Positions 1 through 64,000 of a stretch of 64,000 bases of DNA are shown one piece after another. A program made the translations under genes and the position numbers. Origin of the DNA: Bilabrum cf. latius. Lineage: Eukaryota. Within the stretch, counting starts at the first letter, position 1. Each line of letters starts with the position of its first letter. Below the pieces are notes generated by a model that saw nothing but the letters and a program-made list of their open reading frames with translations, did no database searches and had not been told where the DNA came from. The DNA is taken from contig OZ237740.1 in NCBI GenBank assembly GCA_965178125.1, forward strand, positions 744,001 to 808,000, given 5' to 3'.

Positions 1-32
1 TGAAAATGACTTACAGAACGACTTACGGCGAT

Positions 33-103
33 GTCAGTGGTGGGAATCGAACCCACGACCTTGACTTTGTGAAACAATCACGATATCACTAGACCAAGAC
101 CAC
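33..103 (-). ncRNA. Degenerate tRNA-like sequence / candidate Pol III transcription unit
   Basis: Minus strand has box A-like TGGTCTAGTGA (96-86), variable loop AGGTC and a perfect T-arm GTGGG-TTCGATT-CCCAC (box B, 56-40). A TTTT lies at 6-3. The acceptor stem does not pair and the anticodon stem needs a 2-nt bulge. Confidence 0.5.
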
Positions 104-163
104 AACGCACCAACAGGGTAAAAAAATTATATTTAAATAAATTAAAAAATTCAATACGGGTAC

Positions 164-222
164 GCGCCCAGAATTGCGGAAATATATCTTAAATAGCTAT
201 AATATTACCGCAATTTCGGGCG
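164..222. repeat. 59-bp imperfect palindromic repeat, copy 1 of 6
   Basis: GCGCCCAGAATTGCGG, an AT-rich loop, then CCGCAATTTCGGGCG. Confidence 0.9.
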
Positions 223-257
223 GTCGTATCTTAAAAGATTTTAATACATACGATATC

Positions 258-283
258 ACTTATTAAGTTTTTTATTAATAAGT
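258..283 (-). terminator. Candidate 3'-end hairpin of the primase-helicase gene
   Basis: ACTTATTAA (258-266) and TTAATAAGT (275-283) form a perfect 9-bp stem 6 nt past the TAA stop. Confidence 0.4.
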
Positions 284-289
284 CATAAT

Positions 290-3088
290 TTAATTTTGTT
301 GTTCTAGTGGATCATTATCCTCATCAACAAATAAAGCGGGGTCTAAGTCAACCTCTATCTCTTCATCGGGTAATTGAACCTCTTCATCATCAACAAATAT
401 ATCTACTTCACGAGTCTTTTTCTTGTTAGACCAGATATATTCCATCTCATCAATAATATCCTAATTAAATTCTACATCATAGTTAATTTTCTTTTTCTTA
501 CAAGTCATAAATATGTCTTTCCCAAACATTGATTTATATACTTTAAGTATTTCGTAATAAAGACCTTTATCAGTGGATAAGTCAACTTTACTTCTTCTTT
601 GGCAGTCATACACTGTCCTATATTCATCTGTTAAGTCTTGATCTAATACTTTCTTTTTGATATTATAATCAAGATTAGTTCTTTTAAGACCTAAAGTATC
701 AATCATCTTATTAAGTAAGACTAATTTTCTAGAACTAGACTTAGCATTGATAATATCAAACTCGCCTTTATTAATTGCTTTCACAAGTAAGTGCTTATCA
801 TCTTGTCTAAAGAATTTATTGAAATTAAATAAATTAGATAACTTACCTTTATTAATAAAGTACTCTTTGTATTTGTCAATATCACCTTCATCTAAGTCTA
901 AATATTTATTAATCTTCTTGACATTAAGACAATTAATATCAAAATTTTCAAGTTGTTTTTCTTTAATGGTATCTTTGATTTCTTTATCCTTACATCTGGT
1001 GATCTTAACAGATAAATCATAAGACACGTCATAACCGGTATCAATTAACTACTTGATCATATGTAATTTAGGGTTTGTCTTATAACAATCTACCTTGTAA
1101 AGATAATTACGATATAGTTTCTTGAATATGATTTTAACTTTGCTCATTTCTTCTTCTACTTTGTCTTCTACTTCTACCTCGTTGAAGTCGGGATATGTAT
1201 CACTGACAAATTTAACTAATTCTTCGTAGTCTTTTAAAGAGGTAGCCATAAAAGATTTAACTTGTGAAAGACTTTCATATGTGCTAGATCGTCCTTTCTA
1301 GTAATCAAAAAATATAGTGATATGTGATGGGTTTCTACATCTGTTAAGCTATTGAACCATTTGGGGAGGTGTGATAGTATGACCTTTGAAATAACCAAAG
1401 ACTGGTCTAGTCATAGTGCTATCTATCCCGTAAATGACTTTAGGTGAGAAGATAATGATATCAAACATATCCATATCATAGTCTTTGTCTTCGCTTTCTG
1501 CTGTAAGTATTAAGATTTTATTTAATTTCTTATCTTTCTCGTTATCTATAATTTTAAGACTAATTAACTCATTGATTATATCAGCTTTTGTCTTACTATC
1601 ACTAGCAAGCATAAATTTCTTGTGTTTCATTAACTCATCTCTAAAAGTCTGTTCGTCATTAACAAATACAGTTTTGGTGCCCTTGAACCTGTTTCTGTCA
1701 TTCCTAATATATTGATAATCTAATTTTAATAATTCTAAGAAATATAGAGCATCTTGAGATAAGTCAGCATCTGCTACTATGAACTACTTACAAGTGGTAA
1801 GAGCACGAATAAGAGTAATGAAACTCATTGGTCGCCTACCATATAAAGTCGTAGAACTTAAACAGTGTTCTAAGATACTATTAAACTCATCTAAAAAGAC
1901 AATATAATCCTTAAAGTTATAATTGCTAAGACTAACAATACTTTCAGGAGTAATAACAATACTATCACCCTATTTGTATTTATGGTCTTGATAGAATTTA
2001 GTTGATTTTGGAAGACTACGCATCTATTGCTTACCTAATAAAATACGACTAACAACTGATAAAAAGCTGTCATCTACTCTATTAAATAAATCATTAGCAG
2101 CAGTTGTCTTTCCAGAACCAGCCCCCGACTTAACGGCATAGTTGATACCTTTCTTAAAGAATTTAATATAACGACCTTTGTCGTCAGCAGTCAAATATCT
2201 ACGGTCAATCTTCTAATTGACTTTCTTGACTACTTTATTCTTGAATATCTTGTATCGATAATATAGGCTAAGTCGTTTCTTTTCACTATCTAACTAATTA
2301 AAGAACCATTCAACACATTGAAAAGTGGAATTTTCTAATAATCGAGTAAAAATTATCTTGTTCTTAGTCGACTAATAGCTTTCTACGTCTTGTTTGCTCC
2401 ATTCATCAAATATATCATATACCTTATTACCATCTACTGGATTTAAGTATTTAGCGATATAACTTGTAGCTCTACAAACTAGATGCCAGTTATATGAATT
2501 AGAATAATACTCTTTACCTAATTGATATAAGTATTGTTTGTATTCTTCGGGTTTAATCATATAACGGTAGTCTTCAGCTGTAAGTTGTGGTGAATAGATA
2601 TTTTGTAGTATGAACATCTTGACGTCAGTTGGTATTCTTTTCACGGATGTCTTTTGTATTAGTTCGTATTTCTTACCGTTGATAGAGCTAGGAGGACACA
2701 TGATAAAGCTATCATTTGTGATCACATCTATATGTTCTTTTCTATTTACTGACCTCTTACTAAACTCTTCTTCATACTTAAAATACAAATGATATCCATT
2801 GGGAGACTTGACAGTGTAAGTATTCATCTCTTGAATAAACTTATCAACACTACCATATTCCGCAATAAACTTACCATTTTGAAATTCAGTTTTATTTTTC
2901 TCTTTTTCACAATCTAAGTCAAGGACAAAGAAACCTGCACGTCTTCCAGTAAGTAATCCAACATTAAGATTTGACTTTCTGGTGATAAGTTTAGTAGATT
3001 CCAAATTCTACCAAGACTTAATAAGTGGTTGTTTAGAGTTGTGAGCTATTGAGAAATAAACAGGGTTAGATATGTGTTCGGTCGTCAT
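290..3088 (-). CDS. Prim-Pol primase + PriCT-like domain + SF2 (origin-binding-protein/UL9-like) helicase, 932 aa with TAG=Gln
   Basis: ATG 3088 to TAA 290-292 in one frame, interrupted only by 11 TAGs. Motifs: NVGLLTG..FVLDLD, VKSPNGYHLYF, MCPPS, IFDEWSK; Walker A KSGAGSGKT; VVSR; FLDE; ADADLS; SPKVIYGID; QQLNRCR. Confidence 0.9.
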
Positions 3089-3124
3089 TCTAGTATATAC
3101 TATACTAAAGATAATTTTTTAAGT
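3089..3124 (-). promoter_or_regulatory. Shared upstream motif ACTTAAA..T(A/T)TCT..TATA (also at 3332-3369 and 3574-3606)
   Basis: The same motif starts 36, 38 and 33 nt upstream of the ATGs of the three element genes. Confidence 0.55.
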
Positions 3125-3331
3125 CATTTTCTAGACGCACTATTTTGGCTTAAAGGATTGAGATGGATTTTCGCGCACAACTAGAGTATTTTTAAATTTT
3201 TCAATTTCTGCTGGGGATTTCCCGATTAGTAAATAACTTATAGTCTCTTGAAACTCTATTGGTAAGTCTTGTAATTGATGTATTGGTTTATTGATAACTT
3301 GATTATTTGATTTGGTATCTATTAAATCCAT
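3119..3331 (-). CDS. Small hypothetical viral protein (70 aa with TAG=Gln)
   Basis: ATG 3331, two TAGs near the C-terminus, TAA at 3119-3121; preceded by the shared upstream motif. Confidence 0.55.
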
Positions 3332-3363
3332 TATTAATAATACTATAATAATAGAATATATTT

Positions 3364-3573
3364 TTAAGTCTTATTTAATCCTTCTGTATCTGGTTCATCC
3401 TTAACCTGTTTTCTCTTCTAATAGTACCCCTTCCATTTCTCTTGATTCTTTTGGTAATATTTCTATTTAGCTCTTTTAATAGCTTCTTTCTTTTTGGTCT
3501 CTAATTCCTTGAGTCTTTGATAATCTTCCATAATGTCTTGAACCTATTTTAATACATCTTTAATATCTGGCAT
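3364..3573 (-). CDS. Small basic helical viral protein (69 aa with TAG=Gln)
   Basis: MPDIKDVLKQVQDIMEDYQRLKELETKKKEAIKRAKQKYYQKNQEKWKGYYQKRKQVKDEPDTEGLNKT; 3 TAGs, TAA stop; absent from the ORF track. Confidence 0.7.
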
Positions 3574-3723
3574 TACTATAGTAATATACTAGATAAATCT
3601 TTAAGTTTTTAAAACTAGAAAATGACTTAAAATAAGTGGTATGAGTTAGTGAATATGTAAAATTGAATACGGGTGAGCGCCCAGAATTGCAAACATAATT
3701 TTCTTGATACTTATATATTTCCG

Positions 3724-3798
3724 CAATTTGGGGCGGTCATATCTGGAGATACAATTTGGGGCGGTCATATCTGGAGATACAATTTGGGGCGGTCATAT
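3724..3798. repeat. 28-bp tandem repeat x~2.7
   Basis: CAATTTGGGGCGGTCATATCTGGAGATA at 3724, 3752 and 3780 (partial). Confidence 0.9.
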
Positions 3799-4276
3799 TT
3801 ATTATTAGTTATTTTAAAATATCTCGTCAAGTGGTTAAGTCTTTTTGTGATATCCCGTTAAGTGGTCAATAAAATGAACGGTAAGTCAAAAAAATTAATC
3901 AAAATAAAGAAGTAGTTGATTATTAATTATTGAAGACACCTACGCGCCCAGAATTGCGACAATATCTCTTAATATCCTAATATATTTCCGCAATTTCGGG
4001 CCGTCATTTCTGGACATTTAATATAGCACATACTAGAAATATCTTTATTACAAAATTACACCTCTATAAGATAACTATGTCAAAATTAACAAAATATAAA
4101 ACTCAATACACCTACGCGCCCAGAATTGCGACAATATATCTTAATATCCTAATATATTACCGCAATTTCGGGCGCTAGTATTATACTATACCATATTTAA
4201 TTATCCTATATTTTCCATTTAATCTAGTGATTAATCATTTCAAAGTAATACACTTGACATAAACCAGTTCATTGAG

Positions 4277-4379
4277 TCATTTTAAAGTCATCGTCAAAAC
4301 ATTTATCATTTTTAAGTTATCGTCAAAATATTTATCATTTTAAAGTCATCGTCAAAATATTTATCATTTTTAAGTTATC
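4277..4379. repeat. 29-bp tandem repeat x~3.5 with alternating variants
   Basis: TCATTTTAAAGTCATCGTCAAAA.ATTTA alternating with TCATTTTTAAGTTATCGTCAAAATATTTA. Confidence 0.9.
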
Positions 4380-5127
4380 CCGTTTTGTATTCCTTTATAT
4401 CATATACTCAAACAAAGGACTTAAAACATATTTAAAGAATTATGAAAAATAAAAATCAATACACCTACGCGCCCAGAATTGCGAAAATATATCTTGAATA
4501 GCTATAATATTACCGCAATTTCGGGCGATAGATAAAAGAATGTATTTTTAAGGGGATACCCTTATATTTGAAGTTTTGAAGAGATGACATATAAAAGACT
4601 TTATAAAGTGATTAATATCTCCTTCTAGTTATATTTAAATATTCAATTATTTAAGTATAGATTGACAAGTAATAAAAAAAGAGATAAATTAAGTTGATAT
4701 ATTAGTTTAGTTTTATTTATTAATTTAAATTTTTCATTGGAAGTATTAAAAAGACTTTAATACTTCTGTCAATCTCTTTAAGTATTTATTTAGTTATTTT
4801 CTAAAGTGGTAAATGTCAATTGATACTTAAAACCAAATCATAATATAAAACTCAATACACCTACGCGCCCAGAATTGCACACATATATTCTTAAATGACT
4901 ATATATTTCCGCAATTTCGGGCGGGCATATCCTAAGACTTAGGCTAGGGATTCACTCAACAGATTAAGTAAAGTAAAGGTCTAACAGATAGACATTAACG
5001 GCGCGAAGGTATTAAATTAGGTAGATATATGAATAAATAGCTATTAAATTATTATGTTCAAGTGAAGGACATTATGAAGGACTACGGCTTAAGATGTTGT
5101 GAAGTGGTTAATATTGACCTCATATGT

Positions 5128-5222
5128 TATCCGCCAAAATGTGGAGTTATGATAACTCTATTTCTACTATATAGTAGAAATAGAGTTTACTTATATAAAA
5201 ACTACACACATTTTGGCGGATA
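5128..5222. repeat. Nested terminal hairpin of the element
   Basis: Outer 16-bp perfect inverted repeat (5128-5143 / 5207-5222) enclosing a perfect 34-bp palindrome (5154-5187). Confidence 0.9.
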
Positions 5223-5279
5223 GCCTGCGTGCTGTGCTCCAGTGCTCCCTGCTAGCCACCACCATCGCTCTGCAAACGA

Positions 5280-7355
5280 TTACACCGCCGAGTAGCCGTC
5301 CCAGCCCATGCTGCCCAACCTCATGATCTTCCCATCTACCCTGGCCTTCTGCTTTTCCCTGTACGCCTCGATCTTGTCGAGCATGGAGGCGTCTCCCGTG
5401 CCTAGCATCCTCACGGCCAAAAGAGCGGCATTGTCCGCGTTGCCGATCGCAACGGTTGCAACCGGTACGCCCCTGGGCATCTGCACGATGGAGTGGAGGG
5501 AGTCAACGCCGTCCAGGTGCTTGAGCGGGACCGGCACCCCGATCACGGGGAGTGGGGTCAGCGCGGCGACCATGCCGGGGAGGTGGGCGGCCCCGCCCGC
5601 TGCAGCGATGATGACCCGGATGCCGCGGCCTCGGGCGGCCCTGGCGTACTCAAACATGCGGTCGGGCGTGCGGTGCGCCGACACGACCGTCACTTCGAAC
5701 GGCACCTGCAGGGTCTCGAGCAGCTTGCACGCTGGCTCCATGTGCGGCAGGTCAGAGTCGCTGCCCATGATAATCGCCACGATGGGGGGCTCCACCGTGG
5801 CCAGGGCGTCTCTTGCAGTGCGATGCACCGTTCCGGGGACGGGCTGTTCCCCAGCGACACCAGCACTCTCAGCCGAACCGGAGCCGGCACCGGCCCCGCT
5901 CGCTGCCCCCGACACGGACCCAGACAGGCTCGTATCCCCCGCGTCAGGGGCAGAGGCAGAGGGGCTAGGGGGCGGCACCAAGGCAGGATCGTTCGCCTCA
6001 CAGGGAACACCGGCCCTCCTGGCAGCAGCCAGGCAGCTGAGGAACGAGTGGGATGTCACGGTCAGATGCGCCATCTTGCGGCCTTCTCGCAGTGCCGTCT
6101 TTCCGTACCAGTGCACGCGCAGCCCGCCGTCAAATGGAACGTTCTCTAGAGGTTCCTTGAGTCCCGCCACCATGACCCCTGTGCCAGCCCCGCCCCCTGC
6201 CTCCAGCCCTACCAACCTGCTCCTCAGAGTCTCCGCCTTGGGCTCCTCGACCCCCTCTAGCAGCCACTGGTCGGTCATGCCCCCGAGGATGTTGTACATG
6301 ATGGCCCCCCCCGTGCCCTTCCTGAGTGCAGTGCTGCCAGTGGGCATCCCCGCCAGCACCCTCGCAAGCTGCTCGAACTGGGAGACTCCGCATGCCTCGA
6401 TCGTGTAGTGCCCCGTGTTGTGCGGCCGCGGCGCGCACTCGTTGTACAGCACCCGCCCGTCTTCCAGCTCGAACATCTCAACTCCGACCACGCCCGGGCC
6501 CAGCCAGCGGGAAACCTTCTTGGCCAGGGCCACCGCCCTGTCGGTTGCAACCGCCCCCACGGCGGGGGAGCCCACGTGCGCTTCACGGAGCACAGCGTCC
6601 TGGTGCTGGCTCACCACCACGGGGTACGTGGACACGGACGAATCCGAGGAGAGTCCCGGATCAGAGGTTCCAGCGGGGTTGTTTACGGCCATGATGGCAA
6701 GTTCGCGCACGAAGGGAACCCATTTTTCGGCGTAGAGCCTGAACTGCTCGTCCTCGTCGACGGCAGATGCTCGGGAGGAGTCCACTAGCCCGCCGAGCGA
6801 TGCGACCGCATCGTCGATGCCGTCTTCACTGCGGACTACAGCGTTACCTTTCCCGTCGTATGCTCCTCTGCGGGCCTTGAGTACCACGGGCCAGCCCCAC
6901 TCGCGCCCAGCCGATCGAATGTCGTCGGCTGTTCGAACCAATCGAAAGTCTCCGAGAGGCACACCCTCGTGGCGCAGAGCAACTTTCTGGGAATACTTAT
7001 CCTAGATAATTTGGACTTTCTGCGGTGACGGTACCACGGTGGCACCCGATTCAACTGCTTCTGCTAGGGCCTTGCAGTTGACATGCTCAATCTCAATCGT
7101 AGTTGCCTTGCACTGCGAGACGAGCTGGCGGACCTTGGCCTGGTCCGAAAACGAGCCAAGCATCTATCTCGCTCCCACTTGCGCCGCTGGGCAATTTGGA
7201 GTCGGATCCAGCGCCAAGCAGCTGAGCCCCAGGCTCTGCATGGACTGCACCAGCATCTGCCCCAGCTGGCCTCCGCCAAGGATACCGACATCAAATCTCT
7301 CGTCCTGGCTTACAGGTACCTACTTGGACGAGTCTAAGCCTGCTGCGGCTGCCAT
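5280..7355 (-). CDS. ADE2: Phosphoribosylaminoimidazole carboxylase (PurK-PurE fusion), 691 aa
   Basis: [21 protein letters not shown][TAG][60 protein letters not shown]; 3 TAGs; TAA stop. Confidence 0.95.
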
Positions 7356-7456
7356 ACCGAGTCTTGTGCACGGACTTTGTACGCAAGATGCGGCCGCAAA
7401 ACGGTGAACTCCTATCCGCAGTACAGTGCAATGCTACCAATTAATTGTTCGAAAAT

Positions 7457-10212
7457 GGTCGGCGCCGCGCCCAGGTAGCGGCGACGGGACCGATTTAAGT
7501 GCACGCAACTATTTCGGGGCTTTGGCCAAATCTGGAACCGCCCATTATCTTGGGTAATTTTGGTACAACGTGATAATTAGTCCTATTAAATGATTTAATA
7601 TGATAGTATCGTGTGATATTGGCTGTGGAAAATCCTGTTAGACATCGTGATGCGCACCAGTGATACCATGAAGGGTCAGTACTCCCTGTTGCTTGGGTGC
7701 GGCTACAGACGTACACAAAGAGGGTTTTTGATCAAAACGCCTAGAATCGCACCCAAATCCAAGTAGCCATCGACTGTGATATTATCTGGAAAACGTTTTT
7801 GGTTAGCGTCGTGCCAGGCCTTGCCAAAGGCAATATCGCACTGCCCTGTCCGGGACATACATCCCCTGATTACAGGGCTCATAGGAGTTACTGCGCAAAA
7901 TTGAGCCCGCAAATGTGTATTTTGACTATACTTACATCCCTTGCACCAGTTTGCGTTGAATTGATTTCGTGCCGAACCGCCGGAACTGCACTGGGTCCGC
8001 GAAGTGGAATGCCTGGCGCGGCTGGGCTTCGTTCGAGCCGAACCAAAACGCCCCCTTCGAGCGCATGTCAGCCCGTAGAACCCCGTGACGGCTGAAGACG
8101 AAACCTCAAGACTACCCTCCCGGACCGCGTTGTCGCCGTTGCTATCTGCAATCCCTGCTCCTGTGCCTGCTCGGCTGCGTCCTGCGCTTCCTGGTCCCCC
8201 AGCTCGTCTTCCTGGTCCTTCAGGTCGTCTTCGCCATCGCTGCCGTAGCGTTCAACCCCTTTCTTGTGCATGCCTGACCGCAACCGTTTGCGTTTACTCC
8301 CTGCCGTGATGCTCGAGACCGCGCTTGGCTCGCCTGCTCCTCCCCCCCGCCCAGCGCTGCTTCTTCAATGTCTGCAGCCCGCCCTTTGCCCCCGCTTTTG
8401 GTCTTACCTTTGTTCACGCCCTTCCACCCCTATGCCTTCTTGTCAGCGACGACAAATAGAAACGGCTCCAGGGACAGCTCCATCCAGCGTTCTCTACGAC
8501 AGCCTCCAGCAAGTCTGCTCCAGCCAAACCGGAACAACTGCGAGGCCAGGTCCAGGATCTGATGCTCTCCCGCTTCTCTCTGTACTCGATCAGCAAAAAA
8601 ACGTCTCGGGCAGCATTCTTAGGCTCTGGCACCCCACTAGCGAACCGTCTCTCTCGGTTGGCCAGGATCCACAGCACTGCATGCCAACGCTGCACCAACG
8701 ACCCCACCGAGCAGGGCCGCGCAACCCTGGATCGAGCGACCTTCGCCGCTGGTTGGGCGAGGCTCTCCGCCAGAAAGTGAGCATACCGTTGCCATTGCTC
8801 GGCGCAGACGCTGGGCCGCCGGTCGCCTCACCTCGCATTCTGCCTCGCCACGGGCGCAGCACGAGCACCTCAGGTCGCCCTGGATCCCCTGCCACCCGGC
8901 CCGGTGGTCCAGGTCCCGGAGCCGACCGCGCGGTGCCACAGCTCAACAGCTGCTTTCTAGTTCTCACTGCATCATTTAGATGCCTCATACTTTCCTTGGA
9001 TGTGTCGCATAGCTGCAGAACGAGCGATGAAGTAGCCACGGTCGCACATGCAGAGGCTGCCGCAGATATGCCACCAAGCTATAGATGAACTCCTGCAAGC
9101 GCCAATGCCACATTTTTAGGTGTCCAGCTAGTGATACAGACTTACAGGACACGAAGGTATGCAGAGGTAGGCCTCTTGCCGCGCACGTCCGCCAGTGCAG
9201 CGGCCGCCAGAGACAATGCGCATGCGTATGCGACTGCGCATCGAGCCTCCTCAAGGTAATTTTGCTGCTGCTAGACAATTGCCTCCTCCTTCAGCTTATA
9301 CTAGCGTTGCTACGTCCGTGAATCCAGTTTTAGAGGCTGACCGTCTAAACCTAAGGACCTGTCCGGTTGGCCTACTCGATCTCTTGCCTTGATCGAGGTG
9401 ACTACGTCTGCGAAACTCATTGAAACAGAGCCGTAGCACGTAATCTACAAATACTTTAAAGATAGCGCCATCAACGTCGCCAAATATGCATATTTATCGA
9501 TCATATCAACCAAAATCTGTCAAGCGCACCACCATCTTTGAAGCCCATTTGCAAAAATACGCCATCTTGAATTTCGCTCAAAATCTATCAAACGGAAAAA
9601 ATCCGTACGATGTTGCAGTACACGGACGGAGAAAGTGTGCAATTGGATCGTGGGCACGCCAAGACCCCATGAGGAGACCCTCATTCGGCTGCTACAATCA
9701 GCACAGCGCCCATATACACTCAAGGAAGACAAAAATTGCGCGAAACGCTGTATATTCCGATTCAATTCATACAATTCTACGCAAAACATAGAGAAAACAA
9801 TGCGAAAGCTGCCCAGGTACTGATTTCGGCTCTGCCAGAAAGCTCGCTCGGGAGTGCTACACGTACCACCCGATGCACCATCCATTTTTCAAGATCCGAC
9901 ATAAATAACCCCAAAATATGATATAATGTACAACTCTGTCTGACATAAAAATGGCGGTTTTTGAGATATTGCCTAAATCTCGAGAAAATCGCGATTGAGT
10001 GCCAGGCGAGCAGCGCCTCACCTTGTCGGACGGGCCAGTAGAGCTACTTGCCGGATCCATGACCTCGGATCCAGCGGACCAATCGAATTCAATAATCAAT
10101 TCAATGGTATTGGCATACTCTCGAAAGAATGCATTCAGTGGGAGCCGAGAAAAGTGGCTGTAAAAAATCCGGAACCCTCTCCCGTCGCCGCTGCCTGGGC
10201 GCGGCGCCGACC
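7457..10212. mobile_element. TIR DNA transposon copy A (decayed/non-autonomous), 2756 bp
   Basis: 33-bp TIRs GGTCGGCGCCGCGCCCAGG(T/C)AGCGGCGACGGGA with 1 mismatch; AAAAT on both sides (7452-7456, 10213-10217); frameshifted coding relic on the minus strand (~8068-9420). Confidence 0.85.
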
Positions 10213-10217
10213 AAAAT

Positions 10218-12979
10218 GGTCGGCGCCGCGCCCAGTCAATGGCGACGGGACCGATTTAAGTGCACGCAACTATTTCGGGGTTCTGGCCAAATCTGGAACC
10301 GCCCATTATCTCGCTTAATAATCATTCAACGTGATATTTAATCGCATTAAATGATTTAATATGATATTATACTCTGATTTTTGCGGTGGAAAATTCTGTT
10401 AGACATCGTGATGCGCACCTGTGATACCATGAAGGGTCGGTACCCCTTGTTGCTTGGGTGCGGCTACAGGCGTACACAGAGAGGGTTTTTGATCAAAACG
10501 CCTAGAATCACACCTCAACCCAAGTATCAATCGACTGTGAGATTAGCTGGAAAATGTTTTTGGTTAGCGTCTTGCCAGGCCTAGCCAAAGGCAATATCGC
10601 ACTGCCCTGCAAGGGACATACATTCTATGATTCCAAGGCCCATAGAGGTCACTGCGCGAAATCAAGCCCGCAAATGTGTATTTTGACTATACTTACATCC
10701 CTTGCACCAGTTTGCGTTGAATTGATTTCGTGCCGAACCGCCGGAACTGCACTGGGTCCGCGAAGTGGAATGCCTGGCGCGGCTGGGCTTCGTTCGAGCC
10801 GAACCAAAACGCCTCCTTCAAGCGCATGTCAGCCAGTAGAACCCCGTGACGGCTGAAGACGATACTTCGAGACTATCATCCCGGACCGCGTTGTCGCCGT
10901 TGCTATCTGCAATCCCTGCTCCTGTGCCTGCTCGGCTGCGTCCTGCGCTTCCTGGTGTCCCCCAGCTCGTCTTCCTGGTCCTTCAGGTCGTCTTCGCCAT
11001 CGCTGCCGTAGCGTTCAACCCATTTCTTGTGCATGCCTGACCGCAACTGTTCGCGTTTACGCCCTGCCGTGATGCTCGAGACCGCGCTTGGCTCGCCTGC
11101 TCCTCCCCCCCGCCCTGCGCTGCTTCTTCAATGTCTGCAGCCCACCCTTTGCCCCCGCTCTTGGTCTTGCTCTTGCTCAAGCCCTTATACTTCCATGCCC
11201 TCTTGTCAGCGACGACAAATAAACACGGCTCCAAGGACAGCTCCATCCAGCGTTTACTACGACAGCCTCCAGCAAGTCTCCTCCAGCCAAACCGGAACAA
11301 CCGCGAGGCCAGGTCCAGGATGCTCTCCCGCTTCTCTGTGTCCTCGATCAGCTAAAACGCGTTTCGGGCAGCATTCTCAGGCTCTGGCACCCCACGAACA
11401 AATCGGCTATCTCGGTTGGCCAGGATCCACAGCACTGCATGCCAAGACTGCACCAGCGACCCCACCGCGCAACCCTGGATCGAGCGACTTTCGCCGCTGG
11501 TTGGGCGAGGCTCTCCGCCAGAAAGTGGGCATATCGTTGTCATTGCTCGGCGCAGACGCTGGACCGCTGGTCGCCTCACCTCGCATTCTGTCTCGCCACG
11601 GGCGCAGCACGAGCACCTCCGGTCGCCCTGGCTCCCTGCCCAGTGGTCCAGGCCCCGGAGCCGCCCGGGCGGTGCCAGAGCTCAACAGCTGGTTCCAGGC
11701 CAGCTGTACTGTTGAGCTTGTTTCTAGTTCTGATTGCCTAATTTAGACGCTTCAAGCTTTCCTTGGCTGTGTCGCATAGCTACAGAACGAGCGACTAAAT
11801 AGCCCCGGTTCCACATGCAGAGGCTGCCGCAGATATGCCACCTAGCTCAAGATGAACTCGTACAAGCGCCAAATCCACAGTTCTAGGTGTCCAGCTAGTG
11901 ATACCGACTTACAGGACACGAAGGTATGTAGAGATAGGCCTCTTGCCGTGCACGATCGATAGTGCAGCGGCCACCAGAGAAACTGCGCATGCGTATGCAA
12001 CTGCGCATCGAGCAGCCTAATGGTGATTTTTCTGCTGCTAAATAATTTTGTCCTCCTTCAGCGTATTCAAGCGTTGCTACATCCCTGTATCCAGTTTTAG
12101 AGGCTGACCGTCCAAATCTAAGGACCTGTCCAGTTGGCCTAGGCGGTCTCTCGCCTCAATCGAGGTGTATGATGTCTGCGAAACCCATCAGAATAGAACT
12201 GTAGTATGTAAAATACAAATATATAAAGGTAGTACCCTCCATTCTGCCAATCATGCATTTTAATCGATCATATCGACAAAAAAATGTCCACGACACCCCT
12301 ACCTTCAAAGCCAATTTGCAAAAATACGTCATCTCCGAATTCGCTCAAACTTCCAGACAATGATTAAAACCCACGGAAGGTACAGTAGAGGGAGAACGAG
12401 AAGGGGGTCAGGCTTCGTTTCCATGCCAGACCTGCCTGAAGAGCACCGTGTTGCACGTCAGACCACAACAAATCGCCCGTAGTCCCGCCCAACACGGCAC
12501 AATCGCGTCAAATAACGCAGAAATTACATTTAAACCTATGTATTAATCCAATTCACCGCACCTTCCTCGGAAAAATCATCAAGTTGTAGATTTCGGCTCG
12601 GCCAGCGAGCACTCGGGACAGGCCATCACGCCATCCCAATTACCCCCACCATTTTACGATCAATGTAAAATTCAATGCCACCAAAAAAACAAATACACAA
12701 TTCTATTTAACATAAATTTTACGGTATTTGAGATATTGCCTCAATCTCGAGAAAATCGCGATTGAGTGCCAGGCGAGCAGCGCCTCACCTTGTCGGACGG
12801 GCCAGTGGAGCTACTTGCCGGATCCATGACCTCGGATCCAGCGCACCAATCGAATATAGTAATCAATTCATTCCTATTGTCAGACTTTTGAAAGAATTCA
12901 TTCAGTGGTAGCCGAGGAAAGTGGCCGTAAAGAATCCGGAACCCTCTCCCGTCGCCATTGACTGGGCGCGGCGCCGACC
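10218..12979. mobile_element. TIR DNA transposon copy B (decayed/non-autonomous), 2762 bp
   Basis: Perfect 33-bp TIRs GGTCGGCGCCGCGCCCAGTCAATGGCGACGGGA; AAAAT at 10213-10217 and 12980-12984; colinear with copy A but diverged. Confidence 0.85.
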
Positions 12980-13074
12980 AAAATCGGATGATGCTATTTG
13001 ATTGCCACTCTAGTTACATTTAGTCGGAGCCCTGTGCGTTGCATATATGATTTGAGCTGCGGGCGGACTGTGGT

Positions 13075-14163
13075 ATGTCGCAGCGAGACACAGACTTCGA
13101 TCTGGTTGACCTTTTCGACGCATACACCAGCGACAGTGTTTCAAGCAGGCCAACGAGCAGGGTGGACCGAGCGATTGCGTCAGCAGTGGCACGAACATCT
13201 GCTAGATCAGCAGCTGGCGCGGATGGCCCTGCGTCTGTGTAGGTGGGGCAGAAGCGCGGCAGAACCATAGCTTCGGGCACGCGAGGCGCGCCAAAAAGGC
13301 GGAAGAGAGAGACGGGTGGGCATGAGTGCTCCGAGTGCGGAAAGGTGCTGAGCTCGATGAAAAATCTCAGGCGACATATGAGCACGGTGCATCTGGGCGA
13401 GCGCAAGCACGAGTGCACCGAGTGCAGCAAGCGCTTCGGGGAAGCAGGCGATCTCAAAAGGCATATGAGGACGGTGCATCTGGGGGAGCGCAAGCACGAG
13501 TGCACCGAGTGCGGCAAGCGCTTCGGGAGGGCAGGCCATCTCAAGACACATATGAGCACGGTGCATCTGGGTGAGCGCAAGCACGAGTGCATCGAGTGCG
13601 GCAAGCGCTTCGGGGAAGCAGGCGATCTCAAAAGGCATATGAGGACGGTGCATCTGGGGGAGCGCAAGCACGAGTGCACCGAGTGCGGCAAGCGCTTTGG
13701 GCGAGCAGGCGATCTCAAGACACACGTGAGCACGGTACATCTGGGCGAGCGCAAGCACGAGTGCACCGAGTGCGGCAAGCGCTTCGGGGAAGCAGGCCAT
13801 CACAAGAGGCATATGAGCACGGTGCATCTGGGGGAGCGCAAGCACGAGTGCACCGAGTGCGGCAAGCGCTTCGGGAGTGCAGGCACTCTCAAGACACACA
13901 TGAGCACGGTGCATCTGGGGGAGCGCAAGCACGAGTGCACCGTGTGCGGCAAGCGCTTTGGGGAAGCAGGCCATCTCAAGAGGCACGTGAGCACGGTGCA
14001 TCTGGGCGAGCGCAAGCACGAGTGCATCGAGTGCGGCAAGCGCTTTGGGCGAGCAGGCGATCTCAAGACACACGTGAGCACGGTGCATCTGGGCGAGCGC
14101 AAGTACCATGCACCGTGTGCGGCAAGTGCTTTGGGGAAGCAGGCCATGTTAAGAAGCACATGA
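13075..14163 (+). CDS. Tandem C2H2 zinc-finger protein (9 fingers; a 10th is frameshifted)
   Basis: ATG 13075 and TAG 13240-13242 read through into 29-aa/87-bp repeats HECxECGKRFGxAGxLKxHxxTVHLGERK. Confidence 0.9.
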
Positions 14164-14463
14164 AGACAGTCCGTGGCGTCGCACAAACCAAGGCCACAAC
14201 TTGGGGATAAGGTTAAGCAGCAACAAGTTGCCTTGGATTCAGAATAGCGACACGCTCTGAAACAGTGCGGTGTCTAGCCTCTGCATAGCAAACCTTACAT
14301 CATGAGTCATCACAGTAGGACCTGAGATCAAGGTTCGTGGAGGGCTCCGATGGTGTGCTGCCTTTGGCTGTAGCGCAACCGGGCGACATGCGCCTTCAAA
14401 GGCCAAAACGGACAATTGCCGATATAATATACGAATTGCACTGCAGTTGACTCATTCCCTGTC

Positions 14464-16512
14464 TCACACAGACAGAACCGAAGATGTCTCCCCAGCCCCC
14501 GCCGCGCCACCGGCCCACAACGACAGGTCCCTCCCATCCACCACACGGTTCGCCAGCGCCTGCCCCGTCCGCACCTTCCACAGCACCTGCCGCAGCCTCA
14601 GCTCCGCAGCGGAACCGGCACCCTGAATGCGCGGCGCCCCCGCTTTTTTCTCGAACCCGTCCAGCAGGGCCCCCACATCCCCTGGGGGCAGCTCCTCCCC
14701 ACTCCCCTCTCCCAAAGAGGCCGCGACCTGTGGGGGCAAGCCCCCGGCCCCGGCCTCTATCGCTGGTTCTCCGCCGTCGATCACGGCCATGGCGCATGGG
14801 ACCTGCCTCAGTAGCGAGGGCACCAGGCGGGGCGCAGCGGCCAGGGGCAGCCTCACCACGGCTCCGTGGAAGCGGGCACCTTTTTTCCCGCAGGTGAACC
14901 CTGGCCGGTCGGGCCTCCATCGGGGCCCCCTCATGAGCACCTCGAAGGCTGCCTCTTCGTCCGTGATGGTGATGGTGGTGGTGGAGGGAGAGGCATCCGT
15001 GCCGTTGCTCCCTGCTTTGTTCCCACTGACCGCCTCCAGTGCCAGCTTGCACCACTCCTCGTCCGCGTAGCCCCACCGACACAGCCTAACCGGACTCACC
15101 GCCACCGAGCAGACGGTGGATTTTCCGGCGGCCCCCATCAGGAGCCTCCTCCTCTCTCTCAGCACCTCGCCTGCCGCCTCCTCGTCCAGGGGGGCCACTG
15201 ACGATCTGCCGTCCGCGGACACCTCCGCGCTTCCGATGTCCTCACTCGTCACACCCGCGTTCTACATGGCCCGGGTCATGATCTCCTCCTCAGTCGCCTG
15301 GTTCCTGCCGATTGAGGCCAGCACGACGTCCGACTGCGTGGACTCGTCCAGCACGCGCCTCCACAGGCGGTCGGCGGCACCCTGCGGTAGGGCAGTGAGC
15401 AGCGCACCTGGGTTCTGCTAGGACACGTCCTGGCCTGCCTCGGCGCGGTCGGTCGCAACGAACACGAGCCCTGGCCCCGTCCATGATGAGGCGCGCAGGG
15501 CGGCGCACGTGCTGTCCAGGTACGTGTGCGAGAGCTCTCGTGCCAGTGCACTGGAGATATGCTCGAAGTTCTTCCATCCGATGCGTGGGAACGCCTTCTT
15601 GTGCCTCGCGAGACCGATGATGTGGTCCACAGCGAGGTCAATGCTCGTTGCGTTTGCGTCGATGACTATATCGGCGTAGTCTGGATGCTCATACGGGTGC
15701 GTCATTCCGGTGAGACGGATCTTTCCTTCCTTGGATTGGGCGTACATCCCCGTTTGGTCGCGCTGCTCGCACACTTTCGGCTCGGTCGCAACGTGCACCA
15801 CGAGCATGGCCGGAACCTTGGCTTCTGATACCGAGGCGACTGTTGATACCGGGGAGGCTTCGTACTGGCCTCTCCCAATATTATCAAAGTGTTCGTGGTG
15901 CTCTTGCTCCTCCAGGAGGAAGCCTAGCTCGCTTTCAGGTCGGCCTGAGAACTCGTCGGCAAAGAAGCGAGCAGCTGCGCGGCCGATCTCCAGTGGTGAT
16001 ACCGCCGAAACAATGGCGACACTTCCGTCTTTTGTTACTCGAGCCGTTCTCATGCCAGTTCTTGCCATTTCCGAGTTGTGCTTGGATGCTGGGGCAGCCC
16101 CCAGTTGGTTGGTCTGCAAGTTGATAGCTGTGACCGTGCGGTCCGGTTGCAGGACCTTTATTCGCTCTTCAAGGGCCTTTGCTATCTCTAATTTCCCAGA
16201 ACTGTGCAAACCAATCAGCGTTATGATTAGTCCTCGATAATCTTCTGATTCGTCACGCTATTCAGCAATCTCGGCTGCTGACCGAAGGTCCTCGTCAAGC
16301 GCTCCCATGCCGAAGCCCTCGTTCTCAGTATCATCCTGAGTTTCACTGGCACTCTGCACATCCAATTCATCTAAATCTCCTATGGACAGGGTTCTCTTTG
16401 TTGCAGTGTCCCTGCTCGAAATGTCCTGCAGCTCTAGCGACAAACCACTTGGAGCTACTGCTAGCGCCACAAGCAGTACTGGCCAACGCATAGTCGCAGC
16501 GATCCAGCGCAT
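14464..16512 (-). CDS. Signal-peptide protein with an adenylylsulfate (APS) kinase-like domain and an unknown C-terminus, 682 aa
   Basis: Three same-frame ORFs joined over 3 TAGs; ITLIGLHSSGKLEIAKAL, IVSAVSP, CEQRDQTGMY, LTGMTHPYEHP; TGA stop. Confidence 0.75.
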
Positions 16513-16885
16513 CTTTATATTGCCAAGATGTGTATGCCAAGACCGAAACTATATCACTTCAACGATGGATCTCGGGTGATCCTATGCCCTATGGTGCGAG
16601 CGGTGCGAAAGCTCGACTCCAATAAAGAACCTCTACGAACATTCGATACACGAATGATCGGATCAACAACCACCAATCCGCCAGCAACAAGCATTGTGGT
16701 GTCTGTAGGTGAGATACGCGCCCTATTGCTGCCATACTTGCTCAGTGTATTTTTATAACTTATTTGATTGCAGTGCAATGGCTTCAACTCTGTCGAGACA
16801 GCTTGCAGTCCCGCGGCAAGTATCCAATTTGGTTACGCTGGCGATTACCAACCGCTCGCTTTCTGTTTCCACTTGCAGGGTTATC

Positions 16886-17718
16886 ATGACGGTGTCCAAG
16901 TACAGCCGCCTCAGTAGCAAGGAGGACAGGAACAAGAGTGAGGTATTCAGTGCCTGACTAGGCTCAAGATTGGGCTGCCTGTTGGCAGTGTTTCCCGGTT
17001 CGTAGTGTCTGGAAGTCTCACTGGTCCTCTTGTCAGCCTCTAGCTGGATAATCTGCATTCATTGGTTTGCTGAATATGGATATGCTGGCTTCGCTCTGAC
17101 TCCCACCCTGAACCATCGGCTTGCTTGCTGTGTCTCTTCATCGCAGTGCCGCGCGCTCGCGTGGATAGGCTGCGTGTGCACTACAAGAAGTGCCGCGAGA
17201 TCGCCGCCCACATCCGTGGTATGCGCGTGGACAAGGCAATCGCGTACCTGAAGGAGGTGATCGCCGGTACCAAGGGTATCGCCATGCGCCGGCACACTGG
17301 CGGGTGCGGCCGCCACCAGCAGGGCAAGCTCATCCGGGCCCCTGGTAACTCCGTGGCTTTCCCCACCAAGCCCACGAAGCATTTCATCTACTTGCTTGAG
17401 AACGTTGTGGCCAACGCCCAGAACCGTGGCAAGGATTTCGAGGCACTCGGCGCCGACGAGCTCATCATCGAGCACGTGCAGGTGAACCGCGCCGTCAAGA
17501 TGCGCCGACGCACCTACAGGGCGCACGGCCGCATCAGCCCTTACCTGGCACACCCCGCCCACATCGAGATCATCACCCGCGGCATCCTTGAGCCCGTGGC
17601 CAAGGAGGAGCCCTTCGAGCGCCTTCCTAAGCCCCTCAGTGCCAAGAAGGTGGCCCAGCTCAAGTCTGCCGGCAAGCAGGTGCGCGTGATCCGTCTGCGC
17701 AACGGTGCCAGCGCCTGA
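16886..17718 (+). CDS. RPL17: 60S ribosomal protein L17 (uL22); exons 16886-16937 and 17147-17718
   Basis: MTVSKYSR..., LRVHYK, HVQVNRAVKMRRRTYRAHGRISPYLAHPAHIEI; a GTGAGG...TCGCAG intron restores the frame. Confidence 0.92.
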
Positions 17719-18098
17719 ATGTGATCTTGCGATTGGATTGGTGTGTGGTTCGCGGCGGCAGCTCCGTCGCGGCAGGGTACTCTATAGAGACGGTGTGGTC
17801 AGTGCACGCTGTGGCATTGCAGGAAAGATCTTGGGAGACTGGCCGTGCAGGAGAGGAGTGGGTAGGAAGGAAATGAATTAGGGAAATATCCTAGTTGGAT
17901 GGATTGCTTGATTGCCCCCCTCGAATACGCGGTGTCGAACTCTTCTCCAAGTGATGCACTCATTCGCCTCGGCCTATGGATCGGATGCCGCACCTCACGC
18001 ACCGTGGCAGGCTCTCCATAGTACTAGTATTGCAATTCTTTACATTCATAAGCTACACCGGGGCTACGCAACCACAAAATAATGTAGTATGGCCAATC

Positions 18099-19361
18099 TC
18101 AGTCATTGTGAGCGCGGCCCCCACGCCTGCGGACTACCCTCGAGTACAGCTGCGGGTCTCTAGAGTCTGCTGCCGTCGCTACGCCCGCTACAGTGGCAAC
18201 TAATACTATGGCGAGGCCGAGGCCAGTGAACGCGAGGATGTTGTAGTCTTCGATCTCGGCCAAGCTGGGTGCCGTCCCGTTCCCAACCGAAGCAAGTCGC
18301 CGCGCTCCTCGCGCCTCTTCCACCTCGAGCAGCTGCTCCACTGCTGCCAATGAGCCCCCTTCTCGCCCACTAGGATCAGCAGACCAAGCATGCAGGGCTT
18401 CTGTGCTCGGTTCCGATGGCAGGCACCTGCTCCGCGACGGCGGCGATGACGCCATGAAAGCCGCTCCTCCATCCGCCACGACAGCATCAGAAGCCAGCTT
18501 CCAGGCAGTAGCAGACGCTGCTCCAGAGATGCTCTTCGCGAGCCGCGCGGAAGGTCCTGTTTGGCGAGCAAGGTCGCTGAGGCCAGACCAGGAGGCGAGC
18601 ACCATGGATGGTCGCAACTCGCGGGGGACGCCCTGACCGGCGGATTTCGAGGACGTCTCCGACTGTCTAACAGACTGCATTCGCCTTGCCATAACAATTG
18701 TCCACACAGCCTGGCCCAAAGCGCGTCGCGTGCTCTCCGGCACGTCACTACGACCGGTGAGATCAACAAACTGCGACGCTGCCTCGCCAGCAACCCGACT
18801 GGCTGCCTTGCACGAGCCGTCCGTAGTGACTTCTACAGCCACATTCAATTCTTCGAGTATCTAAATGGTACTGGGATCCTCCCTACAGGGGTCAAACAGA
18901 CCCAGGCCTGCGAAGTGGCCGGCCGGTGCAACAACTACGTCCCTGTCGCACCCTTTTCTGGTCGTACCAGACAGTGAAACCCCTGAATCATCTTCATCTA
19001 ATAAAACTGCAGACGTGTCACCTCTGAGCAGGTCGCAAGGCGCGTGAAAGCCTTTTGAAATTGGCCTGTTGCTCTTCGCAGGTTTCACGTCGTCTCCGAC
19101 TGGTCCGTACATGTCCAGCAATTTGCGGGCACGGGGCTCGACACGAATCAGAAGAGAAGATGCTAAGTATTTGGTATCGATGCTGCGTCGAGCAGGGCCA
19201 GCACAGCTTGTGTTTGTGCCGAGGAGAGAATCCACAGCGGCTGCAGTATCCGAATCCAACAGCAAGCTGTCCCGCTGCTATTCTGGTACCCTGGTGAGAA
19301 GTGCACCTAAACCACAGCCTAAGTAACTGGCTACGATTAAAGTTGAAGCCAATGACCTCAT
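18099..19361 (-). CDS. Type I membrane protein, possibly ATP6AP2/(pro)renin-receptor-like V-ATPase accessory subunit
   Basis: Signal peptide MRSLASTLIVASYLGCGLG; 2 TAGs; C-terminal TM helix YNILAFTGLGLAIVLVATVAGV followed by DPQLY; TGA stop. Confidence 0.55.
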
Positions 19362-19514
19362 TTCCGGGATCTACGAGTGAATATGTCGAATCCGCTTTAT
19401 CCGGATTTGGTCTCAATTGTCACGCTACAACCTAACCGTGTGCATCGCATTGCATGCAAGATTTCTGGTTGGGGTCCAAGCGCGAAATCAGTGAGCATGC
19501 AAGAATAAACAACA

Positions 19515-22500
19515 TCACACGATCAAGGCCCATCTAGGGCCATTCACTACACTGCTTGCCACCGACTCGGCCTTCTCGTACTCGAGCCAAGCCTCGCTTT
19601 CCGCCTCGACCTCAAGCCACTCGTCACACATCCGTCTCTCCCGCACTTCGATCGGAAGGTCCATGGGAATCTCTCGAGGTCCCCGTCCAAGCCCACGTCC
19701 GGCACGCTGCCCGTCTCGCTGGGTCCGCCTGCGTGACTGCCCCCCGTGCTCCTTCGGGTCATTCGGACCTACCCTAGCACTGGCGCCAGTGTCTGCACCA
19801 ACACCACCTTCAGGCAACAGTTGCTCCTTCTGCTCAACCTCGCCCCTCTCTCTGCGCTTCTACTCTCCCGCGGGGCCATCCAGCCTCTTTCCCCGAGGCA
19901 CATCGGAAGCACCCCCTGCTGCAAGGCGGGCCACAGCTGCAATGTCGCCCCGCACTTGCACCCCATCCCTGGTTCCCTAGTCCCCTGTTCTCTGGTCTAG
20001 AAGGTCAGTGGTAGCGCTGCTATGACCAGCGTGCTTCGCCTTGACCCGATCAACATCGCCATTCTTGGCCTCCCTTGTTCCCTGTGGATCATCTTTAGCG
20101 GTCCCAAGGGGCTGCTCGGTGGGCCCGTCCACCTCTTTAGCGGTCCCAAGGGGCTGCTCGGTGGGCCCGTCCACCTCTTTAGCGGTCCCAAGGGGCTGCT
20201 CGGTGGGCCCGTCCACCTCTTTAGCGGTCCCAAGGGGCTGCTCGGTGGGCCCGTCCACCTCTTTAGCGGTCCCAAGGGGCTGCTCGGTGGGCCCGTCCAC
20301 CTCTTTAGCGGTCCCAAGGGGCTGCTCGGTGGGCCCGTCCACCCCGCGACGTGTCACTGCTTTGGCATCATGGTGCTCTTCCAGTGGATCTTGATGCTCT
20401 TCCAGTGGATCTTGCTGGGACATGCCACGCTCATGAGCTGCAGGGAATGCTACCGGCAGAGGGGTCTTCAGCGATGGTCGCGGGTCGCTTACCCGCTGTG
20501 TGTCTCGCGGCGATGATACTGCACCCTGGCCGGCCAACGGCGTTGCTCGATCTACGCTACCTGCAGCGGACATGGGCACATCGTCTACCTTGGACTCTTG
20601 GGCGATGTCTCGCCTTGACTTAGACTTTGTTTGTGCCGACATTGTACCTGGGAGGCTGCTGCCACTAGCACCATTGCCACCAGCACCATCAAAGCTTGCT
20701 GCAGGAGGCAAGGGCACGGGCTCCAGGTGAGCCGACCGAGTCGGGGACCTGGGCGAAAGGGACGGGCTGGCAGACTTGAAAGCAGCTACACGTGATCCCA
20801 CTGCCACGACTTGATCCGTTGCGTGCTGTGGACCTCTTTTGCGGCGACGGGGGGTCAGCACATCCGCTTGTGTATCGCCGGTGGCCACCCCTACCCCTGC
20901 TGGCCCGGTGATTTCAACCTGGTGCTCCTGCAGAACCTCGCTGGCCATTGCTTGGACGGGCTTCTCGTCTGGATGCTGGACCGCTTCGATGATGTCAGCC
21001 TCCATCAGGTTTGAAACAGTTGGTGCATCCACTGCAGAGCCGACAGCGACATCGACGGCGTTGGTACTGTCGTGCTTCCGAGGATTTGCTCCGGCGTGCC
21101 CTCGTCGTTTCCTGCGGCCAGCGCTCTGTGCTGCAACACCTGGCTCCGAGACATTCCTGTCACCGGTATGTCGCGGCACATGGGCTTGCTCTTGTGAATC
21201 CTTCCATTCTTCAACCACTGCAGATACTTCACCGCCAGCGCTACCACTCGGCTGCGCGCTTGAACTGCTCTTGTGCGGCCGGTCGGTTTTGGGGAGCTAG
21301 TCGTCGTGTGGCGTACTAGCAATCCCTGGCGCTTCATGCAAGTCCGATCGTGTAGAGCTGCACACCCCCAATGCGCCGCTGGCGGCTGAAGAGGCAACCC
21401 CATCGCCCTCAGTGTTGGAATTCTGTGCACTGTCCTGCCAGGTACCCACAAAGCTCACGCGTCGCTTCGCTCGCGGTGGTCGCCCTGTCGCGACTGTGCT
21501 TCCATCCTCGCGGGGCTGCGAGACTGGCCCAGCAGGAGCTTTTGAGGTGGTTGTTGCGGTGCTAGCGGACCATTTGGAGGCTCGCACTCGGCTGTGTGTA
21601 CGGCTGGGCACGTTCGCTGCATTGACCGACACATCCGCAGTAAACCGTTGCGCGCCACTGCTGGTCCGCAACTTGATTCTTGCCTAATCCTCGGTCGCAA
21701 TAGGCACGAAATCCTCCTCAATGGCACCGCTAGGACCCTCGATATTCACAGGCTTGGCCTCACCCCCATCCAGGTCGCTATCGGTTGAACCGTCTTCCCA
21801 CCCGCGTGCAGTTGCCCTGTGGCCCCGAGGCTCCTCGCTAGAGAAGCCCTCGATCAGGTAGACGCCGCCTGGACGGACAACCTACTGCAGTTCTGACTCT
21901 GAAATGAGAGATTGAATGCCGCCAGAGGTCTCTCGTGATGCTGGGCCCGCAGCGCCCGGGCTTACCAAGGCGTAGTCCACTCGATTCGACACCTGCCAAC
22001 CAGCTTGCGTGGTTGGGATCACTACTTGTGGCTTTGAAGTGGCCAGAGCAATTGGCAGATTTGAAAGGTGCTGGGGCTCTCCTCTTGCCGGTATCCCTGG
22101 TTGGGCAAGCTAGATCACAGCTGCCTTGTGCTCGCTAGCCATGGCACCATTGTCGGCGCGAGCAGGTTCCGACAAAGACAGCTTGCGAGCTGCTTCCTAC
22201 AAGTCGAGCTCTGATTCGCCATCCTTCGCAGCTTCCACTGGTGTCACTTGGCTAGCCGGACTTGGACTCTTTTTGGCATTAGTAGTAGTTGAAGAGCCCA
22301 TGCCGTTCCCATTCCCACTCTCCTTGTTAATGGCGGAACAGGACACCGCACTCCCAGGTTCTTTCCTCACGACAGGCACGACAGTCGGCTCAGTCACTTT
22401 CATCGGCTGCGGAGGGACAGAAGGTGGCTATACCCCACCGTCCCTTCTTTTGTGCTACGCTGCATCCCTAAGCTTCTGGAGGCGAGCCCGTGCAGCGCTT

Positions 22501-25500
22501 CGGACTGCCCCGGCGCGGGCCTTGGACATCCCAGGCGGGGGCTTGGTTTCGGAAACGGCTGAAGTCGGTTGGTCTGCAGTTGGCTTGCTGCGCCGTATAC
22601 CTCCATGGTGGCTCGTTTCATGGATTGCTTGGGCCTGGTTGGCCGATTCATCGGGCGGATGGTCTGTGCTGGAGACCCTCGCACCCCTAGACTGCACGGA
22701 CCTGTTATCTCTGGCCAACACTTCTGAGGCAGACATGGCTCGCGCGCTCGATACAAGGTGTTGCCTGTCCGCGTCGCCGATTTTCAGTTCTATCGGAATT
22801 ACCTGCTTGCTGGTAGTAGTGCCCGACGCGCTGGCTCGCCCTTCTAGTGGCATTGCAGCGGCAGCAATTGCGAGTGATGCTAGGTGGGTACCTGCGGATG
22901 CTGCCAGCCCCGCCGGCTGATCATTCTACTGAGACTGATGCTATTCTTCTTTATCGCCTGTTGAGTCTGAGCCGCCCGTGTGGTGATGCATTGACCGTTC
23001 GGGCCCTGCTTCCGCGGTCAGGCCCCCTGGGCTCAACTAGGCCATGGCAAGCTGTGGTACCTCGGGAGACTTGATGGGCGCAGCAGCACCACTGTTGCCT
23101 GGGAGCTCGCGTTGCAACTGATCGCTGGCACTGGCACTGGTACTGGTGTACACACGACGGCCCGGGTCGGGCCCAGTCACCTACTAGTCGATCGAAGACC
23201 GTCTGGGTTTGCCAAATCGATGGATTCCTAGCTTGTGTGCAAGCAGAGCAGTAGCAGGGGCATCATTGGCTGGTGCGATCTGATTGCGAGCTAGCAGCTG
23301 GTGCTTCTTCGACTTGGCTCTCTCGGCAAGCATTTTCCTTGAAATGCCTCCAGTCTTGCCGCTCTTGCCACCAGCGATCTTGGCCGATGCTTCAGCGTGC
23401 CGCGGATGCGGGGCCAGAGCGTCGATACCAGACTTAGACATCATGCAGAGTCCCAGAGAGTTGGCTGCACCGGCCAGCAAGCGCCCACGAATGGACCGAA
23501 TGATAGCTGCCGTTCTCCACGGCGCCTTCGGTGCCTCTGCTTCGAAGTCTTTCTCGTCCTCGATGGCAGCCGCACCGATTTCAAACAGGTGCCTATCAGC
23601 TCCGACACCCAGCACGGCAAGAACCGCCATGCACACGAGAGCAACAATGATATCTGCAGAGGCGACCATCTTTCCGCCTGAACTGTGCCCCTCAATGTCA
23701 GAACTGCCCATGCCCTGCCCGAACACTGCATTACAAGTCTGCAGCAATTGGGTAGTGCACAACACGCCGTCGGTCAGCCTCACGACGCCCACAACATCCG
23801 CTGCAGATTGCGCTCCAGTGGCATGCATGCCCTGCGCCACGTGCACCACTGCCGCTTGCCAAATGCCTACGAGGTCCGCTTTCATGGCCGATTTGCCCTG
23901 CACTCCGTTGATAGAGGTCCAGCGCATCCACACCTGCGCTGTCTTCATTCGGTGCAGTCCAGGCCGTGCAACTGCAGTGCTTCCACTATCTCTCGCACTG
24001 CCATCAGCACCGGCAAATAGAGCCTGCAGCCTGCTACAGCATGCACGCAAGACACCATTGGCAAGCGACTCGCCCTGTGCGAGGACCTGCCGCACGCCTG
24101 CCCCTTGTGACGTGTCGATTCTGCACGGTGCGAGCAACGCAGGCACCCACTGCCTCATTATCCACTTCCCGAACCGAGTCCACAGCCCGGTTCTGACCTG
24201 CCTGGGACTCAGTCGCGGCATGATGTGGGGAAGCTAGACGACGGCTAGCGATGTAGGCGCGCCGTAGCCGCTGCTGCTGCCTGCTGCCGCCGCCGTTCTA
24301 GCGATGACATCGAAACGAATAGACACAGGGAGCGTGGACTGAAACCTTCCCACGAATGATGTAGCCACGCCCTCCCTCATCGCATCATATCCTACTGCGC
24401 CAACGGATCGGCGGGATCTGGCTCCTCTTTCAGACTCCTGAGTGCCATTCCCCACAGCAATGCCGTCCAAGCGAGGCAGGCTCCACAGCCACGGCCGGAA
24501 CTGGCCAGCAATAATCACCGGAGTACGGCGGGCTGCATGCTGCCCCTGCCCGGCCAGTGCATCGCTTTGTTTGGACTGCGGTCTTGGTTCGGTCTCCGGA
24601 GCGCCAACTTTGCCTGAGTCCGCTGCTGCACTTGAATCGGCGGCAGCATCTGCGCTGCCGGTGTCGGCAGAGTCGAGCTTACGAGGTGAGACGGCATGCA
24701 CAGGCGAAGAAAGCAGGATGTCCACTGCCCGGAGACCCACGATATCCGAGGCAGATCGAGCACGTCGATGCCCCCTGTGCATTTGCGACACGTCATCCCG
24801 TTCTGTTCCCGAGACAGATGCCTCTGAATCTGCCGCCAACTAGCTAGCAGCGTGCGATCCTGTGCCGGGTGCATGACGTCGTGCCACCGCTCCTCGATTC
24901 CTCTCCCGTCTGCTTCTGCTTCGAGGCCGCCCTCCCCAATCGGAAGACACGCTCCTAGACGAACTTGCTGTTCTCTGCCTGCTTTCCTATTTCGGTGGTC
25001 CAGAGGAACCTGCCTATGCAGCTGGATTTGCCTCGCTTGGAAGCCTCAGCCCGTTGGTATGTGCTGCGGCCCTTCTGCCCCTGAGCCGGTGCCTGTTGCT
25101 CCCATCTACCGAGCGCGCGCGGGGCGACGCTGCGCTAGATGGGCCTGTTGCAGAGGATCGCGCGCCGCGAGGCCTTGCACTCGCGCCGCGTCCACTGGCA
25201 CTATCAACAGCTGGACCAGGCCGCCCCCGCCCCACGAGGGCATCGGCTCGACCGCGCTGGACGGACCGTGCGGATCTGGCGCTATTTGGCGGCACACCGC
25301 CCTGTGCCCCCTACGAATCTTGCATTATTATGCCACGGGTATCCCTAGATCGCTACCGCAGTCTCTTGATTGACCGTTCGTACGCGGTGCGTGCCCTGGT
25401 GGACATGCCAGTGCGCTGGCGAACAGAGCTGGCATCCCCGGTGCTACTCGCAGAGCTTCCGGCGATTGCGCGCCCTCCAGCAAACATTTCTGATCGACTC

Positions 25501-25775
25501 GTGTTGATGGAGTTAACAGATCCCCTCGAAGACCGCGACACACTCCGATACGCTCGTCGGTCTTGCTCGCGAGCAGCAGATGTAGTTCGACCACGACGGC
25601 TTCCTGATGCGCGTTTGGGCGTCTCGAGAGCCGCACTTGACTCATTAATTAATGAATCAGCAACGCCCCGATTCGGCCTGTCGAGTGATTGTTTGGAGTG
25701 CCTCACCAGCAGTCCGCCGTCAACTACAACCTGTTCTGTACCATATTTTCCCTAGAAATCTGCCGCATCGCCCAT
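19515..25775 (-). CDS. Large low-complexity hypothetical protein (~2090 aa with TAG=Gln)
   Basis: Nine ORF-track fragments share one frame and the internal junctions I checked are TAG; ends in TGA at 19515. Start uncertain, and not every gap was checked. Confidence 0.7.
20092..20342. repeat. 42-bp coding minisatellite x6 (KEVDGPTEQPLGTA)
   Basis: Identical units CTCTTTAGCGGTCCCAAGGGGCTGCTCGGTGGGCCCGTCCAC. Confidence 0.95.
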
Positions 25776-26179
25776 TGCATACCGACTCCATCTACGAAAT
25801 GCATTTGATTTCTACCTGAAGCATGCCCTACTGACGACCGCTTGAAACTGCAATGGAAGGGCGGCAAGCGAAGGCGCCACGCAGTGACGACACGAAGATG
25901 CTGCCCAAAGACTTTGTGCCGTCAGCATGCAAATGACTCACGTGAAGTAGAAACAAAGCAGTCAACGCTTCTTTCGTGCGAGGGCCATCAGACATGCTCG
26001 TCGGCTGTGAAATTACAAGCAGCACTCGCGGTCGCATCGCAAAGGTCGATCGATGGTGATGACGAGCGAGCCTTCGTTGGTCGCAATTTGACAACTGATA
26101 CCTAACTAGAATGCAACAACATTGAAACATTAAGACAGACAAAGCAACATGCCGGCTGCTGCGATCGCGCGCGATGACC

Positions 26180-29100
26180 TCAAAAGGCCCAAGCCGACGA
26201 GTCCCTCGTCCCAAACCCGCCATTGCCCCCCATCGATGATACCATCGAACGAGACATCCTGCCACCTGAAGCAGGCCTCCGTCTGCTACCAGAGGACGGC
26301 CTCTATCCTGCTGTACTTCTACCCTATCCCCTGCCTGCAAGACCGAATCCGCTCGAGTACTGAGCAGCCTGCTGGTGCCCGCTGCCAGCACCGGCATACC
26401 CCCCGTACCCCTGTCCAGCAGCGGATTGGCCCGCCATGTAGGCCCCTTTGTAGGCCCTTTCAAGGCCCGCCCCCTTTGAGCTAGCACTGGCACCGGCATT
26501 TCCTCGAGTCCTTGGCTGCTGGGACGAAGATCGAGACAAGTCCCGGTTGCCGGACCTCTCAGGTCCATAGCCCGTTCGGACCCCACCGACACCAGGCCCG
26601 CCCCCAGCACCGCCAAACGAGGCACTGAACGACCCTGCGCCTGCACCCATGCCACCGTGACGGTGTGCACCTGCACTCGCACCCGCACCCGCACCAGAAC
26701 CGGCTGCAGACCGCCCCAACGAGCCATGCAAATGTCTGCCGCTACCCCCTGGACCACTGCCCCCGCTGAATGACGAGGACAGGCCTCTGCCAGGCCCGCC
26801 AGACCCATTTGTTCCCTGAGGAACACGGCCTCCTCGGGAGCCATCGTGTCTGCGCTGCGACGTGCGGTTGCCTCCCTACCCCTGCTTCTACCCCTACCCT
26901 CCCAACTGCGTCCGCATGCCGATCCCCTGCCGGGCCTGCCGCAGGGAATTTCGGCGCGGATCGTGGGCACCACGCCCTGCGCTTGCGGACCGGCCGGATG
27001 AACCTGGCCGAGAGCCGCTTCCTCGGTGTGATGAGTGCGATGGATGTCCGTGGCCCCCAAGCCCTGGGGCAGATCCGATGCTCCACCCGCCGTATGACCC
27101 GCCCGCCGCTCGATGAACGCCGCCCCCGGCAGACTGCTGCGCCTGCGCCTAGTGCTGCTCCGAGGCCCTGGAGGCAGAGGCTGACCGAGCCCTCCTGCCC
27201 TGGCCCTGTGAGGCCTCCCTTCCCCTTGATCCGCTCGACGGGCGCCGGCTGCTGCGACTCATATTGCCCGCGCCGTTGCCCGCGCCCCACCCCGCCCCAC
27301 TTCCCCCCATCCTGGGGTCACCCGCACCATAGGACTGAGACAGGGACCCTGGGCCAACTCCTCCCCTATCACCAGGTCCAGGACCGGCCGATTGCGGCCT
27401 TCCGAGCGACGCAGCCAAAGCCGCCGCCGAGTAGCCAGACCCTTGCAGACCTGGACGCTGCTGCTGATGCTGCTGCTGCCTAGGGGCCGACGCCGGCCGT
27501 CTGTCCATGGATCCCAAGCCTGCGCGGTCACGTGGCCCCACCGGCATGCCAAGGGCATTGGCTGCGTCAAAGGTAGTGACGCTGGGCCGGACAGGGACCC
27601 TGCTTGTCCTCCCGGTCGACTGCATTCCGCTGGATGCCGAGCTCTACCGGAGGCCAGACCGGCCCCACGTCGGCTGCTGCTGCTGCTGTTGCTAGTGACG
27701 CCGCGACTGCCGCTGTCCCTGGTCCTTCTGAGCGTATGCCTGCTGGCTTGCAGCGGCTTGCTATGTTCCGGCCGCAGGTGTCTGTGGCCTGCCTCTGCCC
27801 CTCGGTGGCGTTGGCCCCCGTCGGCCCCCTTGCGCCTGGGCACCACGGCGCAGCCTGAGGCTGTCGGCCAGCTGCTACTTGGTTCTGCTCGCATCGATTG
27901 CCAGTCCGCTGTCACTGGCAGAAGGATCGCCCTGCCACGCGCCCCGCTAACCCGACGCAAGACCCCTATCACTGCTTCTGTCGTGCAGCTGGCTTGTCGA
28001 TACAGACGCCCGGAGCCCACTCCCACCATCAGCCGAGAGGGCCGCAGCGGCATCCGCGGACCAGGCCGTCGCTGAGCTGAATCGCACGCCCGCGCCCGGT
28101 GTGGGCTGCCGTCTACCAATGAGGGACGCCCCGTTGCTCGCCGTGGCAGACGGCAGCGTGCCGTCGCTGGACGCGTGTCGCCCTCCAGCTGCAGCCCCTA
28201 GCGCCGGACGCGCCCCCACACCCCCTCCCGCAGGAGACGCACCGATAGGCACCATGGGCGAGGCCTGCACCTGCACATCTGGATCTTCCGCCCTCACAGG
28301 TGCCGGCCTCCTAGACCGGAAGGAGAGCTGCTTCTGCTGCTGCTTCTCCTTCTCCTCGGCTGCGGCCTTGCTGCTGCTGCTACTGCTGCTGCTGCGTCGC
28401 ATGCGTGATCCCCCACTAGTGCCGTTGCCGGATCGCTGCTTGTCCGCAGGGCCGGGGTCGGAGGGCGGTCCTAGCATCGCGGTGCGGCCTCCGAGGGCGG
28501 CTGCGGCTGCGGGGCCCTGTGACGAGGAGCTGAGCGCGCCGCGATTCGTATCTGTCGCAGCAGCTGCGCCGGCGCTTGAGGAAGAGGGCATCGCGATCGA
28601 CTGCGAGCCGTGGCTGTCCTTGCCTCCTCTAGCGGGGCCGATTTCTTCCACCGAGTCAGCGGCGGACTCCGCGCTTGCGCTCCTGGCAGTGCGCGAGAGC
28701 GGCTTCCTGCCCCCAAGCGGGGCGCTCCTCGGCCTCCCCAAGCTGCCGTCGCACTGCCTCCTGCACAAGATGCCCCCAATCTCCTCGGGGGAGATCCGCC
28801 TGTGGCGCGCGGGCGAGATGGCACCCCCTGCAGACTTTGGGCGAGAGGTCGCAGCGGATCGTGCCCTTCGGTAGGCGTTGCTGGCCCCTGCCCCTTTGCC
28901 CCTGCCCGCTTGCGAGCCCTCCAATCGGTCCAGCCAGCCGTCGGCCGGCCTGAGTGCGTTGTAGCTCGGGGTCGGCGGCCGCTCGACAGTCAGCCTCCTG
29001 GTCATGGGGCTCACCGGCACGTCCTTGTGTGTGGTTCCATGCCTCCTTGGGTTGTCGATCCACTGCACCCTGCGTGCCGCTTCCTCGTCGCCCTTGCGAG

Positions 29101-30134
29101 AGCCTCGCCTGGACCCCGTCTTGGAGACCCCGCCGCCCATGAGCCTGGACGCGAGGATGCCTCCCCCTTGCCCGTCGGCCAGCGCGGACTTGGAGTTGAG
29201 GAAGGTGTTGGTGAGGAGGAGCTCGTCAGCTGCCACTGGGACCGGGGAGGACTTGGCTGCCATGGACTCTTCTGCGAGAAAAGCAAAGTAAAAGAGCGAG
29301 GCGCGGCGGGCGGTGAGACTGCCGGGGTGTGGTGGGTGGGCCTGTTCCGGACGATGGGTGGTAGAGGCTGCCGCGGCAACCTTCCGAAGCCTCCCATTGC
29401 GATGGCATGGCGCAGCCCAGTTCCGGGAATTTAGTGGCATCTTACCAACTGCAATGGGATCCCAAGTTACGAATCTTCGCATGAGCTTGGAGCTCCTGGG
29501 TGACATGGACGGCGGCAGGCCTCGCGCAGCCGGCTTGCCTGCTTTAGCACCCATCGCCTTCATAGTTAGCTGCTACAGACTAGAATCCAGAGCAGACAGC
29601 TGCCTTGCAAACCCTGGTCTTGGTTGCAGATCAGGACGCTTCGACCGCAAGAACTCCATTGTCTTGCTAAACGTCCACCGATACTTCAGCATGTGGAATA
29701 CGCAGCAGCAAAAACATGCACGAGACTAGCCATCCACAGAGTGCACCAATATGCTTTGACCGCCTTCGATTCCATCTTCTATAAAGCTGTAAATTTCATC
29801 CAATACCGTGTTTGCCTCGTCAAAAATGATGCAGTTGCCGCTTTCCGGCCACTGAAATGAGAGGTACCGCACACCAGCTCGCTGCCATTGATTCGGTACC
29901 TCTCTGCCGGCACAATTGACTATTCTACTGATTTTATTCGCTGTCAGAAACTCTAGATCCTAAGCCGCTTCATAATCGCCTGCAAAATCGAAGCCGAACA
30001 AAATTGCGTGCCGTTACTCTGCAGACGACCTCGTTCACAGCATCAAGCCAATCGATGCGGTACGCTGGACGGCAGAGCATTTACTTAATATCCATCTTAC
30101 CTAAAAATAGCCCGTCTTTTAATTTGGCCGCCAT
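26180..30134 (-). CDS. Dual-specificity-phosphatase-like protein (catalytic Cys replaced by Ser) with a long disordered C-terminus
   Basis: Exon 30101-30134, intron 29980-30100. MAAKLKDGLFLGDYEAA[TAG]DLEFLTANKISRIVNCAG...ILVHSVDG[TAG]SRA...KRPDLQPRPGFARQL. Continues in frame through 29563 to TGA 26180, with a probable in-frame intron near 29275-29445. Confidence 0.8.
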
Positions 30135-30250
30135 AAATGCGGTGCGCGGGACTAAGACCGGTGACCCAGACTCTGCATTTGCTGCGTTTGTGGCGTGTCG
30201 TTCCAAAGCCGGAGCGCTCCCGTCACCCAAACTTTGCTATGATATCTCCA

Positions 30251-32204
30251 ATGAAGCGAAGCAGGCGGCCAAGGGGTGGTGGGATGTCTCCAATTTAGAT
30301 GTAAGTTACGTCCGATTATGCGTGTGCTGCGACGGCTTCGGCGCTTAGACGATCAACAGAAACGCTAGCTGTAACGATACCCACTTCGGCGCAGCAAAGC
30401 TGCCAAGCTATAGCAGACCGAGTTAAGGAGAGCACAAGTAACTTTATAGCTCTAGCAACGAGGGCTACGCCCGCACATTGCAGCCCTGGCCGCAAGACGA
30501 TTCGTTGAAACAGGGCAGGACCCGAACTCTATGCCGGTGAGAGTCCACCTTGCATGCCATCGACCACCAACCCATGGCACCACTAAAGATAGAACATATT
30601 ACTTTGTATTCATACAGCTGACCCTCTTGCAGAAAGGAGAGCTCAGAAAGGCCTTGCAGGCCGTGGTGAAGAGCCACACGGCGCCCAAACCGGATTTCCC
30701 TGAGGGTCCCGAAGCTGCCTCTGCATCGACTAGGCACGAGATCGGTGACCAACGGACAAGATCTTCAGAGCACAGTGAGATTAAGTCAGCGAGTAGCCAC
30801 GACTTCGATGACCAGGGCATGCCTAGTCCGCTTGCCTCACTTCGTTCAGCGACGGGGCTGCAGCTGGATAGCGAGATGAATACCACCCCTTTCGACGCGA
30901 TTCGGCTTGTGGATCAGAAACTCTACGCTGCACAAATGGCAAAGCGCGAACGATCAGCTCGTGCGCGCAAGCGTGCGTACCAGCGAGACCTGGACGATCA
31001 GCGAGCTCAAAAAACGCAGCTCCTTCAGCAAGGCAGCGAGCGGGAGCGGGAGGTGGCATCCCGTGTGGAGGCATTCGAGAGAGAATAGAAGGCTATGCTA
31101 GCCCGAAAGGCAAGCGAGAAGAAATCCCGCCAAGAGGAATTTAAGCGAGGCCTCTTCCGGCACATGCGAGAGATTGAGAGCAGACAGAGGCGGAGGAGGC
31201 AGGCAGAGGAGCAGGAGACCAAGCAAACGCGACAGGCCGTCGACGCCGCAGTGATGCGTTCGATTGTAGCAGCGCAAGCCCGGATGAAGGCTCAGCGCGA
31301 AGAAAAGGCGGCAGAGAAGTTCATGAACATGACGATGGAGAAGCAGAAGGAGCGAGCCAAGGCGGCTGCGAAGCGGATCGACGACCAGCTCGGGTTCAGG
31401 CAAATGGCAGCACTTGAAGCCCAGGAAAACGAGCGGCTGCGAAAAATTGAAGAAGGTCGCCGCCGAATCCAGGACAAGCTTGACGCCATGCAGGAAACCA
31501 TCGAAGTGGAGCAGACGCCAGAGCAGATCGCCGCTCGCAGAGCTGAGCGCGAGCAGGCCGAGATGGAGGCGGCACGCAAGTACAAAGCAACCATGCGGTA
31601 GTAGCACAAGAAAATGGACACGGAGGAAACCAGGGCGTTCTAGATCAAGCAGATGAAGGAACGAGAGGAGAAGCGAAATAGAGCCATGGATAATGGGAGG
31701 CAGGAGCTCGAGCGATTCTTCCAGATGGATCGGGAGCACTTCGAGCAAGTGCGCGAGCAGGCCAAAGAGCAGCACGAGCTGCGCAAATCGTACGGATGTG
31801 AGCTCCGACAGACCATCCAGACGCGCCCGCACATGCCCATTGGCCGCAAAGCATTGGCCGTGGAGCCGCCTGCAGACCAGGCCTGGATTGTGGGGCCCGC
31901 GCTGGCTGCCAAGGCAGGCGCGCTCGAGGCCGTCCTGACCGACCTGCAAAAATAGCACCCAACGAGGCTGTCGATGCAGGCAATGCAAGAAATAAAGGCG
32001 GCTGGCATTGCAAAGGAGGTGGTGGGGAGCGCGAGGGCCTCGAAGAGAGCCAGCGGACCTGCGGTCCACGCCGAGGAGAACCCCCTGCTGGATGGAACTG
32101 GAATGGCTGGCTTTGCGGACTCGCCCGCAAAATCGCGTATGGCGAAGCTGGACGCGAGGTCGAAGCGGTTTCGCTCAGGCGGAAAGCACACGAGGCGCGG
32201 CTAA
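30251..32204 (+). CDS. Coiled-coil protein (E/Q/R/K-rich, possibly ciliary/TPH-like); introns 30301-30394 and 30537-30632
   Basis: Same-frame fragments joined over TAGs, including TAG TAG at 31599-31604; canonical splice sites keep the frame; TAA stop. Confidence 0.7.
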
Positions 32205-32292
32205 CTGCGCGAGGCACCCCGTCCAAGCACGCAGCCTTGCGGATTCCGAACGGTCTGATTGATAGGGCATACATACAGGTAGCAGATCAGCA

Positions 32293-35200
32293 TCATAATC
32301 TAAGGCTTCTACTGGTGCTCATCACTTTGAACACCCTAGGCAACTCTTTTGGAAGGCTCCCAACAAATGCAGGCCAGCCCCCCGGATCGCCAGTCTTATA
32401 CACGTCAACGATGCCCTGGCACTCTGTCACGATCGCGGGAGCCGCACCCACCTTGGACAAGAAACCAGCGACGTACATGGCTTCCTTGCGAAATGTTGTG
32501 GCTTTGCTTCCGCATGCCTGCAAAACATTCCGGAACCCGCGCAGCGACTACCGGTTCTCTATGCTGTCGTCGTCGTGCGCCATCTCTAGCAAGCTGATGC
32601 ACCACGCCGTGCCAATGTGCGGCATGATTCGCACTATCTTGTCCGCATGCGCCAGGCCGATTCGGCCGAGAAGGCACGCCAAATTCAATTTAACCGCAGA
32701 CCTGTGGTGCCTGAGAAGCCTGTCGACCGCAGACCTCTCGTCTGGAGCTGGCTTGGCGAGCAGCCGCACAACCCGCTCGCAAATGGGACCGATGCCCTCA
32801 GCCATATCTGCCCCAAACGCCGCAGCCATTTCACCAAGTGCCCACGAGGCATTCTAGCATACTTCAGGGTAGTCAGTGACAAGCAGTCTGGTCAGGCGCA
32901 TGCACAGCGGCGGCAAACCCCCGCGCAGCTGCCTGGGTGCCGCCGAGGCAATCGTACCGACGAGGCGAGCCGCAGAGTTGAGCAGGTCCGTGTTTCGGTC
33001 CTTCAGCACCTCAGATATGGTTGACAGGAGCGAGCTGTTGCTCGCCACCAGCCCGTCAGCCTTGTCCTTGGCTGCTCCGAGGACCACCTCGATGGCATCC
33101 ATTGACAAGACGGCTGGGTCGACGCTGGGCGCGGCCAAGCGCTTCTCCTCTGCCTCTCTTGACAGAGTGATGACCATCTGCGCGATCCGAACGAGCCTAG
33201 GGAAGGTTATTTCGGGTCTGAGGGGGGCAATGTTGCTCTCCATCACGGACAATAGGGCAGCGTATGCTTCCAGCACCGGTACCAGCATCGGGTGATCAAC
33301 ATCGCAACCTCCCACAGGTATGCCCTTCCACTGCTCGATGACAGCATTCGCGACATTGCGCACCCACGGCTGCCCCGCCGACCCATCTGCGCAACTATGC
33401 GTAATTGCCGTGAGAACGTCAATGCTCATCCGTCGAGAGATCATCTGGCACCTGGGAACAAGGGCTGCAATGGCGGTTGCCGCTCGTGCGCTCAAGTGCG
33501 CTGCATCGCCAGCAAGTCTATCGAAACACGCGATTAGGCAGCGAAATGCATCGGTCTGCACATACTTGTAACCGTCGCCTGCCAACCTCACTACAAGCGG
33601 CACAACTTTGTCCAGTGTCGCGCGGTATGCGCCCATCACCTGCATCAGCTCGCAGCAGGAGTTCGCAGCAGCGGCGCGTACACATGGAGACCGGTCCTGA
33701 AGGCCCTGCAATAGGACGGGTTCCAACCGAGTGATGTGCTGCTCGAATGCAACAGGATTTCTGCCGGCGATCGCCGTAATGCACGTGAAGGCTGCTTCTC
33801 GCTTAAGGGAATTTTCCGGACCCTTCGCCTTGACTAGCTGAGCCACTACAGGCATCGTCGAGGCTACCACCTCAGTTTCCGCTATCTCTGACAAATATCC
33901 GATGGCTTCTATGGCTGCGTCTCGCCCCCTGAAATACGAGTTCATCTTCTGATCATCTATTCTGCCAGAGTCTTCCTGTTCCGCGACCGTGGCTGCCCCA
34001 TGGTCGATGTACTGCGTGTCAGCCCCACCCAAATCTGGGACATCGCTGCCCCCGGCGCCCGCATCTCCAGCAGCTTTCTTTGCAGACGGCGCCAATTTTG
34101 CGTGTCCATAGTGTGATTTCCTTGACGCCCACCTGATGTCCTAGTCCCTGTCTGGTGTGCCTGCATCCGGCTTATCGCTGTCGCTGGGGACTCGCCTCTC
34201 CTCAATGATGTCTTCGGTGAGGGCCAACTTCCGGATTAACAGCGGCATTAAGGCTTTGAACTGGCTCACGAGCAGCCTCAGCAGCTGCATGCCCCTGCTC
34301 TCGACCTTCCCAATCGCGCCAGTGGCGGGGTCATCCAGCTCAAACCTGATCTTGTTGGCCAGCGAGGGCCAGACCTGCAGCGCCTCTGCAGCGACCGAAT
34401 CGTCCGCGTCGCCGCACGCCTGCATGAAATACTGCACGACCTTGGGTATCTGGTCGAAGAGGGGGTTGACAAGACTGTCCACGATCTGCCGCACGGTAAG
34501 GCATAGCTGCCTCCGGACCCGGACGCTCTTGTCTCCGCGCAGCGGCATGATGGCCTTCATCACGCCTGGCAGCTGCATGCGCAGCGGCACAACAGCGGCG
34601 GCAAAGTGCCGCAGGCATTGCAACATGTCAGACCGGATGAACTCGCTGGGGTGGGGCACGAACCGCAGGATGACTGGAAGCACCATCTTGTCGAACCCCG
34701 GAAACCGGGTCACTGCAGGGGTGGCGTCTTCCACGACAAGGCGAAGGCAGAGCGATGCGCCCATGACCGCTGGTGCTTCCTTCGAAGTTGATAGCTGCTA
34801 GACAAGCCCAGGCAACAGATCTCTCCAAGCTGGCAAGGTGCCTCGCCGGACGACGGTAGCGACGAGGTTGGCGGCTAGCACCCTGATTCGTTCCTTAGGG
34901 TGGCTGACAGCGGAAATCAGAGTTTGTCGCATCGTCTACTATACAGGTGGTGGCCACGTGTCAAACTATGCCTCTATTCGGCCTCGAAGGTTGGCACCTG
35001 CGGCTAACCGTGCATCATCGCTCGGACATCCGGCTCCACTACCAAACACCAACGCCAAGTACTGTGCAAGCTCAGGGTTAACCCTATTCTTCTCAAAGAA
35101 CTGCGAGTTCAGCAGAAAAGACGACATCCAACAGAAAGATGGGTGAAACTGACAAGAGACGGGCCTACTTGCAGTACGACACTTGTTCGGGCTCACATCG

Positions 35201-35307
35201 TGCGCACGGTCAATATCTGCTTGATGCTCGGAAAGAGCAGCTGTGCATGCACGAACTGTATGCTACAGCAATGTAGCTTTTACCCAAGGCGGCAAGGCCT
35301 TCGACAT
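32293..35307 (-). CDS. TNPO1: Transportin/karyopherin-beta2-like HEAT-repeat importin; intron 35101-35196
   Basis: HEAT repeats; acidic loop PDRD[TAG]DIR (cf. PDxEQDI); KREAAFTCITAIA; LLGRIGL..WCISL; all fragments share a frame; TGA stop. Confidence 0.75.
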
Positions 35308-35423
35308 ATCGACCAAATGATAGATCGGAGAACGCCAAACCAGAGTTCTAGTAACGTAATGTTTAGGCCGCCCGCTTGCTCGGTTTTGTCCGGTGGCCGT
35401 ATATCGTCTAAATTGATCACACA

Positions 35424-36796
35424 ATGGCCGGAGTGGCCGGAGATGAAGCTGAAAAGCGCGCTGCAATTGCTGACTATCAGCAAGTCCTGATGGAGACAAG
35501 AAGATTTGAAGGAGCGTGAGCGTTCGGCCAGGCATGTCTTGTCAGACAGAGCGGCGCTTGTACGATGCTTTTCAGTCTCCCCTCGCTTTAAGTAGGTGCC
35601 CCGCAGATTGAAGGAATCTAGAGAGACGCTAAAAAAGTTGCGAGATGAGAAGGACGGAATCGAGGACAGCCTCGATCGCCTGCGCGTGAGCCACCAAGCC
35701 ACTCAAACCAGAACCGTCACGCATCCATGGTGCTGTGATGCGCTTACAAAATTGTGTATTTCCGTGTCTATTATCGCAGTCTTAGGGACAAACGATTGGC
35801 GAGGTCTTGAAGTAGCTCGACGAAAATCGATTCATCGTGAAAGCCCACAGCGGGCCGCGTTCGGTGGTGGGATGCCGCAAGCAGATCGACCCGAAGACGC
35901 TGAAGACAGGAACGAGAATAGCAATGGACCCTACAACGCTCACAATTATGCGGCCTCTGCCTCGCCAGGTAGACCCGACTGTGTACTCAATGCTGACGGA
36001 GGACCCTGGCAACGTCTCGTTCTCGTCCGTCGGTGGCCTCAGCGAGCAGATCCGGGAGCTTAGGGAGGTAATCGAGCTGCCCCTCACGAATCCAGAGCTA
36101 TTTCATCGCGTGGGAATCAAGCCGCCGAAGGGCGTGCTTCTCTACGGCCCGCCGGGCACCGGCAAGACCCTCCTTGCCCGCGCGCTCGCATGCAACCTCA
36201 AGGCGACCTTCCTCAAGGTCGTGGCATCGGCCGTCGTGGACAAGTACATCGGCGAGAGCGCGCGAGTCATCCGCGAGATGTTTGGCTTCGCGAGGGACCA
36301 CCAGCCCTGCGTGATCTTCATGGACGAGATTGATGCCATCGGTGGGAAGCGGTCCTCGGGGGGCTCGAGCGCAGACCGCGAGATCCAGCGCACCCTCATG
36401 GAGCTGCTGAACCAGCTGGATGGGTTCGAGTCGCTGGGCAAGGTGAAGGTGGTCATGGCCACCAACAGGCCCGACATACTGGACCCCGCCCTGCTCCGGC
36501 CGGGACGCCTCGACCGAAAGGTGGAGATCCCGCTGCCCAACGAGACCTCCCGCATGGACATCATCAAGATCCACGCAGAGAAGATCTTGAAGCGAGGGGC
36601 GATCGACTGGGAGGCTGTAGTCAAGCTGACCGATGGTTTTAACGGCGCGGATCTCAGGAACGTGTGCACGGAGGCGGGCATGTTTGCCATCCGGGCGGAG
36701 CGTGACTACTGCATCGAGGAGGACTTCCTGCGGGCTGCTCGCAAGTTGGCAGAGAACAAGAAGCTTGAGACGAAGCTGGACTACTCCAAGGTTTGA
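35424..36796 (+). CDS. RPT4: 26S proteasome AAA-ATPase subunit Rpt4/PSMC6; exons 35424-35515, 35607-35685, 35780-36796
   Basis: GQTIGEVLK[TAG][58 protein letters not shown]-terminal KLDY. Confidence 0.95.
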
Positions 36797-36926
36797 TGTG
36801 TGTGTGCCCCGTGCTGCTATCCATGGATTCGAATGCCACCATACAACAACAACAGCAAATGCCGAGTGGCCTGCTCGTCACACTCGACCTGAACAGCTCC
36901 ATCTGCAACTGCACTTTTGGGAGTAA

Positions 36927-38546
36927 ATGCGAGCGACTTCGGCCGGAGCCATGCGACGCATTATACGGGGACGATGTATGATACTTTATTTGCACCGAAA
37001 ACGGCCTTGCATTGAATCAATTTCAACCAGTGCTGCCACATCGCGACAGGGCACCAAGCCTTCTGGCAACCGTAGGCCGCCCCAGAGCAAGGGCCGAAGA
37101 CCCCCAGAGCAACGCCGTCACACGGAAACATCCAAAACAATAGAAGCTGCAGTTTATGGTAGACACTCAGTGCGAGCCGCTATTGCCTTCCGTGCGCGGC
37201 CTATCCACCGGCTCTGGGTGCACGACGCCAAAGCGCACTCGTTATTCAGGGCTTGCAACGATGTGTAGAGAGCAGCGTAGCAGCATAGGAGCGTTATTCA
37301 ATCTAGGCGTGGCTACAAGGGGGGCACAGTACCCGACGAGACGCAGCAGCGCAGGCAGCTCGAGTTCCAGGCAAGCATCGAAGCGGCAGCCAAGCTTGCT
37401 GAGCCTATCAAGCAAGCTCTTGCAACGGTTATCAGCCCAAGTACACCTCCCAAGCAGGCTGAAAAGGCACCAGGAACAAAGGCAGAGAAGCTCAGCCTGC
37501 GGCAATCCGCCGAGATCATCACCGGGGACGGTCAGCTCGGCAGCGTGGTTCTGGAGGCCGCTCGCAATGGCCTCCGGATCGCACTCTGTGACCGGTCCGA
37601 TCTCCAGCGCACGGCCCAAGGTCGCCCGCACTAGGGTGTCATGCTAGAGGCAAACGCGCTGGAGCTACCCCTCTGGCAAGACCAGGTCAGGGCAGCGAAG
37701 CTGGCTACCTCGGGCATTGCGGCCGCGCGGGCCAGCGGGATGACGAGGGCAGGCCCAGTGGCACCCTCCTGGTGGGCCTCCCATGCCAGCGCAGCACCTC
37801 CCCTGGTGGTCGCAGCGGATGGAATCCAGGATCCGCAGAACCTGGGGGCGATCCTCCGGTCTGCGTTGTTCCTTGGAGCCGACGGAGTGGTGGTCGCTGA
37901 AGGGACCTGCGCCCCCCTCCGAGCAGCCGCTTGCAGGGCGGCTTCTGGCGCGGCGGACGCGTGGGTGGGAGCGGGCCGGCTGCTTCGAGCGAAAGGTCTG
38001 CCTCAGGTCCTGAATGACATGAAGTCTGCAGGCTGGCGGATCCTGGTGGCGGATGCCGTGGACGACGATGGAGAGGGAGCGTCTGGTGGACCTGCGGCAC
38101 GAGGGGGTGCAGCCACTAGCGGTGAGCAAGGCGCGTTGGCGAACCTCAGCGTGTGGGATCTGAAACGAGATCAGCCTACCATACTCATTCTGGGCAACGA
38201 GGGCGAGGGCGTGCGGTGGTCCGTGCGGAACGAAGCAACTGCTTGCGTTGGGATACCTCGGGTGCTCCCCGCCGGATTGCTGGCCAGTATGGCGCGCACA
38301 GAAGATGGAGATGATACACCTGTGCCTTAGCGTGCAGAAATGCCCGCACCGCGCGCAATGGCTGCCTAGATCGGGCGTTTGCGAGCCGCCACGGAAAGCC
38401 TCAACGTGTCAGCCGCCGCTTCGATCCTCATTGGCAGGCTAGGTGCTTGGGATGGGACTTCTGGGAAACCTCCTAGCACAGCAGGTGCTATAGATGCGTA
38501 GCTTTCGGGGCGTGGAGGCGGAGAGGAAGACCAGCTGCGGCAGTAA
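36927..38546 (+). CDS. SpoU/TrmH-family rRNA 2'-O-methyltransferase (MRM1/RlmB-like)
   Basis: YGRHSVRAAI, DGIQDPQNLGAILRSA, LILGNEGEG, and ESLNVSAAASIL lying after two TAGs; TAA stop; start uncertain. Confidence 0.85.
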
Positions 38547-38806
38547 GGCTGATTTGTGAGGCTGTCGAGCAGGTTCCTGGCGCCGCGCTTAGATATGTTC
38601 CGCTGCACAGAATCGAGGCTTGCAGATCTTACACGCCACACACTACCATTCTCCCAGGCATTTGGTGCGTGTATCCTCGCAATAGCTCAGTATTAGGGTA
38701 TCTGATCAGTTTGTCGGGGTAGCCAAGAGATTGAAGCACACTCTGAAAACTTGAAGGGAATCGCCGAGCGATATTTTGAATAGGAAGCAGGAACCCGTAG
38801 GCTAAC

Positions 38807-41800
38807 ATGGCCGTTCCCAATGAAAAACTGCTTCTGAGTAAAAACTACGTATTAAAATCTCCAGCATCGAAGCTCTTGCAAAGGCTTGTTGCCGAAGAAA
38901 GCCTACTTACGAAGCTCGAGCACAACGACGACAGTCCAGTTCCAAATGGCGTCGAGCACGTGGCCAAGCAGATCGCTGATCGCCGCATCGCTAAGCATAA
39001 GGATGACGTAAGGAATTAAGACCGCTTTTCGATCGATTCAGTTTGGGTGATGGGTCGAAGCATGCTGCATGAGTGCACGAAATTGTTTTGGACGGGCCAA
39101 GAGCACCTGCTTGTCCTTGCTGGAGCCTCAATCGCAGTCTATTCGCCGAGTTGCAGGGTGCTGCTTGATGGAGATATTCCGTATATATGCACCGGAACCT
39201 CCTTTGGACGAAGACGAAGTGGATGTAAGGCCTGCCGAAGGATTGAGAACGCCTCGAGTGCGCGCTGATTCCAACATAGTAATGTCCCAACCCGAACCCT
39301 CCCCAAACCCGCAGGCATCGCTCGAGTGCATCGTAGAGTGTCTGAGAGGACTCTCTCAAGGACCGGTGTCCGGTGACGAGAAAGAAGGCGAGCGCGGCGA
39401 CAAGTACACGCGCGCCAGGATCGTGCTGGACCAGCTCGTCGACTGCCAGGCAGCGGTGGCCGTGGCGGACCACGCCGTCGACTTTGATCGGCCGGACCTC
39501 CTCATGAAGATGTACCGATACATCCTCGGCGCCCTGCACCGCCGCCAGCAGAGCGCCGTGGTGCAGCAGTCACTCGAGTGCCTCTCCATGGCCCTGCACA
39601 GGCTGGAGCCGCCTCAGGTGCCCCACATTGTGGCAGAGGAGCTGCTGGAATTTGCATGCGGGCGGAAGGGGGAGGAGCGCGGGCGCATGCAGGAGACGGC
39701 CATGCAGGTGATCCGGTAGAACCCGCAGCACCTGAGGTCCTATGTAGAGGCGGTCATGGACAAGGTCCTCGGCAAGGTGGACGGCCCTGCGAGCGGGGCC
39801 GGTGCAGGGGGGGGTGACGAGGAGGAGGAGGAGGAGGCCCGGGATGGCGGCGACAAAGGTGGTGCCCGCATCATGTACGGGCAGTGGGAGGGCCTGCAGA
39901 CCATCACCCGTGTGGTGGCGCAGGCAGCCCACCCCCTGCTGCTCTACCTCGTGCCCCGCCTCGGCGCCGAGCTCAGGAACGTTGACGCAAGCTCGAGGGA
40001 GAACGCGTGCCTCACCGTCAGCGGTGTGTTCTGCAACTCCGCGCCCGCTGGGGAACAGCCGTTCGCCGCGCAGTTCGCCCGCGAGTTCGGCCTGCTGCTC
40101 GCCTGCGTCACGGACAGGGACGAGCACGTGAGGGTGACGGCCGTGCCGCACGTGGGCGAGATCGCCATGCAGCAGCCGGCGCTGTGCAGGCGCTGCTGCC
40201 ACGCACTTGAGTGTGCCTTGGTAGACGAGAGCAACGCCGTGCGATCCGCCGCGGTGTCTGCACTCGCCCGCGTGGCTCGCCAGAACCCCACGATGGTTCC
40301 CTCGTCTAGCGTGTCTGCGATGGCAGACCGGCTCTTTGACAAGCTGCCTGCCGTGGGTGTCAACGCCGCTGACGGTCTCGGTCGCCTTTACGGAGACGCG
40401 CTGGCGGGGCTGGCCGCAGGGGTGCAGGAAGACGGGAGTGGGGCCGTGACGAGCCTAATCGACATCTACGGTACGGGTGCCGCCGCAGAGGCGATCAAGG
40501 CTTCGGGCGGGGTCGTGGGCTTCGAATCGGAGGGGGGCGGCAGCCAGGCATCCATGGCAGATGACTCGGAGGAAGAGGAGGAGGAAGCTGACAGTGACGA
40601 AGACGAGGGTGAAGAGGACGAGGACGAAGCACCGAGGCGGTCGAAGAAGAGGGGCAAGGCCAAGCCTGCCCCCAAGTCGTCCAAGAGAGCTAAAGGCAAG
40701 GGCGGGAAGAAGGGGCCAGACTCTGGTGCGGGTGACAGCTCCGTCGTCCCGTCCGCCCAGGTTCCGTCCCACCTGGCCGTGCCTGCCCTCAGGGACTCTG
40801 ACCAGGCTCTCATCGGCAAGCTGTGGTGGATTCCGGACGCGCTCCTTCGCTCCTACACTGACCTGTCTGTGCAGGGGCGCATGAGAGTCGTGCAGATATT
40901 CGATCTGGTGCTCGTGCCTGCGCATGCACCCGAGGTCGAGAAGGCTTTCAGGCTGCTGGTTGTGGCTGCAGGGCTATCCACGAAGGGGTTTAACGGACTT
41001 GTTGCCGTCCTGTAGGCCCGCCAGCGTGGTCAGGCTGCCGTTCGAGAGGTGGTGGAGCTCGTCCGCAAGGGCCAGCACACGGCCACATTCGACGACGAGG
41101 GTGGTGATGCGGCCGAGGACAGCGATGAAGAGGAAGAGGAAGAGGACGATGGTGAGTCAGCCGGCAGCAAGAAGGGAAAGAAGGGCAAAGGCAAGGCCTC
41201 CGGCAAAGGCAAGGCCAAGGGCAAGGGCAAGGCTGCGGCAAGCGGCAGCCAGGCGTGGTCAGAGCTATCCAAGGCATCCCAAGCCGCAGTAACCAAGCTG
41301 CTGGCCGCCTGCCCCCACTCGAGCGACGAAGCCACCAGCCTTGCCAAGGAGGGTCTCGCAAAGGTGGTGCTCAGCCCTGACAGGAACGTGATCCGCCTGT
41401 TGCAGGCCGCGTGCTCTCCCATGTCTGTCCCTGCAGATGCCCTCAAGGCGAAGAAGGAGCTGACGGACCGGCTCAAGCTCGCTGACGCGGGTGACGTCAG
41501 CTCCGGGTCGGGCAGCAGGGCTCGCCGCGCGAAGGGCGGAGGCAAGCCTGCCGAGGACCAGACGTCCAGGTTCCACGCACTGCGGCCATGCCTCAAGACG
41601 TGCCAGATGCTGCAGCTGGGCGTGGACGTCGTGCCCTACATGCTGCGGCTGCTTCGCTGCGCTGCCGACGAGCTGGGCGAGGGTGGCGGTGCCCATGCCG
41701 CCGCTGTCGCCCTGGAATCGTCGGGCTTGTGTGCCTCTGCGGCTGCCGACGTGTGGTCTGTGAGGTCAAGCTAGCTGGACGACCGGGAGCTCGTCACCGG

Positions 41801-44567
41801 TGACGACAGGACTGGTGGGTTCGGGCCCGGGGTGGGCGCCGCGGGAGAGTCCGAGGCAACGGCGCAGGCAGAGCATCGTATGGAGCAAGGCGGCGGCTCT
41901 GCTGCAGCGGAGGGAATCGTGGGGTCCGCACAGGCCAGCGCCGCAGCTGCAGCGGCCTCTGCTGGTGACGGTGCGTCCTCTGCCCGCACGGAGCGAGAGC
42001 AGGCCCTAGCGGCCGCGAGATCGGATGCCTCCGAGTCGGCCCACGAGAAGGGATCCAGTGCTCTTGCAGAGGCGTACCCGTGGGGTGGGCCCCACCTTGC
42101 CCAGGCCGTGTCGCGCGGCGGCTCGCTTCTCATGCGCGTCGCGAAGCTGTTCCCTCAGGTGCTGGCGGCGTGCCACGAAGATCTCACGGACCTGTGCAGG
42201 ACGGCATACCCGCCCACCGCATTGGCTGCAGCTCGCGGGGTGGGCCTGTGCGCCCAGCAGCTCAGGGACAGGCACCCGATCGCTTGCAAAGGCATCCGTC
42301 AGCTGCTGCTGGACTACGCGTGCGGCCGGGACGCCAAGGTGGCCTCGGCCGCTACTGCTGCACTTCTGAAGCTGTTCCCAGTTGCGCAATCCGGCAAGTC
42401 CGCTGGCAAGCTGGACTCCAGCCTCCAGCGAGTGGTGGACGGCTGCAAGGACGCCCTCGAGTCGGACTCGCTGGAGGCCCTCGCGGCTCGCGCGGAGGAA
42501 GAGCAAGGCAACCCGAGGGGCGACAGCTCGGCTCCTTCCCCTCCCAAGAGCAGGAAGAAAGACAAGAGAGGCAAGAGGTCCTCCTAGGGCAGTCAGGAGG
42601 CCCCCTCGCCCGGCAAGTTGGGTGCGATGGCCGGCCCCCGTGACTCGATCGAGGCATATGGGGTCGCCTTGGCAGTCCTTGGAAGCCTGGCCACGGAAGC
42701 CCCGGCTGTGTGGCTGTCGCACGGCTTGGATGACCTAGTAGATTCCGCGGTGATCCAGGGTGTTCTGGGGGCAAAGAAGAAGGCGAGCGGAGGTGCCGGC
42801 TCTGGCAAGGCCGCAGATTCTAGGAAGAGGCCCCGGTCTGCACTCGCTTCCCTAGGGCAGAGCGAAGTACTCGCAGAGCAGCAAACTGCGTGCGAATCGT
42901 GCTCCGTGCAGGCGGCGTGCCACTCACAGGCAATCGCGCTGGCCGCCAGCAGAGCCCTCGGGCTATGGAACCGGTTTGCAGAGCAGCAGCGCACCGCGTC
43001 CCGGCCGGGCGAGTCGGTCACTCGCGAGGACACGATGGAGGCAGGCAAGGCCGCCGTCATGACCATTTCGTCCGCGCTTGTGACCGTAATCTAGAAGGGG
43101 GGCGGGGCATAGTCTGGCAGCCGTGATGACGGGGCCATCGACGACCGGGCTGCAGTGCTCAGCGCCTGCTGCCGCGCACTGCTGGAGCTCTCCACGAACC
43201 GGATGTTCCTGGAGACCATGTACAAGGTGCAGGGCACGCTGCTGAGCCGCGTGGATCCTGCGATCGAGAAGGACGACAGGGTGCGATTCGCGGTGGTGGC
43301 GTCAGCCATCCGCGGGCTGAGGAGCGGTGCCGCACCTCTGCAGGCCCTTGGCCTGCTGGCCGCCGCCACTGCGCTGGGGTCTGGCAGCGTGCGAGCCATC
43401 GGCGACTCCACTCTGCAGGTCGCAGTGCAGCGGTACAGGAACTTCCACGCGCTGAAGCAGAACCAGCTCCAGCAGCAGCTCGATGCGCGGGAGAGGCGAG
43501 GTGAAGAGAGCGGATCCGCCGGCATCAAGGCCGTGCAGCAGGCCATGCTGCGCACAAGAGCGAGGTATCAACCGGAGCTTGCCTTCCCGCTGCTCATGCA
43601 CTCCCTGTGCCACGTCGAAGGCTTCCCCAGCGAGGTGCAGCTCGCCACCGTCAGCAGCGAGGGTCCCGACGCAGTGTTCAAGCTCCTGGGTACGCAGGCG
43701 AGGGCCTTGCTGGTGCTGCTGGACGCCCTGCGTGCTGGCAGCACCACTGCAGTGGCCTTCGGTTTCCGTGCCGTTGGCGTGCTAGAGCAATGCGACGATG
43801 CCCTGCGTCCCAACTCGGGCCGCTTGTCCGTGGTGCTGGCAGTTGCCAGGCTGGTGCTGGGATCTAGGGTGAAGACCGTGGACGACTCGCAGCCGCTGTC
43901 AGTGCCTCTACCTCTCCCACGCGTGTTCACGCGGAAGCAGCCGCAGGCAGGGGGGCACTCGCCGGCCATCGCCGCTTCGCTGCAGGCGGTTCGCGTGCTG
44001 GGTGATGCCGACCCCAAGGCTCTGCCATCCGCCATCACAAGCAGCAGCCGCCGCGGCGCGCCGACCACGCCGTCTCGCAAACCAGCGGGCAAGCAGAGGA
44101 GCAGCAGCGGCAGGCGCCGCCCTGCGACCCCGGACACCGTGGGTCGCTTCGGAGATGCTGCCGCCGGCAAGGGCTCAAGGAAATCCGCAGGAGGCAGCTC
44201 GGTGAAGAGGCCGAAGAAGAAAACGAGCAAGCGCGTGAAGCAGTCCAAGGGCGCGAAGCTGGCCGCGATGGCCGACGCCATGGGCAGCAGCGATGAGGAC
44301 AGCGAGGAAGAAGAGGATGAGGTTCTGCCGAGCGCCTCGCGCCGAACCACGGGCAGGGGTTCACGAGGAGGTAGCTCCGCCGTGGTGGAGAGCAAGAGCC
44401 CCGAGCACGGCGAGGACAGCGGTGAAGAGGGTGGAGAGGACTCGCTCGCGTCCCCTCCACGGCGTGACCGCTTGCATAAGGGCAAGAAGGGCGCGGCCCG
44501 GCCTGAAGGTGACTCGACGGGCAAGCCGAAGCCGTCGCGGCGCAGCCGGCGAGCGGTACGTGGGTGA
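38807..44567 (+). CDS. PDS5: Sister chromatid cohesion protein PDS5-like; introns 39008-39137 and 39225-39314
   Basis: KHKDD/SIRRVAGCCLMEIFRIYAPEPP, HEAT repeats, YQPELAFPLLMHSLCH; six TAGs join the fragments; TGA stop. Confidence 0.85.
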
Positions 44568-44755
44568 CTTAAGCTCGTCACCAGCAACCGCATCTAATCA
44601 GAGTATCCGGAACAGAATCCGGATTTGTGATTCATTGTGTAGACGGTATACAAATTGCTAGCATTCCAATTAATTCTAGATCAAGCAACTGTTTACGACG
44701 CACGAGCAACAACACGACCAAGTGGTTAGACGACCAGCTACACGCAGCTCGGCTC

Positions 44756-47700
44756 TCAGTACCGCACCCGGATCGCGCTCTGGCGCCGCTGAGAGGAAGC
44801 TCCACCGGCGGCCCCACCGGTCGCCGCGCTCGACGCCACGGATGTCCGCCTGCTTTGCGACCTCAAGCCGGTAGCCCTGGCAGCCTAGGGCTCCTTGAGA
44901 TCCGGCGGGGCGCTTGCCGTCTCGCCCAAGTCGTAGTCGTGCAAGTACCGGTTCAAGGCGCGGAGGAACTGCCGCTCTGCGTCCCTCTGGGTGATGCGCT
45001 TGATGGCAGCCGCCGCCCTCGCTGCGAGCGTGTCCAGCTCTCGATCCAGCGCGCGGTCGAAGTCCTTGATCGTCTCTGCGACCAGCTAAGCCATGGCGCC
45101 CGCGCTTGTGTCGAGCTGCTTCCGGTGCTTGCGATACCACGCCTGGGCCAGCCGAGCCTGGGCTCCGAGTCGGTGAACCCTGTGCTTGATGGCGTCCTCA
45201 AGCACCTTCATGACTGCTTGCGACGTGACTGACGCCACGCTCGTGGTAGACTCGTCGCCGGTGAGACCCTCGCCGTCCGATATCGATTCTCCGTCTGATT
45301 CGGCCCCGTGACCCTCGTCGTCAGCACCTGCCCCGCTTGCAGCGGTTGCCCTGGCCGCAGCGGCTGCGCGTCGTTCCGCGATTTTCAGCTCTCTGTAAAG
45401 GTCCGACAGCACCTCGCCAGACATCACTCGACGCCACTCTCTGGCGAAGGGCAGTGGCAGCGGACTGCCGTCCTTGTCCAGCTGCTTGAGGTCAACCTTG
45501 GGATCGCCATGCTTGAGTAGCATGCGCACACCAGCACTTTTCCCAGACTTGCCCCCGGCGGCTTTTCCTGCACCTTTCTTTTCCTGTGCAGCTGCCCTCT
45601 TGCCTATGTGCTTCCGACTGGGCACCCGGTAGTCGCTGCCGACACCCGGCCGCACGATCGAATCCCAGTCGTTGCCATCGCCAGCATCCTCCCCATTAGA
45701 CCCAGCCGACGGCACCACGCCGCGATAGGCAGCGTGGGACCGTGGGATGCGGAGCAGCATGCGCCGCACCCTCTCCCTGTGGAAGTCCATCTCCCAGTCC
45801 TGACACAGTGGAAGGTCGACGAGGATCACCGACGCGCAGGCGGCAGCGCACGCCGCTGCGCGGAGGTCCAGGCGCTCCTTGTACTTGCGCCAGCTGCCCG
45901 CCAGCCTGGCTTCGTGCTCGTCCAAGTAGCCCCGCCTCTTGCGGCCTAGCGCCACCGCCAGCTCCACGGCACCTCCCGGTGCGGCGATTTGCCGCTTTTC
46001 GATGGGCAGCTTGCCGTCCTCGTCTTTTTGCTTCTCGGCCTCTGCGTCGAGAGAGTTGGGCTCGGCGGGCGGCTCGCTCATCTTGAGCTCTTGGTTGAAC
46101 GTGTCGCAGAAGTATTTTTGCGCGGTGGGTCGGCTGGGGCACAGGTGGACGGCGGCCTCCGTGGCAGCCAGGTTGGCGGGAATGTCGCGGTCGGCGCAGT
46201 CGGGCAGCTCTGCGCAGCACTGCGCCGCGACCTGAGCCAGCGTGGTGGCCTGCAGCTTGATCCTCGCCATGAAAGTGATGAACCTCCTCCGCAGGCGCTG
46301 CTGGCTCTGGTCCAGCCTCACGCGGCGTGCCGCCGCTGCGATGTCTGTGAACAGCTTCACGGCCGCCATGTTAGGGAAGCCTCTGAAAGAGGAGATGGGT
46401 GGCAGCTTCATGCGGCGAGACTCTGCTGAAGGAGCGCTGTCGCTTCCAGCGCCCGACGCGGCGGGTCCCGGCTCTCCCCCATCCTCCTCGTCACCGTCAT
46501 CCAGCTGCCTGTCTTCATCTTCCGATGCAATCCTGGCGCGATCACCAGAGCTTGCCAGCTCTCTCCAGAAGCACGACCGGATGGCGTCCCCATCTGGCTG
46601 CTGCGAGCCCAGCACGAGCCATGAGGCCGCCTCGGGGCTGTCCGCGGTGACGTCGAAGCCAAGGCGGTCGGCATCGCCAGAGTCGGCCGCTTTACCGGCC
46701 TTGCCCTTCGCTGCAGCCCCCTTGCCCTTCTTTGCGTTGGCTGCGTCTCCTTGCTGGAACCGGAGCCTGCGCATCTTTGCGATCGAAGGGAACGCGAAGT
46801 AGGACGCGTCCAACTCCACGGCGTGCGACGGGGCCTTGCCTTTGGCCCCTGCCTCTGCCGCTGCCTTGCTGGCTTTCTCTGAGCCGACGGAGGAAACGCC
46901 GCCCTTGGCACCCGCAGCGTCTTTGCCGCCCTTGCCCTTCTTGGCCTTGGCAATCTTGCTCTTGAATTTAGAGGCTGCCGAGGCCACTCCACCTGCGACG
47001 CCAGCCTGGGACGCTGCGTGGGCAGCTTCCGTTTTCGCCTTCTGCAGCTTCTGCCGAAGCGCTTCGTGCCGATCGGCGGCCTTCTTTGCCTGCGTGTCCA
47101 CGTCCTTCTCGTCCTGCTGAGTCGCCAGGAACACGAGCTTCCGCAGCTGCACCCACTCGTCCTGGCCACCGCCATCCGCCCCTGCACCGGCCCCACTTGC
47201 AGCAGTGGCAGACCCGACATCGACTCCAAGCGACCTGGCGGAGTTCATCGCAAAGTGCAGGAGCCTGCACACCCTCACTCTAAGGTCGCCCCACCTGGGC
47301 CGATTGTCTGCATCTGCATCAGGATCCCCCTCCTATGAATCCGTCGCAACCCACGAGTTCTCCCCGCCTTCCTAGGCCTCAGCGAGCCCCGCGGAAACCA
47401 CCTCAAGGAACCTTCCTCGGGCCGATGAGAACCTTCGTCGCACCAGTCCTGTTGCCACTCGAACTCTACGCGCCACGGCAGGCAGGCTGGGCGCCTCAGC
47501 CCCGGCGATCTCTCGGATGCCCACGGCCGCCACTTGACCGACAGCTTCCGCCTGGGCGACTGTCGCGTCCCTGACGCGTCGGTACGCCGTCAGCAGCGTG
47601 CGCTTGGCTCGCATGATCTGGTTGATACGCAGCTTGAGCCGGAACTGTGCAAAGCCCAAGGCCGCCTCGATGGAGGGCAGGGGCAGCCTCTCCGCCTCGG

Positions 47701-48649
47701 CCGCTTCAGTCTGCTCCTCATGCGTTCGGTCGAGGAGCGTGGAGGCAGCACCGCCTGTCTTGCCGCCTCGGGCTGCCTTCGCATGCAAAGCGGCTTCTTT
47801 CTGCTTCATCTGGTCTAGCTGCGCAGTGGCAGTGTCAACGAACGTCTTGGCACCGAGGGGACCGGTGGGCACCCTGCCTGCGCACTTTCTGGCCCTCTCG
47901 AAGATCGCCTTTGCCTCTCGCGGCATGGCCGTGCTGAGCGCCTGGATGTGCCCTGTGAATGTCTCTGCCAGTGCTTTGGCCTGCAGCTTGATCCTCGCCA
48001 CCCCCTTCTTGCCCGCGTCCTGCACGACCATGGACGAGTCGTTGAGCTTCTTCAGGCGGCTCGACTTCAGCGTCTCGATGTGCTGCACCACCTCGGCGAC
48101 CGAGCCAAAGGCCCCTTTCTCATCTTCGCCTGCATCTGCGCCGCCTCGGGCGGCCTCCCGCTCCTTCCGGGCCGCTTTCTGAGAGTCGGGGTCTGGCCTG
48201 GACGGCGGCTTGATCGGTGCGGGAGATGTCACCGGTGCTGGTGCTTTGGCAGTGGAAGACTTCCTGCCCCCCCGCTTGGCACTAGAAGCACTTGCACCAG
48301 TCTGTGCTAGCCCCTCGATTCCAACGGAAGAGGATTTCCTGCCCTTTGGCTTGACAGAGGACCGTCGACCCGTCTTGCCTGTCGCTGATCCGCCCGCCCC
48401 TGCCGTACCGGCTGCAGCGCTGGCCACTTTGGACGGAGTAATAGGCATAGGGTCCTCTCCAATCTCATCTTCGGCAGCGCTTTTCTTCCTTCTCTCTTCA
48501 GAAGCAGTGCTAGAAGCGGTCTTTCCGCCTTTTGCCTTCGACTTCTTTTTGCCCCCTTTCCCTTTTCCAGCGGCCGGTCCGGGACCATCCCCCTTCCCTT
48601 TGCTTTCAAGTCGCTATTTTAGCGTAAATGCGCCACCAGCTGCTGCCAT
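44756..48649 (-). CDS. Hypothetical Ala/Lys/Gly-rich protein (~1300 aa with TAG=Gln)
   Basis: ORFs 47372-48448 and 45086-47278 share a frame and extend over TAGs to ATG 48649 and TGA 44756; no recognised domain. Confidence 0.7.
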
Positions 48650-49246
48650 GCTTCCCTGGGGTCAGACAGGTTCAGGAGACGTGCGGGCTGCAATGGTCTT
48701 CGAAGACTCTAGTACACTGGTCCACACAAGCGGTCCTATATGACCCTTATGTAAGCAATGATTCAATACAACGAGCACCAGGATCGAATTGGAGCCCGGC
48801 TACGATGTTGTGAGCAGGAGACGAATCACCCATCACTCCCGGCCGATGATGCGCCGCCGGCGGCCATGGTTCCGTTCACTCCCGGCCGACGAGTAGTCCC
48901 TGCTGGGCATACATCTGAACAGTTCCTGCATTCCACAGTATCAGTTGGCCCAAATATCTGACAATAGACGCGCCGCTGCGCCCTTAGTCTCCTTCTTGTA
49001 GTACACACTTGAATTCCACTTTATCGGTAGCCCTTCCTTGACGCTCCGCAAACCCAACTTCCTCGTGTCGATTAGTGCGATCACGCTCATACCCATGCAA
49101 AGTATGAAAATATCAATCTTAATCATGGGGACAAGAGCGAGGCCCGTCCCTTTGCTTCCATTTTGCGCAATGAGATGGATCCGATCCTAACTGCAACTGC
49201 GGCCTTGCCAACAGAGTCTCGCTCATTTGGAATCCAAAAGCCGCAA

Positions 49247-52200
49247 ATGAATGCTAAACTAAGCGCGGTATTAATTTTAGCTACACTATGCTGTGCCATT
49301 GGTGACTCCTTGCCGGTTCCACCGCCGAACGATGGGCAACGAATAGCGGCGCGGCTTCGCTTGGAATCACAAGACTATGGAACTCACCGCGACTACATGA
49401 CAATGGCCCCCAGCCTTCGCAAAGCAAATGAATCCCTTCTGTTTACTGTATAGTGCTGCAGCGGGAAGCCGATTGCTGCTCCGACACATGCTGCGGGCCT
49501 GGCATTCAAGCCTTTGGCTTCAAATGCGACTGTGCAAGGCGGATATTTCGTCCCAGATACGCGTGGTGACTTTGTATTCGCTAGCACGAAAGGATCAAGA
49601 ACTGCTTCGCCTATGGTGATCCGCGCAGTTGATTCCGCTGAGAGCGTCGATTCGCCCGCTCGATCACGATCTGACGCGGCGCTGTGCGAAGCGGCAACCC
49701 CAAATTCGTCGTACTTGCCAGTCCCAGGGGGTTGGACAGATGATACCATACCACCGACTGGGGCATGTTTGCTGTAGGACGCGTTTCGGAGGGAAGATCC
49801 CATCAGCAGCGACTGGGTGTTCCAGCGCTGGTCCGTGCAGCTCCCTGCCGAGCAGCACAGCACAGCTCCGAGCACGTGCGAGATGAGTCGATCGAGCCAG
49901 AGCGGGCTGTTCATCTCATCGACGAGCCTAGATCGGCCGGGCACCGTGGGATGTGGCCTGCAAACAACGGACCCACTCGTAAACTTTCTTGCTGAGCCGC
50001 AGCGCATCAGCCTCAACAGTGTGAGGGTGGCGAATGGTTACCTTCGGGTGGCCTTGCGGAGCTACCCAGTCAAGCAATCATTTGAAGCTGGCCTCTACGT
50101 TTCCGTGAACGGGACCCACGCTGTCGTGTTTAGCAAGGGGTCCCAAGCAGGGCTAGTGCCGGGTGGTTGTGCTCGACCTGGAGATCATGATGGGGGCACT
50201 CATGGTGCCATTGGCGCTGCCCGTGCCCCTGCCGCTGCCACTGGCGCCCGGGACCAGCCTGCCGGCTCATCGGAAGCGGCCTCACTAAACCTGATGATTG
50301 ACCTCAGTCCCGCATGGGCAAACCTGACCATGCAATGCAGCGATGGCAGCCGTCCCGTGACCGTATCTCACGAGCACGGTCTGCAGATCTGGGGGCTGGG
50401 GCATGGGGCCACAGGGGCCATGACTCTTGGCATTGGTGCTGCGCTGGGAGGACCCGGGCTCCCACCTGCCAGCCCCAGAGACCCGCCGGCGAACATATCG
50501 GTGGCTGGAATCGCTGCTGTTTCGACCGGTGCTTGGTTCGAGTCGCCTGCGGTGCTCCAGCCGATCCAAGGTCGGGCGAGGTTCACACCAGCATACTTTG
50601 GAAATTTGACGCAGGCTCGTGCGTTCGACTGGGGCGTGATTGACCCCACCTAGCAGCCGTTTAACGCAGACCCGTCGGGCGCTGCCGATTCAACGCATGC
50701 ACTGCGATTCGCGCTCGACTTTGCCAGGCGTAGCGGGCTAGCCGTCAGGCTTCCCGTAGGCAACTATTCTGTCTCCGATACGCTGTCGCTGTACCAGACC
50801 GGATCACGGTACGAGTCCTACATTCTGAAGGGACAGCGCTTGCCGCTGGACGAGGTGGTCCGTAGGAGATCGGCAGGCTAGCCAACTCGAGCCACGATCT
50901 ATTTGAGGCGGAGCTCTCCTGGGTACACCGACCCCAGTTAGGGCAAGTACGTCATCCACGTCCGACGTGTTAAGTACTAGGACCTTGGGTGGAACGCCAA
51001 GCCAAACAGCAACATGAACAACGTCATCGAGAGCGTAGACGTCGTGATCGGGGACGGAAACCCCGGCGCTGTCGGGGTCAGGCTGCGAGGGGCGCAGGCA
51101 TCCCACCTGCAGGACGTCACGGTGGACGCGGGCAGCGGCGCGATCGGGATAGCCACCCTGGCTGGGTCTGGCGGTGGGCACTCGAACGTGACTGTGCGCG
51201 GCGGTCGCTTTGGCATCGACGGGCGGCTCGCGCAGCCGGGGCCGACCCTGTCTGGCGTCGTGGTTGAGGGATCTTCATGCGCAGGGCTGGTCTACGCAGG
51301 GCTGCAAACACTCTCTTTGACGGGGGCGCGAATCGAAGTTCCAAGCGGTGTCCCGGCGGTCGTGGCTGGCTGGCCACTACCAATCCAGTTCCCGAACAGC
51401 TCTAGCAGGGGCCTTCCGTCAGGCGGCTGCATCTTGCCAGACCTGGAGGATTTCCAAGGACCTGACCCTGCTCTCTCTGGTCAGATCACTATCTCAGACA
51501 GTGGACTATCTCAGGGTGTAATTGGCAGAGGCATGCGCTTCCGATTGGGAGCTGGGGTATCATCAGTGGCCAAGAGGCTCGCAGGATAGGCGTCCTACCC
51601 GCTGATTGTAGCTAGCAACATGATCACACTTCGCAACGTCTTCCTATATAGTGCTGCTTCTCAGTAGGGGCGCGCTGAGGACCGTGCAAGCAATGTGACG
51701 TTCGTCAACCTGACAACTCTGCAGCTCTCGCCGCTGCAGTGCGCCCCTGATAGCCAAGGGGTGGCAAGGGGGCACATCGAGGAGCTCTCGGTGTCCCAGC
51801 CAATCCCCCCCTTCTACAAGCACAACTGTCCAAAGCTCGTCCCTTACCAGCTCAAGCCAGAGATTGTGGCGTTTGGAAACCGTTCGATCGGGCCAATGCT
51901 TCGACGCGGGTTTGCGTGTGGCGACGACGTGCCGCCGGTCGCACCCGACACGGTGACTCAATTCACGTATCGAGCAAGGGAATTCCCATCATTGGATGTG
52001 CCGGGGCTGGTGTCAGTCAAGGACTTTGGGGCTGTAGGTGACTCGCAGCATGACGATGCCCCTGCAATTCGTGCTGCCATTCAGGCGGCAGTTGCAGGTG
52101 CAAGCACCCTGCAATCACGCCCGTCTGTGCTGCTGCCCAAGGGGCAATTCCGCCTCAACTCCACGGTGTTTGTGCCGCCCTGCTGCCGATTAATCGGAGT

Positions 52201-53293
52201 AGGTCAGCCCCTCAGCACGATCATCTCTGGGCCCGAGGGTCTGGCAGCCCAAGACATGAGCGACCCACGCCTGGACACTGCCTTCCCACCGCCCCTGCTG
52301 CAGTTCGAAGCAGGAGAGTGTGCCGCGATGGAGGGAGCTCAAGCTGGCGATGAATTGCCAATGCTAGGTTCTGCCTTATACGCAGTCGATCTGCAGACGT
52401 GGGACACGCAGTCTAACGTGACATCCGTCATGTGGAAGGCTTCGGGCATGGTGCCTGTGTCGGCATCTAGCTCTGCCAAAGTCCACAGCCGCGCCGAGGA
52501 CTCCTCCTAGTCTGCCTAGCCAGGCATCGCAGCCATCAATTCATGGACCAAGGCCATTCGAGAATCTCCTATTCCTGCTGGACGGCTGAACGTCTGGAGG
52601 CAGGCGCACACGGATCGGGCACCCACCCTCGAGTTTACGGGTGGCACGGACGGGGAAAGGCACGCGAAGAAAGTCCCTGCCATGTCACCGCAGACAGTAG
52701 TGGGGGGTAGCACGCCGAGCAATGCCTCCATTCTTGCGATTACTTTCTACCAAGAGGACATTGGCCCGAACGGCCCGCCCTACCGTCACCTGCTCGTGCA
52801 AGGCAATCATCAGGCAGGTGGCAGCGCAGTGTTCATGCATCTCGACCCTGAGCACGCCGGGAGGTGCGACGCGCAAGTCGAGGTGCGGGACGCGGGTCCT
52901 TTCTTGGCGTATGGCATGAAAGCAGAGGGTAACATGGCCCCTCTTTGGGTGAGAAACGCCTCAAGGGTGCTCGTGACCGGCTGGGGAGGGCTTGCGTGCG
53001 CCATCCCCCGCAACCAGTCGTACCCCAAGGGTCTCGTGCAAGACCCGCCGTCCCTGGTGCGACTTGAAGGGTGCGAGCAGAGTCCAGGTGGGTGCGCTCT
53101 GTATGGTCTGATTGACTACGGTTCTGTATGCGGGGCTCATGACGGGTTCGTTGGCGTGCCGCCCACGGAGTGGACGTTCGTGGCCTCTCGCAGCAGCAGC
53201 AGCAGCAGCAGCAACGACGACGCCGCGTGGGTGACGACACCACCGCTTGTTCGCCCCGTTGCATACTACGGCTCGTAGCCGCCAAGCCTCTGA
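49247..53293 (+). CDS. Secreted protein with two Pectate_lyase_3/GH55-like beta-helix modules (~1350 aa)
   Basis: Signal peptide MNAKLSAVLILATLCCAIG; FNADPSGAADSTHAL...LPVGNYSVSDTL; GNPGAVGVRLRGAQ; VSVKDFGAVGDSQHDDAPAIRAAI; joined over TAGs; TGA 53291-53293. Confidence 0.8.
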
Positions 53294-53515
53294 ACTGCGC
53301 TGCAGGTGATAGCATGCTCGGCATAGAAGCCTACTGGTAGTCTAGGCTCAGCAGGCTGGCAGACTCGTCAGCCGGACCACGGCCTTTTGTGTGGATTGCA
53401 AACAGGAAACTTCGTTTGACTCTCCGAGGAGTCCACAAGTGTTACCCTCAGATTTACTAGATTATCAATTGATCTGATCGAAGCTGAACGAAGTCGTCAT
53501 TTTTGTATCAGTACA

Positions 53516-55702
53516 ATGCCCCTTTTCAACAAGTTGCAGTTGGCTGCTGCCGCGCTTGGTTGCATGTTGACGCAATGTAGAAGCGCTAGAGTCCATGTAT
53601 CTCCTGAAGGGGTATGCAGTAGTCCGTATGGAACCAACAAGCAAAGCTCAAATGCGACACAGTGCACGCTTCGGATCTAGCAAGCGATTCATTCGTGCAT
53701 GTCTTACGAAGCATGCGAAGGCGTGCAGTTGAACAACGGATCCACATATCCAGTGGTTTGCAATAGGCCGAATGAGGCCGCAATTGAGTTTAATGGCACG
53801 GCAAATTTGTGGTTTGGCTCTCTTAATTAGAACAACCCTGCCACGCTGCTTGTGCAGTACGGTGGAGATCTTTGCCGCGGCATCGTCGCATAGGATGCAC
53901 TGAACCTTACGTTGTAGAACGTGAATCTAGATGCATACAGGCCCCCGTTCACACTACTTGAGGCAGTTTCGGTCGAATCAGCTCCGGGACACCAGCAGAA
54001 TGCGACCTTCACCTTCTCGAACAGTTTGGACGCGAGCATGTCGGGCCTCAGCAGCGGTTCGCAGCCATGGCTAAAGCATGTAGACACCCTATTTCCGTTC
54101 AGCTACGACGAAGATAGAGTGATAGACCCCGCGAATCCTGCTTGGAAAGGAGGGCACTGCTCGTTTTCTGCACCCTCCCCCCAGTCCGACCTGCCCGGAT
54201 CCGCGTACCAGCCTCTGCAACTGGTGAGCATGTCAAATCGGACCGTGAAGATGCCTTGCAACGGCACCGATCCGCCAAAGCCTGGCGCTCTCTTTGTTGC
54301 GAGGCACTACAGCAATCATGGTGCTGTAGTATGGTGCATTCGGTGCACCAACCTTTCCATTGCCTCGGTGGTTGTGCACGCTGGGGCGGGGATGGGGCTG
54401 CGGTGCGACCTTTGCAAAGGCACGACAGTGCTAGAATCTGGAAGTGGCGTGAGAAGGAGGCAGGAGCGCATGAAAGATACTTTACACGAGCAGCATGGTC
54501 CTAGCATGCCACCAGGGACAGGTGCTGGGCCTAGTGCTTCCAACGGGAGACTAGCCATGAGCGCGACAGCCGACGGGCTGCATTTCATGTCAACGAGGGG
54601 CGACATACAGGCGCATCAGTTGTATATTGAGGGCCAAGGTGACGACTGCATGAACGTGCACGGAAACTACATCACAATTTTGCCTCTTGGCGGCAGTGGT
54701 GGGGCCCAGGACGAGGAGTAGCGGCGGCGTGCAGGCCCCGGGAGGCACGAGAGCCCCCCGGGCTGGCTGCCGTACCGTAATGACAAAGGGGCCGGCTGGT
54801 TGACTGATCTGCCGTCGAAGCTTATCGGGGATGAAGTCAGCTTCGTCCGTGGAGACACGCTGCAGAGCTTCAACCACTCGTCTAGTCTGCTCGCTGCCGG
54901 TGGAGCACAACACGATCCTCCCGACCACCGGGCCACTGGCTAGGCCTAGAGCACGTTAGGCGAGCCGGCAACCTCGCACATCCTTGCCGCAAACTCCACG
55001 CATGTTCTCCTCGCCGATGCGTTGCCGCCTGGCTTTGAGCCGGGGCGAGATGCCATCATCTCAATCGACGCATAGCCGTCTACGGTCATAGTCACAGAGT
55101 CCGTCTTCAACCGCACCAAATCAAAGGGGTTAATGCTATCGGGGGGCCGATCAATCACCGTGCAGAATAACCTGTTTGAGTTGGTGCCTCATGCAAACGT
55201 GCTGCTGGGTAGTGGCACGTCACTGGGGTACTCGTACACGGAGGGGCCGCCCGCCCGAGGCCTTCGCGTGGGGAACAACGTGTTCGTCGGGGGGGCGCAA
55301 GGGGGTGGGGGCATAGATGGTCTAGGGGTTATCTAGCTGTCCGCGTGCGGCCAGCAGAGCTACTCACAGCGCGCATGCGTGCAGTTGCGCGAGCTGCCGC
55401 CCTTTGGGTACTTTGCAGATGTCGCCATTTCGAACAACACGTTCCATAGGCTTACCTATGTTCAACCGTTCGTGTATGCAGGGTTGGTGGACGGACTGTT
55501 AATTGAACGGAACTTGGTACTGTACCAAGGCGGCGCGCGGCCACCCACTGGTCAGGGTGACGGCTGCCTCTACGGCAATGTGGAGGGCTCCGTGGAAGCC
55601 CGAGGCAATGAGTGCGAATTTTTCGATGGAGTGCGCGGGCACCTGTCCGGAGAACCAAAGAGCTAGAGGGATTGCAGGTTCGAGTGTGCCCCAACCCTGT
55701 GA
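53516..55702 (+). CDS. Secreted right-handed beta-helix glycoside hydrolase, GH110 alpha-galactosidase-like (728 aa)
   Basis: Signal-peptide-like N-terminus; D..RPPFT, HAGAGMG, SATADGLHF, EGQGDDCMNVHG; joined over TAGs; TGA 55700-55702. Confidence 0.7.
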
Positions 55703-55884
55703 TACCCGTTAGATTGTGGTTTTTGTTGTGGGCTAATCTTGGCCCACCTGCAGTGCACGGAGGTGTTGGTTGGCCTTGCGACCGTAGCAGCATTTTCACG
55801 GTCGCATCTAAGTGGCGATTTTCAGGATGAAAGGTAGTCTTTTCTAAGCGTTCTGACTGAGTCTTCATCTGGACTACTTGAATC

Positions 55885-58800
55885 ATGCGAAAAGACGATC
55901 GGACCAGACAATTTGGGACAGTGAGAAGAAAACGGTATTTCCACGGCCAGCCGGCAATCTGCACCGATGAGTCGATTCACGTGCTTTTTTGTTGATTTAG
56001 CCTCCTGAATATCTCAGCAAATATACTGGCTTGAGCAAGGTAGCTTGGTTGGTCTGTTCGGATCGGGTTGCAATCCGTACCTCGACGATGGCAGACGCCT
56101 TAATGCGTGGGGCATCTTTGCGAGCCTCCTGATCTCGCTAGTGGTTGGCCTCGGAGTGTTTTCTATGCTGCTTACCGAATTCAGCGCTTCTCTCAGTATT
56201 CAGGATGCGTACAACGTCACAGATTTGGGAATTGGAGAGCCCGCGGACGGACCGTCGTCCGAAATGGAGACAAGGCTGCCCTTGCTGGACGAGCTGCTCG
56301 GCCACCAGTTCATGTTTCATCAGCAAGCTGGGGACAATTTGATTTCATTGTACAGTATTTTGCTCAGTGGGATATCCATTGCAACGCCAGTCATCGCGCT
56401 TACGCTGGCTGCGATCTACTTGCCCCTGTGCACCGATCGAAGCAGCCTGAGCCTTCGGTTCGGCGCCGTGATTAGCTTGGGCGCAGCGGCCCGATACGCA
56501 TTTCTGTGGACTTACATAGTTGAAGCTGAAATATCGTATCTCCCAATGGAGCTGTGGACTGCATTTTACCCTGTCTCGTCTGACATACACTCAGGCGAGT
56601 ACGTGAGGTTCGCATTCCTTTCGCAGCAACTGCTACTCGCTTTTTGGTTTTCCACGGCGCTGGGACTAGTCTGGGCTTTTTCGTCTAGTCGATCTACCGT
56701 CGCTATGGCAATGCAGACGATCATTCCCGTGGTCGCGGCCATCGTGCTGCAGGGGACGGGCTACCTCGCCCTCTTTCGCGAGCGGCGGCTTCTGGACCAG
56801 CTGGGATTGGGTACTGTCAGGAGGGCAGGATTGCTCCCGAGCCTAGCGTGCATTCGCAGGGCGGTCAGTGAGTTAACAGCAGCAGATGGTGCCCTGGTGG
56901 TGCCGCAGCGGGCGCTGTCCAACTGGACCGCCACCACCCTTCTCGACTTCATTGGGGGAGCTACGAGCGGTGGCATGATCAACCCGCGCCGCTCTGGGCT
57001 GGGTGTCAACTTGACAACCACGAATCTGACGGGCAATCCAGGTTCCTACTGGTTGGAGTCGCACGGCGACGACGTCATGGATGAACCCGCCTTCGTGCTT
57101 CAGCCAGCCAATCTTCAGCCGGACACGCTCGAGTTCGTTTACGAGGAGCTTCGCTTCGTGTCCATCATCGTTGTTCTTGTTGCTATTATCCTGTACCTAG
57201 GCCAGTGCATGTTTTGCGCAGCTCCTGGTCCGGCGCCTCGAAAGGGGGAGAAGATCGACGCAGATTTCTGTCAGCTCCACGACTTCGCGTGCTGCAAGTC
57301 CGTGCAGATGGCACTGCTCGAAGCGGAGGACAGGGGGTGTTGCCACGAAGAAGGCGGCCATGCAGTAAAATATCAGGAACCAGGTAGTGGTGGAGGTCCG
57401 CTCTGCTGTCAGACTGCCACAATATCAACCGGCAGTAGCAAGCCAGCGGGCTTGGGCGTGGTCTGCCTGATGGCATTCTGCGGCGTGCTGGAGGAGGACC
57501 TCGCCGGGGATGACGATGACAGCGACGATGAAGGGCAGATGTCGCTGGGAGGATCGGGTGGTCAAACCAGGAAGACTGCCCATCGGTCTCGGTCTCACCT
57601 GGCCACGACCAACGATTGGCCGTAGTACCAGCAGAGAGCCCTGGACTTCGCGAGGCAAGGCATGGCCCGCATGCACCTCGCAGGCAGGATCGCGACCGAC
57701 TCGGTCACGCCATCGCTCCAGCGAAAGAGCATGGTCAGGACCGGATCGCACCGCCGAGGCAGTACTCTAGCTGGTTCCAAGTCTATTCTCAGGCAAGACA
57801 GCGAACTGAATGGGAGCTCGAGGACGAACTCAGGAGACAACGACGGGCCCGATGAGGATGGCATTGAGAACGACACGTCCTCCGATGCGACAGGAGGGGG
57901 CAGTGTGGCCTAGCGAGAGCTGCGGCGGGTGTAGGGACCAACTTTGATGACTTTAAAGGCCCTCCTGTTCATCAGCTTGATCATGGCACATCCGGAACTC
58001 TCTGGGGTTCAGACGGGGTGCTCCCCTCTCGCCTTCTCTTCCACCATGTCTGCCGTGGCTGCTGGTGCTGTCGCCAGACGGCTCGGTCCTGAGCCCAACC
58101 TGGCGGGACTGCAAGAGCTGGAGGGAATTTTGTCATTCAATGGGAACTCTACCGGCTTATTCTTGACGGCAGGGTTAAGGCTTGGAGCTCGGGATCCACC
58201 AGCGCCAGTTTTTGCCCAGCTTGGGGCTATTTACAGGACGAATCTTCTTGCCTCGCAGCTGCACTTTGACGACATGCAGCGAGATGTGCGGTCTCGTCAA
58301 GCTTAGACTGTGATTTGGGCGATGGCGGTGCACATGTTTTCAGAGACCATTGCACTTGCTGTGGTTTTGCTCATGATGAGGCACGTGGCCTTCGTGGTCG
58401 AGCTGCGGCAGGGCACAGCGAGAAGCGAGCAGCGGAGGCGAGCTCTGCTTGCCATGCTAAGGCTGCTTCTTCACGACACGCTCTCGCCCCTAAACGCTCT
58501 GTCGCTCAGTTTGGAGGAGATGTCTGACAGCCTGGGGCAGTGGAGGAGCTACTCTCACCGGGTCCAGACTCTCGCCATCAGGTACCGGAAGAGCCGACCA
58601 TCTAGGTCAGAGGGAAGGAACAACTCGAGCGACTCAATTCGCCGGAAAGGCAACCTCATAGGCTCGATGGGATCGATCAGCAGTCGTCAGTCGGACGCCA
58701 TCCATCGCAAGCCGAGCCAAGTCGAGCACGCAGCTGTCTCTAGCTTGCAAAGTCCCAAAGACGTTGTGTCAATGATGATTGCAACGGCAGCGGAGCCCAC

Positions 58801-61800
58801 AGTCGAGAGCCCCACGCAGCCAGCTGGGGCCAGCTCCGGAAGCGCAAGCACCAACACATCCAGGGGACGGACGACGCGGAAATCCAAGGGCACACCACGA
58901 GGCGGCTCCGGATCTGCGTCCCCGCAAACTGACCACTCGCGTAGTAGCCGCGGCAGTGGGAATCTCAGCAAGATTGAGCGGGCCAAGCTTCGAGGAGCTC
59001 CTCGGACATCTCTGCTGAAGGAGATGCAGACACTGCGGAAAGACGTGGTGCCTGCCATGGCCTCATCGGCTGGTGGCATCCAGCGAATCCTGAGTGACAT
59101 GGTGAGCCTTCAGGATGCCCAGAACGGTAAGCTGCGCTTGGCGATGGAGCCAACGAATCTTGGACAAGCGGTCAGCGAGTCCATCTTTAGAGCATTTCGC
59201 GCTCTGGCTTCGACGTACCAGGTACAGCTGGAGCAGTGGGCAGACTAGGTGGCCGACAGCACCAACTACGAAGAGATGATGGTGAGGTCGTTCAGCAGGC
59301 AGTATGTGGCTCCTGGCCTCGTGAAGCAGGTTGCAACCAGGGTCAAGCTATCCTCTCGCTTGACTGGCGATGGGCAAGCAGGGCTCGATTTCCTCACGCT
59401 CGGGCTGATGGACGCCACTAGGACCAATGGTGAGGACAGCGATGACACAGCTGACTTGCCACGGGCCGGCGCGCGGGCGATGGTGCCCTTCAAGGACGTG
59501 TCTGGAGCCTAGCATCGGACAGCAGCCACAGAAATGGCCGCTATGGTTGTGCCTGAGCAGGTGGCGGAGCATATCCCCCTCGCGGCTCAGCTCCTGTACA
59601 AGCCAGCGTGGGGTCTTCTGGTGGAGTAGCAGTCTATCCTAGTCATGTGCGACCTTCCAAGGCTGCAGCAGTGCCTGGCCAACTACTGCTCCAACGCACT
59701 AAAGTTCTCCAAGAGAAAATAGGAGGACGTGTAGCACGAAGCACGCGAAAGGCCGCGTTCCAACCTATCCAGGGTGCCTACCGAGCAGAGGAAGAGCCTG
59801 CATGCCGTTATGCAGAGTCGTCGGGGGTCCGATCGCCACCAAACCAAAATGAGCATGGCGTCGGGGATGCAGGTCTCCATTGACCACTCGCGCAAGAACT
59901 CTGGCACTCCAATGACGGGCACGCGCCGCTTGTCCAATGGCAAGCGCCCATCGGTATCACAAGCCAGTGCGCATCCGCCTACAATGCGCAGCTAGCAGGT
60001 GCCGAGTGATGGTAGTCACAACGCAGACGTCGTGGGCCGTACGACCAGCCAGACTGATTAGGTTGTAGGTATGTCATGGAGGCAGGGAACGATAGGGTCC
60101 AGGAAGACGTCCGGTGAGTCGCTTGTGTCTGCCGCACACAAGCGCTTGTCAGGAGCCCGGGCATCAGATCACGACATCAGCTAGTTGCAGTCTCCTGGGG
60201 TGCTAAACAGCAGCGGTGTGACGAATGGATCAACGCCCGAGTAGCAGGCCACCCGACGACTCACGGATGCTGGGGATGTATCCCAGCAAGCTAAACAGGC
60301 GCACACGAAGACAGCGTCACGACCGAAGCGACTTGAGCAGCAGGCCTCGCTCGGAGCCACTCGCAGGCGGCCTTTGCCGCCTGCTGTGTCGAGTCACACC
60401 ATTGATGACGCGCCCGGCACATCCTCCGGTCAGCCGCAGGCCTCGGGGGTCCCACGCATGCCGAGCGCTTCAAACTTCTCGGATCGATCGAGCGACTCTA
60501 GGCACCGGCCTAGAGGTGTGGGGCGTGTATCTGCCCACATCCAGGTCGAGCGCGGGCCCTCTACCGGCCCCGCGGAATCTCCGTCATCCCACACGCAAGA
60601 CGGCAAACAAGGAGGGCAACCGAGCGACAAGACCTCCAACAGCCTACCAGAGAGTGGTGTGGTGATTGGGACAAGCGAGCTGCCGCCGCCGTTATGGGAC
60701 TATGACGCGCTTGAGAAGTCTGGAACGCTGGGCCCCACACGGCTCGCGGCCTTCAGGGCGATGCTTTCGAACCTTCGATCACACAGGAGGGCTTTAAAGA
60801 GGAGAAGCTAGACGACGGCCGGGACGGCGCACGGCGGCAGAGCTGAGCACAAGCGCCGAGGCAGCATTAAGTAGAGGCGATCCAGGCGATTCAGTATCAA
60901 GGAACTCACGAGCCCTCGGAACAAGAGAGCCTCCACCAGTGCGGTTGATGCGCACACCGCAGCGGTAGAGCAAGATTCTCCAGAGTCGCCGCCGCATGGC
61001 TCCACGGCAAAGGTGTCACCAACTCCCGCAGGTGTAGAGCCTGCTCATTCGCCTACAGGTGTGGAGACAGGCAGCTCCAGCTGGTCCCAGATCCAGACTA
61101 CCATGCTAAATGCGGTGTCGCCCAGCACCTCCAGAGCATCTCGACCGAGGCTCAGGGACCTAATCGCGACTTGGGTCACCTGCCAGGCGGGGCGCACGCA
61201 GACCATGATGCTGGCTGGGCTGCGACAGCATTGTGCCGATATGCTGCACCAGCAATCGGTTGTGGCAGCGTCTGCATCGGCCTCGGCTTCTAGCATCATC
61301 GATCATGGTGAGAATGTTCACCGCCAGCGCTTTGATTTCTCTGCAGCTCCTGCGATGATCGGACGCAATGATGGGGGTCACGGTGCTCCAGTCAAGCTGA
61401 TGCCAGTCTTGCCCACCGAGCGCGGGAGGACCTCGTCAATGCCCCCATCGCCGCGGTGGCCCTCGCTCAAGGCGAGGCACGGTGGTGCGGCTGCAGCTGC
61501 GGGGATCGGCACCCCCTTGCACCCCGTACAAGAATCTGACACGACTTCGCGCACGCGAGGCAATTCGACAGCGACCAGCAGCAGGCAGAGGTCGAGGGAC
61601 CCAAGCTCCAGGGCAGTCCATGATGGGGACGTGGAGGCGAGCAGCAAGGACAGCAGTCCTACCACAGGCACTGGGAGTGGAACGGTCACAGGCACTGGAA
61701 CCGGGACAGGGACAGGAACAGGCACTGGGACCGGCACAGGGACAGGGGGCACCGGTTCAAGGCTTGCAAGCGCTTCGAAGCACGCGGCGAAGCACGAGGC

Positions 61801-63064
61801 CAATGCTGCGGTGGCTCACGACGTCGACCCGCAAGAACCCGACTCGATCCGTGCGATCCGCAACGTTCTTGACCACGCTCACACCAAGAGAATGCGAGAG
61901 ATGGCGGAGATTTCTCGGGGTGCTCGCACCATATCCTTCTGGGTCTGGGACGACGGAGCGGGGATCGCTGCGAAGGACAGGAGACGAGTCTTCCAGCCCT
62001 TCTCGCAGATCGACGCCAATCTGCAGCAGGAGGGTAAGGGCAGCGGGCTGGGGCTCGCCATCACGGAGAGCATCGTCAAGCTGCACGGCGGGGCGGTCGG
62101 CTTCATGTCGGCCAAGGGTGTGGGGGCGATATTCTGGGGCTGGATCCGGTGCAGCACGCAATGGGAAGCACCGGGCAAACAGCTGTCTGGCCGCAATTTG
62201 GGCGCAGGAAGCGAGCACGTGTCTGAGGCAGATGAGGGCGGTCGGGACAGTCCCAGGGCACAAGGCTCCTAGCATCAAATCAGCCCCCCGGCAAAGAAGG
62301 CCATCCTAGGACCCAGGGCGGCTGACCCCTCCGCGGGCAAAGAGGGGTTTGCTGGTGCTGGGGGTTCGGCTGCTTCGGGTGCAAGGAGGGGGTCCCACAG
62401 AGGATCCCTCAAGCCGGCTCCGTTGATGCCCCGCCGCCTGCTGTGCGTGGACGACGAGCGGTCGAACCGGAGGCTGCTCGCCAGCGCCGTGCGCCGGCTG
62501 GGTATCAGCGAGGTGTATGAGGCCACAGACGGGATAGATGCCCTTGTGAAGCTGGGCGTGCCTCGCAGGCTGTGGGTGGGGTACAAGGGAGCCAAGGCAG
62601 GGGACGTCACCCCCCCGGGTGGGGTCACTGCGGGGAACAAGGACACAGGTTTGGCGGCGGGGGGTGCAGCTGGCAAGGGCAGAGCCGAGGTTCGTGGCAG
62701 TGCGCCCACGGCCGCCCAGGTGGCACCAATGCCGGAAGGTTTGCCCGCCGACGCGTCGTCGGGCTCCATCCCAGGCGATGTGGAGAACTTGCCACAGGTG
62801 AGGCTGGGACCTGGCGACGTCATTCTGATGGACTACAGCATGCCGCTCATGGGAGGCGCGCACTGCACTAGGAGCATACGATCAGATCCTCGGTATCGCG
62901 GTGTTCGTGTTATCGGCGTGACGGGCAATGTGCTGCTCGAAGATCAGCAGCGCCTGATATCGGCAGGTGCCGAACGCGTCCTGCCAAAGCCCGTCCTCCG
63001 AAGGACTCTGTAGGCCGCATTGATGTCTGCACCCGCTCGCCGACGGGCAGGAATCGCGATTTGA
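55885..63064 (+). CDS. Multi-TM hybrid sensor histidine kinase/response regulator (~2360 aa); probable intron 55921-56017
   Basis: H-box LHDTLSPLN (58472), N-box RLQQCLANYCSNALKFS, G1 VWDDGAGI, F-box VFQPFSQ, G2 GSGLGLAI, receiver VDDE..ILMDYSMP..GVTG..KP; all fragments share one frame; TGA 63062-63064. Confidence 0.9.
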
Positions 63065-63559
63065 AAGGCCACAGTAGGTTACACTTTCTCAAGTGCAATT
63101 ACATTGCTATAAGCAAAAAAAAAAGAGAAATCCATCATCGCTTCACCTTCCAGCGCTGTCCAGGTAATCTTCCATTCGTTGCACCTCAAGCACTCCTTCG
63201 TTGACAAGTTGTTTAGCTCCTTCTGAATCAACGTACTGCTCCCTGAATCTGCTCTACACATAGAGCTTCATGGCTAGCCTGTCGTCTACGGTTCTGCATC
63301 GAGCTGCTGCCCTCAAGCAACGCCGGTACAGCGAGCAAATGGATCGTCTGACGGGAGTAGGGAGACGAATCATGCACAATGATTCTTTAAGTTATCAGTT
63401 GCCCCGTCGAATCATCTGCGTTTAGCAGAATTCTATTTGTACAAGACATACTTGTCGCGTTCATCTTCATTTCAAGAAGTGCACTCGTCATCATTTGATG
63501 AAGAATCGCCGATTGTGCAGATGGCTTTTCCTCGCGTACAGTGCAAACCATAACAGGTC

Positions 63560-64000
63560 ATGGACTATGGTAGCGGTTTCGGGGATATATTGCATCATGC
63601 AGATTCCCAGAAGTTGCGACATTTGTGCTAGGTTGCTCCCCTTGCGACAGCAGAGATGCTGAACTTCCACCGCTACGGGACACTGCAACAGTCTAGCTTT
63701 CACTTGTTAGCCCGGGCTGAATCTCTTGGGGATGAGAAACTAGTGGCGATTGAGTCTGCTAGGGCTGGATTTGGCGTTCCTGTTGGTCTAGATGCCACAG
63801 GGAGATCACCCTTGCACGATGCTGTGGAGGCTTGCTCCCACAGAGTTGTAGACGCGCTTCTAGACGCCGGGGCTGAGCCAGACTTGACAAGCGATGGTTG
63901 CGGATGCAGTTGCTTATACTTGGCGGTGCGTCGGGGAGATACAAGCGTGGTGGCGTCGTTGCTAAGGAACGGGGCAACCGCAGACTTCAGCAGCGACTCT
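63560..64000 (+). CDS. Ankyrin-repeat protein (5' part, runs off the window)
   Basis: ATG 63560, one TAG, then GRSPLHDAVEACSHRVVDALLDAGAEPD and GCSCLYLAVRRGDTSVVASLLRNGA. Confidence 0.8.

Follow-up and report, generated by a model that had tools for sequence, protein, structure and literature searches.

The locus described here raises the question of whether a block of AT-rich DNA beside protist genes is an intact DNA virus that uses the reassigned code of its host, as the first-pass annotation had claimed. The window (the whole stretch of DNA analysed, 64 kb) contains only 5 kb of such DNA, placed in the assembly directly 3′ of the host ADE2 gene. The GC content is 27–32% up to ~5000 and 46–70% past 5222, with a sharp switch in composition at 5222/5223. 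The block contains a primase-helicase gene, a pair of small ORFs that lack support and 1.6 kb of repeats, both hairpin and tandem (Table 1). Within 107–5143 the ORF listing for the window contains no ORF beyond these three, and none for a major capsid protein (MCP), penton, packaging ATPase, protease or integrase, the functions that a virus had been expected to supply. A complete virus is absent from the 64-kb window, and the description "intact eukaryotic DNA virus" is not borne out by this ~5 kb element.

Table 1 Features of the AT-rich element and its flanks (window coordinates).
Feature	Position	Strand	Description
Flank of intermediate GC, outside the AT-rich element	1–106	−	tRNA-like remnant (T-arm and 3′ acceptor half, ~29–89)
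AT-rich element	107–5143, both ends approximate	.	~30% GC; left end from divergence of X7 contig, right end from stop of high-depth repeat contig
Hairpin unit	124–226	+	GC-rich 14-nt inverted arms CGCCCAGAATTGCG / CGCAATTTCGGGCG, ~31-nt AT-rich spacer; 89% like unit 4429–4531
Replication gene, Prim-Pol (AEP) primase and UL9-like SF2 helicase	290–3088	−	932 aa, 11 TAG read as Gln, TAA stop
SF2 helicase core	950–2254 (aa 279–713)	−	GxGKT 324–328, DEFN 400–403, QQxxRxR 579–585 (Q580 = TAG)
Prim-Pol domain	2630–3052 (aa 13–153)	−	Pfam PF09250, 52.7 bits vs cut-off 22.8
Promoter-like motif ACTTAAA..TAT..TATAGTA	3089–3140	−	Just upstream of primase-helicase ATG
Putative small ORF	3119–3331	−	70 aa, 2 TAG, TAA stop
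Same promoter-like motif, before the two small ORFs	3332–3383, 3574–3625	−	From alignment of upstream stretches
Putative small ORF, Lys/Glu/Gln-rich	3364–3573	−	69 aa, 3 TAG, TAA stop
Non-coding repeat region	3637–4927	+	Five more hairpin units, two tandem arrays
Hairpin units, one common orientation	3637–3739, 3904–4006, 4076–4178, 4429–4531, 4825–4927	+	In repeat region
28-bp tandem repeat, three copies	3724–3807	+	In repeat region
29-bp tandem repeat, three copies	4277–4379	+	In repeat region
Compound palindrome at GC switch, element and/or host	5128–5222	.	Outer arms 5128–5143 / 5207–5222; perfect 34-nt inner palindrome 5154–5187
Host ADE2 (PurK-PurE fusion), nearest host gene, code control	5280–7355	−	691 aa, 3 in-frame TAG, TAA stop

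The reading frame of the replication gene comprises 932 sense codons and a TAA stop, with in-frame TAGs at residues 27, 239, 265, 292, 355, 373, 435, 580, 597, 680 and 876 and neither TAA nor TGA inside. This agrees with the 933-codon frame of the first-pass annotation, whose 11 plus-strand TAG coordinates (3008 to 461) convert exactly to these residues. Base composition predicts 42.6 TAA and 19.0 TGA over 932 codons, and the probability of encountering none is ~2e-28; the remaining five frames of 290–3088 contain 14–79 TAA and 11–60 TGA each. The pattern is indeed not one that random decay would give, and a decayed pseudogene is ruled out by the frame statistics together with the intact motifs. 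Organelle DNA was likewise rejected, because in-frame TGA is absent, the nuclear genes of the host are written in the same code and depth relative to the host contig varies ten-fold between sequencing runs.

The identity of the product as a primase-helicase is confirmed by Pfam for the Prim-Pol domain and by profile and fold for the SF2 helicase. A family profile matches the Prim-Pol domain of pRN1 ORF904 (E 4.6e-5), and the window protein has all of D57, D59, G98, H100 and D121, which do not vary among the 13 sequences of an alignment of the family (A1); D57/D59, G98/H100 and D121 correspond to the Prim-Pol catalytic motifs DxD, GxH and hD. The invariant helicase residues of A1 are G324, G326, K327 and T328 (Walker A), D400 and E401 (Walker B), and Q579, Q580, R583 and R585 (motif VI). 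Judged from its sequence, the gene is intact and retains every family-invariant catalytic residue. PHROG 4913, annotated "replication", is matched with E 1.6e-24. Single-sequence searches found no relative either in the PDB (phmmer) or in a scan of viral contigs, and profile searches later found matches in both. The phage and plasmid collections gave single-domain matches only, covering ≤17% and ≤29% of the query, respectively.

An AF2 model of the protein (pLDDT 76.6) places the helicase closest to herpesvirus origin-binding proteins. Foldseek ranks 1–4 are entries 9hgj and 9hgi, the best being 9hgj with E 6.6e-14. The VIA alignment to residues 30–538 of the HSV-1 origin-binding protein (9hgj_A) has Z 19.0 and rmsd 3.7 over 383 aligned residues, and ends at model residue 713 and chain residue 538. 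The UL9 chains score Z 19.0 and 18.6, as against ≤16.3 for other SF2 helicases (generic DEAD-box ~16). The A1 profile also matches UL9 chains (E 3e-5), over profile positions 311–447 only, and the window protein has no match to Pfam PF02399 at E up to 0.1. PF02399 is found in one distant homologue (P0015), and PF04851 or PF00270 in two others (P0013 and P0014). A D5-type primase-SF3 helicase was considered and ruled out, the helicase being SF2 by both profile and fold; PF08707 occurs among the homologues in P0008 alone.

The TAG codons can be read by alignment. Gln is invariant in three columns of A1 (355, 579 and 580), two of which, 355 and 580, are written as TAG in the window. The helicase motif that had been noted as Q*LNRCR is real: Q579 is CAA, Q580 is TAG, and LNRCR follows. 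Codons were compared with those of 22 IMG/VR loci whose homologous frames lack stops under the standard code; column 355 is CAA or CAG in 21 of the 22 (one has His) and column 580 in all 22. At TAG site 680, the relatives carry Ile or Leu (10/10 proteins; 18/21 loci), and another eight of the TAG sites fall in columns that vary. Thus, only 2–3 of the 11 sites speak for Gln. Arbitrary residues at TAG sites had been named as grounds for refutation; two sites fall on invariant Gln columns. A reading of TAG as Leu, at which sites 680 and 435 hint, cannot be reconciled with columns 355 and 580, where Gln is invariant. The 36 Gln codons of the gene are CAA (24), TAG (11) and CAG (1). By these comparisons the primase-helicase is translatable only if UAG is a sense codon, which here stands for glutamine.

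The host follows the same rule. The 11 long host ORFs, whose limits come from the ORF listing and not from curated gene models, contain 107 in-frame TAGs and stop at TGA (8) or TAA (3), never at TAG. ADE2, whose best named match has only 40–44% identity over the full length, provides a control, as its TAG118 falls on a Gln column that is invariant in 31 of 31 sequences, and the four PDB alignments shown all have Gln there too. All three element ORFs end in TAA with no in-frame TAA or TGA before it. The flanking host genes share the element's rule of sense UAG with UAA and UGA as stops, and adaptation of the element to a UAG = Gln host is borne out by TAGs at conserved Gln columns on both sides (355 and 580 in the element, 118 in ADE2). 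The shared code implies that the element has evolved for a long time inside this variant-code lineage; of the 36 Gln codons in its gene, 11 are TAG. For annotation, the consequence is that standard-code gene callers would split the primase-helicase gene into 12 pieces.

The two small ORFs had been counted as genes adding five TAGs (2 and 3) and ending in TAA. The codons are as described, but neither ORF has detectable relatives: the 70-aa ORF has no homologue in the protein collection, and neither finds anything better than E 0.3 against the loci of the 22 relatives. ORFs of 60–93 aa are common by chance in the AT-rich DNA of the element. In another copy of the element, assembled from sequencing runs X1 and X5, the 69-aa ORF differs from the window by a TAG in place of L24 (TTA) and by R34K. 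The stretches upstream of the three ORFs align with 26 invariant columns, and the shared ACTTAAA..TATAGTA motif, a putative promoter, may drive transcription of all three.

The repeat region has no ATG-started ORF of at least 62 aa, and its hairpin units fold well as single-stranded DNA (z −2.9 to −6.1). Among 26 related loci, a mismatch-tolerant scan found comparable families of repeated GC-rich hairpins only in L005 and L009, and neither viral contigs nor metagenome contigs contained the hairpin motif pattern itself (0 matches in each). By analogy with UL9 at herpesvirus origins, the primase-helicase may bind either the inverted, GC-rich arms of the hairpins or the tandem iterons, and would then melt the AT-rich spacers and prime DNA synthesis. 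Within the window no inverted second copy forms a terminal inverted repeat. The compound palindrome at the GC switch folds strongly (−29.5 kcal/mol, z −9.1). At the left flank, 29–89 on the minus strand gives a partial tmRNA/tRNA-like Rfam match of 20 bits, under the gathering score; ARAGORN finds no tRNA in the window, and the stretch forms no cloverleaf, its fold being no better than those of shuffled sequences.

Relatives link the gene to virophages and polinton-like viruses. The 22 IMG/VR relatives are 24–31% identical to the window protein and all lie on contigs of 10–26 kb. One (L001) encodes a Sputnik-type MCP (PF21915 and PF22031) and a V18/19 penton, and another (L007) Capsid_N; by BLAST families, Sputnik-type MCP or penton genes occur in 5 of the 22 loci and Capsid_N-type genes in 6 of the 22. 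In a quick maximum-likelihood tree (IQ-TREE), the window protein (P0001) forms a clade with two relatives of 84–87% (P0003 and P0004) that is >60% divergent from all else and sits inside a ten-row clade with SH-aLRT 100, which includes the virophage-type L001. A search for close relatives in the JGI metagenomes gave only four distant loci, of 21–24% identity. The term "viral-type element" is therefore apt as far as the intact primase-helicase and its relatives on virophage/polinton-like virus (PLV) contigs go, although only a replication module is present. Against a virophage/PLV assignment stands the fact that the link is one gene only, at 24–31% identity. The gene represents a family of virus replication initiators that is widespread, numbering 948 representative clusters.

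Contigs from four sequencing runs (as listed for X1, X5, X7 and X8) give a view of other copies; their depths are k-mer means, prone to GC bias, and are not copy numbers. The element contig and the adjacent host contig have depths of 504 and 49.9 in X5 (~10x) and of 4.33 and 3.52 in X1. Extra copies in the cultures are hinted at by these values. The copy assembled in X1 and X5 differs from the window by three substitutions, by 58 bp of tandem repeat and by an indel of 1 nt. In X5 the gene contig departs from the window at 259 and continues to the left into 399 nt of AT-rich DNA unlike it, and a contig at repeat-level depth spans 4842–5143. The hairpin unit has many other AT-rich flanks in X1 and X5, seen as loose ends. 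Contigs of X7 match 1–106 and then diverge; they also diverge at 5125 and cover 5125–5222. The loose ends of X7 (106 and 5125) and X5 (259) have sequences found nowhere else in the window. Among the contigs listed for X7 and X8, none lies on 268–5073 while the ADE2 flank is present without differences, although missing cover does not equal absence. The repeat-region contigs are about twice as deep as the gene contig (9.07–10.5 vs 4.33 in X1; 950–1095 vs 504 in X5), which would fit a sequence present twice per genome.

With a probability of roughly 0.6, the AT-rich block (~107–5143) is part of a virophage/polinton-like mobile element, comprising a replication module and a repeat-rich, possibly terminal, non-coding region. 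The main challenge to its integration is an assembly mis-join, by which the AT-rich DNA would be an episome or a virus genome free in the same culture and wrongly joined to host DNA at the palindrome or at repeats; we consider this unlikely. Host contigs of all four runs start inside the palindrome, at 5156 or 5193, element-side contigs end at 5121 or 5143, and among the contigs listed none bridges 5143–5193. Such breaks prove nothing, however, because the perfect 34-nt palindrome breaks de Bruijn contigs whatever the biology. The ten-fold depth in X5, the differences between the X1/X5 copy and the window copy and the departure of the X5 gene contig at 259 are all expected of free DNA, but element and host depths are similar in X1. 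There, a contig whose depth resembles that of the host begins 677 nt to the left of the window, reaches 113 and carries the sequence of the window, not that of X7, for 7 nt past 106. The match in code, with TAG as sense and TAA as stop, ties the element to its host whether it is integrated or not.

That the element is no virus at all but a minimal capsid-less, plasmid-like replicon of ~4–5 kb, made of an initiator gene, two small genes and an iteron/hairpin origin and capable of integrating by recombination, is improbable. Replication functions and iterated repeats are all that the element holds, many relatives lie on contigs of 3.3–5.2 kb (P0003, P0004, P0006, P0007, P0010–P0013; L023, L024), the helicase part resembles cyanobacterial CyRepA1 plasmid replication proteins and the Prim-Pol part plasmid pRN1 ORF904. 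Yet short contigs are usual in metagenomes, and L023, L024 and six other loci checked have no terminal direct or inverted repeat. The X5 gene contig extends into AT-rich DNA absent from the window, the many other flanks of the hairpin unit suggest a larger genome, and the relatives on long contigs encode capsids. More improbable still is a fragment of a giant-virus (Nucleocytoviricota) genome or a giant endogenous viral element. AT-rich DNA with dispersed hairpins would suit this origin; the available text of one study describes AEP-SF2 fusions in mimivirus R8, ASFV pF1055L and mriyaviruses (10.1101/2024.02.29.582850), and that of another reports giant-virus MAGs fitting alternative codes (PMC13524828). 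The size of the contigs that carry the 22 IMG/VR relatives, the Sputnik-type capsid contig among the nearest relatives in the tree and the restriction of AT-rich DNA to 5 kb of the 64-kb window all argue against it.

A bolder alternative, tentative at well below even odds, is that an active, replicating virophage/polinton-like virus is represented here by one of its copies, that its whole proteome depends on UAG = Gln, and that it persists at several copies per cell, as episome or virions, in certain cultures of its little-known, GC-rich protist host. The GC-armed hairpin units would be its origins, recognised by the primase fused to a UL9-like origin-binding helicase. If so, a eukaryotic dsDNA virus lineage would be locked to a host with UAG-only reassignment, and if the element belongs to a true virophage, its giant helper virus, as yet unseen, would likewise have to be translated with UAG as Gln. 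On the preferred reading, of a partial virophage/polinton-like element, the window copy presumably derives from a larger parent element, other copies of which exist in the same cultures. Variant genetic codes are regarded as a barrier to viruses and mobile DNA. The element crossed this barrier or co-evolved with it, and its expression in a standard-code cell is impossible. With TAG for 11 of its 36 Gln codons, two of which lie in catalytic motifs, it is tied to its host lineage and points to a poorly sampled protist.

Among known systems, the Tlr1/Maverick-type elements of Tetrahymena are also virus-like and integrated, with ORFs in the ciliate code (TAA and TAG) that need the host's stop reassignment. 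They differ from the window element in host lineage and in code. The Pri-Hel proteins of virophages and PLVs (L001–L022) are collinear with the window protein over the full length, from Prim-Pol through SF2 helicase to a helical C-terminal region, with all catalytic columns in common, and their genomes are AT-rich, as is the element. Unlike the window gene, their genes have no stops under the standard code (0 in 23 HSPs) and are linked to capsid genes. Herpesvirus UL9 has the fold closest to the SF2 core, although the alignment, in which the UL9 range ends at 538, shows no match to its C-terminal DNA-binding domain. Mimivirus R8 and ASFV F1055L, UL9-related AEP-SF2 fusions like those of mriyaviruses, share the N-terminal AEP fusion of the window protein, a likeness that follows the description in the available text (10.1101/2024.02.29.582850). 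A literature search, limited in coverage, returned no paper on a UAG-only virophage-type element.

The nearest precedent comes from the endogenous virus elements of Streblomastix strix, which, in the available text of Bellas et al. 2023 (PMC10120064), use the TAA/TAG = Gln code of their host, a usage taken there as a sign of long association; the same text lists "Pri-Hel" as a common PLV/virophage gene. As in the window, a virus-type gene lies in a protist genome and the reassigned stop of the host is read as Gln. In Streblomastix, both TAA and TAG are Gln and the evidence described is from MCP genes (PMC10120064), whereas here TAG alone is reassigned, TAA stops, the gene is one for replication and a capsid gene is absent from the window. 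The principle of an element in its host's variant code has thus already been reported for Streblomastix, and the present element is a good further example of it.

Read with UAG as glutamine and with UAA and UGA as stops (table 15), the primase-helicase gene of the AT-rich block forms one uninterrupted frame. From its own composition 42.6 TAA and 19.0 TGA codons are expected in this frame and none is observed (P ~2e-28); the remaining five frames over the same stretch contain 14-79 TAA and 11-60 TGA. The in-frame TAGs lie at residues 27, 239, 265, 292, 355, 373, 435, 580, 597, 680 and 876. Their positions agree exactly with the 11 coordinates of the first-pass annotation, whose description of a frame with 11 TAGs and no internal TAA or TGA is confirmed, as is its account of two neighboring small ORFs with five TAGs and TAA ends. 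The lengths of these putative ORFs, ORF69 and ORF70, are within chance expectation for such DNA, and no relatives were found in 22 related viral loci for both, or in the protein collection for ORF70. Their sole support is a promoter-like motif, ACTTAAA..TAT..TATAGTA, that precedes each of the three ORFs and ends 0-9 nt ahead of the ATG. The GC content is 27-32% in the block to ~5220 and 46-70% in the rest of the window, where the GC profile reveals no second AT-rich island of similar size in the 64 kb.

Features of the AT-rich element and the adjoining host DNA (window coordinates)
Feature	Position	Strand	Description
tRNA-like remnant	29-89	-	perfect T-arm and 3' acceptor half
Sixth hairpin unit	124-226		
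Primase-helicase ORF	290..3088	-	932 codons read with TAG=Q, TAA stop
ORF70 (putative)	3119-3331	-	70 aa, 2 TAG, TAA stop
ORF69 (putative)	3364-3573	-	69 aa, 3 TAG, TAA stop
Compound palindrome	5128-5222		16-nt outer arms and perfect 34-nt inner palindrome
ADE2 (PurK-PurE)	5280-7355	-	adjoins block; three in-frame TAGs, TAA stop
Probable dispersed host repeat	7480-8000		upstream of ADE2
Host ORF	19515-25928	-	2137 codons, 22 TAGs, no Pfam domain

The protein collection contains two close relatives on short Logan contigs (P0003, 87% identical, and P0004, 84%) and ten distant proteins (25-33% identical); the meaning of the TAGs was judged against the distant proteins and against 22 IMG/VR loci obtained by scanning with the family alignment. 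The homologous frames of these loci are open in the standard code, with 0 stops over 23 HSPs. Three columns, 355, 579 and 580, are family-invariant glutamines, and TAG is the window's codon at 355 and 580. All ten distant proteins have Gln in column 355, where 21 of the 22 loci have CAA/CAG (His in one); column 580 is Gln in all ten proteins and CAA/CAG in 22/22 loci. Column 435, also TAG in the window, is Gln in 7/10 proteins and 6/22 loci. Site 680, occupied by Ile/Leu in 10/10 proteins and 18/21 loci, speaks against Gln there, and the other TAG sites fall in variable alignment columns; the glutamine reading is therefore borne by two or three sites only. These supporting sites are nevertheless of the strongest possible kind. 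The gene uses CAA 24 times, CAG once and TAG 11 times.

The host reads TAG in the same way. In ADE2, the nearest host gene, TAG118 occupies the Gln position of the I-Q-D-K motif, with Gln present in 4/4 printed PDB alignments and invariant at this position in 31/31 aligned ADE2 sequences. With TAG as sense the window yields very long ORFs without introns, the largest reaching 2339 aa. Eleven host ORFs of 540-2340 codons, with limits set mechanically and not from curated gene models, contain 107 TAG versus 462 CAG and 144 CAA codons, and end in TGA (8) or TAA (3); domains in several are eukaryotic, for example DSPc, HEAT repeats and SpoU. The TAG at an invariant ADE2 glutamine, together with the TGA and TAA ends, therefore indicates UAG = Gln and UAA/UGA = stops, and over 5223-64000 the host nuclear code appears to be UAG = Gln only. 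The proposal that the element shares the reassigned code of its host is thus sustained, and the UAG-only host code may count as a separate finding. Judged by ADE2, the host lacks a close relative among named organisms: full-length identity to the best named matches is about 40-44%, and a local match to Cafeteria reaches 70%. In the large host ORF without a Pfam domain, a 14-residue peptide unit (VDGPTEQPLGTAKE) is repeated six times in tandem. Upstream of ADE2, the probable dispersed repeat has a depth of 242-455 versus 50 for ADE2 in public sequencing run X5, and many variant letters in three runs.

The encoded protein combines a Prim-Pol domain (aa 13-153; PF09250, 52.7 bits) with a helicase, and PHROG 4913 'replication' spans aa 306-714. 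The family profile matches chains of the herpesvirus origin-binding protein UL9 (E 3e-5) and the pRN1 ORF904 Prim-Pol (E 4.6e-5). For the AlphaFold model (pLDDT 76.6), Foldseek ranks HSV-1 OBP in complex with OriS highest (E 6.6e-14), and VIA-align superposes model residues 279-713 on chain residues 30-538 with Z 19.0 and rmsd 3.7 over 383 residues, compared with Z ~16 for generic DEAD-box helicases. The profile and fold matches therefore place the helicase in SF2, of the UL9 kind; a D5/SF3-type helicase was rejected on the same grounds. The likeness is one of the SF2 core, as the match ends at model residue 713 and the UL9 C-terminal DNA-binding domain lies outside the aligned range. All family-invariant residues are kept, both in the Prim-Pol domain (D57, D59, G98, H100, D121) and in the helicase (GxGKT 324-328, D400/E401, Q579/Q580/R583/R585). 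AEP-SF2 fusions related to UL9 have been described in mimivirus R8, ASFV pF1055L and mriyaviruses (10.1101/2024.02.29.582850).

The 22 IMG/VR relatives are contigs of 10-26 kb with 26-43% GC. Pfam was run on representatives of the ORF families common to the viral loci. Locus L001 encodes a Sputnik-type MCP (PF21915 and PF22031) and a V18/19 penton, and L007 a Capsid_N protein. BLAST families place Sputnik-type MCP/penton genes in L001, L003, L004 and L005 (in L020 the penton only), and Capsid_N-type genes in L006, L007, L009, L012, L014 and L015; neither capsid type was found within the stretch examined in the other 11 loci. A quick ML tree (30 rows) supports the window clade with an SH-aLRT of 100, and gives the same value to a 10-row clade that unites it with L001, L002/P0008, P0005 and P0136-P0138. 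An exhaustive HMMER scan returned 948 representative clusters at E <= 1e-3, the nearest beyond the protein's own cluster being 33-37% identical. Phage and plasmid collections gave single-domain matches only, among them cyanobacterial CyRepA1 replication proteins matched in the helicase part only; helicase aa 318-587 is 24-25% identical to 'CyRepA1 family' proteins of Leptolyngbya plasmids (H12-H14), and P0015 is a cyanobacterial DUF3854 and Herpes_ori_bp protein. These matches suggest a wider replication-initiator family common to plasmids and eukaryotic viruses.

On the minus strand the element comprises, in order, ~1.6 kb of non-coding DNA, ORF69, ORF70, the primase-helicase gene and one hairpin unit, after which the flank follows. 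Capsid, penton, ATPase, protease and integrase genes are absent from the element within the window, and the proposal of an intact DNA virus is not upheld. The ~1.6-kb region lacks credible ORFs and contains five hairpin units and two three-copy tandem arrays, with repeats of 28 bp and 29 bp. All six hairpin units share one orientation. In each, a variable AT-rich spacer of ~31 nt is enclosed by GC-rich inverted arms of 14 nt that are invariant, and the single-stranded units fold well (z -2.9 to -6.1). The herpesvirus origin consists of an AT-rich spacer flanked by UL9 boxes, and because the arms and spacer resemble this layout, the hairpin units or iterons are candidate origin sites; they would be origin-like sites for a UL9-like initiator. 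Comparable repeated hairpin families occur in 2/26 related loci, with three GC-rich hairpins each in AT-rich DNA (L005 at 47, 9703 and 12773; L009 at 5180, 7686 and 15490). As in the window, the primase-helicase gene of L005 lies between two of its hairpins.

At the left edge, a contig of run X7 matches 1-106 and then diverges; at the right edge, another matches 5125-5183 and diverges leftward. The divergent sequences have no match elsewhere in the window. The compound palindrome (-29.5 kcal/mol, z -9.1) coincides exactly with the GC switch and lies 58 nt past the ADE2 stop. It is covered by contigs of runs without element cover and also partly, to 5143, by a high-depth element-side X5 contig, and may be part of the element, of the host or of both. 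All short-read contigs break inside it, and none among those listed bridges the right junction (5143-5193), which is thereby neither confirmed nor refuted because the perfect 34-nt palindrome breaks such contigs anyway. Immediately beside the block on its left lies the tRNA-like remnant, where ARAGORN makes no tRNA call and a cloverleaf is lacking. It may represent a repeat of tRNA origin or a former integration target.

Six public runs contain at least half of the words sampled from window 1-8000, and four runs from four studies were compared with the window as Logan contigs only. In X1, the gene contig (259-3722) has a depth of 4.33 and the adjacent host contig (5193 onward) 3.52. In X5, the gene contig (259-3644; 4 differences from the window) has a depth of 504 and the ADE2 contig (0 differences) 49.9. 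In both runs the depth of the unique repeat-region pieces (3769-5143) is about double that of the gene contig (9.07-10.5 in X1, 950-1095 in X5), which would be compatible with two copies of the region per genome, for example as terminal inverted repeats. Relative to the window, the copy in X1 and X5 shows three ORF69 substitutions, a tandem-repeat difference of 58 bp and an indel of 1 nt. Codon 24 of ORF69 (3502-3503) is TTA (Leu) in the window and TAG in X1/X5, a two-base change that adds an in-frame TAG. Left of 259, the 3785-bp X5 gene contig extends 399 nt into AT-rich sequence absent from the window, and in loose ends the hairpin unit is found beside many further AT-rich sequences. The run data hint at further and larger copies of the element, contig depth being GC-sensitive and not a copy number.

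The element is of interest for the co-evolution of host, virus and code. Tetrahymena Tlr elements are one precedent. EVEs of Streblomastix strix use the TAA/TAG=Gln table of their host, which was read as long-term association (Bellas et al. 2023, PMC10120064), and a 2026 catalogue contains giant-virus MAGs fitting alternative codes (PMC13524828). The combination of a UAG-only host with a virophage-type replication gene was not found in the limited set of papers searched. Short of the intact virus first proposed, the element is a further case of an already reported phenomenon, to which it adds a host with only UAG reassigned, a replication gene of virophage type in which TAG stands at catalytic glutamines, and hints of non-integrated or multiple copies.

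Follow-up and report, generated by a model that had tools for sequence, protein, structure and literature searches.

What does TAG mean in a stretch of DNA where it recurs within one gene after another, and which triplets are left there to end translation? The stretch analysed here (the window, 64,000 nt) was taken in an initial annotation to use UAG for Gln while keeping UAA and UGA as stops. That proposal fits the codon counts, the columns of homologues, the residues of close relatives, the spliced transcript-like contigs and an AT-rich gene that lacks TAA. The reading favoured here, with a probability of about 0.88, is that the window comes from the nuclear genome of a compact, GC-rich protist, probably one of the stramenopiles, in which UAG is an ordinary Gln codon and UAA and UGA are the sole terminators. 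Fourteen nuclear coding segments, 15,012 codons in all, contain TAG 112 times in frame and never TAA or TGA, against about 300 TAA plus TGA expected at the 2.0% rate of the other two frames (224 TAG, 102 TAA and 497 TGA in 29,996 codons); the zeros are partly circular, since the absence of TAA and TGA was part of how the frames were delimited, and the frame extents are backed independently by Pfam domains, by C-termini matching those of homologues and by transcript-like contigs. The TAG rate is 0.75% both in frame and off frame, and TAG makes up about 15% (112/737) of the Gln-type codons in these segments. Once TAG is read as sense, the summed length of stop-to-stop frames with 300 codons or more grows from 9,825 to 28,046 codons and that of the longest from 749 to 2,352. 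With 11 of 15 frames ending at TGA and four at TAA, the counts bear out the earlier observation of same-frame open reading frames that are split by TAG and close at TAA or TGA; it had been made for 5280-64000, where it holds, and the pattern also extends further left, into a gene at 290-3088. The TAG-bearing frames yield Pfam domains of 10 known families, and TAG readthrough is required for those of ADE2, RPT4, SpoU, PDS5 and the transportin-like, DSP-like and hybrid histidine kinase proteins. A weaker signal is that Gln, as CAR, is the residue most often adjacent to TAG (15/112, 13.4%, with Q at 12.2% overall).

The leftmost of these genes lies in a 30%-GC segment (1 to ~5150) and encodes a Prim-Pol plus P-loop protein (290..3088, minus strand; Prim-Pol 8.6e-14) with 11 TAG and a TAA end. 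ADE2, a PurK-PurE fusion of 691 codons (5280..7355, minus strand; Pfam AIRC 3.4e-65, ATP-grasp 3e-42), has three TAG (7320, 7164 and 7002) and also ends at TAA. Its TAG at 7002-7004 (minus strand, context IIqDKYSQK, where q marks TAG) lies opposite Q in both PDB structures, 3ax6 and 3k5h, and that at 7164 opposite Q in the former and H in the latter. The alignment to PurE reaches residue 688 of 691, which places the TAA at the natural C-terminus. A C2H2 zinc-finger array (13075..14163, plus strand; zf-H2C2_2 2.3e-58) has one TAG (13240) and an APS-kinase-like protein (14464..16512, minus strand; APS_kinase 3.8e-18) has three in its ATG-started frame. Both end at TGA, as does a minus-strand frame of 2,137 codons and no known family (19515..25928) with 22 TAG, whose residues 664-834, a stretch spanning no TAG, are matched by the 91% identical protein P0271. 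The DSP-like (dual-specificity phosphatase) protein (26180..30013, minus strand; DSPc 7.6e-15) has 14 TAG and a TGA end. Here the TAG at 29960-29962 (minus strand, context EAAqDLEF) stands opposite H in DUSP19 and Q in DUSP10, that at 29726, in the P-loop, opposite V in all five alignments shown, and that at 27692 is the first of a run of six Gln codons. The same protein carries a long low-complexity tail.

Further right, contigs of the public runs X5, X6 and X7 skip four GT..AG introns, 91-96 nt long and found among six genes, that are not skipped in the DNA-like run X1; the run types of X5-X7 are guessed labels ("RNA?", for X5 "probably DNA"), and it is on the intron-skipping joints that the transcript reading rests. 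Across 26000-45900 the run contigs show no other letters and no indels relative to the window, four runs from three studies matching it letter for letter over 19.9 kb. By our count 26 coding TAGs lie under the X5, X6 and X7 contigs, and the identity in letters between DNA and spliced contigs indicates that TAG is retained in spliced transcripts; RNA had been named earlier as the means of excluding editing or splicing at TAG, and the spliced contigs keep it. A transcript-like unit (30411..32271, plus strand; 96-nt intron 30536-30631, five TAG in exon 2, TAA 32202-32204) has spliced contigs in X5 and X7, and a transportin/importin-beta-like gene matching Pfam HEAT families (32287..35313, minus strand; 96-nt intron 35101-35196, seven TAG in exon 2, TGA 32293-32295) has them in X5, X6 and X7, both with no other letters; one of the latter's TAGs, at 34141-34143 (minus strand), stands in the context PDRDqDIR. 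RPT4, a 26S proteasome ATPase (35424..36918, plus strand; PDB matches down to 1e-172), is read here as starting at the ATG at 35424. It has two introns (35516-35606 and 35686-35779) whose joints are present in X5, X6 and X7, two TAG (35783 and 35813) and a TGA (36794-36796), and its C-terminus, ..DYSKV, is identical to that of stramenopile homologues. The SpoU/TrmH-type RNA methyltransferase (36923..38617, plus strand; SpoU_methylase 1.1e-19), which lies under one X5 contig with no other letters, has six TAG and a TAA at 38544-38546. Its ESLNVS motif had been placed downstream of two TAGs, and those at 38328 and 38367 do precede it, with three more farther upstream; TAG 37632 is paired with the Q of the 1gz0 sequence HQG, within a segment whose own score is below threshold. 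The PDS5-like cohesin-associated protein (39069..44567, plus strand; PDS5 3.2e-49) has six TAG, four of them spanned by an X5 contig (41203-44647) with no other letters, and a minus-strand frame of 1,297 codons and no known family (44756..48649) has five, two of them spanned by an X5 contig starting at 44748. Both end at TGA, as do three plus-strand genes beyond them: a secreted-looking beta-helix protein with a pectate-lyase-like domain (49175..53293, 11 TAG; PF12708 1e-18), a GH110-like (alpha-1,3-galactosidase-like) beta-helix protein (53516..55702, 10 TAG; PDB 9i4f 1.8e-8, 8pvs 1.3e-6) and a hybrid histidine kinase (56165..63064, 17 TAG; HATPase_c 1.8e-16, Response_reg 3.1e-13), whose TAG at 63011 falls within the receiver-domain alignment to 6qrj, opposite R.

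Are these TAGs translated at all, and if so, as what? It is scarcely credible that they arise from errors of sequencing or assembly, from pseudogene decay, from RNA editing or from remnants of introns: TAG 35783 does lie just three bases past a 3' splice site, but the introns are short and only four in six genes, the TAGs persist in spliced contigs of runs that agree across three studies, and random decay cannot give 112 TAG with no TAA or TGA in 15,012 codons. A sense codon could in principle stand for another residue such as Glu, Leu, Tyr, Ser or Lys, each of which is a reported meaning of UAG or UAR elsewhere. Such an assignment is highly improbable here, given that transportin-like relatives (98, 93, 59, 57, 48 and 37% identical) have Q at eight, S at two and G at one of 11 residues aligned to TAG, with Q at all three of the sites that the relative with 93-98% identity covers and S at sites 45 and 55 in the sole close relative spanning them. 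Likelihood decoding from these relatives gives Q -16.7 against -34.7 for E, the next best, a margin of 18 log units; the poly-Gln run of the DSP-like protein begins with TAG, and among conserved columns ADE2 7002 is Q and RPT4 35813 (GEVLKqL) has Q 88, R 23, P 6, A 1 and H 1 in 119 homologues. What speaks for another residue is the 142 more distant transportin homologues, where the columns are mixed (N 131, Q 87, E 71 and S 69 of 715), Q leads narrowly (-1963) with K just 10 log units behind (-1973), and site 320 has E 25 against Q 19, together with the precedents of UAG as Leu in a rhizarian and Ser in Scotinosphaera (PMC11687900). RPT4 on its own places C slightly above Q (-1052 against -1061), owing to the column at 35783, where 106 of 117 homologues have V. 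The four TAGs cited originally as standing at the Gln of homologues (7002-7004, 35813-35815, 34141-34143 and 29960-29962) are all where they were said to be; the generalisation stands for RPT4 35813, ADE2 7002 and the transportin sites (8/11) and fails at RPT4 35783 and DSP 29726 (V) and at histidine kinase 63011 (R), the two V sites being as expected for variable columns. From sequence comparison, the code seems to be common to relatives. The fragments P0121 and P0125 both end right before a CAG of the window, and P0273, from the cluster of P0123, differs from P0123 at the first residue only. For both P0125 and P0273 the longest contig on record measures 4,215 nt, which suggests that they share one contig, and the gap between them, 10 query residues (227-236), begins at the CAG before which P0125 ends.

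If UAG is Gln, is UAA Gln as well? A ciliate-type code (NCBI table 6), with both as Gln, UGA as the only stop and TAA rare through high GC, would be the commonest stop-codon reassignment of eukaryotes (PMC5304391), and TAA is indeed the rarest of the three off frame (102/29,996). It is nonetheless very unlikely here. Were TAA:TAG to track CAA:CAG, about 34 (33.8) in-frame TAA would be expected in the 14 segments, and none is seen, so TAA is not sense; the 30%-GC gene has 24 CAA to one CAG and yet 11 TAG to no TAA. Furthermore, in ADE2 the alignment to PurE structures stops three residues before the TAA, and in the SpoU gene and unit 30411-32271 the transcript-like contigs end 71 and 67 nt, respectively, past the TAA. 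A code in which UAG is Gln within genes and, in certain mRNAs, also a 3'-proximal terminator has parallels in the ambiguous codes of Condylostoma, karyorelict ciliates and Blastocrithidia (PMC4967479; 10.1101/2022.04.12.488043), and in four genes a TAG stands 5 to 17 codons ahead of the TGA or TAA, where termination would be cheap. This too is unlikely, as all 15 frames can do without TAG as a stop, TAG is not depleted near gene ends (four among the final 280 codons, or 1.4%, with an overall rate of 0.75%), TAG 63011 is within the receiver-domain alignment, and RPT4 (TGA) and ADE2 (TAA) stop precisely at the ends of their homologues.

A switch of UAG alone to Gln, with both other stops retained, is a rare code change. 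UAA and UAG are described as usually reassigned together in eukaryotes (PMC5304391, PMC11687900), and nuclear UAG alone as Gln in the fornicate Iotanema spirale (Panek et al. 2017, PMC5304391); the initial annotation had both points right and omitted Protocruzia tuzeti and two phyllopharyngean ciliate lineages, also with UAG-only Gln (McGowan et al. 2024, PMC11687900). The codon table of Iotanema is identical to that of the window, but it is a metamonad, unrelated to stramenopiles, whereas the window organism is GC-rich with TAG at about 15% of Gln-type codons. Protocruzia and the phyllopharyngeans give the same reassignment several independent origins, in ciliates, whereas the RPT4 of the window falls among stramenopiles. 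Codes with UAR as Gln (NCBI table 6), described from many ciliates, Hexamita, Streblomastix, ulvophyte green algae and Amoeboaphelidium protococcarum (PMC5304391, PMC11687900), likewise have a stop codon captured by Gln, but include UAA, which in the window is absent within frames and closes four of 15. In the rhizarian exLh and in Scotinosphaera UAG is also uncoupled from UAA, still a stop, but as Leu and Ser respectively (PMC11687900), where the window points to Gln. The crAss-like phages use code 15, with TAG as Gln (PMC9523058), as a phage-encoded switch in standard-code bacteria, unlike the eukaryotic nuclear code with spliceosomal introns found here. Full-text literature searches for UAG-only Gln in stramenopiles found no report, only Iotanema and some ciliates, and to that extent the earlier suggestion of a possibly unreported code holds. 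The GC-rich protist lineage it named is GC-rich indeed and can be narrowed: RPT4, a single gene in which the window and Cafeteria branches are both long, groups the organism with stramenopiles next to Cafeteria, which makes a stramenopile near the bicosoecids, Cafeteria among them, the probable source.

How might such a code operate? By analogy with other reassignments, UAG would be decoded by a tRNA-Gln with anticodon CUA, or by another Gln tRNA able to read UAG, and eRF1 would no longer recognise UAG efficiently but would still recognise UAA and UGA; the 64,000-nt window itself holds no tRNA genes or Rfam families. Under a code with UAG as Gln, the C-to-T change from CAG to TAG would be synonymous, which would account for an in-frame TAG frequency that matches the off-frame one, and for the gene at 290-3088, in which nearly all CAG has been replaced by TAG and CAA.

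The initial annotation proposed a nuclear code in which UAG is read as glutamine and UAA and UGA remain stops. The observation behind it is real and the interpretation holds, with codon counts, the columns of homologous proteins and transcripts in agreement. When TAG is taken as sense, long reading frames appear on both strands: the total for stop-to-stop frames of 300 codons or more rises from 9,825 codons (standard code) to 28,046, and the length of the longest frame from 749 to 2,352 codons. Taking TGA as sense gives a total of 27,546 codons, yet the longest frame is then only 949 codons; since this also extends frames in GC-rich DNA, frame length alone is not the argument. The window has 21-34% GC from 1 to about 5150 and 50-69% GC in the remainder, where 14 coding segments (15,012 codons) are taken as those of the host. 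In frame, these segments contain 112 TAG and neither TAA nor TGA, zero counts that are partly circular as the frames were chosen to be free of both, whereas the two remaining frames across these segments (29,996 trinucleotides) hold 224 TAG, 102 TAA and 497 TGA. If the off-frame rate applied, some 300 TAA and TGA would be expected in frame against the 0 observed, while TAG occurs at 0.75% both in frame and off frame, and it follows that selection purges TAA and TGA and does not act against TAG. Pfam matches in TAG-bearing frames include ADE2 (PurK and PurE; 5280-7355, minus), a C2H2 zinc-finger array, an APS-kinase-like protein, a DSP-like protein (dual-specificity phosphatase; 26180-30013, minus), a HEAT-repeat transportin-like protein (32287-35313, minus), RPT4 (35424-36918, plus), a SpoU methyltransferase (36923-38617, plus), PDS5 (39069-44567, plus), a pectate-lyase-like protein and a hybrid histidine kinase (HK; 56165-63064, plus). 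The four TAGs first cited in ADE2, RPT4, the transportin-like and the DSP-like gene are correctly placed according to the codon list.

Which codons, then, end the genes? Across 15 frames, these 14 and an AT-rich Prim-Pol gene (290-3088, minus), the stop is TGA in 11 and TAA in 4. RPT4 reaches its TGA at a C-terminus, ...DYSKV, identical to the end of its stramenopile homologues, the TAA of ADE2 lies 3 residues past the last residue aligned with PurE structures, and in six genes transcript-like contigs extend 6 to about 125 nt past the TAA or TGA. The extents of the frames are thus independently backed, because the C-termini of RPT4 and ADE2 and the contig ends fit. From the CAA:CAG ratio of the 14 host segments (145:480) about 34 in-frame TAA would be predicted if TAA:TAG followed it, and 0 are observed. 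The cleanest test for TAA reassignment is the Prim-Pol gene, which lies in a 30%-GC segment, has a strong preference for A-ending codons and, in 932 codons, uses CAA 24 times, CAG once, TAG 11 times and TAA never, with TAA as its stop. As far as 64 kb shows, TAA remains a stop with no sense use, and UAA and UGA have kept the role first ascribed to them. A code in which UAR as a whole specifies glutamine (NCBI table 6) is rejected, TAA being found in 0 of 15,012 host codons and 0 of 932 in the AT-rich gene. An ambiguous UAG, with context-dependent double use as stop and sense of the type of Condylostoma, the karyorelicts or Blastocrithidia, is harder to dismiss. Genes that routinely end at TAG, which the initial annotation had held to speak against its reading, are not seen, as none of the 15 frames needs TAG as a stop, a sample too small to weigh against rare stop use. 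There is also no depletion of TAG near the gene ends, with 4 among the last 280 codons, and double use keeps a small residual probability beside plain reassignment to sense.

With plain reassignment as the preferred reading, the question becomes which amino acid is inserted. The strongest indication comes from close relatives of the transportin-like protein, found by a full HMMER search and all fragments, namely P0121 (98% identical), P0122 (93%), P0123 (59%), P0125 (57%), P0178 (48%) and P0124 (37%). The protein has seven TAG sites, for which these fragments supply 11 aligned residues (8 Q, 2 S and 1 G), and where a relative of 93-98% identity covers a TAG site the residue is Q in 3 of 3. Decoding, in which the 20 residues are scored by the alignment of query residues of each kind in the same sequences, places Q at -16.7 and the runner-up E at -34.7, a difference of 18 log units. 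The signal from 142 homologues at greater distance is noisy (N 131, Q 87, E 71 and S 69 of 715), and their decoding puts Q first narrowly, at -1963 versus -1973 for K. Elsewhere, Q stands opposite the RPT4 TAG at 35813 in 88 of 119 homologues and opposite the ADE2 TAG at 7002 in both structures shown; the ADE2 TAG at 7164 faces Q in one of them and H in the second, the DSP TAG at 29960 faces H or Q, and the SpoU TAG at 37632 lies opposite the Q of the HQG motif in 1gz0, in a stretch that is sub-threshold by itself. Other columns hold different residues: the RPT4 TAG at 35783 is V in 106 of 117 homologues and S in Cafeteria, the DSP TAG at 29726 is V in all five alignments shown, and the HK TAG at 63011 lies opposite R. 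Decoding of RPT4 alone places C slightly over Q because of its V column. These non-glutamine columns may be read as variable positions that do not point to another residue. Two weak hints are that a TAG opens a run of six glutamine codons in the DSP-like protein, and that 13.4% of TAGs adjoin a CAR glutamine codon, a larger share than any residue reaches, Q itself included at 12.2%. A search with exon 2 of the transportin-like gene found no near-length homologue at E <= 1e-10, a shorter-homologue search with a 2,140-residue frame gave a single match (P0271) that spans no TAG, a PDB search with the PDS5 N-terminus gave no match, and the alignments of a GH110-like protein hold no usable TAG columns.

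The fate of TAG in transcripts was followed through public sequencing runs, compared with the window over 26000-45900. Of these, X1-X4 are DNA-like and contain all sampled words, and X5-X7, whose kind is only a guess in run records that list no RNA run, contain 41-87% of them. In this comparison X1 yields a single 42-kb contig with no joints at introns; the contigs from X5-X7 are about the size of genes and leave out four short GT..AG segments, at 30536-30631 (96 nt), 35101-35196 (96 nt, in a minus-strand gene), 35516-35606 (91 nt) and 35686-35779 (94 nt). Both 96-nt introns are open in frame, such that frame scans run through them. The X5-X7 contigs thus behave as spliced RNA, and the presence of spliceosomal introns makes the DNA nuclear. 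No letter differences or indels relative to the window are listed for any run in this range. When contig ranges are set against the codon list, 26 coding TAGs are kept in X5-X7. Contigs with a splice joint account for 14 of them: the transportin-like gene contributes 7, a unit at 30411-32271 contributes 5 and RPT4 contributes 2. As the TAGs persist unchanged in contigs that skip introns, editing, splicing-out and sequencing error, raised at the outset as ways in which the reading could fail, are excluded for these genes. The same contigs reveal tight gene packing, with those of neighbouring genes 5 to 16 nt apart (32271-32287, 36918-36923).

What kind of organism is this? The best organism-named matches to RPT4 are nearly all stramenopiles, with Phytophthora at 83%, Cafeteria at 81% and Tribonema and Ectocarpus at 80-81%, the exceptions, a plant (P0001) and an ostracod (P0004), being 73-75% identical over partial coverage. 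A quick maximum-likelihood tree (118 rows), built without P0001, P0002 and P0003 (the window's own fragment), joins the window to Cafeteria roenbergensis as its sister (SH-aLRT 90) and places both within a clade of six with support of 96; this is one gene, the window and Cafeteria branches are long, and the tree includes few non-stramenopiles with organism names. The window contains no 18S gene. With moderate confidence, these comparisons place the organism among the stramenopiles, probably near the bicosoecids. An aphelid origin is rejected, given that RPT4 leads to stramenopiles and that Amoeboaphelidium is listed with UAR = Gln in a passage of PMC5304391. The relatives of the transportin-like protein come from Logan, ENA and JGI assemblies, and the ends of P0121 and P0125 fall exactly before a CAG of the window. 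P0273, a member of the cluster of P0123 from which it differs solely in its first residue, is separated from P0125 by a 10-residue query gap (227-236) that begins at this CAG, and the two are inferred to lie on one contig as both have a longest contig recorded as 4,215 nt. Such a gap is as expected of a TAG at that position under standard-code gene calling, and together with the fragment ends it suggests that the relatives, known here from proteins, share the TAG code.

In-frame UAG kept in transcripts, glutamine columns and UAA and UGA stops are features in common with the code of Iotanema (NCBI table 15 type). According to passages of PMC5304391, UAG stands for Gln in Iotanema and for Leu in a rhizarian; those of PMC11687900 add Scotinosphaera (UAG = Ser), Protocruzia tuzeti and two lineages of phyllopharyngean ciliates, and PMC12152300 adds nothing relevant. 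The cases named there in which UAG and UAA are split comprise a single fornicate, a single rhizarian and a single green alga, together with a few ciliates. The openly available full texts searched report no stramenopile nuclear code change; as the runs date from 2025, a description may exist elsewhere. The code itself is therefore of a known kind, and its occurrence in a stramenopile appears to be new within that scope. The 64-kb window holds no tRNA gene, no Rfam family and no eRF1 gene. By analogy with other UAG-to-Gln lineages, UAG would be decoded by a tRNA-Gln(CUA), and eRF1 would recognise UAG inefficiently.

As assembled, the AT-rich segment at 1-5150 adjoins the 3' end of ADE2 and is truncated at the window's left edge. 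Besides the gene for a Prim-Pol and P-loop protein it contains two small frames, at 3119-3331 and 3364-3573, all three with in-frame TAG. The segment has the appearance of a mobile or virus-like element using the host code. A pattern scan of IMG/VR viral contigs with the Prim-Pol protein found no relative. A passage of PMC13524828 has confirmed giant-virus isolates all coming from standard-code hosts. On the most far-reaching reading, this would be the first nuclear code change in stramenopiles, an independent capture of UAG by glutamine common to a clade of uncultured or unnamed relatives known from metagenome assemblies, and the clade would have an AT-rich mobile or virus-like element of its own whose Prim-Pol gene has drifted to use TAG for glutamine nearly up to the limit set by base composition, a combined reading with a probability of about one half. 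If true, this would be a natural host-and-element pair in which to ask whether a code change isolates a lineage from viruses and mobile DNA or binds it to them, the element being an extra lead towards code-matched mobile DNA or viruses. Few changes of the nuclear code are known, and those that separate UAG from UAA are rarer still. Another independent case, this one in a GC-rich genome of a different supergroup, bears on (i) why glutamine so often captures UAG and (ii) whether GC pressure, by making UAA and UAG rare, opens the way. There is also a practical consequence, in that standard-code gene callers fragment the proteins of this organism (P0003 and P0121-P0125 in public protein sets), and its genes are thus mis-annotated in databases.

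Other features of the window merit brief description. A tandem duplication of about 2.76 kb at 7452-12984 (copies 7452-10217 and 10213-12984) is 82% identical, with best blocks of 87-95%; its mismatches have no three-base periodicity, and so it provides no paralogue test, and as it also has no Pfam match it is probably non-coding or decayed. The product of the 2,137-codon frame at 19515-25928 belongs to no known family and includes, at about 20200-20460 (minus), a 14-residue unit (DGPTEQPLGTAKEV) repeated six times in tandem. Two adjacent secreted-looking beta-helix proteins at 49175-55702, one pectate-lyase-like and one GH110-like, were compared with each other and are not paralogues; a predator or parasite may use them as enzymes to degrade glycans. 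In the DSP-like protein the HCxxGxxR motif of dual-specificity phosphatases is replaced at 29717-29740 (minus) by HSVDGxSR, where x is a TAG codon, and with serine in place of the catalytic cysteine this protein may be a pseudophosphatase. Finally, the array at 13075-14163 comprises nine near-identical tandem C2H2 zinc fingers (HLGERKHECTECGKRFG... repeated), which suggests a recent internal duplication.
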